Shown piece by piece: positions 1 through 32,000 of a stretch of 32,000 bases of DNA (positions are counted from its first letter, which is position 1; each line of letters opens with the position of its first letter). Origin of the DNA: Sinorhizobium meliloti (GTDB lineage: Bacteria; Pseudomonadota; Alphaproteobacteria; Rhizobiales; Rhizobiaceae); assembly GCF_017876815.1 (NCBI RefSeq), contig NZ_JAGIOS010000002.1:450001-482000 (forward strand). Direction: 5' to 3'. Below the pieces are notes generated by a model, which saw only the letters and a list, made by a program, of their open reading frames with translations, did no database searches and was not told the DNA's origin. Position numbers and translations under genes: made by a program.

Positions 1-140
1 TAGCGTCTCATAATCGGAACGAGCGTGCCGGAGGCCACATATTCGTGTGTGATGCAATCGGGGAGCCAGGCGATGCCGAGTCGGGCCGCAACCAGAAGGA
101 ACAGCAAATTGCGTCCAGGCAACGTCGCCCGCTGGCGCAT
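1..140 (-). CDS. Partial ORF running off the left edge (hypothetical; LysR effector-domain-like remnant or N-terminus of a membrane/secreted protein)
   Basis: Minus-strand reading from ATG (complement of 138-140; another in-frame ATG at complement of 156-158) gives MRQRATLPGRNLLFLLVAARLGIAWLPDCITHEYVASGTLVPIM... with no stop before position 1. The GIAWLP...SG.LVP pattern resembles the C-terminal part of LysR effector domains. There is no room for the upstream ~200 residues, because the isochorismatase pseudogene starts at 192. It is therefore a truncated remnant or an unrelated hydrophobic N-terminus. Confidence 0.25.
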   Translation of the reverse strand, partial: MRQRATLPGRNLLFLLVAARLGIAWLPDCITHEYVASGTLVPIMRR

Positions 141-191
141 GTCTCCCGTGAAACCCATTGCCGTCCATAGCGGCGGACAAAGGAGGTCTTG

Positions 192-831
192 ATGACCCTC
201 GTAACGGACTTGATTCGCTTCTTCGTCCTCAAGACTCGGTCCTCGTTCTGATCGACCACCAGCCCTATCAGCTCACAAACGTGAACAGCCACGAACCGCA
301 GATGCTGGTCAACAATGCGGCGGCTCTGGCGAAGGCTGCCAAGGCCTTCGCCGTGCCCACGATTCTGACGAGCGTGATCGCTGATCGGGGCGGCCGCATC
401 TTCCCCCAGATCACTGACGTGTTTCCCGGCCAAGAGGTGATCGATCGGACGTTCATCCACACCTGGCAGGATGAGAAGGTCGTGGACGCGGTCAAGGCCA
501 CCGGCCGCAAGCAGCTCATCCTCGCGGTGGACCGAGATATGCGTTGCGCCGGCGATCCAGGCGCTCGGCGAAGGTTGGGACGTGACGGTTGTCACCGATG
601 CGTCCGGCGGCACTTCGGTCGAGGCCCACGAGGTCGCCATCCAGCGCATGATCACGGCTGGCGCGAACATGATGACCTGGCTGGCGGTGGCTGCGGAATG
701 GCAGCGCGGCTGGCCCCGGACATGCCGCCGAGCTTTCGGAGGTGCTCGTGCAGCATGCCGCCGGCAGCGGCATCGCCTTCCTTTGGGAGCAGCAGCTGCT
801 CAACACGCCGGTGCCAAAGGACGCGGGCTGA
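192..831 (+). pseudogene. Isochorismatase-family hydrolase (YcaC-like), disrupted by at least three frameshifts
   Basis: SD AAAGGAGG (178-185) plus ATG 192 opens MTLVT. The family-typical sequence then continues in other frames. First LDSLLRPQDSVLVLIDHQ...KATGRKQLILA (frame of ORF 158..973). Then WTEICVAPAIQALGEGWDVTVVTDASGGTSVEAHEVAIQRMITAGANMMTWLAVAAEWQRGW (frame of ORF 471..836). Then HAAELSEVLVQHAAGSGIAFLWEQQLLNTPVPKDAG-stop in the third frame (stop 829-831). Shifts lie near 207, 525 and 715. Confidence 0.8.
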
Positions 832-838
832 TCTGAGC

Positions 839-902
839 GGGGATGACGAGATTCTTGAACGACGCTTTGTGAGCCGATCGTTTGTCGAGCCTCGTCATCC
901 CC
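839..902. repeat. 12-bp perfect inverted repeat GGGGATGACGAG / CTCGTCATCCCC (839-850 / 891-902) with a 40-nt spacer
   Basis: Read directly from the sequence between the isochorismatase pseudogene and ku. Its left end (GAGCGGGGATGACGAG, 835-850) resembles the GAGCGGGATGAGGA box that opens the repeat copies at 5513 and 27971. Confidence 0.5.
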
Positions 903-1000
903 ATTCTGCTTCGCTCCGTATCTTTCAAGAGATTTGCCCCGTACCGGAACAAAGCGGAATGCGATTCGGTTGACTCCCCTGGATATGCAGGGAGTTAGCC

Positions 1001-1885
1001 ATGGCAGTCTCGGCACGAGCCCAATGGAAGGGCTATCTCCGATTTGGTGAAGTCACTGCGCCGGTGGCGCTATATACCGCGACGTCGACCTCCGACCGGA
1101 TCGCCTTCCACACGGTCAACCGCGAGACCGGAAACCGGGTGCGGCGCGAGTTCATTGACAGCGTCTCCGGCAAGCCGGTGGAAAAGGAAGATCAGGTCAA
1201 GGGCTACGAGATCGGCGACGAGCGATATGTGGTGCTCGAGCCGGAGGAAGTCGCCTCAGCCGTTCCGGAGAGCGACAAGACCTTGCGGGTCCAGGCATTC
1301 ATTCCCTGCGACGACGTCGAAAAGGTCTATTTCGACAAGCCCTATTATCTGACACCGGACAAGATGGGCACGGATGCCTTTGCCTTGCTTCGGGAAGGCA
1401 TGCGCAAGAAGAAGGTCGCCGCAATCGCCCAAACGGTCCTCTTCCGGCGCATGCGCACCGTTCTGCTTCGACCGCATGACAAGGGACTGATCGCTACGAC
1501 CCTGAACTTCGACTACGAGGTCCGGAGCGCAAAGGAGGCCTTCAAGGAGATTCCGGACACCAAGATCGAGGGCGAGATGCTCGATCTCGCCAAGCACATC
1601 ATCGGCATGAAGAAGGGCACTTTCTCGGCCGAAGAATTCGACGATCGCTACGAGGCCGCGCTCGCCGATCTGATCAAGGCCAAGCTCGAAGGCAAGTCGC
1701 TGCCGAAACGCGCACCGCCGAAAGTCTCGAAAGCCAATGACCTGCTCGAGGCGCTCCGCCAAAGCGCCGGGATGAAGAAGCCCCCGGCAGCCTCGAAGAA
1801 GCGCGCGGGCAAGGAAAGCGCGGCAAAGACCAAGGCGAAAACGGCTGCAAAGAGCGCGCCCGCCCAGCGCCGCCGCGCCAGCTAG
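1001..1885 (+). CDS. ku: Ku protein (non-homologous end joining), paralog 1
   Basis: 294 aa. N-terminus ...WKGYLRFGEVTAPVALYTATS...IAFHTVNRETGNRV and core YFDKPYYLTPDK are bacterial Ku hallmarks. It has a lysine/alanine-rich basic C-terminal tail. SD GGGAG lies 6 nt upstream of the ATG. Confidence 0.95.
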   Translation: MAVSARAQWKGYLRFGEVTAPVALYTATSTSDRIAFHTVNRETGNRVRREFIDSVSGKPVEKEDQVKGYEIGDERYVVLEPEEVASAVPESDKTLRVQAFIPCDDVEKVYFDKPYYLTPDKMGTDAFALLREGMRKKKVAAIAQTVLFRRMRTVLLRPHDKGLIATTLNFDYEVRSAKEAFKEIPDTKIEGEMLDLAKHIIGMKKGTFSAEEFDDRYEAALADLIKAKLEGKSLPKRAPPKVSKANDLLEALRQSAGMKKPPAASKKRAGKESAAKTKAKTAAKSAPAQRRRAS

Positions 1886-1896
1886 GGAGGTGAACG

Positions 1897-2715
1897 ATGG
1901 CGCCCCCACGCCCATACTGGAAAGGCTACCTGAAGCTCTCGCTCGTCACCTGCCCCGTCTCGATGATGCCGGCGACCAGCGAGTCCGAGAAGGTCCGCTT
2001 CCACACGCTCAACCGCAAGTCCAACAACCGCGTCGTGTCCAGGTATGTCGATGCGGTGACCGGCAAGGAGGTCGACGAAGACGACGAGGTGAAAGGTTAC
2101 GAGCGCGGTGAAAACGATTTCCTCGTGATCGAGGACGAAGAGCTGGAGAGTGTCGCTCTCGAAAGTGCGAGGACGATCGACATCGAGAAATTCGTTCCGC
2201 GCGATATGATCGAATGGATCTGGCTGGAGAAGCCTCACTACCTTACGCCTTCGGACGAAGTCGGCCACGAAGCATTCAGCGTGATCCGCGACGCCATGGT
2301 AGCCGAGAAGGTCGCCGGCATTTCCCGGCTCGTGATCGGCCGCCGCGAACGAGCCGTGATGCTGGAACCGTGCGGCAAAGGCATCGTCGTATGGACCCTT
2401 CGCTATGGCGACGAGCTGCGCAAGCCGGAGAACTATTTCGCCGATATCGGCGATGGGGATAACGATCCGAAACTGATGAGCCTCGTCACCTCGCTGATCG
2501 AAGAGCGCAGCAAACCGTGGAATCCCAACATGGTCAGCGATCCCGTTCAAGAAAAGCTGCTCGAAATTATAGAAAGCAAGCGGAAGTCGGCGAAGAAGGT
2601 AGCCAAGCCGAAAGCCAAGGAGGGAGAGCCGGTCCACGCCGGGAACGTCATCGACCTCATGGCGGCGCTCAAGGGAAGCCTCGAGAAAAAGAAACCCGGG
2701 GGCAAGAAGTCTTAA
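1897..2715 (+). CDS. ku: Ku protein (non-homologous end joining), paralog 2
   Basis: 272 aa. YWKGYLKLSLVTCPVSMMPATS...VRFHTLNRKSNNRV and LEKPHYLTPSD motifs, with a basic K-rich tail. It starts 11 nt after the stop of the first ku and has its own SD (GGAGGTG), so the two form an operon. Confidence 0.95.
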   Translation: MAPPRPYWKGYLKLSLVTCPVSMMPATSESEKVRFHTLNRKSNNRVVSRYVDAVTGKEVDEDDEVKGYERGENDFLVIEDEELESVALESARTIDIEKFVPRDMIEWIWLEKPHYLTPSDEVGHEAFSVIRDAMVAEKVAGISRLVIGRRERAVMLEPCGKGIVVWTLRYGDELRKPENYFADIGDGDNDPKLMSLVTSLIEERSKPWNPNMVSDPVQEKLLEIIESKRKSAKKVAKPKAKEGEPVHAGNVIDLMAALKGSLEKKKPGGKKS

Positions 2716-2838
2716 GGAGGGATGGCGAGCGGCTTACGTGGAGCTACCCAGGTACCCCGCGGGTGGCAACATCGGTACATCCAACATTGCTCGGTCGTCG
2801 GCCAGGTTGGCCTGCGCCCTGTGGCGCGGTTTTGGAAA

Positions 2839-3683
2839 GTGTCGAATCTAGGAACTCCGACCTTCGAGCAGCTCCGCGTCTTTCTGGCGGTGGTCGATAG
2901 CGGAAGCGTTGCCGGGGCCGCGTGCAAGCTCAACCACGCCGTCTTGGTCATCACCTACGGTGTGGCCAATCTCGAATCGCAGCTGGACCTTGAACTATTC
3001 GAGCACGGGCACGCGCAAACCGCAACTCACGGCCGCCGGGCGCGCCGTGCTCGCCAAAGCGAATGGGCTCGCCGAAGGTATCGACGGCCTGCGCACCAAG
3101 GTCAAGGCCCTGCATGACGGGCTGGAAGTAGAAGTGGATATGGCCGTCGACGTCATGCTGCCGAGGAGCGGCTGGGAAAGGTGCTGCGAGCCTTCGCCGA
3201 AGCGCTCCGACTGCATGTCGAGGCGCTCGGGGCGGTGACCGCGGCAGTACTGGACCACAACGCCATCATCGGCATCTCCGGTCCCTTGGCGACCGGCGTT
3301 CGAGGCGTGAGTGCATCGCGGCGGGCTCCGTATCAATGGCCCCAGTGGCGGCACCCCATCACCCGCTCGGGCGCATGGAGCGGACCGCAGGCGGGGATTT
3401 TTTCGTGCACAGCCCGCGTCGGCTTGCGGATCTTGGCGTGAAGCAGCGCTGTTGCGCGAGGGAATCGGCCTGCGGAAACATGCCTCTCCCACTCATACAA
3501 CCCGACCTGGCAAGTGGTGCGCTGCTCCGGCTTTCCATGCCGGACCACAAGGGGGGCATCTACCGTTTCGGCGGCATCTGGCGCCGGGATACCCCGCCGG
3601 GCCCGGCCGCGGCGTGGCTGCTGAACCAGTTCCTGATGCTCGGAGCCGCGGACATCGAAGAAGCGGGACTTTCCGACATTTAG
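2839..3683 (+). pseudogene. LysR-family transcriptional regulator, heavily frameshifted pseudogene
   Basis: The HTH region PTFEQLRVFLAVVDSGSVAGAACKLN... starts at GTG 2839. Continuations are found in alternating frames: GTRKPQLTAAGRAVLAKANGLAEGIDGLRTKVKALHDGLEVEVDMAVDVMLP; EERLGKVLRAFAEALRLHVEALGAVTAAVLDHNAIIGISGPL; VAAPHHPLGR; EAALLREGIGL; GNMPLPLIQPDLASGALLRLSMPDHKGGIYRFGGIWRRDTPPGPAAAWLLNQF-stop. At least five frame changes are needed (near 3005, 3160, 3330, 3440 and 3473). Confidence 0.85.
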
Positions 3684-3685
3684 TA

Positions 3686-3740
3686 GAGCACTTCCAGGAA
3701 AATGTGTAACGGTTTTCCGTCCGGAAGTGCTTAGTTTTAA
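3686..3740 (+). repeat. Structured intergenic repeat, copy a (RIME-like family)
   Basis: GAGCACTTCCAGGAAAATGTGTAACGGTTTTCCGTCCGGAAGTGCTTAG. It contains an internal 9-bp inverted repeat AGCACTTCC / GGAAGTGCT (3687-3695 / 3723-3731) around the conserved core AAAATGTG..CGGTTTTCCG. About 40 nt match the reverse complement of 28994-29028. Confidence 0.6.
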
Positions 3741-4144
3741 CGGTTGGAACAGGCTTGCGCGCCCAAGGGCGCCGAGCTCAGCAGATCGCTTGAGCCGGTG
3801 CGGCGGTATCCGGCGCGACCGCAGACGGAAGAGGTGCTTGGTGCTGGAAGGGTTGGTGGCCAGACGATGGGTGGTCGGACGATGACCAGGGCGGTGGAAA
3901 CCCCCATTCCCCAAACAGCGAAATGGCGTGACCACACAACAGAGTTGCAGATGGACTGGCCAGGTCCGCCGCAGCTCCGATCGCGACGTGTTCTTTATCT
4001 GGCTGGGGCTTATTCGGCCTGGTCCATTCAAGGGAATCGCTTAGCTAGAACTTCGCTGAGATAAGTGGGACGCGCGTGATGCGTGCCGCCTTGGCAACCC
4101 CTCATCACAGGTCTAGATTACCACTCGCGGCGAAGGGGGCCCTG

Positions 4145-4945
4145 ATGACATCAAGCTTCAACGTGCATGATGCAGCCGGCTATGAGCAGCTTATGGGCCG
4201 CTGGAGCCGGAAGCTTGCGCCGAAATTCATAGACTTTGCCGGCGTCGCCGATGGCGAAAAGGTCTTGGATGTCGGCTGCGGCACCGGCAGTCTCACCTTC
4301 GCGCTCGCGGATGCCGCCAGGCTCAAAGAGATCGCCGCGATCGACTATTCACCCGTCTTCGTGGAGGAGGCGACCCGGCGCAACACCAATCCGCGCATAA
4401 AGATTAGAGAAGCGGATGCCTGCGCCCTGCCGTTCGAAGACAGGACGTTCGACCGCGCCTTCGCCCTTCTCGTGCTCCACTTCGTCCCCGAAGCGGGCCA
4501 GGCCGTGGCCGAGATGCGCCGCGTGGTGCGTCCGGGTGGCGTCGTCGCGGCGGCGGTGTGGGACCATCTCGGCGGAATGCCCGGTATGCGCATGATGGTC
4601 GACACAGTGGCGGCGCTCAGCGAAGGCGGGCGCCGACTTCGCGCCCGCTACTGCTTCCAGCCGATGATGCAGCCAGGAGAAATGAAGCGGACATTCGTCG
4701 AGCAGGGTCTCGCGAACATTACGGAAAGCGAGCTGATGATCCGCATGGATTACGGGAACTTCGACGATTACTGGGCGCCCATTGGCGCCGGCGAAGGGCC
4801 GCTCGGAAAATATGTGGCAACGCTTGATGCGGAGGAGCGGGCGCGCACCGGTGCCGCCGTGCGCGACGCTTACGAGGCCGGCCGGCCCGACGGTCCGCGC
4901 TCCTTTGCGAACGTCGCCTGGGTCTGCCGGGGCACAGTTCCGTGA
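4145..4945 (+). CDS. Class I SAM-dependent methyltransferase (Methyltransf_11-like)
   Basis: SAM motif KVLDVGCGTGSLTFAL, followed by FDRAFALLVLHFVP and VVRPGGVVAAAVWD. ATG 4145 follows AAGGGGG; the ORF track starts earlier at 4076, without an SD. Confidence 0.85.
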   Translation: MTSSFNVHDAAGYEQLMGRWSRKLAPKFIDFAGVADGEKVLDVGCGTGSLTFALADAARLKEIAAIDYSPVFVEEATRRNTNPRIKIREADACALPFEDRTFDRAFALLVLHFVPEAGQAVAEMRRVVRPGGVVAAAVWDHLGGMPGMRMMVDTVAALSEGGRRLRARYCFQPMMQPGEMKRTFVEQGLANITESELMIRMDYGNFDDYWAPIGAGEGPLGKYVATLDAEERARTGAAVRDAYEAGRPDGPRSFANVAWVCRGTVP

Positions 4946-5013
4946 TCGAGCCGCACGCTAACGCGTTCACTGACATTCTCAGCCGGTCCGCTTGGCCAGC
5001 ATAGGCACACGAC

Positions 5014-5289
5014 CTAATGCAGAACAGGCGGCGCTTCACGCCGGAACAGCGCGATCAGCGAGATACCGTGCTGCAAAAGAAGCTCCGCGGCCGGCAAATC
5101 CATCGTCGCGACGTCTTCGGCGCAACCGCTGATAATTCTGGCGAGACTGATCGAGTTTGCTGCAAACCGATCATCGCCGATTTCCTGTGCCTCGTCCGCG
5201 GTGGCTTCAAGTGCGTCCGCGACGAGGGTCATCAGGTTTGCGCGCTCGCGAGGCGTCATCTCATTCAGGGTCTTGGCAGAATCCCGCAT
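5014..5289 (-). CDS. Hypothetical small acidic protein (91 aa)
   Basis: Open frame with a good SD (AAGGAG, 6 nt before the ATG at complement of 5287-5289). No family recognised by eye. Confidence 0.55.
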   Translation of the reverse strand: MRDSAKTLNEMTPRERANLMTLVADALEATADEAQEIGDDRFAANSISLARIISGCAEDVATMDLPAAELLLQHGISLIALFRREAPPVLH

Positions 5290-5512
5290 TGCTGGCTCCT
5301 TTAGTCGTTAAGGCGGCCTCCGCAGGCGCGGCCGGTCGGCCGGGCGGACGTATGCCACGTTTATTGTTGGAGTCCGGGTCGAAGCTTTCATTGCATAGAT
5401 CGGTATCAGGCACGGCGAATGCAAGGAATGGCTACTATGCGGCTACCGCATGCCGGGCTGCTACCGGCAACCACGCTCCGGATGATCCGTGAAGGTCACT
5501 GTCCACGTCTTC

Positions 5513-5623
5513 AGAGCGGGATGAGGAGAACTGCATGCGGTTTTCCGCCCGCGTGCCGCCCTGCTTATTAGAATCGATTACCTCCATGATTTTAGGCCGA
5601 TCCGACTTGAAATCATAGTGATC
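5513..5623 (+). repeat. Structured intergenic repeat, copy b (RIME-like family)
   Basis: AGAGCGGGATGAGGAGAACTGCATGCGGTTTTCCGCCCGC...GAATCGAT...AAATCATAGTGATC. It aligns end to end with the reverse complement of 27855-27971, with identical blocks AGAGCGGGATGAGGA, GCGGTTTTCCGCCCGC, GAATCGAT and GTGATC. Confidence 0.65.
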
Positions 5624-5631
5624 TAAGCGGC

Positions 5632-5994
5632 CTATGTCCCTCCCCGCTCCAGCCACGCCTTCAGCGCAACCGCATTGTTGTGGGCCTCGTCGCGCGCCGC
5701 ATAAAGCAGCGTCAGCGGCCCCTCACTCAACCGTTCGCGCAACTCCGCCGCCGCCGCCCCCGCCGCCCCGCTCTCGAGCTCCTCCGCATAGGCGACGCAG
5801 AACGCATTCCAATCCTGCGGCTTCCCATGAAACCGCTTGCGCAGCGCGTCGCTGGGCGCAATGTCCTTGAGCCAGAGGTCGATGCCGGCCTTTTCCTTGG
5901 TGACGCCGCGCGGCCATAGCCGGTCGACGAGAATGCGCGTCCCGTCGGACGCCTCGGGCGCCTGGTAGACGCGCTTCAACTGGAGTGATGCCAT
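5632..5994 (-). CDS. yeaO: DUF488 family protein (YeaO-like)
   Basis: 120 aa from MASLQLKRVYQAPEASDGTRILVDRLWPRGVTKEKAGIDLWLKDIAPSDALRKRFHG...PLTLLYAARDEAHNNAVALKAWL. This is collinear with my recollection of E. coli YeaO (KRVYD..E.SDGYRILVDRLWPRG...LRK.FHG...LTLLYSAK). Confidence 0.85.
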   Translation of the reverse strand: MASLQLKRVYQAPEASDGTRILVDRLWPRGVTKEKAGIDLWLKDIAPSDALRKRFHGKPQDWNAFCVAYAEELESGAAGAAAAELRERLSEGPLTLLYAARDEAHNNAVALKAWLERGGT

Positions 5995-6076
5995 AGGGTC
6001 CCCATGAGACGGGCCGGGGCGGCCGTAACCTTCCCCGGCGAGGAAAACTGCTTTCATCCAGCGTAGCGGAGCCTTC

Positions 6077-6562
6077 CTAATCGTGGAAGAATCCCTGTAT
6101 CTCTTCCGGCGTGACCTTGCCGTCGCGGTTGATATCGACCTTGTCGAAAACCCGCTTGTGAATGGTGCTGATCTCCTCGAAGGAAAGAGCGCCGTCATTG
6201 TCCGCATCGGTGATGGCGAACATGATCTTCATCATCTGGCGGTGCATCGTCTGCCGGTGCATCATCATGTCCCGCATTCGGTCGCGGTGCCGCATTCGGT
6301 CGCGGTGCCGCATCCGGTCGCCGCGCTTCCCGTCGCCGCGTACCATGTCCTCGCGCATCATGTCTGGCTGATCGCCTTGGGTGACGCTTCCAGCGCCCCC
6401 CTGATCGCCGGGTTGCAAGTCGGGTTCAATGGCCTGATCCTGGGCCGGCATTTCTCCTGCGGGCGGAATTGGAGCGGGGGCCTGCGCGGCGGCGGCCGTT
6501 GCGGCGCTGATGGCCATGGTGGCGGCAAGAGCCGTCACGGTCGGAAATTTCATCGGTGACAT
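6077..6562 (-). CDS. Secreted/periplasmic EF-hand calcium-binding protein with a Met/His/Arg/Asp-rich repeat region
   Basis: 161 aa from MSPMKFPTVTALAATMAISAATAAAAQA (signal-peptide-like). Two canonical EF loops are present, DADNDGALSFEE and DINRDGKVTPEE. SD GGAGGA precedes the ATG at complement of 6560-6562. Confidence 0.85.
   Translation of the reverse strand: MSPMKFPTVTALAATMAISAATAAAAQAPAPIPPAGEMPAQDQAIEPDLQPGDQGGAGSVTQGDQPDMMREDMVRGDGKRGDRMRHRDRMRHRDRMRDMMMHRQTMHRQMMKIMFAITDADNDGALSFEEISTIHKRVFDKVDINRDGKVTPEEIQGFFHD
6272..6325. repeat. Tandem 18-bp repeat (about 3 units) inside the EF-hand gene
   Basis: CCGCATTCGGTCGCGGTG occurs twice exactly (6272-6289, 6290-6307), followed by a degenerate third unit CCGCATCCGGTCGCCGCG. 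It encodes the RHRDRM RHRDRM repeat on the minus strand. Confidence 0.8.
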
Positions 6563-6734
6563 GTGAGCTCCTCCTCGAGTTGCACGTCGGGGTGCGGTAG
6601 CGGCTGCATTGTCCTTGCACGGCGCGGCGGCTTCGCCGCGGTCATGGAACAGCCGCCTCATCGCCTGCTAACCGCAAGGGCGTGGAGAGGTTCCGATACG
6701 CGCCGCCCTTCTTTCGGAGCCGGGCAAAAGCGCC

Positions 6735-8156
6735 TTACACCTCAGTGCCATCACGAACGGCGCGCCAGGCGGCGATGACCGCCCCGGCGGCTACCTCGCC
6801 GGCGCGGTCGTCTGTCAGCCAGGAGATGACCGACATCCGCATCACCCTGCGGCCGCGCCAGACGGCGCCACCGGCGAACAGGATGCCGTCGGCCTGCAGC
6901 CGGGCGGTCGTCGCCTGGGTCAGCCGGTCGCCTTCCTCACCCGGCATTGCCGCTCCGAAGCGCACAAGGACCTGATTGAGGGCTACCTCGTTCAGGACGT
7001 TTATGCCGTCTTCGCGGCTCAGCCGCTGGGCGATGGCGCGGGCGACGCGGCAGTGCCGGTCGACCATGGCGGCAATGCCTTCGCGTCCCAGATGCTTGAT
7101 CATCGCCCAGGTGGCAAAACCGCGGGCTCGGCGCGACAGTTCGGGCACGAAATGGCTCGGGTCCCGTTCACCTTCGGTGGTCGGCGGCAGGTAGCTCGCG
7201 GCGATCGTCATCGCCCGGCGATGCGCTTCCTGATCGCGGATGATGGCATATCCGCAGTCATAGGGCGTCTGCAGCCATTTGTGCCCATCGGTCGCCCAGG
7301 AGTGGGCTTCGTTGATCCCGTCGGTGAGCCCGCGCTTTCCGGGAGTGGCGCGCGCCCATAGGCCGAAGGCGCCGTCGACATGAACCCAGGCGCCCAAACC
7401 CCGGGCAATCGGCATAATGCCAGCGAAGTCGTCGAAGGCACCGGTATTGATCTGTCCTGCCTGCAGTATCGCAATGCAGGGACCGGAGACCTGCGCCGCT
7501 GCCCCGGCGAAAGCCGGCCCGGTGATGCGACCCATTTCGTCGGTCTGGACGCGAAGCAAGCGGTCGTGCCCGAAGCCGAGAAACTGCAGCGCCGAAAAGA
7601 CCGTCGCATGCGCGTCGTCGCCGATCAGGACCACGACCGGCGGCGCGCCGAAGAGGCCCTGCGCCTCGACATCCCATCCGGCCTGCCGCAGCACCTCTCC
7701 CCGCGCTGCGGCAAGGCAGATGAAATTGGCAAGCGTCGCCCCGGTCGCAAAACCGACGGAACTCTCCCGCGGCAGGTCGAGAAGATCGAGCAGCCAGTAG
7801 GCCGCGATCGCCTCGGCGGCGGCTGCGGCCGGCGCCGCGTGGTGGTTGCCGGCGTTCTGGCCCCAGGCGCTCGTCATCCAGTCGGCCGCAACCCCAACCG
7901 GATGCGAACCGCCGATGACCCAGCCGAAGAAGCGCGGCCCGGTCATCGCGTGAAGCCCCGGCTCCGCCTTGGCGGCAAGCTCGCCGATCACCTCGCTACC
8001 GGCGCTTCCCCGTTCCGGCAGAGTTTCACGAAAGGTCTCCAAGGCGGCGGGGTAGGATAGCTCCGGCCGCTGCGGCAGCTCCGTAATTTTCTCGCGGAAA
8101 CGCGCGGCGTGTTCCGCCGCGCATTGAAGAATTTCGCGGGTCGTCTCCTCCTTCAT
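6735..8156 (-). CDS. Pyridoxal-phosphate-dependent decarboxylase (group II, aromatic/other amino acid decarboxylase family)
   Basis: 473 aa. ATGATLANFICLAAAR, VHVDGAFGLWA and the PLP-lysine context SWATDGHKWLQTPYDCG are typical of group II decarboxylases. SD GGAGG lies upstream of ATG 8156. Confidence 0.9.
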   Translation of the reverse strand: MKEETTREILQCAAEHAARFREKITELPQRPELSYPAALETFRETLPERGSAGSEVIGELAAKAEPGLHAMTGPRFFGWVIGGSHPVGVAADWMTSAWGQNAGNHHAAPAAAAAEAIAAYWLLDLLDLPRESSVGFATGATLANFICLAAARGEVLRQAGWDVEAQGLFGAPPVVVLIGDDAHATVFSALQFLGFGHDRLLRVQTDEMGRITGPAFAGAAAQVSGPCIAILQAGQINTGAFDDFAGIMPIARGLGAWVHVDGAFGLWARATPGKRGLTDGINEAHSWATDGHKWLQTPYDCGYAIIRDQEAHRRAMTIAASYLPPTTEGERDPSHFVPELSRRARGFATWAMIKHLGREGIAAMVDRHCRVARAIAQRLSREDGINVLNEVALNQVLVRFGAAMPGEEGDRLTQATTARLQADGILFAGGAVWRGRRVMRMSVISWLTDDRAGEVAAGAVIAAWRAVRDGTEV

Positions 8157-8198
8157 GAACTGCCTCCAGGTGTTGCCTTACGAACGAGGCCGCCCGCT

Positions 8199-9638
8199 TC
8201 AGGCCGCCCCGCGTTCCTCTATCGGCCGGACGTTCTGGTTCATCCGGAAGAGATTGAGCGGGTCGTAATGCCGCTTGATCTCGACGAGCCGGCCATAGTT
8301 CGCGCCGTAGGCGGCCTCGACCCGGTCCATCTCGTCCTCAGGCATGAAATTGACGTAGGCCGTGCCGGCGGCATGGGGTTTTGCCGCCTCGAAGAGATGC
8401 CTCGCCCAGTCGATGCAGGCCTGGTCCATCGCCGGGTCCCGCCATCGGCCATGCACGTTCATGACGAAGTGCGAGTTGCGCTGCGGGAAAGCGGTTTCCT
8501 CGGGCGCGACGCGACCGGCGGCGCCGCCGACATGGGCGATGAATATCTCGCATTCCGGGCCCGGCAACTGCCGGATTGATTCGGTGAGAATCCCGATCGC
8601 CTGATCGGAAAGCTCCATGAAGTCGTGGCTCTTCCAGTAGTTGCGGGCACCCGGAGCGAGTAAGGGGTCGAAAGCCTGCTGCCAGCCGACGAAGGGATGC
8701 GGCGATACCACGTCGGCGATCGGGTTGCCGATCGCCCGCAGCCCCGCCATCGCCTTCTCGCCCGCTTCGAGATCGCCGCAATAGCACATGGCGAGCACGA
8801 CGACCTCCTTGCCGTGCCATTCGGTCGGAAGGAAGGGCAGCGGCGGCGCCTGGCGCATCACCACCCAGCAGGTGAGTTCGTCCGGCGCATTTTCGAGCGC
8901 CTGCCTATATTGCTGAAGCACGCTTCCGGCTTCGGCAAAGGGATGGATGACGAGCCCGGAGAGCACCTCGGGGCCGAGTTCGTGCAGGCGGAATTCGAAG
9001 GTCGTCACGACCCCGAAATTGCCGCCGCCGCCCCTGATGGCCCAGAAAAGGTCGCGGTGTTCGGTGGGGCTCGCCCGCACCAGCTCGCCGTTCGCCGTGA
9101 CCACATCGGCCGAAAGCAGGTTGTCGATCGTCAATCCGAATTTGCGCGTGATCCAGCCGAACCCGCCGCCGAGCGTCAGGCCGGCAATACCGGTTGTCGA
9201 GTTGATGCCGGTCGGCAATGCAAGACGGAAGGCCTGCGTCTCCATGTCCAGATCGGCAAGCGTCGCTCCCGGCTCGACCCAGGCCGTCTTCGTCGTCGCA
9301 TCGACCCGAACCGACTTCATCGGCGTGAGATCGATTACCATGCCGCCGTCGCAGACCGCGTTGCCGGCGATGTTGTGACCGCCGCCGCGCACCGCGACGA
9401 GCAACTGGTTCTCCGCCGCGAAGCGCACCGCATTGACGACGTCGGCAGCTCCAGCGCATTGCACGATAAGCCCGGGCCTACGGTCGATCATGCCGTTCCA
9501 GATCGTGCGCGCCTCGTAATAGGCGGCGTCGGTCGCAATCAGGACGCGCCCGCGAAGGCGCGCGGTAAATGCCTCGATTGCCGCGGCGCTGACCATTGTT
9601 ATTCCGCTTTGTAGATTGGTGAGGCTCATGTCGTTCAT
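8199..9638 (-). CDS. FAD-binding oxidoreductase with C-terminal berberine-bridge-enzyme (BBE) domain
   Basis: FAD_binding_4 signature VAVRGGGHNIAG...GGFGWITRKFGLTIDNLL...LFWAIRGGGGNFGVVT, and a BBE-like end YVNF...YGANYGRLVEIKRHYDPLNLFRMNQNVRP. Start taken at MNDMSL (ATG at complement of 9636-9638) behind SD GGGAGGAG; the ORF track extends to 9710. Confidence 0.9.
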   Translation of the reverse strand: MNDMSLTNLQSGITMVSAAAIEAFTARLRGRVLIATDAAYYEARTIWNGMIDRRPGLIVQCAGAADVVNAVRFAAENQLLVAVRGGGHNIAGNAVCDGGMVIDLTPMKSVRVDATTKTAWVEPGATLADLDMETQAFRLALPTGINSTTGIAGLTLGGGFGWITRKFGLTIDNLLSADVVTANGELVRASPTEHRDLFWAIRGGGGNFGVVTTFEFRLHELGPEVLSGLVIHPFAEAGSVLQQYRQALENAPDELTCWVVMRQAPPLPFLPTEWHGKEVVVLAMCYCGDLEAGEKAMAGLRAIGNPIADVVSPHPFVGWQQAFDPLLAPGARNYWKSHDFMELSDQAIGILTESIRQLPGPECEIFIAHVGGAAGRVAPEETAFPQRNSHFVMNVHGRWRDPAMDQACIDWARHLFEAAKPHAAGTAYVNFMPEDEMDRVEAAYGANYGRLVEIKRHYDPLNLFRMNQNVRPIEERGAA

Positions 9639-9881
9639 GATTCGCTCCTCCCGCGGTGAACCATTGCCCCCAGCGGCGGGCATTCTGCGCCTTTGCCCTG
9701 CACCCGGCAAGCAGACCCGCGGTCGCCGCCCCTAGTCCTTTGGAGTTAGGTTGCAGGGCGCCGACACGGGTTCCCGCCACCGCAATTGTTGCAATCGCGG
9801 CTAAAATGCTCCAATGAACCGCCGGCGCGGCAATCCGCGAAATGGCGGTCGAAGGCAGTATGGAGAGGGAAAGTCGTGGGC

Positions 9882-10649
9882 ATGAAGGTGGTCATTCTCG
9901 CCGGCGGATACGGCACCCGCATTTCGGAGGAGAGCCACCTCAGGCCGAAGCCTATGATCGAGATCGGCGGGCGCCCGATCCTCTGGCACATCATGAAGAT
10001 CTACAGCCATTACGGCTTTTCGGATTTCGTTATCTGCCTCGGCTATCGCGGCTACATGATCAAGGAGTACTTCTCCAACTACGTTCTGCATTCCTCCGAC
10101 GTCACCTTCGACATGGCGACGGGCGAAACAGCCTATCACACGAAGAGTGCCGAACCCTGGCGGGTGACGCTGGTCGATACGGGACCGGAATCCATGACCG
10201 GCGGCCGCCTGAAGCGTGTCGCCGGCTATCTCGGCGATACCTTCTGCCTGACCTATGGCGACGGCGTCGCCGATGTCGACGTTCGCGCGCTCACCGAATT
10301 CCATTTGCGTCACGGCCGCGAGGCGACGGTGACGAGCGTCGTGCCGCCGGGGCGCTATGGTGCGCTCGCCACCGAAGCCGGGCAGGTCATGAGCTTTACC
10401 GAAAAGCCGGCCGGCGACAACGGCCGTATCAATGGCGGCTTCTTCGTTCTCAATCGCTCCGTGCTCGACCGCATCGCGGGGGATGACGTCGCCTTCGAAA
10501 GCGCGCCGCTCGAGGGCCTGGCGCGCGACCGGCAGCTGATGGCATTCCCGCATGACGGTTTCTGGCGCCCGATGGACACGCTGCGCGACAAGACCCAGCT
10601 CGAGGAGCTCTGGCAGCAGAACCGCGCTCCCTGGAAGATCTGGGCATGA
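9882..10649 (+). CDS. rfbF: Glucose-1-phosphate cytidylyltransferase
   Basis: 256 aa from MKVVILAGGYGTRISEESHLRPKPMIEIGGRPILWHIMKIYSHYG...GFWRPMDTLRDK, full-length RfbF/DdhA pattern. Start at ATG 9882, not the track's 9786. Confidence 0.95.
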   Translation: MKVVILAGGYGTRISEESHLRPKPMIEIGGRPILWHIMKIYSHYGFSDFVICLGYRGYMIKEYFSNYVLHSSDVTFDMATGETAYHTKSAEPWRVTLVDTGPESMTGGRLKRVAGYLGDTFCLTYGDGVADVDVRALTEFHLRHGREATVTSVVPPGRYGALATEAGQVMSFTEKPAGDNGRINGGFFVLNRSVLDRIAGDDVAFESAPLEGLARDRQLMAFPHDGFWRPMDTLRDKTQLEELWQQNRAPWKIWA

Positions 10650-11716
10650 GCCGTCTCCCTGATCCGGAATTCTGGGCGGGAAAGCGCGTCCTGCTAACCG
10701 GCCATACGGGCTTCAAGGGGAGCTGGGCGGCTGTATGGCTCAAAGAGATGGGCGCGCATGTGACCGGCTATGCCCTTCCGCCCGCCTCCCGGCCGTCGCT
10801 CCATGACTTGCTGCATCCGAGCGGAGCCCTGGGCGGGCAATTCGGCGATATACGCGACGGGGAAGCGCTTGCGACGATTGCACGGAAGAGCGAGCCGGAG
10901 ATCGTCCTGCATATGGCGGCGCAGCCGCTGGTCCGCGAAAGCTATGCGGCGCCTGCCGAAACCTTCGACGTCAATGTCATGGGCACGGTCCGGCTGCTCG
11001 AAGCGGCCCGTGCGACGCCTTCCGTGAAAGCCGTTCTCGTTGTGACGACCGACAAGGTCTATCGCAACGACGAGAGCGGACGGCATTTCCGGGAGAGCGA
11101 CACGCTCGGCGGGCACGACCCCTATTCGGGCTCCAAGGCAGCCTGCGAGCTTGCCGTCGCAACCTGGCGCAGCGCCTATCTTAGAGAGTGCGGCATTCGC
11201 GTCGCCACGGCACGAGGCGGCAATGTGATCGGCGGCGGCGACTTTTCCGCCGACCGGCTGGTGCCCGACGTCGTGCGCGCCGCGCTTTCCGGCACCCGGC
11301 TCAACATCCGCAGCCCGCTCGCGACGCGCCCCTGGCAGCACGTGCTCGATTGTCTCAACGGCTATTTTCTCTTCGCCGAGGCGCTCTTCAAGGGCGAAAG
11401 CGATGTCGACGCGCTGAATTTCGGCCCCTCGCCCTCCGAGCAGGCGATCCCCGTGCGCGACGTGGCGAACGCGGTGCAGGCCGCGATGGGGCTCGACCCC
11501 GAATGGGACGACGTCTCGGCGCTCGAGCAACCGCGCGAGATGCGAACGCTCGGCCTTGATCCGGCTCTCGCCGGCGAGACCCTCGCCTGGCGCCCCCGCC
11601 TCGCCCAGAGCCAGGCGATCGAGTGGACCGCGCGCTGGTACGACGGCTGGCGTCGCGGCGAAGCTGCGCGTCAGCTCACGCTCGATCAGATAGAAGCATT
11701 CACGAAAGGCCGTTGA
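10646..11716 (+). CDS. rfbG: CDP-glucose 4,6-dehydratase
   Basis: 356 aa. FWAGKRVLLTGHTGFKGSWAAVWL (Rossmann), YSGSKAACE (YxxxK) and RPWQHVLD motifs. ATGA overlap with the rfbF stop. Confidence 0.95.
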   Translation: MSRLPDPEFWAGKRVLLTGHTGFKGSWAAVWLKEMGAHVTGYALPPASRPSLHDLLHPSGALGGQFGDIRDGEALATIARKSEPEIVLHMAAQPLVRESYAAPAETFDVNVMGTVRLLEAARATPSVKAVLVVTTDKVYRNDESGRHFRESDTLGGHDPYSGSKAACELAVATWRSAYLRECGIRVATARGGNVIGGGDFSADRLVPDVVRAALSGTRLNIRSPLATRPWQHVLDCLNGYFLFAEALFKGESDVDALNFGPSPSEQAIPVRDVANAVQAAMGLDPEWDDVSALEQPREMRTLGLDPALAGETLAWRPRLAQSQAIEWTARWYDGWRRGEAARQLTLDQIEAFTKGR

Positions 11717-11722
11717 CCCAAG

Positions 11723-12955
11723 ATGTCCCACTCCTGCCGCTTCTGCTCGACCCCGCTTGAAACCGTTGTGGCCGACCTCGGGGCGACGCCCTGGTCCAAC
11801 TCGTTTCTCGAACCGACCGAGGAGGCGATCGCCCGGGAGAAGGCTTTTCCGCTGAAGGTGATGGTCTGTTCCGAATGCCTGCTCGTCCAGACGACGGAGA
11901 CGGTCCCGGCCGACGAAATCTTCAACGCCGACTACCACTATCTCTCGTCATTCTCGACGAGCTGGCTCGACCATGCGCGCCGTTATGCAGAGGCGATGGC
12001 CGAACGCTTCGCTCTCGACGGCCGCTCGCAGGTGGTGGAAGTCGCGTCGAATGACGGCTATCTGCTGCAGTATTTCGCCGCCAAGCGAATTCCGGTGCTC
12101 GGCGTCGAGCCGGCGGCCAATGCCGCGAGGATCGCCGAAGGCCGCAACGTGCCGACTCATGTCGCCTTCTTCGGCCGCGACACAGCCAACGCGCTCGTCG
12201 CCCGCGGCATCCGCGCCGATCTCACCGCCGCCAACAATGTGCTTGCGCATGTGCCGGATATCGCCGATTTCGTCAGCGGCTTTGCGATCCTCCTGAAGCC
12301 GGACGGCGTCGCTACCTTCGAGTTTCCGCACCTCCTGCGGCTGATCGAAGGCATCCAATTCGACACGATCTATCACGAGCACTATTCCTACCTGTCGCTC
12401 GCGGCCGTCGAACGTATCTTCGCCGCTTGCGGGCTGAAGGTCTTCGATGTAGAGGAACTGCCTACCCATGGCGGCTCGCTGCGCGTCTACGCCCAGCCGG
12501 TGACCGGAACGAGACCGGCGACCGAGACGCTCGCCGAAGTGCGGGCCGAGGAGGAAAGCGTCGGGCTCACGCAGATGCCCACCTACGCCGCCTTCGGCAA
12601 GCGCATCGCTTCGGTCTGCGATGGATTCCGCGCGTTTCTCGCGGACGCCAGAAGCGAGAACAAGCGCGTGGCGGCTTATGGCGCGGCGGCAAAGGGCAAC
12701 ACCTTCCTGAACGTCTGCGGGCTCACCGCGTCGGACATCGACTTCATCGTCGACCGCAACGATCTGAAGCAGGGCAAGCTCTCGCCCGGCAGCCACATTC
12801 CGATCTACGATCCCGCCAGGATCGAGGCCGTAAAACCCGACTATGTCGTCATCCTGCCCTGGAACCTGACCGACGAGATCGTCGCCGCCCACGCCTATAT
12901 CCGCTCCTGGGGCGGCCGCTTCGTCGTCGCCATTCCGCAAGTGCGGGTGATCTGA
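11723..12955 (+). CDS. NDP-hexose C-methyltransferase (TylCIII/EvaC-like; Zn-ribbon Methyltransf_13 + Methyltransf_14 architecture)
   Basis: 410 aa. N-terminal CRFC...CSEC zinc ribbon, SAM motif VVEVASNDGYLL, HEHYSYLS motif and a C-terminal domain ending PWNLTDEI, as in sugar C-methyltransferases. It starts 6 nt after rfbG. Confidence 0.85.
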   Translation: MSHSCRFCSTPLETVVADLGATPWSNSFLEPTEEAIAREKAFPLKVMVCSECLLVQTTETVPADEIFNADYHYLSSFSTSWLDHARRYAEAMAERFALDGRSQVVEVASNDGYLLQYFAAKRIPVLGVEPAANAARIAEGRNVPTHVAFFGRDTANALVARGIRADLTAANNVLAHVPDIADFVSGFAILLKPDGVATFEFPHLLRLIEGIQFDTIYHEHYSYLSLAAVERIFAACGLKVFDVEELPTHGGSLRVYAQPVTGTRPATETLAEVRAEEESVGLTQMPTYAAFGKRIASVCDGFRAFLADARSENKRVAAYGAAAKGNTFLNVCGLTASDIDFIVDRNDLKQGKLSPGSHIPIYDPARIEAVKPDYVVILPWNLTDEIVAAHAYIRSWGGRFVVAIPQVRVI

Positions 12956-12972
12956 GCCGGGCTGCCTGCACC

Positions 12973-13860
12973 TCATTCGCCCAGGCTGCCCGATCGCCTC
13001 CGGTATTCCGACGGGCTGCATCCCATCAGATCCTGGAACTGGGTCGACAGGTGAAAGGCCGAGCTAAATCCGAGCAAGGCGGCAATTTCCTTGATAGGCT
13101 TATCCGTATTGGTCAGGATGTCCTGTGTCCGCCGGATCCTGAGCGCCATCTGGTGCTGCTTGGGTGAGGCTCCCGTCTTCTCCTTGAATACCCTCCGGAA
13201 ATAGGAATAGCTGACACCGAGTTCGCGGGCGATTTCCTCGACCGGCATCTGGTCCGCACAGCGTTCCATCAAGAGCACGCGCGCCCTTTCGACCAGCCGG
13301 TCCGCAGGAGCAGCGGAGGCGCCTTCCTGCTGCTGTGAGAGTAGCGCCAGCAATTGCAGGCCGAGCGTTGATAGAACCGGCTGGTTTTTCAAACCGTCTT
13401 CGACAGCACGGTCGTGAATCTCATCGAAAATGGCGGCGAATTCCGGCCCCGAGGGCAAGACGGGGCGCGCGGGGTCGATTAGGCCAATCGCACGCGCAAA
13501 GTCGAATGCCGCGCTTCGGCATTCTATCCAGTTCTCCGTCCAGCCCAGTTCCGGATCCGGAGCAAACCGATGCCAGACGCCGGGGAACAGGAGAACGATC
13601 GATCCGCCTTCCACCAGTTGCGTTTTCCCGCGCCGTCCGAATTCGAACATGCCCCGCCCGTCCGCGATCAGGATCACCTGATAGGCCTGGAGGATCCTCC
13701 CTCTTTTCCAGTCGAAGTGGTGGTCATCGGGATGACGTATCGGCGGGTAGATCGAATGCGGAGGTATTTTCGTATGGCCGGTCGATACTGCCGTGCACCC
13801 CCAGGCCGAACACAGCCTGTTATCGGGCAGATAGAGGAAATAGTTCTCCGCCAAAGGCAT
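12973..13860 (-). CDS. AraC-family transcriptional regulator (cupin-like sensor + dual HTH)
   Basis: 295 aa. C-terminal AraC HTH: VEEIARELGVSYSYFRRVFKEKTGASPKQH...IKEIAALLGFSSAFHLSTQFQDLMGCSPSEYR. Confidence 0.9.
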   Translation of the reverse strand: MPLAENYFLYLPDNRLCSAWGCTAVSTGHTKIPPHSIYPPIRHPDDHHFDWKRGRILQAYQVILIADGRGMFEFGRRGKTQLVEGGSIVLLFPGVWHRFAPDPELGWTENWIECRSAAFDFARAIGLIDPARPVLPSGPEFAAIFDEIHDRAVEDGLKNQPVLSTLGLQLLALLSQQQEGASAAPADRLVERARVLLMERCADQMPVEEIARELGVSYSYFRRVFKEKTGASPKQHQMALRIRRTQDILTNTDKPIKEIAALLGFSSAFHLSTQFQDLMGCSPSEYRRRSGSLGE

Positions 13861-13868
13861 CCCCTCAG

Positions 13869-13899
13869 GATCACTTTTTATATGCTTCTGATCATTTTT
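13869..13899. promoter_or_regulatory. Direct repeat GATCA(C)TTTTT x2 spaced 21 bp; candidate AraC-family operator
   Basis: GATCACTTTTT at 13869-13879 and GATCATTTTT at 13890-13899 lie in the AT-rich stretch just upstream of the AraC start, within the AraC/isomerase divergent region. AraC-type regulators typically bind direct repeats about two helical turns apart. Confidence 0.35.
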
Positions 13900-14022
13900 G
13901 CGGAAAAGACCATGATGTCAATCCGCATGGCCGATGCTAGGGTTTACCCGGGGATGCAAGTTTCGGCTGTCGGCAACGGAAGCCGCCATGGCCGCAGGGA
14001 GAGCGCGGTCCTCGGAGGAGAT

Positions 14023-14109
14023 ATGATGAACCGATCGCCGCACGGGGCAGCAGGCACGAGCCTGCTGCCGGAGCATGATCTTTGCCTTGCGGTTGCGGGG
14101 CGCTCATGA
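14023..14109 (+). CDS. Candidate 28-codon leader ORF translationally coupled to the isomerase gene
   Basis: Strong SD GGAGGAG (14014-14020), then ATGATG, reading MMNRSPHGAAGTSLLPEHDLCLAVAGRS. Its TGA (14107-14109) overlaps the isomerase ATG (14106-14108) as ATGA. No homology evidence is available. Confidence 0.3.
   Translation: MMNRSPHGAAGTSLLPEHDLCLAVAGRS
14046..14069 (+). promoter_or_regulatory. Perfect 10-bp stem / 4-nt loop hairpin in the isomerase leader
   Basis: GGCAGCAGGC-ACGA-GCCTGCTGCC, inside the candidate leader ORF and 37 nt upstream of the isomerase ATG. No U-tract follows it. Confidence 0.4.
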
Positions 14110-15533
14110 CGGACCGCATCTTGAAGGTGGGCCTCTTCGGCATCGGTCTGTCCACTTACTGGCCCCAGTTTGAGAGCCTGGAGGATCGGCTCACAGGCTA
14201 TGTCGGACAGATGGCCGAGAAATTGGCCCGACCCGACATCGAGGTGGTGAACCTGGGCCTCATCGACTCTGCCGAGGCGGCATACGACGCTGGTCACCGC
14301 TTTCGCGAGGCCGATGTCGATATCATATTCCTTCACGTCACTACCTATGCTCTGTCGTCCACCGTTCTGCCCGTGGTCCGGCGAGCCCGCGTGCCGGTGG
14401 TGATCCTCAATCTTCAGCCTGCGGCCGCGATCGACTACCACAGCTTCAATGCGCTCGGCGACAGGACCAAGATGACCGGTGACTGGCTCGCCCATTGCGG
14501 AGCCTGCCCGGTACCGGAAATCGCCAATGTGTTCCGGCGGTCCGGCATCGCGTTCCACCAGATCACGGGCATGCTCAACGGCGATCCGCATGTCGACCGG
14601 GAGATTGGCGACTGGATGGACGCGGCGCGGGTCGCCCATGTCATGGCACATAACCGCCTGGGCGTGATGGGCCGGTACTATAACGGCATGCTCGACATCT
14701 ATTCCGACCTGACCGCCCAAGCGGCCGCCTTCGGAACCCACATCGAGATCGTCGAGATCGACGAGCTCGCCCGGCTCCGGCGCGAGGCGACCGAGGCGGA
14801 GGTCGAGCTTTGCCTCGAAAATATCCGGAGCGAGTTCGACATCCAGCCGGACTGCGATCCCGCCGAACTGCACCGGGCAGCGCATACGGCCGTGGCCCTG
14901 CGCAAGCTTGCCGAGCAGAAAAGGCTCGGCTCGCTCGCCTACTATTACGAATCGGTGGCGGGGCATGAATACGAGGATCTCATCGCATCGGTGATCGTCG
15001 GGTGCTCGCTTCTGACGGCGGCAGGCATTCCGGTCGCGGGCGAGTACGAGATCAAGAACGCCCAGGCGATGAAGATCATGGACACCTTCGGCGCGGGCGG
15101 ATCCTTCACCGAATACTACGCCATGGACTTCAACGACGACGTCGTCGTCATGGGGCATGACGGACCGGGGCACATCAAGGTTTCGGAAGGCAGAACGAAG
15201 ATACGTCCCCTCAAGGTTTATCACGGCAAGGTCGGCTCCGGCATCAGCGTCGAAATGTCCGTCAGGCATGGTCCCGTGACGCTTCTTTCCGTGATCGAGC
15301 GTGAGGGCCGGATCGTCCTCCTATGTGCGGAGGGACAATCCGTGCCTGGTCCGGTTCTCGAGATCGGGAATACCAACAGCCGCTACAAGTTCGATGTCGG
15401 GGCGCGCCGTTTCGTGGAGGACTGGAACGCGCAGGGACCGGCGCATCACTGCGCCGTCGGCGTCGGTCACATCGCCCGCAAGATCGCAAAACTCGGCGAA
15501 CTTCTCGGTCTGCAAGTGGTCCAGGTGTGCTGA
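14106..15533 (+). CDS. L-arabinose isomerase-family (AraA/FucI-like) sugar isomerase
   Basis: 475 aa from MTDRILKVGLFGIG. Metal/catalytic-site-like positions VAGEYEIKNA, GGSFTEYYAMDF, VMGHDGPGH and GPAHHCAVGVGH are collinear with AGEGDWK, TSFMEDY, LGSHMLE and GAHH of E. coli AraA as I recall it. Confidence 0.85.
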   Translation: MTDRILKVGLFGIGLSTYWPQFESLEDRLTGYVGQMAEKLARPDIEVVNLGLIDSAEAAYDAGHRFREADVDIIFLHVTTYALSSTVLPVVRRARVPVVILNLQPAAAIDYHSFNALGDRTKMTGDWLAHCGACPVPEIANVFRRSGIAFHQITGMLNGDPHVDREIGDWMDAARVAHVMAHNRLGVMGRYYNGMLDIYSDLTAQAAAFGTHIEIVEIDELARLRREATEAEVELCLENIRSEFDIQPDCDPAELHRAAHTAVALRKLAEQKRLGSLAYYYESVAGHEYEDLIASVIVGCSLLTAAGIPVAGEYEIKNAQAMKIMDTFGAGGSFTEYYAMDFNDDVVVMGHDGPGHIKVSEGRTKIRPLKVYHGKVGSGISVEMSVRHGPVTLLSVIEREGRIVLLCAEGQSVPGPVLEIGNTNSRYKFDVGARRFVEDWNAQGPAHHCAVGVGHIARKIAKLGELLGLQVVQVC

Positions 15534-15606
15534 ACGGACAAATCCGGGAGAGCTGCAACTCGAGACCCGCGAGAAACCTATAGTCAACAGGTGAGGAGGA
15601 CCTGAA

Positions 15607-16668
15607 ATGCCTGCAGAAAAATCAACGAACTTCATCCGAGCGCGGCGGCTGATCGGCCTGTTCTTTGCCGCCACCATGGGGCTGGCAAGCCCGATGGCGA
15701 CCGCGGCGGAGATCAATCTGGACGCACCAGCCCCGACCTTTCCTCCCGAGATCGCCAAGTTTCAGGCGATCGAGCCCGGCAGCGCCGAAGGCCTGACAAT
15801 CGGATTCACCCAGCTCATTCTCGGCGTCCCCTTCCCCGATGCACTTCAGGCCGGCATGGAGAAGGCTGCTGAAACGGCCGGCTTCAAGCTGGTCACCTGC
15901 GACTCCAAGCTCGACGCAGCGACGGCACTCAACTGCGCCCGCCAGTTCAAGACCCAGAATGTCGACGGCCTCGTCACCTTTCAGGCGGACGCCGCCGCTG
16001 CTGCCAACATCTGCGCCGAGGGCCCGCAGGTGCCGGTCATCGCCATCGACATCGAACAGAAACCTTGCGAAACGGCCTTCGTCGGTGCCGCCAATTCCTA
16101 TGCCGGCGAGATCGTGGGCCACGAGCTGGGTATGCACTTCGCCAAAAACTTCAACTGCGAGTACGACGCCTTCGTCTCGCTGGAATCGACGGCCGTCGGC
16201 GTCGTCAACGACCAGCGCATGGGCGGCATCCGCAAGGCATTCGAAGCGGTGTGCGGGCCGGTACAGAACCTTCGCATCATCGACACCGGTGCCGGCGGGC
16301 AGGCCGATGCAGCGCAGCGCCAGTTCACTGACACGTTGACGGCTCTTCCCGGCGCCACCAAGGTCATCACGGTCGGCATCAACGAGGACGTCGTCATAGC
16401 CGCCCTTGCGGCGGCGCGCACCCAGGGTCGCAACCAGGACCTGTATCTCGGCGTCCAGAACTTTGACCCCGACAATTGCCAGATCTGGACTGCGTCGCAT
16501 TTCATCGCGACTGCCGCCTATTTCCCGGAGCGGTATGCCGAGCTGATCGTTCCCAATCTGGTGAAGGCCATCAAGGGCGAGACGATCAACCAGCAGATTC
16601 TCGTTCCGCATGAACTGATCACGCCGGAGAACATCTCCAAGGTCTATCCGGAGTTTGCCTGCAAATGA
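15607..16668 (+). CDS. Sugar ABC transporter substrate-binding protein (PBP1/RbsB-like)
   Basis: 353 aa with a signal peptide (LIGLFFAATMGLASPMATAAE) and a periplasmic-binding-protein type 1 pattern (GFTQLILGVPF..., VDGLVTFQ, VIAIDI). Strong SD GAGGAGG. Confidence 0.9.
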   Translation: MPAEKSTNFIRARRLIGLFFAATMGLASPMATAAEINLDAPAPTFPPEIAKFQAIEPGSAEGLTIGFTQLILGVPFPDALQAGMEKAAETAGFKLVTCDSKLDAATALNCARQFKTQNVDGLVTFQADAAAAANICAEGPQVPVIAIDIEQKPCETAFVGAANSYAGEIVGHELGMHFAKNFNCEYDAFVSLESTAVGVVNDQRMGGIRKAFEAVCGPVQNLRIIDTGAGGQADAAQRQFTDTLTALPGATKVITVGINEDVVIAALAAARTQGRNQDLYLGVQNFDPDNCQIWTASHFIATAAYFPERYAELIVPNLVKAIKGETINQQILVPHELITPENISKVYPEFACK

Positions 16669-18161
16669 CGGCGGATTTCCTCGCCGTACGCGGCATCAGG
16701 AAATCGTTCGGCCAGATCGAGGTTCTCCATGGCGTGGACCTCGATCTGCCGGCAGGAACGATTACCGCCCTTCTGGGGGAGAACGGGGCCGGCAAGTCCA
16801 CATTCGTGCGGATCCTGGCCGGAGACCACATGCCCGACGGCGGCACGATCTCTGTGGACGGCGCCGTTGCCTCCTTTCGCGGTGTGGGAGATGCGCGCGC
16901 GGCGGGAATCCGTTTGATCGCCCAGGAGATCGCCGATGCGCGGACGCTCTCGGTGGCGGAGAACATTCTGCTCGGTGCATGGCCGACGCGGGCCGGGCTC
17001 GTCGATTACCGGTCCATGCGCGAACTGGCACGACAGGCGCTGGAAATGCTTGGCACCGAACTTCCACTGGAGGCGAAGGTCGCCTCTCTGCGGTTGGGCG
17101 AACGGCAGATCATCGAGATCGCCCGCTCCACGATAGGCGCCTCGAAATGCATTATTTTCGACGAGGCGACCGCGGCCCTCTCGGACGCGGAGGCACGCAA
17201 ACTCTTCCAGTTGATTCGGCGTCTTGCGGGACGCGGCGTCGCCATTCTCTACATCACCCACCGGCTCGATGAAGTGTTCGCGCTTGCCGACCGGGTGTGT
17301 GTCCTGCGCGACGGCCGCGTTTCCCTTGATAGCGCGGCGGGCGACGTCACTCAGGACCAGGTCATAGAGGCGATGGTGGGCCGCGCGGTCGCTTATGCGC
17401 GACATGCCGTACCGCCATCGACCGACGCTCCTCCGGTGCTGAAAGCAACCGGCCTGGGGTCTGCTTCCTTCTTAGACGTTTCCTTTGCGTTGCGCCCGGG
17501 CGAGATCCTGGGCGTCTACGGTAAGGTCGGCTCGGGCGTTCAGGAATTGTCGAGTTCGCTGGTCGGCGCGCGCGCATTCGACGAAGGAACACTGTATGTG
17601 GAAGGCTCGCCGAGGCACTTCCGGCACCCGGCGGACGCGATTGCGGCTGGCATAGGCCATCTATCGGCGGATCGCGCGGCCGACGGCCTGCTTCGAACGA
17701 TGACGCTTGCGGAAAATCTTTCAGCTCCCAGCTGGGGCCGCTTGGCCAGGCGCGGCTTCGTGAACCGCCGCAAGCTGCGCCAGGCCTATTGCCGCTGGCA
17801 TCGCACGTTGCACATCAAGGCCGCCGGTTCCGGCGAACAACTGATCACGGAACTGTCCGGCGGCAACCAGCAGAAGGTTCTGCTAGGCCGGTGGCTTGAA
17901 GCCGGTTCGAAAATCCTCGTGCTGAGCGAACCGACACGCGGCGTCGACGTCGGCGCCCGCCAGGAAATTTACCGCGTGCTCGCCGGACTGGCTGCCAAGG
18001 GCCACGCCATCGTCGTCGCCACCTCGGATTACGAGGACATCACGGCCGTTGCCAGCCGCGCGCTGGTCATGGTGCGCGGACGGATGGTCGCTGAGATCCC
18101 GTACGAGCGCATTTCGACTGAAGCCCTGACTGAAGCCGCAGGAGGCGGTGTCCATGCCTGA
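16665..18161 (+). CDS. Sugar ABC transporter ATP-binding protein (duplicated NBD, RbsA/CUT2 type)
   Basis: 498 aa. Walker A GENGAGKST, Walker B IIFDEATAAL, second-domain signature LSGGNQQKV and LVLSEPTRGVD. ATGA overlap with the SBP stop. Confidence 0.95.
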   Translation: MTADFLAVRGIRKSFGQIEVLHGVDLDLPAGTITALLGENGAGKSTFVRILAGDHMPDGGTISVDGAVASFRGVGDARAAGIRLIAQEIADARTLSVAENILLGAWPTRAGLVDYRSMRELARQALEMLGTELPLEAKVASLRLGERQIIEIARSTIGASKCIIFDEATAALSDAEARKLFQLIRRLAGRGVAILYITHRLDEVFALADRVCVLRDGRVSLDSAAGDVTQDQVIEAMVGRAVAYARHAVPPSTDAPPVLKATGLGSASFLDVSFALRPGEILGVYGKVGSGVQELSSSLVGARAFDEGTLYVEGSPRHFRHPADAIAAGIGHLSADRAADGLLRTMTLAENLSAPSWGRLARRGFVNRRKLRQAYCRWHRTLHIKAAGSGEQLITELSGGNQQKVLLGRWLEAGSKILVLSEPTRGVDVGARQEIYRVLAGLAAKGHAIVVATSDYEDITAVASRALVMVRGRMVAEIPYERISTEALTEAAGGGVHA

Positions 18162-19149
18162 CAGTCTTCAATCCGAGACCCTCCCCATGGCCGATCTGGA
18201 GCGCAACCGGAACAGGGCGGCAATCCGCAGGGCGCCGGAATCGGCCGCCCTGCTCGCATTCCTTGTTGCGGAGATCATCTTCTTCTCGCTGAGCTCACCC
18301 TACTTCCTGACCTGGGGAAACTGGGTCAATGTCTTCACCGCGCTTTCGATCACCGGCGTTCTTGCCGCGGGAGGCACAATGCTTCTGATTGCGGGCCAAT
18401 TCGATCTGTCGGTCGGTAGCGGCGTCGCCTTCGTCGCCCTCTTGCTGGCCTTGACCATCGACAGCCTGGGGGTTCTGCCGGCCAGCGTGCTTGCGATGCT
18501 CGTCGGCGTCGGAATCGGCCTGATCAACGGCTTTCTGGTGACGAGGATCGGTGTCAACGCGCTCATCACAACGCTCGGGACGCTGGCCATCTTTCGCGGC
18601 CTCACGCAGTCCATCGGCGGCGGCAGGAATATCCCGATCGCCAATTTCGACTGGGCTATCTGGCGTCCCTTCCTGAACATTCCGCTCTCGGCGCTCGTCT
18701 TCCTGCTCGTTGCTATCATGGTCGGCATCGTGCTCAAACGCTCCGTCTTCGGCCGCTCGATCTATGCGATCGGCGCGAATGAAAACGCTGCCCGCCTCGT
18801 CGGCATCAGGACCAAGGGCGTGGTATTCGCGGGCTTTCTCCTCTCCGGCGCCTTCATCGGGCTCGGCGGTCTCATCAGCGCCTCGCAGCTCGGCTCGACA
18901 TCCGGAACCACGGGTCTCGGATTGGAGCTTGCCGTCGTCACGGCAGTCATTCTGGGAGGTACCTCGCTGAAGGGCGGGACCGGCACCATGCTCGGTACCG
19001 TGATCGGATTGTTGATTGTCGGCGTTCTCAACAACGGCTTGACGCTGATGAACGTCAACTCGTCCTGGCAGCAGGCCGCCACGGGCTTACTTTTGATCCT
19101 GGCCGTGTCTTTCGATCAGCTCCGGCAGCGGCTCGTCGGCCGACGGTGA
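18154..19149 (+). CDS. Sugar ABC transporter permease (RbsC/CUT2 type)
   Basis: About 331 aa, multi-helix hydrophobic, with the typical GQFDLSVGS and GGTSLKGGTG motifs. ATG 18154 lies 8 nt after GGAGG; the track start GTG 18148 is too close to the SD. It overlaps the ATPase stop (18159-18161). Confidence 0.9.
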   Translation: MPDSLQSETLPMADLERNRNRAAIRRAPESAALLAFLVAEIIFFSLSSPYFLTWGNWVNVFTALSITGVLAAGGTMLLIAGQFDLSVGSGVAFVALLLALTIDSLGVLPASVLAMLVGVGIGLINGFLVTRIGVNALITTLGTLAIFRGLTQSIGGGRNIPIANFDWAIWRPFLNIPLSALVFLLVAIMVGIVLKRSVFGRSIYAIGANENAARLVGIRTKGVVFAGFLLSGAFIGLGGLISASQLGSTSGTTGLGLELAVVTAVILGGTSLKGGTGTMLGTVIGLLIVGVLNNGLTLMNVNSSWQQAATGLLLILAVSFDQLRQRLVGRR

Positions 19150-19151
19150 AC

Positions 19152-20888
19152 ATGATGCACACGCAATCGACGATCCGCCTGCTCGACAATATAGATGTCC
19201 CGATGCGCGATGGCGTGAGGCTGAAGACGGATATCTGGCTACCCGCGACGGAAGAGCCGTGCCCCGTTCTGCTGCAGCGAACGCCGTATCGTCGGGAGAC
19301 GCCGTTCGGCTCCCAGTACATTTCAACATTGGAGTTCCAGACGGCTCTAGGACGGGGCTATGCCGTCGTCGTGCAGGATACGCGAGGGCGTTACGGCTCG
19401 GAAGGCGATTTCACCCCCTTCCAGACCGAGGCGAGCGATGGGGCGGATACCATCGGCTGGCTTCGTATGCAGCCGTTCTGCAACGGCTCGGTTGCGATGT
19501 TCGGCGCCTCCTATGTCGGTGCGACGCAGATCCTCGCTCTTGCGGAAAACCCGGAAGGTCTGAAGGCGATAGCGCCGCAGCTGACTACAGCCCGCCACGG
19601 CGAAACCTGGATGTATCGCGGCGGAGCGGTGGAACTCGCCTTCATACTACTTTGGGTGATCGAATCCCTTGGTCCCGATCATCTGCAGCATCGTACCGCT
19701 TTCTTGCCGGCAGACATGCGCGAGCGTGCCCGGGCTTTGTTGCAGACGTTGCGGGAGAGCCCTCACGCCGCCTTCGAGCGTCTTCCGGTCCTCGATGACG
19801 CGATCATCGAGCTTGCACCATACCTCGCGGACTGGCTCGATTCGAAAGCGATCGCCGGCGAGCGCAACCGCGACCGTCTCGAATGGGTTGAGAAAAGTCG
19901 GGCGGCGCTGCTCGTGGTCGGCGGCTGGAACGACATCTTCGTGGAAGGGTCGATCGAGCTCTTCGAGAAGGCGAGATCGCGCTGGTCCCGAGGCGAGTAC
20001 ATGCCAGACCGCCTTATCATCGGTCCCTGGTCGCACGGCAACCCGACCGACTGGCAGGGCCGCGAGTGGCTGGGTTACGCTGCGTCCACCGTCGATCTCC
20101 CGGAGGAAACCCTAAGGTTCTTCGACAGCGCTTTCGAGGACCGGGAACCGGCATCCCCCGTGGTCCGCTACTTCCGCTCCGGATCCAACACCTGGCACGC
20201 CGCGCCCGACTGGCCCCTTCCGGACAGCATTAAGGTGTCGCTCATTCTCGATTGCAGCCGGTTTTCGCTCGGCTCCACGCCTGCCGAACAGGCGAGTGCT
20301 TCCTTCATCTCCGACCCGTTGAAGCCGGTTCCCACTGCCGGTGGCGCCACTTTTCTGCCCGGCCTTTTGCTCGGCCGCAACTCCGGCCCGGTGGACCAGG
20401 CCGCGATCGAAGCGCGCGACGATGTCGTGATTTTCACCGGCCAACCGCTGGGTGAAGATCTGGAGGTTACGGGACTAGTCAGAGCACGGCTCTGGGTATC
20501 GTCCTCAGCCGCAAGCTGTGACTGGACGGCACGGCTCTGCGAAGTCGGCGCGGATGGCGGAAGCTCCGGCATTGTGGACGGCATCCTGCGCTGGTCCCGT
20601 TCGAGACAAGCAGGAGGCGAACCACAAGAAGTCGCCGTGCGCCTCGGTCACATCAGCCGCCTGTTCCGCAAGGGATGCAGGCTCCGGCTGCAGATCGCCT
20701 CGTCGAACTTTCCACGCTTCGACCGCAATCCGCAGTCCGGCATCCCGCCGACCTTGGCGAGAGCCTCCGATTTCATCAGAGCAGAACAGCGCATCTTCTC
20801 GGGAGAGGCTTTCCCAAGCCGACTCATCCTGCCAGTGGTGACCACGAGCTATGCGCAGGCGGAAACGCTGTCGGCACTGGGAAGGTAA
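19152..20888 (+). CDS. CocE/NonD-family hydrolase (X-Pro dipeptidyl-peptidase S15 fold)
   Basis: About 578 aa. DGVRLKTDIWLP...PVLLQRTPY, VVVQDTRGRYGSEG and the nucleophile motif GASYVG, plus the C-terminal beta-jelly-roll signature NFPRFDRNPQ. The start region overlaps the permease stop (19147-19149), so it is in the same operon. The exact start is uncertain (19146, 19152 or 19155). Confidence 0.9.
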   Translation: MMHTQSTIRLLDNIDVPMRDGVRLKTDIWLPATEEPCPVLLQRTPYRRETPFGSQYISTLEFQTALGRGYAVVVQDTRGRYGSEGDFTPFQTEASDGADTIGWLRMQPFCNGSVAMFGASYVGATQILALAENPEGLKAIAPQLTTARHGETWMYRGGAVELAFILLWVIESLGPDHLQHRTAFLPADMRERARALLQTLRESPHAAFERLPVLDDAIIELAPYLADWLDSKAIAGERNRDRLEWVEKSRAALLVVGGWNDIFVEGSIELFEKARSRWSRGEYMPDRLIIGPWSHGNPTDWQGREWLGYAASTVDLPEETLRFFDSAFEDREPASPVVRYFRSGSNTWHAAPDWPLPDSIKVSLILDCSRFSLGSTPAEQASASFISDPLKPVPTAGGATFLPGLLLGRNSGPVDQAAIEARDDVVIFTGQPLGEDLEVTGLVRARLWVSSSAASCDWTARLCEVGADGGSSGIVDGILRWSRSRQAGGEPQEVAVRLGHISRLFRKGCRLRLQIASSNFPRFDRNPQSGIPPTLARASDFIRAEQRIFSGEAFPSRLILPVVTTSYAQAETLSALGR

Positions 20889-20934
20889 GATACTTGCAGT
20901 CGCGGCGATCTCCCTCAAACGGGAAGCGGACCGA

Positions 20935-21711
20935 TCAAAGCCTCTTCAGGAAGCCATCCGGCGCAACGGTCACCATCAACTTGTTCTGAACCGACCGGTC
21001 GATCTCGAACTCAGGATGCGACTTCAGATACTCATGCACCGCGGTCTTCGGATTGTCGCCCACGTCCCAGGGGCGGTCGTCGAAGAAACCCGCGGGCATG
21101 TCTTCGACCAGAGTGTCGAAGACCACGCAATAGCAGCCGGCCGTCACCAACGGCGCATAGGCTTCGAGTTCGGCGAGCACATGCGCATGGGTATGCATGG
21201 AATCGAGGCATACCATGACGCGGCTGTAGCCGGCCGACGCCTCGCGCACCTGCGTGACGATGTCCGGATCGATGGAAGATCCCTCAAACATCTGGATGCG
21301 GCTCGCCAACGGATGGCTCTCGATCGCCGCGCGGTTGTGGGGGCGGATGTCGATGTCGATGCCGATGACCTTGCGCTTGGACCGGCTGGGGTCGAATGAA
21401 ACGCCCGCCTCGATCGCGTCGCACATGTCGAGCATCGCGAGCAGCGAGGCGCTCATGATCAGCGAGCCGCCATGCGCGATCCCCGTCTCGATCACCAGAT
21501 CGGGCCGTGTCGCCCAGATCAACTCCTGCATCGCCACGATATCCTGCGGATATTGGATGATCGGGCGCCCCATCCAATCGAAATTATAGACGTAGCGCTT
21601 CGCCATAGAAGCCTCGCGCCACCGGTTCGAAAGCGCCTTGAAATCGCCGTCACGGCCATAGCCGTCGATCGCGGCCGCCCGCTCGGTGCGGAATTGTTCG
21701 ATGGGGTCCAT
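20935..21711 (-). CDS. CmcI / rhamnosyl O-methyltransferase-family SAM-dependent methyltransferase (annotated generically as cephalosporin hydroxylase family)
   Basis: 258 aa. WMGRPIIQYPQDIVAMQELIW..PDLVIETGIAHGGSLI...IGIDIDIRPHN...CLDSMHTHAHVL matches the CmcI family. Its start lies 1 nt downstream of the stop of the preceding SDR gene. Confidence 0.85.
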   Translation of the reverse strand: MDPIEQFRTERAAAIDGYGRDGDFKALSNRWREASMAKRYVYNFDWMGRPIIQYPQDIVAMQELIWATRPDLVIETGIAHGGSLIMSASLLAMLDMCDAIEAGVSFDPSRSKRKVIGIDIDIRPHNRAAIESHPLASRIQMFEGSSIDPDIVTQVREASAGYSRVMVCLDSMHTHAHVLAELEAYAPLVTAGCYCVVFDTLVEDMPAGFFDDRPWDVGDNPKTAVHEYLKSHPEFEIDRSVQNKLMVTVAPDGFLKRL

Positions 21712-21712
21712 G

Positions 21713-22555
21713 TCAGATCCTGCTTCTTGTGGAGGGCCGCGGGTGGGAACCGGTATCCGGCTCTCCCTCGCCCAGGATTTCTGCGATGCGCTCTAGCACA
21801 GGTGCTGCAGCAAAAGCGAACTCGTCCTTCGACCTGTCGACAGAGATCGGTGCGAATGAAATCGTCGGCGCACCTTCGTCCACAGCTACGGAGCATTTCG
21901 TCCGGGATTGGATGGCTGCGCACCACTCGGCGTGGCTCGTCTGACGCCCGCTTGCGACGTTGTAGACGGAATGGCGGCCCTCCTGCGCGATCCGCAAGAG
22001 GAGGTCCACGGCATCGTCGATCCAGATATAATCCTTGCTCGAATCGAGCGCGGTTTGGAGCTGGATACGGCCGCTGCCTGCCTCCCGGCACAGCGCGCCC
22101 AGGAACGTGTCCGACTTCGCCTCGCCGGGCCCGACGACGTTCGACAAGCGGGCGACCCGCACCTTCTCGCGGCCGGAGGCGAGGCAGATCGCTTCGCCCG
22201 TCAACTTGGAGAGATTGTAGAGATCCGAAGGATCGAGCGGCGAGGCCGACAGCCGGGCTTCCTCGCGCGTATCTTCGCTGCCGGCATAGACTCGAGTGGA
22301 CGAGAGATAGAGAAAGGACGAAAACCCATTCTCCCGCAGGAGCTTCGCTGCGAGCGAGACATGCGCTTCGATGGTGTCGAACGGCCGGGTGCGGAAATCG
22401 GCCGTAAGGCCGATGGCAAAGATGACATGGCCGAGGTCCTCGCCGGCCGCAGGCATAGCGGCGCGGGAAGGAACACGCACCTCGGCACCCCGGTTGCGCA
22501 ATCGGCGGACGAGATTGCGCCCGATGAAACCGGAGCCGCCGAATACCGTGAACAT
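21713..22555 (-). CDS. NAD(P)-dependent epimerase/dehydratase-family SDR (probable NDP-4-ketohexose reductase)
   Basis: 280 aa from MFTVFGGSGFIGRNL (GxxGxxG), with catalytic SST...YNLSK (YxxxK). Its ATG shares 1 nt (22555) with the TGA of the upstream acetyltransferase. The track ORF extends to 22807, which would overlap that gene. Confidence 0.85.
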   Translation of the reverse strand: MFTVFGGSGFIGRNLVRRLRNRGAEVRVPSRAAMPAAGEDLGHVIFAIGLTADFRTRPFDTIEAHVSLAAKLLRENGFSSFLYLSSTRVYAGSEDTREEARLSASPLDPSDLYNLSKLTGEAICLASGREKVRVARLSNVVGPGEAKSDTFLGALCREAGSGRIQLQTALDSSKDYIWIDDAVDLLLRIAQEGRHSVYNVASGRQTSHAEWCAAIQSRTKCSVAVDEGAPTISFAPISVDRSKDEFAFAAAPVLERIAEILGEGEPDTGSHPRPSTRSRI

Positions 22556-23043
22556 CACGATCGCACCCCCAGGCGCCTCAGCGGATTGCCGCCGCAGACG
22601 GTGTAGGCTTCGACCTCGCCGCGCACGATGGACCCGGCGGCGATGACACAGCCCTTGCGCAACAGGGCGCCGTCCAGGATGACCGAATTCGCCCCGATCC
22701 AGACATCCTCCTCGACGAGGATGCCGCCGCGGCTCGGCAGGAAGCCCTGTTCCCGGATCAGGCGATCCCGGTCGCCATAGGCGTGATTGACCGGAGCGAA
22801 GGTACAATTGGCCGCGATCAAGACATTGTCGGCTATGCTTATCCCGTTGCCGGTGTAGAAGACGCAGCCGCTGTTGACATAACAGAAGCGGCCGATCGTG
22901 AGATCGCCGGTGCCGCCCACCGGTTTGACCTTGACGAAGCTGTCGATGACCGATGCTTCTCCGACGACGATCCGTGTGCCGCGCACGGAATCCTCGATAT
23001 CGCAGAGCGGGCTGATCTTAGCCGAGGGATGCACCTCGATCAT
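22555..23043 (-). CDS. Left-handed beta-helix (hexapeptide repeat) acyl/acetyltransferase
   Basis: 162 aa from MIEVHPSAKISPLCDI. Hexapeptide repeats include IGANSVILDGALLRKGCVIAAGSIVRGEV. SD GGAGT lies upstream of the ATG at complement of 23041-23043. Confidence 0.85.
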   Translation of the reverse strand: MIEVHPSAKISPLCDIEDSVRGTRIVVGEASVIDSFVKVKPVGGTGDLTIGRFCYVNSGCVFYTGNGISIADNVLIAANCTFAPVNHAYGDRDRLIREQGFLPSRGGILVEEDVWIGANSVILDGALLRKGCVIAAGSIVRGEVEAYTVCGGNPLRRLGVRS

Positions 23044-23083
23044 GATGACTCCGACATTCGAACTCCCGGATTTCGCCGGCACT

Positions 23084-23123
23084 AGCGACCTTTGCGCGTC
23101 TGATGAGACGCGCAAAGGTCGCT
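23084..23123. promoter_or_regulatory. Perfect 17-bp inverted repeat (6-nt spacer) in the divergent promoter region of the sugar genes
   Basis: AGCGACCTTTGCGCGTC-TGATGA-GACGCGCAAAGGTCGCT read directly. It lies 41 nt from the acetyltransferase ATG and 99 nt from the epimerase ATG. Confidence 0.7.
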
Positions 23124-23221
23124 GTAGAGGGCTGTCTCAGTTCTCTTTTCCAGTTAGCGCTTGCCGCGTCAACGCCGGATCGTGCAAGAAGCACCGGTTG
23201 AAATGTTCTCTCGGGGGCCTC

Positions 23222-23761
23222 ATGTCGCGGTTCAGCCGTCTCTCCACGCCACTCGCGGGCCTGACTGTCATCGAGCGCAAGCAGATGGGTGACGAACGCG
23301 GCTTTTTCTCACGCTTCTTCTGCCGGGACGAATTGCGCGATTTCGGAGCTGACGGAACGATCTCGCAGATCAACCACACCCTGACGCGAACGAAGGGCAC
23401 GATCCGTGGCATGCACTTCCAGCGGCCGCCCCATGACGAGGCGAAGTTCGTCTCGTGCCTGGCCGGCGCTGTTTTCGACGTCGCCGTCGACATCAGGCCG
23501 GATTCACCCACCTATCTGCAATGGCACGGTGAAATCCTGAGTGCCGAGAATGCCCGCTCGATGATGATCCCCGGCGGGTTTGCCCATGGATTCCAGACGC
23601 TGAGCGAGAATTGCGAACTCGTCTACCTGCACGACAAGCCCTACGCGCCCGACGCGGAAGGCGGGCTCAATCCGCTCGACCCGCGGCTTGCCATTTCCTG
23701 GCCGCTCGAAGTGGCGCAGATGTCCGAGCGCGATCGCGCCTTCGCCTTCATCTCCGCTTGA
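23222..23761 (+). CDS. NDP-4-keto-6-deoxyhexose 3,5-epimerase (dTDP-4-dehydrorhamnose 3,5-epimerase/RfbC family cupin)
   Basis: 179 aa from MSRFSRLSTPLAGLTVIE...DERGFFSRFF...IRGMHFQ...KFVSCLAGAVFDVAVDIR...IPGGFAHGFQTL...YLHDKPYAPDAEGGLNPLDPRLAISWP, collinear with RmlC/RfbC motifs. Confidence 0.9.
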   Translation: MSRFSRLSTPLAGLTVIERKQMGDERGFFSRFFCRDELRDFGADGTISQINHTLTRTKGTIRGMHFQRPPHDEAKFVSCLAGAVFDVAVDIRPDSPTYLQWHGEILSAENARSMMIPGGFAHGFQTLSENCELVYLHDKPYAPDAEGGLNPLDPRLAISWPLEVAQMSERDRAFAFISA

Positions 23762-23785
23762 GGCCGCAGCCGAAGCGGCGGCGCT

Positions 23786-24547
23786 TCACCCGAAGGTGAT
23801 GGAATCGTCGACGATGATGACCGGCCGGCCGCGGGAGCAGGCTTCGACCCGCGCCTCGACGCGGTAGACGGATTTCAGCATGTCGGCCGTGACGACCGTG
23901 TGCGTCGGGCCGCTTGCGACGACGGAGCCGCCGCTGATCACGATCGTGTCTTCGCAATAGCGCAGCGCATGATTGAGATCGTGCAGGGCGATCAGTACCG
24001 CCATGCCGGATTGAGCGGCGAGGCGCTTCATGAAGCCGAGCACCTCGATCTGGCGGAAGAGATCGAGCGCCGAGGTCGGCTCGTCCATCAGGAGAACCTC
24101 CGGCTTGCGCACGAGCGCCTGTGCGATCGAGACGAGCTGGCGCTGTCCCCCGGATAGCTCGCCAAGCCCGCGGAAGGCGAGTTCGTTGATCTTGAGCGCC
24201 GCGAGCACGCGATCGATCTCCGCCAGTTCGCCGTCCTTCACCTTCCATCCCGATCCCTGCTTGGCAGAAAGCAGAACCGACTCGTAGACGGTCAGGACGG
24301 CATTGGCGCCGGTGTCCTGCGGCATGTAGCAGATCGCCTCAGCACCGTTGGCCGTGTCGGATAGGTGTACGAGGCCGGGGCCGGCGGCGAGGCCGGCGAT
24401 CCGCTTGAACAGCGTCGACTTCCCGGCCGCGTTGGGGCCGATGACGGCGGTAAGATGCCCGCCTTTCAATGTCCCGGTATTGATGTCGGAAAGAACGACG
24501 CGCCGGCCATAGGTTGCACCGACATCCTTGAGAGCGAGGCTTACCAT
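23786..24547 (-). CDS. Iron-chelate-type ABC transporter ATP-binding protein (FecE/FepC-like)
   Basis: 253 aa from MVSLALKDV. Walker A GPNAAGKST, signature LSGGQRQLV, Walker B LLMDEPTSALD, H-loop ALHDLN. It overlaps the permease stop by 7 nt. Confidence 0.9.
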   Translation of the reverse strand: MVSLALKDVGATYGRRVVLSDINTGTLKGGHLTAVIGPNAAGKSTLFKRIAGLAAGPGLVHLSDTANGAEAICYMPQDTGANAVLTVYESVLLSAKQGSGWKVKDGELAEIDRVLAALKINELAFRGLGELSGGQRQLVSIAQALVRKPEVLLMDEPTSALDLFRQIEVLGFMKRLAAQSGMAVLIALHDLNHALRYCEDTIVISGGSVVASGPTHTVVTADMLKSVYRVEARVEACSRGRPVIIVDDSITFG

Positions 24548-25611
24548 GCGCGCTTCCTGTTGGTGAAGATCAGCACGAAAAAGAAGGGGACGCCGACGAG
24601 CGCGGTGATGATGCCGATCGGCAGCACCGCACCGGGGATGAGCATCTTGCTGACGACCGAGGTGACGGAGAGCAGCAGTGCGCCGCAAAGCACCGAGGCC
24701 GGCAGGAAGAAGCGCTGGTCTTCGCCGACGAGCATGCGGGCGATATGCGGCCCGACCAGGCCGACGAAACCGATCGTGCCGACGAAGGAAACCGGGATCG
24801 CCGCGAGCAGACTGACCGTCATCATCGTTTCGAGCCTGAGCCGGCGGACATTGATGCCGAAGCTCGCCGCCTTATCCTCGCCGAGCCGCAGCGCGGTCAG
24901 CGCCCAGGCGCGCCTTGCGAAGACCGGCACCGCAACGAGCAGCACCGCGCCGGTGACCCAGACCTTCGGCCAGGTTGCCTTGGTGAGGCTCCCCATGGTC
25001 CAGAACACGACCGCCGCCAGCGCCTGTTCGGAGGCGAGATATTCGAGCAGCGACAGCGCCGCATTGAAGGTGAAGACGAGCGCGATACCGAGAAGGACGA
25101 TCGTCTCGACGGTGACGCCGCGCATGGTGGAGGCGAAATGGATGAAGAGCGCCGCCACCATCGCCATCAGGAAGGCGTTGACCGGCACCATATATTGAAC
25201 GGCGACCGGGAACACGGCGACGCCGGCGACGAGCCCGAGCGCTGCGCCGAAGCCGGCGGCGGCCGAAATGCCGAGCGTGAACGGGCTCGCCAGCGGATTG
25301 GCCAGGATCGTCTGCATTTGCGCACCCGCCAGAGACAGCAAGGCGCCGACCGTGACCGCCATCAGGGCGATCGGCATGCGTATATCCCAGATCACGACGC
25401 GGAGTTGATCGCTCACGGTCTCGGCATGAAACAGCGCCGTCAGGACGTCGGAAAGCGGATAGTTCGCAGGGCCGAGCGCCATGTCGACGGCAACGGAGAC
25501 GAACAGCGCGGCAACGAGGCCCGAGAGCATGACGAGCCGGCGAAAGACGAGGGCGCGGTATCGTCCGCGCCCTTCGATGCCTGCGATTTCCTCGGCGACA
25601 GCAGCCATCAT
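24541..25611 (-). CDS. Iron-chelate-type ABC transporter permease (FecCD family)
   Basis: 356 aa, highly hydrophobic, with the FecCD-typical ...LLSLAGAQMQTILANPLASPFTLGISAAAGFGAAL... and GTIGFVGLVGPHIARML. SD GGAGG. Confidence 0.9.
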   Translation of the reverse strand: MMAAVAEEIAGIEGRGRYRALVFRRLVMLSGLVAALFVSVAVDMALGPANYPLSDVLTALFHAETVSDQLRVVIWDIRMPIALMAVTVGALLSLAGAQMQTILANPLASPFTLGISAAAGFGAALGLVAGVAVFPVAVQYMVPVNAFLMAMVAALFIHFASTMRGVTVETIVLLGIALVFTFNAALSLLEYLASEQALAAVVFWTMGSLTKATWPKVWVTGAVLLVAVPVFARRAWALTALRLGEDKAASFGINVRRLRLETMMTVSLLAAIPVSFVGTIGFVGLVGPHIARMLVGEDQRFFLPASVLCGALLLSVTSVVSKMLIPGAVLPIGIITALVGVPFFFVLIFTNRKRAW

Positions 25612-25704
25612 TCGCCTCCGCCGATGAGCGAGACGAAATGATCTGGCCGACAGGCGACCGGAAGGACTTTCCTCGGTATTCGCATTAGAACCTCGCGAAC
25701 AGGA

Positions 25705-25730
25705 GATCGGAGGGCTTTCGCCCTCCGATC
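25705..25730 (-). other. 11-bp perfect stem-loop between the SBP and permease genes (intra-operon hairpin)
   Basis: GATCGGAGGGC-TTTC-GCCCTCCGATC sits 8 nt downstream of the SBP stop on the transcribed strand. No clear U-tract follows. Confidence 0.4.
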
Positions 25731-25737
25731 CGGAGCC

Positions 25738-26871
25738 TTACCGGCTTGCATTCAGGGAGACGAAGTAGCCGCTCTTGTAAGGCAGCGGCAGGAAACGCTC
25801 GTGCAGTTCCTTGAACGTCGCCTCGGGATCGAGATCGCCGAAGAGGTCCGGGTGGAGCCACTTTGCCATCTGCTGAATGGCCACGAACTGATAGGGGTTG
25901 TTGTAGAACTGATGCCAGACGGCATGGACGTTGCCGCCCTTGACTGCCTTCACACCCGTGAAAGCCGGACGCTCGGTGAGACCTTCGAGCTTACGCTGCG
26001 CCTCCTTCTCGTCCGCGCCATAGCCGACGCCGACCCAGGCCCCGCCGGGCACATAACCTTCCCAGTTGCCGCCCGTGATGATGATCTGATCGGGATTGGA
26101 TGCGATGACCTGCTCCGGATTGACGGTGCCGAAGGTGCCGGGAATGATGTCCTTCGCCATGTTCACGCCGCCCGCGAACTCGACCATCCTGCCGAAATTC
26201 TCGTTACCGAAGGACATGCAGCAGTCATCCGAATAACCGCCGGCGCGCTCCATGAAAACGAGCGGCTTCTTCGGGTTGGCCTTGGCGAGGGTATCGGTCA
26301 CCTTGGCGATGCTGTCGGCACGGAACTTGATGAATTCCTCGGCCTTTTCCTCCTTGCCGAAGAGCTTGCCGATGAGGCGCATGCTCGGCTCGGTGTTCTC
26401 CATCGGCTTTTCGCGGAAATCGACATAGACGAGCGGGATACCGACCTTCTCGAGCTTCTCGATATAACCAGCCTCCTCCGTCGCCGTTTTGGCGTCGATA
26501 TTCATCAGCATGACGTCGGGCTTCAGCGCGACCGCCTGTTCGATGTCGAAGGTTCCGTCCTTCATGCCGCCGAAGGTCGGCAGCTTGGCAATGTCGGGGT
26601 ACTTCGCGAGATAGGCGGCGTAGGTTTCCGGGTCGGCCTTGGCGAGATCGTCGCGCCAGCCGACGACGCGCTTGAACGGCTCGTCCTTGTCGAGAGCGCC
26701 GACGAAGTAGATCTGGCGCCCCTCTCCGAGGATCACATGCTCGACCGGCACGTTGACCTCGACCTCGCGACCGGTTACGTCCGTGACCTTGACGGTGTCG
26801 GCAAGCGCAATGCTTGAAATGAATAGGCAGAAACCCGCAGCGGCAGCGGCCACCTTGTTGAAAAACTTCAT
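25738..26871 (-). CDS. ABC transporter substrate-binding protein (Peripla_BP_2, iron-siderophore/cobalamin-type cluster A)
   Basis: 377 aa from MKFFNKVAAAAAGFCLFISSIALA (signal peptide). VTDVTGREVEV...PDVMLMN...PDQIIITGG is the pattern of FhuD/FecB/BtuF-class binding proteins. Confidence 0.9.
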   Translation of the reverse strand: MKFFNKVAAAAAGFCLFISSIALADTVKVTDVTGREVEVNVPVEHVILGEGRQIYFVGALDKDEPFKRVVGWRDDLAKADPETYAAYLAKYPDIAKLPTFGGMKDGTFDIEQAVALKPDVMLMNIDAKTATEEAGYIEKLEKVGIPLVYVDFREKPMENTEPSMRLIGKLFGKEEKAEEFIKFRADSIAKVTDTLAKANPKKPLVFMERAGGYSDDCCMSFGNENFGRMVEFAGGVNMAKDIIPGTFGTVNPEQVIASNPDQIIITGGNWEGYVPGGAWVGVGYGADEKEAQRKLEGLTERPAFTGVKAVKGGNVHAVWHQFYNNPYQFVAIQQMAKWLHPDLFGDLDPEATFKELHERFLPLPYKSGYFVSLNASR

Positions 26872-26913
26872 CGTTCCCTGCTCCATGGAAATTCGATGCC
26901 TTCTAATATTTCA

Positions 26914-26928
26914 TGACTTTACCGGTCA
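26914..26928. promoter_or_regulatory. IRO-like box TGA-N9-TCA (candidate RirA operator)
   Basis: TGACTTTACCGGTCA lies 43-57 nt upstream of the SBP start codon, in an AT-rich divergent intergenic region. Confidence 0.45.
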
Positions 26929-26938
26929 ACATATATCT

Positions 26939-26955
26939 TTTAGAACGCTTCCAAA
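26939..26955. promoter_or_regulatory. ICE-like box (candidate Irr operator)
   Basis: TTTAGAA-CGC-TTCCAAA matches the TTTAGAA-N3-TTCTAAA iron control element at 13 of 14 specified positions. It lies 22-38 nt upstream of the methyltransferase ATG. Confidence 0.5.
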
Positions 26956-26976
26956 CAGACGAGACCGGGACCGAAA

Positions 26977-27786
26977 ATGAGCGACGTGGCAACGCGGCCC
27001 AACTATGATCTTCGCGACGAAATCAAAGCCTATTGGTCGGAACGTGCGGCCACTTTCGATCTCTCTCCCGGCCACGAGATTTTTTCCGAGGAGGAACGCG
27101 CCGCCTGGCATCGGCTCATCCGGCGCCATCTCGGCGAAGGAGCCGGCCGCTCGGCACTCGACCTTGCAAGCGGGACCGGGGTGGTCTCGCACCTCCTCGA
27201 CGATGTCGGCTTCCGGGTGGCTGGCATGGACTGGTCCGAACCGATGCTCGAACGCGCACGGCAAAAAGCGAAGAGCCGCGGACGCGATATTTCCTTCCGC
27301 ATGGGCGATGCGGAAAATACCATGGAGCCGGACGACCATTATGACGTGGTCGTCAACCGACATCTGGTATGGACGCTCGTCGATCCGGCCGCGGCCTTCA
27401 GGGAGTGGCTTCGCGTGCTGAAACCTGGCGGCAGGGTGCTGATCGTCGATGGCGATTTCGTCAATGCGACCCGGCTCGAACGGTTCTTTTCGTCGCTCAA
27501 CGTCTGGGGGCAGCGTGTCGGGCTCCTCAGACCCGACGCGCCGTCCCAGCCCCGGGAGATGCTGGAAACGCATCGAAGCATTCTTGCCCGCGTCCACTTC
27601 TCGCAAGGGGCGCGCGCCGAGGCCGTAGTCGGCCTGCTGCGGGCCGCCGGCTTCGCCGATATAACAGTCGATACCGATCTCGGAGAGATACATCGGATGC
27701 AGGCGAAGAATTGGAATCTGTTCAAGGGCCTCGCACGAAGAAGCCAGCACCGCTTTGCGATCCGCGCAAGCAAACCGGTGGCCTGA
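26977..27786 (+). CDS. Class I SAM-dependent methyltransferase
   Basis: 269 aa. SAM motif ALDLASGTGVVSHLL, then DVVVNRHLVWTL and LKPGGRVLIVDG. Confidence 0.85.
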   Translation: MSDVATRPNYDLRDEIKAYWSERAATFDLSPGHEIFSEEERAAWHRLIRRHLGEGAGRSALDLASGTGVVSHLLDDVGFRVAGMDWSEPMLERARQKAKSRGRDISFRMGDAENTMEPDDHYDVVVNRHLVWTLVDPAAAFREWLRVLKPGGRVLIVDGDFVNATRLERFFSSLNVWGQRVGLLRPDAPSQPREMLETHRSILARVHFSQGARAEAVVGLLRAAGFADITVDTDLGEIHRMQAKNWNLFKGLARRSQHRFAIRASKPVA

Positions 27787-27854
27787 TGCCGGCCTACTGA
27801 ACGGGCTGCGTGGGCCATTAAAGCACTCTTGAGCTTCCACGTGTCGGTGCTCTG

Positions 27855-27971
27855 GATCACGTTCATGCTTTTCGGCCGAGTCGACCTGAAAGCATGAACG
27901 TGATCGATTCCAAGAAGTTGAGACGCGGCATGCGGGCGGAAAACCGCGCACATTTTTCCTCATCCCGCTCT
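27855..27971 (-). repeat. Structured intergenic repeat, copy c (RIME-like family), most complete copy
   Basis: It contains a perfect 17-bp inverted repeat GATCACGTTCATGCTTT / AAAGCATGAACGTGATC (27855-27871 / 27889-27905, 17-nt spacer). This is followed by GATTCCAAGAAGTTGAGACGCGGCATGCGGGCGGAAAACCGCGCACATTTTTCCTCATCCCGCTCT. Its reverse complement aligns with 5513-5623. Confidence 0.65.
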
Positions 27972-28018
27972 ATCTCTCCCGGAGGCTGCGCTGCCATCGT
28001 GGTTCAGCAGCTCGTGCC

Positions 28019-28038
28019 GACTCCACGTGAGTGGAGTC
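28019..28038. promoter_or_regulatory. 8-bp perfect palindrome GACTCCAC-GTGA-GTGGAGTC upstream of the LysR gene
   Basis: Read directly. It ends 21 nt before the LysR ATG (28060). Confidence 0.35.
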
Positions 28039-28059
28039 GCAAATGGATAGGCCCGTACG

Positions 28060-28980
28060 ATGTCGACAGATCTCAATCTCAATCTCCTGCGGTCGTTTTT
28101 CATGATCGCCGAAGAGCGAAGCCTCACGCGGGCAGCGGCCCGGCTCAACATGAGTCAGCCATCGGTCAGCCAGGCGCTGCAACGACTGGAGGAGCAGTTG
28201 GCCTGTCAGCTCGTCCTTCGCGGCAGCCGGAAGTTCGAGCTGACGTCCCGGGGGCAGAAAATCTACGAGGAATGCGGAGAGATCTTCCGAGCCGTCGAGC
28301 GTATCGGCCAGCTCACGCAGGAAAGGACCGCCGAAGAGTTCGGCGAGGTGCGCATCCAGATCATCTCGAACCTCGAGTCCCCGCTCATAAACGAAGCGCT
28401 GCGTCTCTACCATCAGCGCTTTCCCTCCGTAACCTGGGTGATGGAGGTCCAGAACAGCCAGGATACGGTCAAGCGGATCCAGACGGAGAAATGCGGAATA
28501 GGATTATGTCTCCTGTCACGCCCCGTCTTCAGCCTGAATTGTCAGTTGCTGTTTCGCGAGGAATTCAGCGTCTATTGCGGCGCTGAGCATCCCCTCTTCG
28601 GCCGTAAGGAGGTGGAGAAGAGGGAACTGCGGCAGGAGTCATTTGTTTCCTTTACCTGCGCCACCGAAGGCATGGGCCTCGAGCCCATGGCGGTCCTCAG
28701 CCAAAGCCTCGGTCTCGGCGAACGGATCAGCGGGCAAAGCCCCAATCTCGAGGAAGTAAGACGCATGATCGTCGCCGGTCTCGGGATCGGAATTCTCCCG
28801 TTGACGGCGGTTCACGACGAAGTCGCGAGCGGACTTCTCTGGCCGCTCGAAATCAAGGGTTATCCGCTCGGCGCGGACGTGTTTTTGGTGACGCACCCGG
28901 AAGGCGACTATTCCCGCGCCGAGCAACATTTCATCGACCTGGTGCAGGAGCTGCGCTCGCTCTACCCGGAAATGCACTGA
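28060..28980 (+). CDS. LysR-family transcriptional regulator
   Basis: 306 aa. wHTH LLRSFFMIAEERSLTRAAARLNMSQPSVSQALQRLEEQL followed by a full-length effector domain. Confidence 0.9.
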   Translation: MSTDLNLNLLRSFFMIAEERSLTRAAARLNMSQPSVSQALQRLEEQLACQLVLRGSRKFELTSRGQKIYEECGEIFRAVERIGQLTQERTAEEFGEVRIQIISNLESPLINEALRLYHQRFPSVTWVMEVQNSQDTVKRIQTEKCGIGLCLLSRPVFSLNCQLLFREEFSVYCGAEHPLFGRKEVEKRELRQESFVSFTCATEGMGLEPMAVLSQSLGLGERISGQSPNLEEVRRMIVAGLGIGILPLTAVHDEVASGLLWPLEIKGYPLGADVFLVTHPEGDYSRAEQHFIDLVQELRSLYPEMH

Positions 28981-28993
28981 GCGCGCGTCCCGA

Positions 28994-29028
28994 CGAAAAA
29001 CCGTTATACACTTTTCCTGGAAGTGCTC
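28994..29028 (-). repeat. Structured intergenic repeat, copy d (truncated; inverted partner of copy a)
   Basis: The reverse complement GAGCACTTCCAGGAAAAGTGTATAACGGTTTTTCG matches 3686-3720, including 17 identical leading bases GAGCACTTCCAGGAAAA. Confidence 0.5.
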
Positions 29029-29035
29029 CGATCAA

Positions 29036-30280
29036 TCAGCGGTCGGCGCGCGCCACGACGGCATGCAACAGGACATTGAGGCCCGGCGCAAGATCGTCGC
29101 GGTCGCAGTCCTCCTCGTTGTTGTGGGTGATGCCGCCCTTGCAGGGCGTGAAGATCATTGCCGTCGGGCAATGTCGGGCGAGGAAATAGGCATCGTGCCC
29201 GGCCTGGGACTGGATGTCGCGCCAGTCATAGCCCATCCGGACCGCTTCCGCCCTGATTCCTTCCACCATCGCGTGATCGAAGATGTCCCCGCCCCAAAAC
29301 CACTCGTCCTCTATGACCGCGTCGCAGCCGGCGCGGGCGGCGCTTTCGAAGACGGCACGGCGCATCTTTTCACCCATGACGCGCGCGGTCGCCGCATCGG
29401 GATGGCGAACGTCGCAGATCGCTTGGGCCGTGTCGGAGAGGATGCCCGGTTTGTTCGGCCACGCCGCCAGCCGGGCGCCGGTCGCCTTGCCGTCGCCGAC
29501 GGCAAAATCCCAGCCGATGTCGTCCACGGCAGTCAGCCAGCGTGCGCCCGCGACCAGCGCATTGCGGCGCAGGTCCATCGGCGTCGGGCCGGTATGTGCC
29601 GTCTTGCCCGAAAAGCGCACCCGCATCCCGTAGCTCGGATATCCGCTCGTCACCACTCCGACATCGCGATTCTCGAGGTCGAGGATCGGCCCCTGCTCGA
29701 TATGCAATTCGTAATAGGCATCGATCTCACCGGCACGACAGGGCTTGTTTCCGTTGTAACCGATGCGCTCGAGCTCGGCGCCGAAACGCGCTCCGTCGTC
29801 GGAGACGAGCTCTTTGACCCAGTCCCCGTCATAGGCCCCGACGAAGCAGCCGGATGCGACCATGGGCGGCGAGAAACGCGCTCCCTCTTCATTCGTCCAG
29901 TTGACGACGACGATCGGGCGGCGGGTGACATGACCGACGTCGTTCAGCGTACGGATCACCTCGAGTCCGGAGAGAACGCCGGCGATCCCATCGAAGCGAC
30001 CACCGTTGATCTGGGTGTCAAGATGGCTGCCGATCAGCACCGGCGGCAGCGACGGATCGCTTCCTTCGCGCCGGCCGAAGATGTTGCCGAGTTCATCGAT
30101 CTCGACGCACAGGCCCGCATCACGACACCAGTTGACGAAGAGGTCGCGCATTCTGCGATCATCGTCCGTCAGCGTTAGGCGGGCGAGGCCGCCCGGCCGC
30201 CCCTGGCCGATTTCGGCGGAAGTCTCGATGGTCGACCAGAAGCGATCGATGTTGGCACGGGTGTTCGATGCGAACGACAT
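29036..30280 (-). CDS. M20-family Zn-dependent amidohydrolase (N-carbamoyl-L-amino-acid hydrolase / allantoate amidohydrolase class)
   Basis: 414 aa. GSHLDTQINGGRFDGIAGV, NWTNEEGARF and ELHIEQGP motifs are typical of AmaB/AllC-type enzymes. SD AAAGGTGA. Confidence 0.9.
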   Translation of the reverse strand: MSFASNTRANIDRFWSTIETSAEIGQGRPGGLARLTLTDDDRRMRDLFVNWCRDAGLCVEIDELGNIFGRREGSDPSLPPVLIGSHLDTQINGGRFDGIAGVLSGLEVIRTLNDVGHVTRRPIVVVNWTNEEGARFSPPMVASGCFVGAYDGDWVKELVSDDGARFGAELERIGYNGNKPCRAGEIDAYYELHIEQGPILDLENRDVGVVTSGYPSYGMRVRFSGKTAHTGPTPMDLRRNALVAGARWLTAVDDIGWDFAVGDGKATGARLAAWPNKPGILSDTAQAICDVRHPDAATARVMGEKMRRAVFESAARAGCDAVIEDEWFWGGDIFDHAMVEGIRAEAVRMGYDWRDIQSQAGHDAYFLARHCPTAMIFTPCKGGITHNNEEDCDRDDLAPGLNVLLHAVVARADR

Positions 30281-30316
30281 GGTTCACCTTTCAAATGCAA
30301 TTGCGGACGAAGCGGC

Positions 30317-31597
30317 TCACATTCCGAGCGACATCAGTGTCATCAGCCCCGGAAAGAGAACGAGGAGGAACATGATGAGCGCCATGACGCCGATGAACGG
30401 CAGCAGATAGCGGAAGGACGCCGACATCGGTATGCCACCGGTGCGGCACGCGGCCATCAGGTCGATGCCGAGTGGCGGTGTATTGGCGCCGATCGCCAGG
30501 TTGATGGTCAGCAGCACGCCGAAATAGACCGGGTCGATCTCGAAGACCCGCAGCACCGGCAGGAAAACGGGCGCCAGGATGAGAATGATGGCGATCGATT
30601 CCATGAACGTGCCGAGGACCAGGACCGCGACCATCATCAGCATGAGCGCGACTGTGGCGCTCTCGGTCGCGCCGGTGATGGCATTGACGACGAGCTGCGG
30701 AACCTGCTCGACCGTCAGAATCCAGCCGAAGACGGAGGCGGCCGCGATGACGATGAGGATGGAACCGGTCATTTCCGTCGTGTCGCGCAGGAGGCTGAAG
30801 ACCTTGGCGAGCGTCAGCTGGCGATAGATGAGGGCCCCGACGAGCAGCGCATAGGCGACGCCGATGCCCGCCGCCTCCGTCGGCGTGAAGATGCCGAAGC
30901 GGATGCCGCCGACGATGATGACCGGCGCGAGCAGGGCAAGCACGGATTCGCGCAGAGCGGTGCCCAGCCGAGTCCAGCTGAACGGTTCTCCGCCCTTCCA
31001 ACCGTTCTTGCGGGAAATCCACCACGCGACGACCATCAGCCCGAAACCGAGCAGGATGCCTGGACCGATGGAGTGGATGAAAAGCTGCCCGATCGACGTT
31101 CCGGTCGCCGTTCCGTAGACGATCAGGACTATGGACGGAGGAATGACCGTGCCAAGCGAACCGGCGCAGCCGAGACCAGCGGAGGAGAAACCCGGATGGT
31201 AGCCGCGCTCCTTCATGGCCGGCAGCAGCATGGAACCGATCGCCACCACGTCCGCGACACCCGATCCCGAGAGCGAGCCGAACATCATGCAGGCGGCAAT
31301 CATCACGATAGCGAGACCACCCGTCCGCTGGCCCACGACTGCCGCGCAAAGATTGACGATCCTCGGGGCGAGCCCCCCATGCACCATGAGCAGGCCGGCG
31401 AGCAGGAAAAGCGGGATTGCCAGCAGCGTGAAGCTGTCGATCCCCGCCACCATGCGCTGCGCGACCACCATCAGCGGCAATACATCGCCGACCAGCAGAT
31501 AAGCGACCGAGGAAAGCGCAAGCGCGATCGCGATCGGCGCATCGATCAGGAGCAAGAGAATGAAGACGGCAAAGAGGACGAGAAGGGCAAGGCTCAT
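30317..31597 (-). CDS. TRAP transporter large permease subunit (DctM family)
   Basis: 426 aa, polytopic, with DctM-typical sequence throughout (...FTLLAIPLFLLAG..., ...IPPSIVLIVYG...). ATGA overlap with the DctQ stop. Confidence 0.95.
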   Translation of the reverse strand: MSLALLVLFAVFILLLLIDAPIAIALALSSVAYLLVGDVLPLMVVAQRMVAGIDSFTLLAIPLFLLAGLLMVHGGLAPRIVNLCAAVVGQRTGGLAIVMIAACMMFGSLSGSGVADVVAIGSMLLPAMKERGYHPGFSSAGLGCAGSLGTVIPPSIVLIVYGTATGTSIGQLFIHSIGPGILLGFGLMVVAWWISRKNGWKGGEPFSWTRLGTALRESVLALLAPVIIVGGIRFGIFTPTEAAGIGVAYALLVGALIYRQLTLAKVFSLLRDTTEMTGSILIVIAAASVFGWILTVEQVPQLVVNAITGATESATVALMLMMVAVLVLGTFMESIAIILILAPVFLPVLRVFEIDPVYFGVLLTINLAIGANTPPLGIDLMAACRTGGIPMSASFRYLLPFIGVMALIMFLLVLFPGLMTLMSLGM

Positions 31598-32000
31598 TTG
31601 CGCAGTTCCGCGGCAACGAGGGCAACGAAGGCGATGGCACCCGTGACCGGCAGCGCGAGATAGACGAGCCCCGCGGGCCAGCTCAGGACCGTGGTTTCAT
31701 GCGACCATGTCAGCACCGTTATCTTCCATCCGGACCAGATGACGACGACCAGGAACAGGAGGGATGCCAGACGCGCGAGTACGGCCAGGAGGGAACGGAA
31801 CCGGCCGGGCGCAACAAGCAGGTCCGTCAGGCCGGCGCAAAGATGCGTGTTGCGGACAAAGGCGGAAACCGCGCCGATGAACGTCACCCAAACCAATAGA
31901 AGACGCGGGATTTCCTCCGACCAGCGTGGTGTGAAGGAAAGGGCATAACGGCAAATGACGACGTAGACGATGATGGCGGTGAAGGTGGCGATGGCCAGGC
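31594..32000 (-). CDS. TRAP transporter small permease subunit (DctQ family), 5' end beyond the window
   Basis: The frame stays open upstream of the track's TTG start: ...LAIATFTAIIVYVVICRYALSFTPRWSEEIPRLLLVWVTFIGAVSAF..., the DctQ pattern (W.EE..R.L.VW..F.GA). It runs to position 32000. Confidence 0.85.
   Translation of the reverse strand, partial: LAIATFTAIIVYVVICRYALSFTPRWSEEIPRLLLVWVTFIGAVSAFVRNTHLCAGLTDLLVAPGRFRSLLAVLARLASLLFLVVVIWSGWKITVLTWSHETTVLSWPAGLVYLALPVTGAIAFVALVAAELRK

Follow-up and report, generated by a model that had tools for sequence, protein, structure and literature searches.

A split seven-gene set on the Sinorhizobium meliloti pSymB megaplasmid as a probable single module for a vinelose-type CDP-sugar

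CDP-vinelose was reportedly first discovered in Azotobacter vinelandii decades ago; its sugar is 6-deoxy-3-C-methyl-2-O-methyl-L-talose. The 4-O-(O-methylglycolyl) ester of CDP-vinelose is said to have come from A. vinelandii strain O, in work of 1967-68 by Okuda, Suzuki and Suzuki. Our literature search found no published link between CDP-vinelose and genes. In A. vinelandii NBRC 13581 and DJ (CP001157), a search for the genes studied here found all seven as one operon, in the order RfbF-RfbG-RmlC-C-methyltransferase-hexapeptide acyltransferase (HexAT)-short-chain dehydrogenase (SDR)-CmcI, with 47-69% identity to the S. meliloti proteins; a PhyH hydroxylase and a TylF methyltransferase follow, and TPR-GT41-GT2 and flagellin genes adjoin. 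Here, we analyze the S. meliloti counterparts, ddhA/rfbF, ddhB/rfbG, SMb21418, SMb21425, SMb21426, SMb21427 and SMb21428 (rmlC), which lie in a 32,000-nucleotide stretch of the pSymB megaplasmid (the window). We consider it probable that they constitute a single module that makes a vinelose-type sugar, a branched and methylated 6-deoxy-L-hexose activated with CDP, and, though split in this strain, they most likely form one pathway. Such an interpretation had been put forward in a first-pass annotation and is supported by the HMM families, by gene contiguity elsewhere and by the complete A. vinelandii operon.

Profile matches to Pfam and NCBIfam confirmed the positions and families that the first-pass annotation had given for all seven open reading frames. 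The first gene, rfbF/ddhA (SMb21416; 9882-10649, plus strand), matches the glucose-1-phosphate cytidylyltransferase equivalog TIGR02623 with 431 bits (cut-off 300) and is 65% identical to the first gene product of the A. vinelandii operon; it overlaps by 4 nt with rfbG/ddhB (SMb21417; 10646-11716, plus strand), which matches the CDP-glucose 4,6-dehydratase equivalog TIGR02622 with 479 bits (cut-off 278). Going by these equivalog families, RfbF would form CDP-D-glucose and RfbG would convert it to CDP-4-keto-6-deoxy-D-glucose. The RmlC-type 3,5-epimerase (SMb21428; 23222-23761, plus strand) scores 161.7 bits against TIGR01221 (cut-off 155.75), aligns with Salmonella RmlC (1dzr, 2e-38) with the His, Lys, Tyr and Asp residues conserved, and shares 59% identity with its A. 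vinelandii counterpart. It would epimerize the CDP-4-keto-6-deoxyhexose adjacent to the 4-keto group, its CDP specificity being presumed, as is its order of action relative to the C-methyltransferase.

SMb21418 (11723-12955, plus strand) is a TylCIII/TcaB9-type NDP-hexose C-methyltransferase (PF08421 zinc-binding, PF13489, PF08484). In keeping with its earlier reading as a sugar C-methyltransferase, it aligns over its full length with the solved sugar 3-C-methyltransferases MtmC (4rv9, 2e-81), KijD1 (5t64) and TcaB9 (3ndi); the alignment conserves the N-terminal zinc cysteines (C5/C8/C49/C52), the Tyr in YHYLSS, the His in LAHVP and the motif YHEH (Y-x-E-H). It would transfer a SAM-derived methyl group to a CDP-4-ketosugar, presumably at C3; the CDP specificity is likewise presumed. 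On the minus strand, SMb21427, SMb21426 and SMb21425 are start/stop coupled as had been described, with a TGATG junction between the acyltransferase and SDR genes and 1 nt at the SDR/CmcI junction. SMb21427 (22555-23043) is a 162-residue left-handed beta-helix hexapeptide acyltransferase (PF00132); its nearest solved proteins are galactoside, maltose and xenobiotic O-acetyltransferases, a His lines up with the ATH motif in 3ftt, and its identity is 69% to A. vinelandii, 73% to Agrobacterium and 62% to Desulfolutivibrio. It may O-acetylate the sugar at a late stage, probably at O-4 by analogy to the ester of the A. vinelandii CDP-sugar. SMb21426 (21713-22555) is a short extended SDR (PF01370) that carries the motifs GGSGFIG and YNLSK and shares 53% identity with the gene product at the matching position of the A. 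vinelandii operon. Among solved structures it is closest to GDP-6-deoxy-D-mannose reductase (6x3b, 4e-10), and none of the reductase equivalogs matched it (RmlD, 34 bits against a cut-off of 224); it would reduce the CDP-4-ketosugar at C4. SMb21425 (20935-21711) belongs to the CmcI/rhamnosyl-O-methyltransferase family (PF04989, 319 bits), in which the mycobacterial enzyme Rv2959c carries out rhamnose 2-O-methylation. It is 66% identical to its A. vinelandii counterpart, in a CmcI subfamily conserved at >60% across proteobacteria, and would O-methylate the CDP-6-deoxy-L-hexose, probably at O-2.

Taken together, the predicted S. meliloti product would be an O-acetylated form of CDP-6-deoxy-3-C-methyl-2-O-methyl-L-talose (vinelose) or of a close stereoisomer. 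Please note that this sugar identity and stereochemistry are deduced from sequence, which does not reveal nucleotide specificity, regiochemistry or stereochemistry, and this limits the vinelose assignment. A single CDP pathway ending in another stereo- or regio-isomer in S. meliloti, e.g., 3-C-methyl-rhamnose (evalose-type, manno), a sugar methylated at O-4 or one acetylated elsewhere, is accordingly the strongest alternative, although we regard it as unlikely. The C4 configuration and the methylation and acetylation sites are among the features that sequence leaves unreadable, RfbG, the C-methyltransferase and the SDR share no more than 47-53% identity with their A. vinelandii counterparts, Azorhizobium caulinodans and Burkholderia andropogonis are reported to have 3-C-methyl-rhamnose in their O-antigens, and CmcI-anchored modules occur in several flavours. 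Against this, all seven families are common to S. meliloti and A. vinelandii, the gene order is alike in unsplit relatives, and HexAT and CmcI are highly conserved between the two, from which the same substrate can be argued.

Where the vinelose-type sugar goes is suggested by published phenotypes. In a Tn-seq study, the competition index in polymyxin B was <=0.5 for only 47 genes, all seven included (0.13-0.42): rfbF 0.13/0.13, rfbG 0.14/0.16, SMb21418 0.17/0.19, SMb21425 0.15/0.19, SMb21426 0.13/0.22, rmlC 0.25/0.21, and SMb21427, the mildest, 0.38/0.42. Cytidylate kinase also scores, and none of the six intervening genes SM_b21419-21424 is in the table. The signature of the seven, strong with polymyxin and mild with NCR247, groups with envelope genes. 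A citing paper describes altered LPS for a ddhB mutant (Campbell 2003) and also for an SMb21425 mutant. The sugar would end up on S. meliloti LPS and contribute to cationic peptide resistance. The first-pass annotation had called the acceptor unknown and had seen no glycosyltransferase, flippase or polymerase in the window; the second statement holds, the first is too strong given the Tn-seq data for all seven genes and the LPS reports as relayed in that paper. Among the 30 major open reading frames, Pfam found no E1/E3 (DdhC/DdhD), glycosyltransferase, flippase or polymerase, and tblastn of the window with DegT, GT2, GT41, PhyH, TylF and flagellin queries gave no match below E = 0.1; the glycosyltransferase transferring the sugar would be encoded outside the window. 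Two TRAP permease genes occupy the right-hand end of the window (NCBIfam and record annotation). Our literature search, with Campbell 2002 and 2003 outside its scope, found no published S. meliloti LPS sugar analysis with a C-methyl sugar.

The setting in other bacteria raises a different acceptor. We compared 80 CmcI-anchored loci with fetched DNA of up to 10 kb on either side; RfbF, RfbG, RmlC and the C-methyltransferase are all near CmcI in 59, and the seven genes are contiguous in 15. Agrobacterium cavarae and Acidovorax carry them as one operon in the A. vinelandii order, and the version in Ensifer adhaerens SD006, 58-87% identical, is likewise unsplit. Among the loci compared, flagellar gene clusters are the module's setting in most other bacteria: of the 21 loci with the HexAT and SDR flavour, 15, A. 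vinelandii and Rhizobium populisoli among them, have a flagellin and/or GT41-like glycosyltransferase gene next to the module, which in R. populisoli lies inside a flagellar cluster. The pathway might then be right and the S. meliloti acceptor be flagellin or some other glycoconjugate, with the LPS and polymyxin phenotypes as indirect effects. This seems improbable to us, since neither the window nor E. adhaerens SD006, the nearest relative with an unsplit set, has a GT41, TPR or flagellar gene near the module, the Tn-seq signature clusters with envelope genes, and the ddhB and SMb21425 mutants are described, in the citing paper, as LPS-altered.

The gene set is parted here by a 7.95-kb block (12954-20903) that by Pfam and NCBIfam is not part of the pathway: an AraC regulator (12973-13860, minus strand), an AraA-like isomerase (14106-15533, plus strand), a sugar ABC binding protein (15607-16668), ATPase (16665-18161) and permease (18148-19149), and a CocE/NonD hydrolase (19146-20888). 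This sugar-uptake operon is unrelated to the seven genes, and only some S. meliloti strains carry it; SM11, RU11/001, Ak57 and others have 330 bp in its place, with the seven genes contiguous over 6.3 kb, and a Rhizobium phaseoli plasmid has DNA ~77% identical to it. The gene set is split into two halves in this strain, as first noted, and the split is a strain-level indel rather than a trait fixed in the species; the two halves adjoin each other in block-free S. meliloti, E. adhaerens SD006, A. cavarae and Acidovorax. In S. medicae, six of the seven genes are missing at the equivalent site (Sugawara 2013). Contiguity in block-free strains and the S. medicae loss together indicate that, within the species, the seven behave as a unit.

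The acetyltransferase operon and rmlC diverge from 178 bp of intergenic DNA. A repeat search found in it a perfect inverted repeat (23084-23123) whose 18-bp arms are 4 nt apart; it is present once in the window and is possibly an operator or RNA hairpin. S. meliloti strains 1021, ml47 and Ak57 carry it unchanged, a shorter related palindrome lies upstream of the S. medicae rmlC remnant, and the repeat was not found in E. adhaerens SD006.

O-methyl- and O-acetyl-decorated rhamnose and 6-deoxytalose are known in rhizobial O-antigens. The halves might accordingly serve separate pathways, with rfbF, rfbG and the C-methyltransferase making a CDP branched sugar, and rmlC, the SDR, the acetyltransferase and CmcI making an O-methylated, O-acetylated dTDP- or GDP-6-deoxy-L-hexose (rhamnose or 6-deoxytalose). 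RmlC does just pass the dTDP-4-dehydrorhamnose epimerase equivalog, and 8 kb lie between the halves in this strain. Nevertheless, we give this very little credence and consider it largely refuted: the halves adjoin each other in further S. meliloti strains and at least 15 other genomes, with RmlC between RfbG and the C-methyltransferase, were lost together in S. medicae and share a single quantitative Tn-seq phenotype, and profile searches found no rmlA, rmlB or gmd in the window. Least credible of all is a CDP-3,6-dideoxyhexose (abequose, paratose, tyvelose), as the ddhA/ddhB names taken literally imply: RfbF and RfbG are indeed the first two enzymes of that pathway, but E1 (DdhC, a PMP-dependent DegT-family dehydrase) and E3 (DdhD reductase) are missing from the window, as first noted and borne out by Pfam and tblastn, and the contiguous operons of other genomes lack them too, with a C-methyltransferase in their place.

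While the LPS link is already in print, neither the assignment of the sugar nor the A. vinelandii operon seems to have been reported before. In A. vinelandii and many beta-proteobacteria the module is, judged by its neighbours, part of a putative flagellin glycosylation island. Related modules differ: a Rhizobium locus (L008) has a different SDR and an extra methyltransferase in place of SDR and HexAT, and related modules therefore yield different end products. A. vinelandii adds PhyH and a third methyltransferase (TylF) to the seven families it has in common with S. meliloti; these two would fit the 4-O-(O-methylglycolyl) ester, and from gene content we infer that this island, rather than another locus, makes CDP-vinelose.

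The window is pSymB megaplasmid DNA by megablast, with 100% identity to NZ_CP021802 and 99.2% identity to strain 1021 (NC_003078, about 1,342-1,363 kb). Here, we report that seven genes in it, known from published tables as SMb21416 (ddhA), SMb21417 (ddhB), SMb21418 (NDP-hexose 3-C-methyltransferase), SMb21425, SMb21426, SMb21427 and SMb21428 (rmlC), form one unit, which is predicted to make a CDP-6-deoxy-3-C-methyl-O-methyl, possibly O-acetylated, L-hexose of the vinelose type. Briefly, open reading frames were called with GC3 guidance and placed in families by profile searches (Pfam, NCBIfam), and all seven reading frames of the first-pass annotation were recovered where it had put them. On the plus strand, rfbF (9882-10649; TIGR02623, 431 bits against an equivalog cut-off of 300) overlaps rfbG (10646-11716; TIGR02622, 479 bits against 278) by 4 nt and is followed by the C-methyltransferase gene (11723-12955; PF08421 75 bits, PF13489 56 bits, PF08484 202 bits). 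On the minus strand, the genes of a hexapeptide acyltransferase (22555-23043; PF00132), a short-chain dehydrogenase/reductase or SDR (21713-22555; GGSGFIG and YNLSK motifs, i.e., GxxGxxG and YxxxK) and a CmcI-family protein (20935-21711; PF04989, 319 bits against a Pfam gathering score of 23.2) are translationally coupled, and rmlC (23222-23761, plus strand; TIGR01221, 161.7 bits against an equivalog cut-off of 155.75) completes the set. The families first proposed were borne out, with RfbF, RfbG and RmlC all above their equivalog cut-offs and the CmcI-family protein within PF04989. The divergent intergenic region between the acetyltransferase gene and rmlC holds a perfect 18-bp inverted repeat (23084-23123; AGCGACCTTTGCGCGTCT and AGACGCGCAAAGGTCGCT separated by 4 nt), which occurs once in the window, is kept among S. 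meliloti strains and has a shorter version in S. medicae; it could be a putative operator or RNA hairpin. Promoter and terminator scans of the window gave results at or below chance, and an Rfam search of it returned no RNA family.

The C-methyltransferase has three domains (N-terminal zinc-binding PF08421, SAM-binding, C-terminal PF08484) and aligns over its full length with the solved sugar 3-C-methyltransferases MtmC (4rv9, 2e-81), KijD1 (5t64) and TcaB9 (3ndi). In this alignment the zinc cysteines C5, C8, C49 and C52 are all kept, and the Tyr of YHYLSS, the His of LAHVP and the YHEH motif match the residues of all three proteins; these Tyr, His and Tyr-x-Glu-His positions we take to be the TcaB9 active site. 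RmlC aligns with Salmonella RmlC (1dzr, 2e-38) including the His of RGMHFQ, Lys of EAKFV, Tyr of KPYAP and Asp of SERD, presumably the catalytic residues, and resembles true double epimerases more closely than EvaD. Galactoside, maltose and xenobiotic O-acetyltransferases come nearest to the acyltransferase, one His of which aligns with their ATH motif. No characterised protein is closely related to the SDR, which has a GDP-6-deoxy-D-mannose reductase as its best solved match (4e-10), stays below the RmlD-type equivalog TIGR01214 (34 bits against 224), and falls in no curated reductase family. With 84 bits against 400, the CmcI-family protein is far from the cut-off of NF045824, the mycobacterial rhamnosyl O-methyltransferase equivalog; it is only weakly similar to CmcI proper (1.6e-4) and belongs to a highly conserved subfamily of its own that is tied to rfbF/rfbG/C-methyltransferase operons.

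Between the two halves, the source strain has genes for an AraC regulator, an AraA-like isomerase, a three-gene sugar ABC transporter and a CocE/NonD hydrolase (Pfam, NCBIfam). This 7.95-kb block (12954-20903) is absent from S. meliloti SM11, RU11/001, Ak57 and others, and from Sinorhizobium sp. M103, all of which carry at its site 330 bp that include a repeated 86-bp element. Of the plasmid records compared, 36 match at least 80% of a 17.7-kb query; the block is missing from M103 and from five or more S. meliloti records. In these strains rfbF-rfbG-C-methyltransferase and CmcI-SDR-acetyltransferase/rmlC lie within 6.3 kb, and in Ak57 they are contiguous. S. meliloti strains are polymorphic for the presence of the 8-kb block (an insertion-deletion); the split gene set first described holds for the source strain, where the halves are apart, and does not hold for strains without the block. 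DNA about 77% identical to the block is found on a Rhizobium phaseoli plasmid (H107). Copies of the 86-bp intergenic element, 78-84% identical, occur in the window at 5513-5597 and 27885-27972 and in the replacement stretch of Ak57 (6503-6589 of our Ak57 stretch, L098); it may be one of the intergenic mosaic repeats of S. meliloti. At the same site in S. medicae, between the FAD oxidase and the iron ABC transporter, a 165-aa rmlC-like gene is present (strain ml29, 4814-5311 of stretch L099) and the other six genes are missing together, with which Sugawara 2013 agrees; the rmlC-like gene appears to be what is left of a cluster that was lost.

The seven genes also occur unsplit in other Rhizobiales, where the first-pass annotation had proposed to look for them. 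In Ensifer adhaerens SD006, rmlC diverges from acetyltransferase-SDR-CmcI-rfbF-rfbG-C-methyltransferase (58-87% identity), and Agrobacterium cavarae has a single operon of all seven, RfbF-RfbG-RmlC-C-methyltransferase-acetyltransferase-SDR-CmcI, an arrangement shared by Acidovorax sp. LjRoot66. Desulfolutivibrio has six of the seven and Cupriavidus five. A scan anchored on the CmcI subfamily, with one genome per species, gave at least 80 loci, which are a sample rather than a census and do not include S. meliloti. Within 10 kb on either side of the anchor, the C-methyltransferase gene is present in 69 of the 80 loci listed and RfbF, RfbG, RmlC and C-methyltransferase together in 59; all seven genes are found in 15, nearly always in the same order. 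The two halves thus co-occur in other genomes, contiguous both in these 15 loci and in other S. meliloti strains.

Transposon sequencing data point in the same direction. Only 47 genes in Table S3 of Arnold et al. 2017 have a competition index of 0.5 or below with polymyxin B (PMB), and all seven are among them: ddhA 0.13/0.13, ddhB 0.14/0.16, SMb21418 0.17/0.19, SMb21425 0.15/0.19, SMb21426 0.13/0.22, SMb21427 0.38/0.42 and rmlC 0.25/0.21 in two replicates. None of the six intervening genes is in that table. The milder effect of the acetyltransferase gene fits a late tailoring step. Within-species variation, synteny and the shared Tn-seq phenotype together make the two halves one unit; two independent pathways, which the arrangement in the source strain taken by itself might suggest, are rejected in view of the synteny, the loss of the genes together in S. 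medicae and the common phenotype.

Arnold 2017, citing Campbell 2003, describes altered LPS in ddhB and SMb21425 mutants, and a review of LPS in diazotrophs gives no S. meliloti O-antigen composition. Two further genes in Table S3 of Arnold 2017, cytidylate kinase (cmk) and the chromosomal glycosyltransferase SMc04185, share with the seven genes the signature of strong polymyxin sensitivity with a mild NCR247 effect. The former fits a need for CTP, although it could be explained otherwise; the latter is a lead, as a candidate transferase for the sugar. The window has no glycosyltransferase gene.

The first-pass annotation had raised vinelose as a sugar of the predicted kind, and the same seven genes are indeed present in Azotobacter vinelandii in one operon, 47-69% identical to those of S. 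meliloti. In strain NBRC 13581, recovered by the CmcI-anchored scan, they overlap or abut on a single strand (RfbF 65%, RfbG 47%, RmlC 59%, C-methyltransferase 53%, acetyltransferase 69%, SDR 53%, CmcI 66%), followed by genes for a PhyH-family dioxygenase and a TylF-family methyltransferase, and the opposite strand encodes a 1257-aa TPR-GT41-GT2 glycosyltransferase and flagellin. The C-methyltransferase is identical and the gene order unchanged in strain DJ (CP001157.1, 2,846,979-2,868,208, with the operon at about 2.853-2.861 Mb) and other A. vinelandii assemblies; at the DJ locus the neighbouring genes encode FlhE, FlaG and a sigma factor of the FliA type. Most of the island, operon through glycosyltransferase, has a G+C content of 45-59% (stretches L034, 5001-17000, and L092) against about 66% for the A. 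vinelandii genome, which points to its acquisition by horizontal transfer. Directly upstream of the island is a set of HicB, Gp49 and HTH genes.

CDP-vinelose was first described chemically about sixty years ago. Reportedly, Okuda, Suzuki and Suzuki isolated it in 1967-68 (CDP-6-deoxy-3-C-methyl-2-O-methyl-L-talose) from A. vinelandii strain O, together with its 4-O-(O-methylglycolyl) ester; strain DJ is, we assume, a descendant of strain O. If this structure is right, the island would, judged from its gene families, supply one enzyme for each feature of the CDP-vinelose ester, i.e., CDP activation, 6-deoxygenation, L-series epimerisation, C-methylation, 4-reduction and O-acylation; the PhyH hydroxylase could convert acetyl to glycolyl, and the three methyltransferases would account for the three methyl groups. 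The searchable literature yielded no assigned vinelose gene cluster, in line with what was first noted, and nothing relevant on flagellin glycosylation in A. vinelandii.

Across the 80 loci listed, the module comes in several flavours. Acetyltransferase and SDR genes are present in 21, and 15 of these 21 adjoin flagellin and/or a GT41-like transferase; in Rhizobium populisoli the module of this flavour is inside a flagellar cluster. A GT41-like transferase and flagellar genes flank the module in A. vinelandii, Acidovorax, Comamonas, Cupriavidus and R. populisoli, and the GT41-like proteins of A. vinelandii, Acidovorax and Cupriavidus have TPR repeats. Another 21 loci have a DegT aminotransferase instead of acetyltransferase and SDR. 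A module of this kind, RfbF-RfbG-(RmlC)-C-methyltransferase with a CmcI-family gene, is also found in another E. adhaerens strain, GCA_014851775 (1-11233 of stretch L006), together with WbqC, ATP-grasp, metallophosphatase, PhyH and further methyltransferase genes; the product of this flavour may be an N-acylated 4-amino-3-C-methyl-2-O-methyl sugar of the kansosamine kind. In strains of the Rhizobium mesoamericanum type the SDR is a different one and a further methyltransferase is present. Flagellar neighbours are absent beside the S. meliloti and E. adhaerens SD006 copies. These flavours and the flagellar contexts argue for a mobile core with variable tailoring, serving mostly flagellin.

Two other contexts were observed. 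In A. cavarae (1-18777 of stretch L011), the operon and an adjacent GT2 gene (9853-10686) are flanked by an integrase gene and by a BrnT/BrnA toxin-antitoxin pair, after which come genes for a phage lysozyme and for a baseplate or VgrG-like protein of the Phage_GPD family; this setting raises the possibility that the module travels as part of an integrated element. Two Mycobacterium sp. loci (L046, L068) have a CmcI-subfamily gene 65-66% identical to that of S. meliloti with RfbF, RfbG, RmlC and C-methyltransferase nearby. Mycobacterial glycolipids contain 3-C-methyl-2-O-methyl sugars, to which these modules may be related.

Among the 30 major open reading frames of the window, the Pfam search found no E1/E3-type (DdhC/DdhD, the C3-deoxygenation pair), aminotransferase, glycosyltransferase, flippase or polymerase gene; the first-pass annotation had likewise noted the lack of both the deoxygenation pair and the glycan-assembly genes, and neither a DegT-family nor a reductase partner was found in the window by Pfam and tblastn. 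Searches of the window by tblastn with DegT, GT2, GT41, PhyH, TylF and flagellin queries gave no match better than E = 0.1, the best values for PhyH and TylF being 1.3 and 4.7. A flagellin-glycosylation island was also looked for, and no flagellin, flagellar or TPR-GT41-type gene is present within the 32 kb. The E1/E3 pair is missing from the orthologous operons of other genomes as well, and a dideoxyhexose pathway, which the presence of RfbF and RfbG and the names ddhA and ddhB imply, is rejected on account of its absence. The PLP-dependent decarboxylase and BBE-type FAD oxidase genes (6735-9710), divergent from rfbF, were considered as pathway members and rejected; S. medicae keeps them at the same site despite having lost the sugar genes, and they are therefore probably outside the pathway. 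The left end of the DNA (1001-2715) carries a tandem pair of Ku-domain genes (294 and 272 aa), encoding non-homologous end-joining proteins, and a 115-aa open reading frame (3336-3683) that matches only the C-terminal part of the LysR substrate-binding domain is probably a gene fragment. Two TRAP permease genes (NCBIfam and the record annotation) occupy the right-hand end.

For the single CDP-sugar pathway, we propose the following. RfbF and RfbG, as established at the family level, would give CDP-4-keto-6-deoxy-D-glucose. The RmlC-type epimerase and the TcaB9-type methyltransferase would then act on the 4-ketosugar in either order, the latter presumably methylating C3 of the CDP-linked substrate, and the SDR would reduce C4. 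Methylation at O-2 by the CmcI-family enzyme is suggested by a mycobacterial member of the family, Rv2959c, a rhamnose 2-O-methyltransferase. The acetyltransferase may add an acetyl group, probably at O-4, and the ester should stop at acetyl since no PhyH or TylF gene is near the S. meliloti genes. CDP specificity, regiochemistry and stereochemistry of the S. meliloti product are predicted from sequence, and because three enzymes are only 47-53% identical to those of A. vinelandii, another stereoisomer is possible.

Combining these lines, we put at about even chances a reading in which the module is the CDP-vinelose pathway; in A. vinelandii and many beta-proteobacteria the sugar would serve TPR-GT41 flagellin O-glycosylation, PhyH and TylF turning 4-O-acetyl into O-methylglycolyl, and in S. 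meliloti the module would have been recruited to place acetyl-vinelose on LPS, protective against polymyxin and host NCR peptides. If this is true, an orphan nucleotide sugar of the 1960s gains genes and a function, and a hydrophobic branched LPS sugar sets S. meliloti apart from S. medicae. The names ddhA and ddhB are misleading, and genes linked to LPS and to polymyxin and NCR-peptide resistance, which S. meliloti has and its sister species S. medicae lacks, are offered a specific, testable product instead. CDP-vinelose gains candidate genes and, in the glycosylation of flagellin, a candidate role, and a widespread, mobile RfbF-RfbG-RmlC-C-methyltransferase and CmcI module is defined, with reductase/acetyltransferase and aminotransferase flavours. 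The module looks like a general way of making 3-C-methyl-2-O-methyl sugars for bacterial surfaces; sugars of this kind alter surface hydrophobicity, phage receptors and possibly how plants recognise flagellin and LPS. That the S. meliloti genes are linked to LPS and polymyxin is already published; the product class, the split as an indel, the orthologous operon in the CDP-vinelose producer and the flagellin context appear to be new in the searchable literature.

Compared with known systems, the seven families would deliver what CDP-vinelose of A. vinelandii requires (CDP, 6-deoxy, C-methyl, O-methyl, O-acyl), but S. meliloti lacks PhyH and TylF, at most an acetyl ester is expected, and the context is LPS-linked rather than flagellar. 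Flagellin O-glycosylation islands of Pseudomonas, Burkholderia and Acidovorax have TPR/GT41-type transferases beside fliC, neighbours that the S. meliloti copy does not have. The CDP-3,6-dideoxyhexose systems of Salmonella and Yersinia (ddh/rfb/asc) share RfbF/DdhA and RfbG/DdhB as the first two enzymes; S. meliloti, in place of E1/E3, has the C-methyltransferase, RmlC-type epimerase, O-methyltransferase and acetyltransferase. With the CmcI and mycobacterial rhamnosyl O-methyltransferase family it shares PF04989 and a probable 6-deoxy-L-hexose substrate with a rhamnose-like C2, although the S. meliloti enzyme probably acts on the nucleotide sugar and not on a finished glycolipid. The GDP-virenose pathway of Coxiella burnetii LPS, an in-silico proposal (PMC3539893, PMC3204966), likewise makes a C3-methylated 6-deoxyhexose for LPS with a TylCIII-like methyltransferase, an epimerase and a reductase, but it is based on GDP-mannose and has no O-methyl or O-acetyl step. 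C3-methylation of dTDP-sugars in actinomycetes (TylC3 of mycarose, SnogG2 of nogalose, TcaB9, KijD1, MtmC) has in common with S. meliloti the C-methyltransferase family, its zinc domain and its active-site residues, as well as the logic of a 4,6-dehydratase, RmlC-type epimerase, C-methyltransferase and 4-ketoreductase; the entry enzymes of S. meliloti, in contrast, are CDP-specific equivalogs, the 2-OH and 3-OH are retained, and products of the S. meliloti type go to cell-surface glycans rather than to secondary metabolites such as the actinomycete antibiotics.
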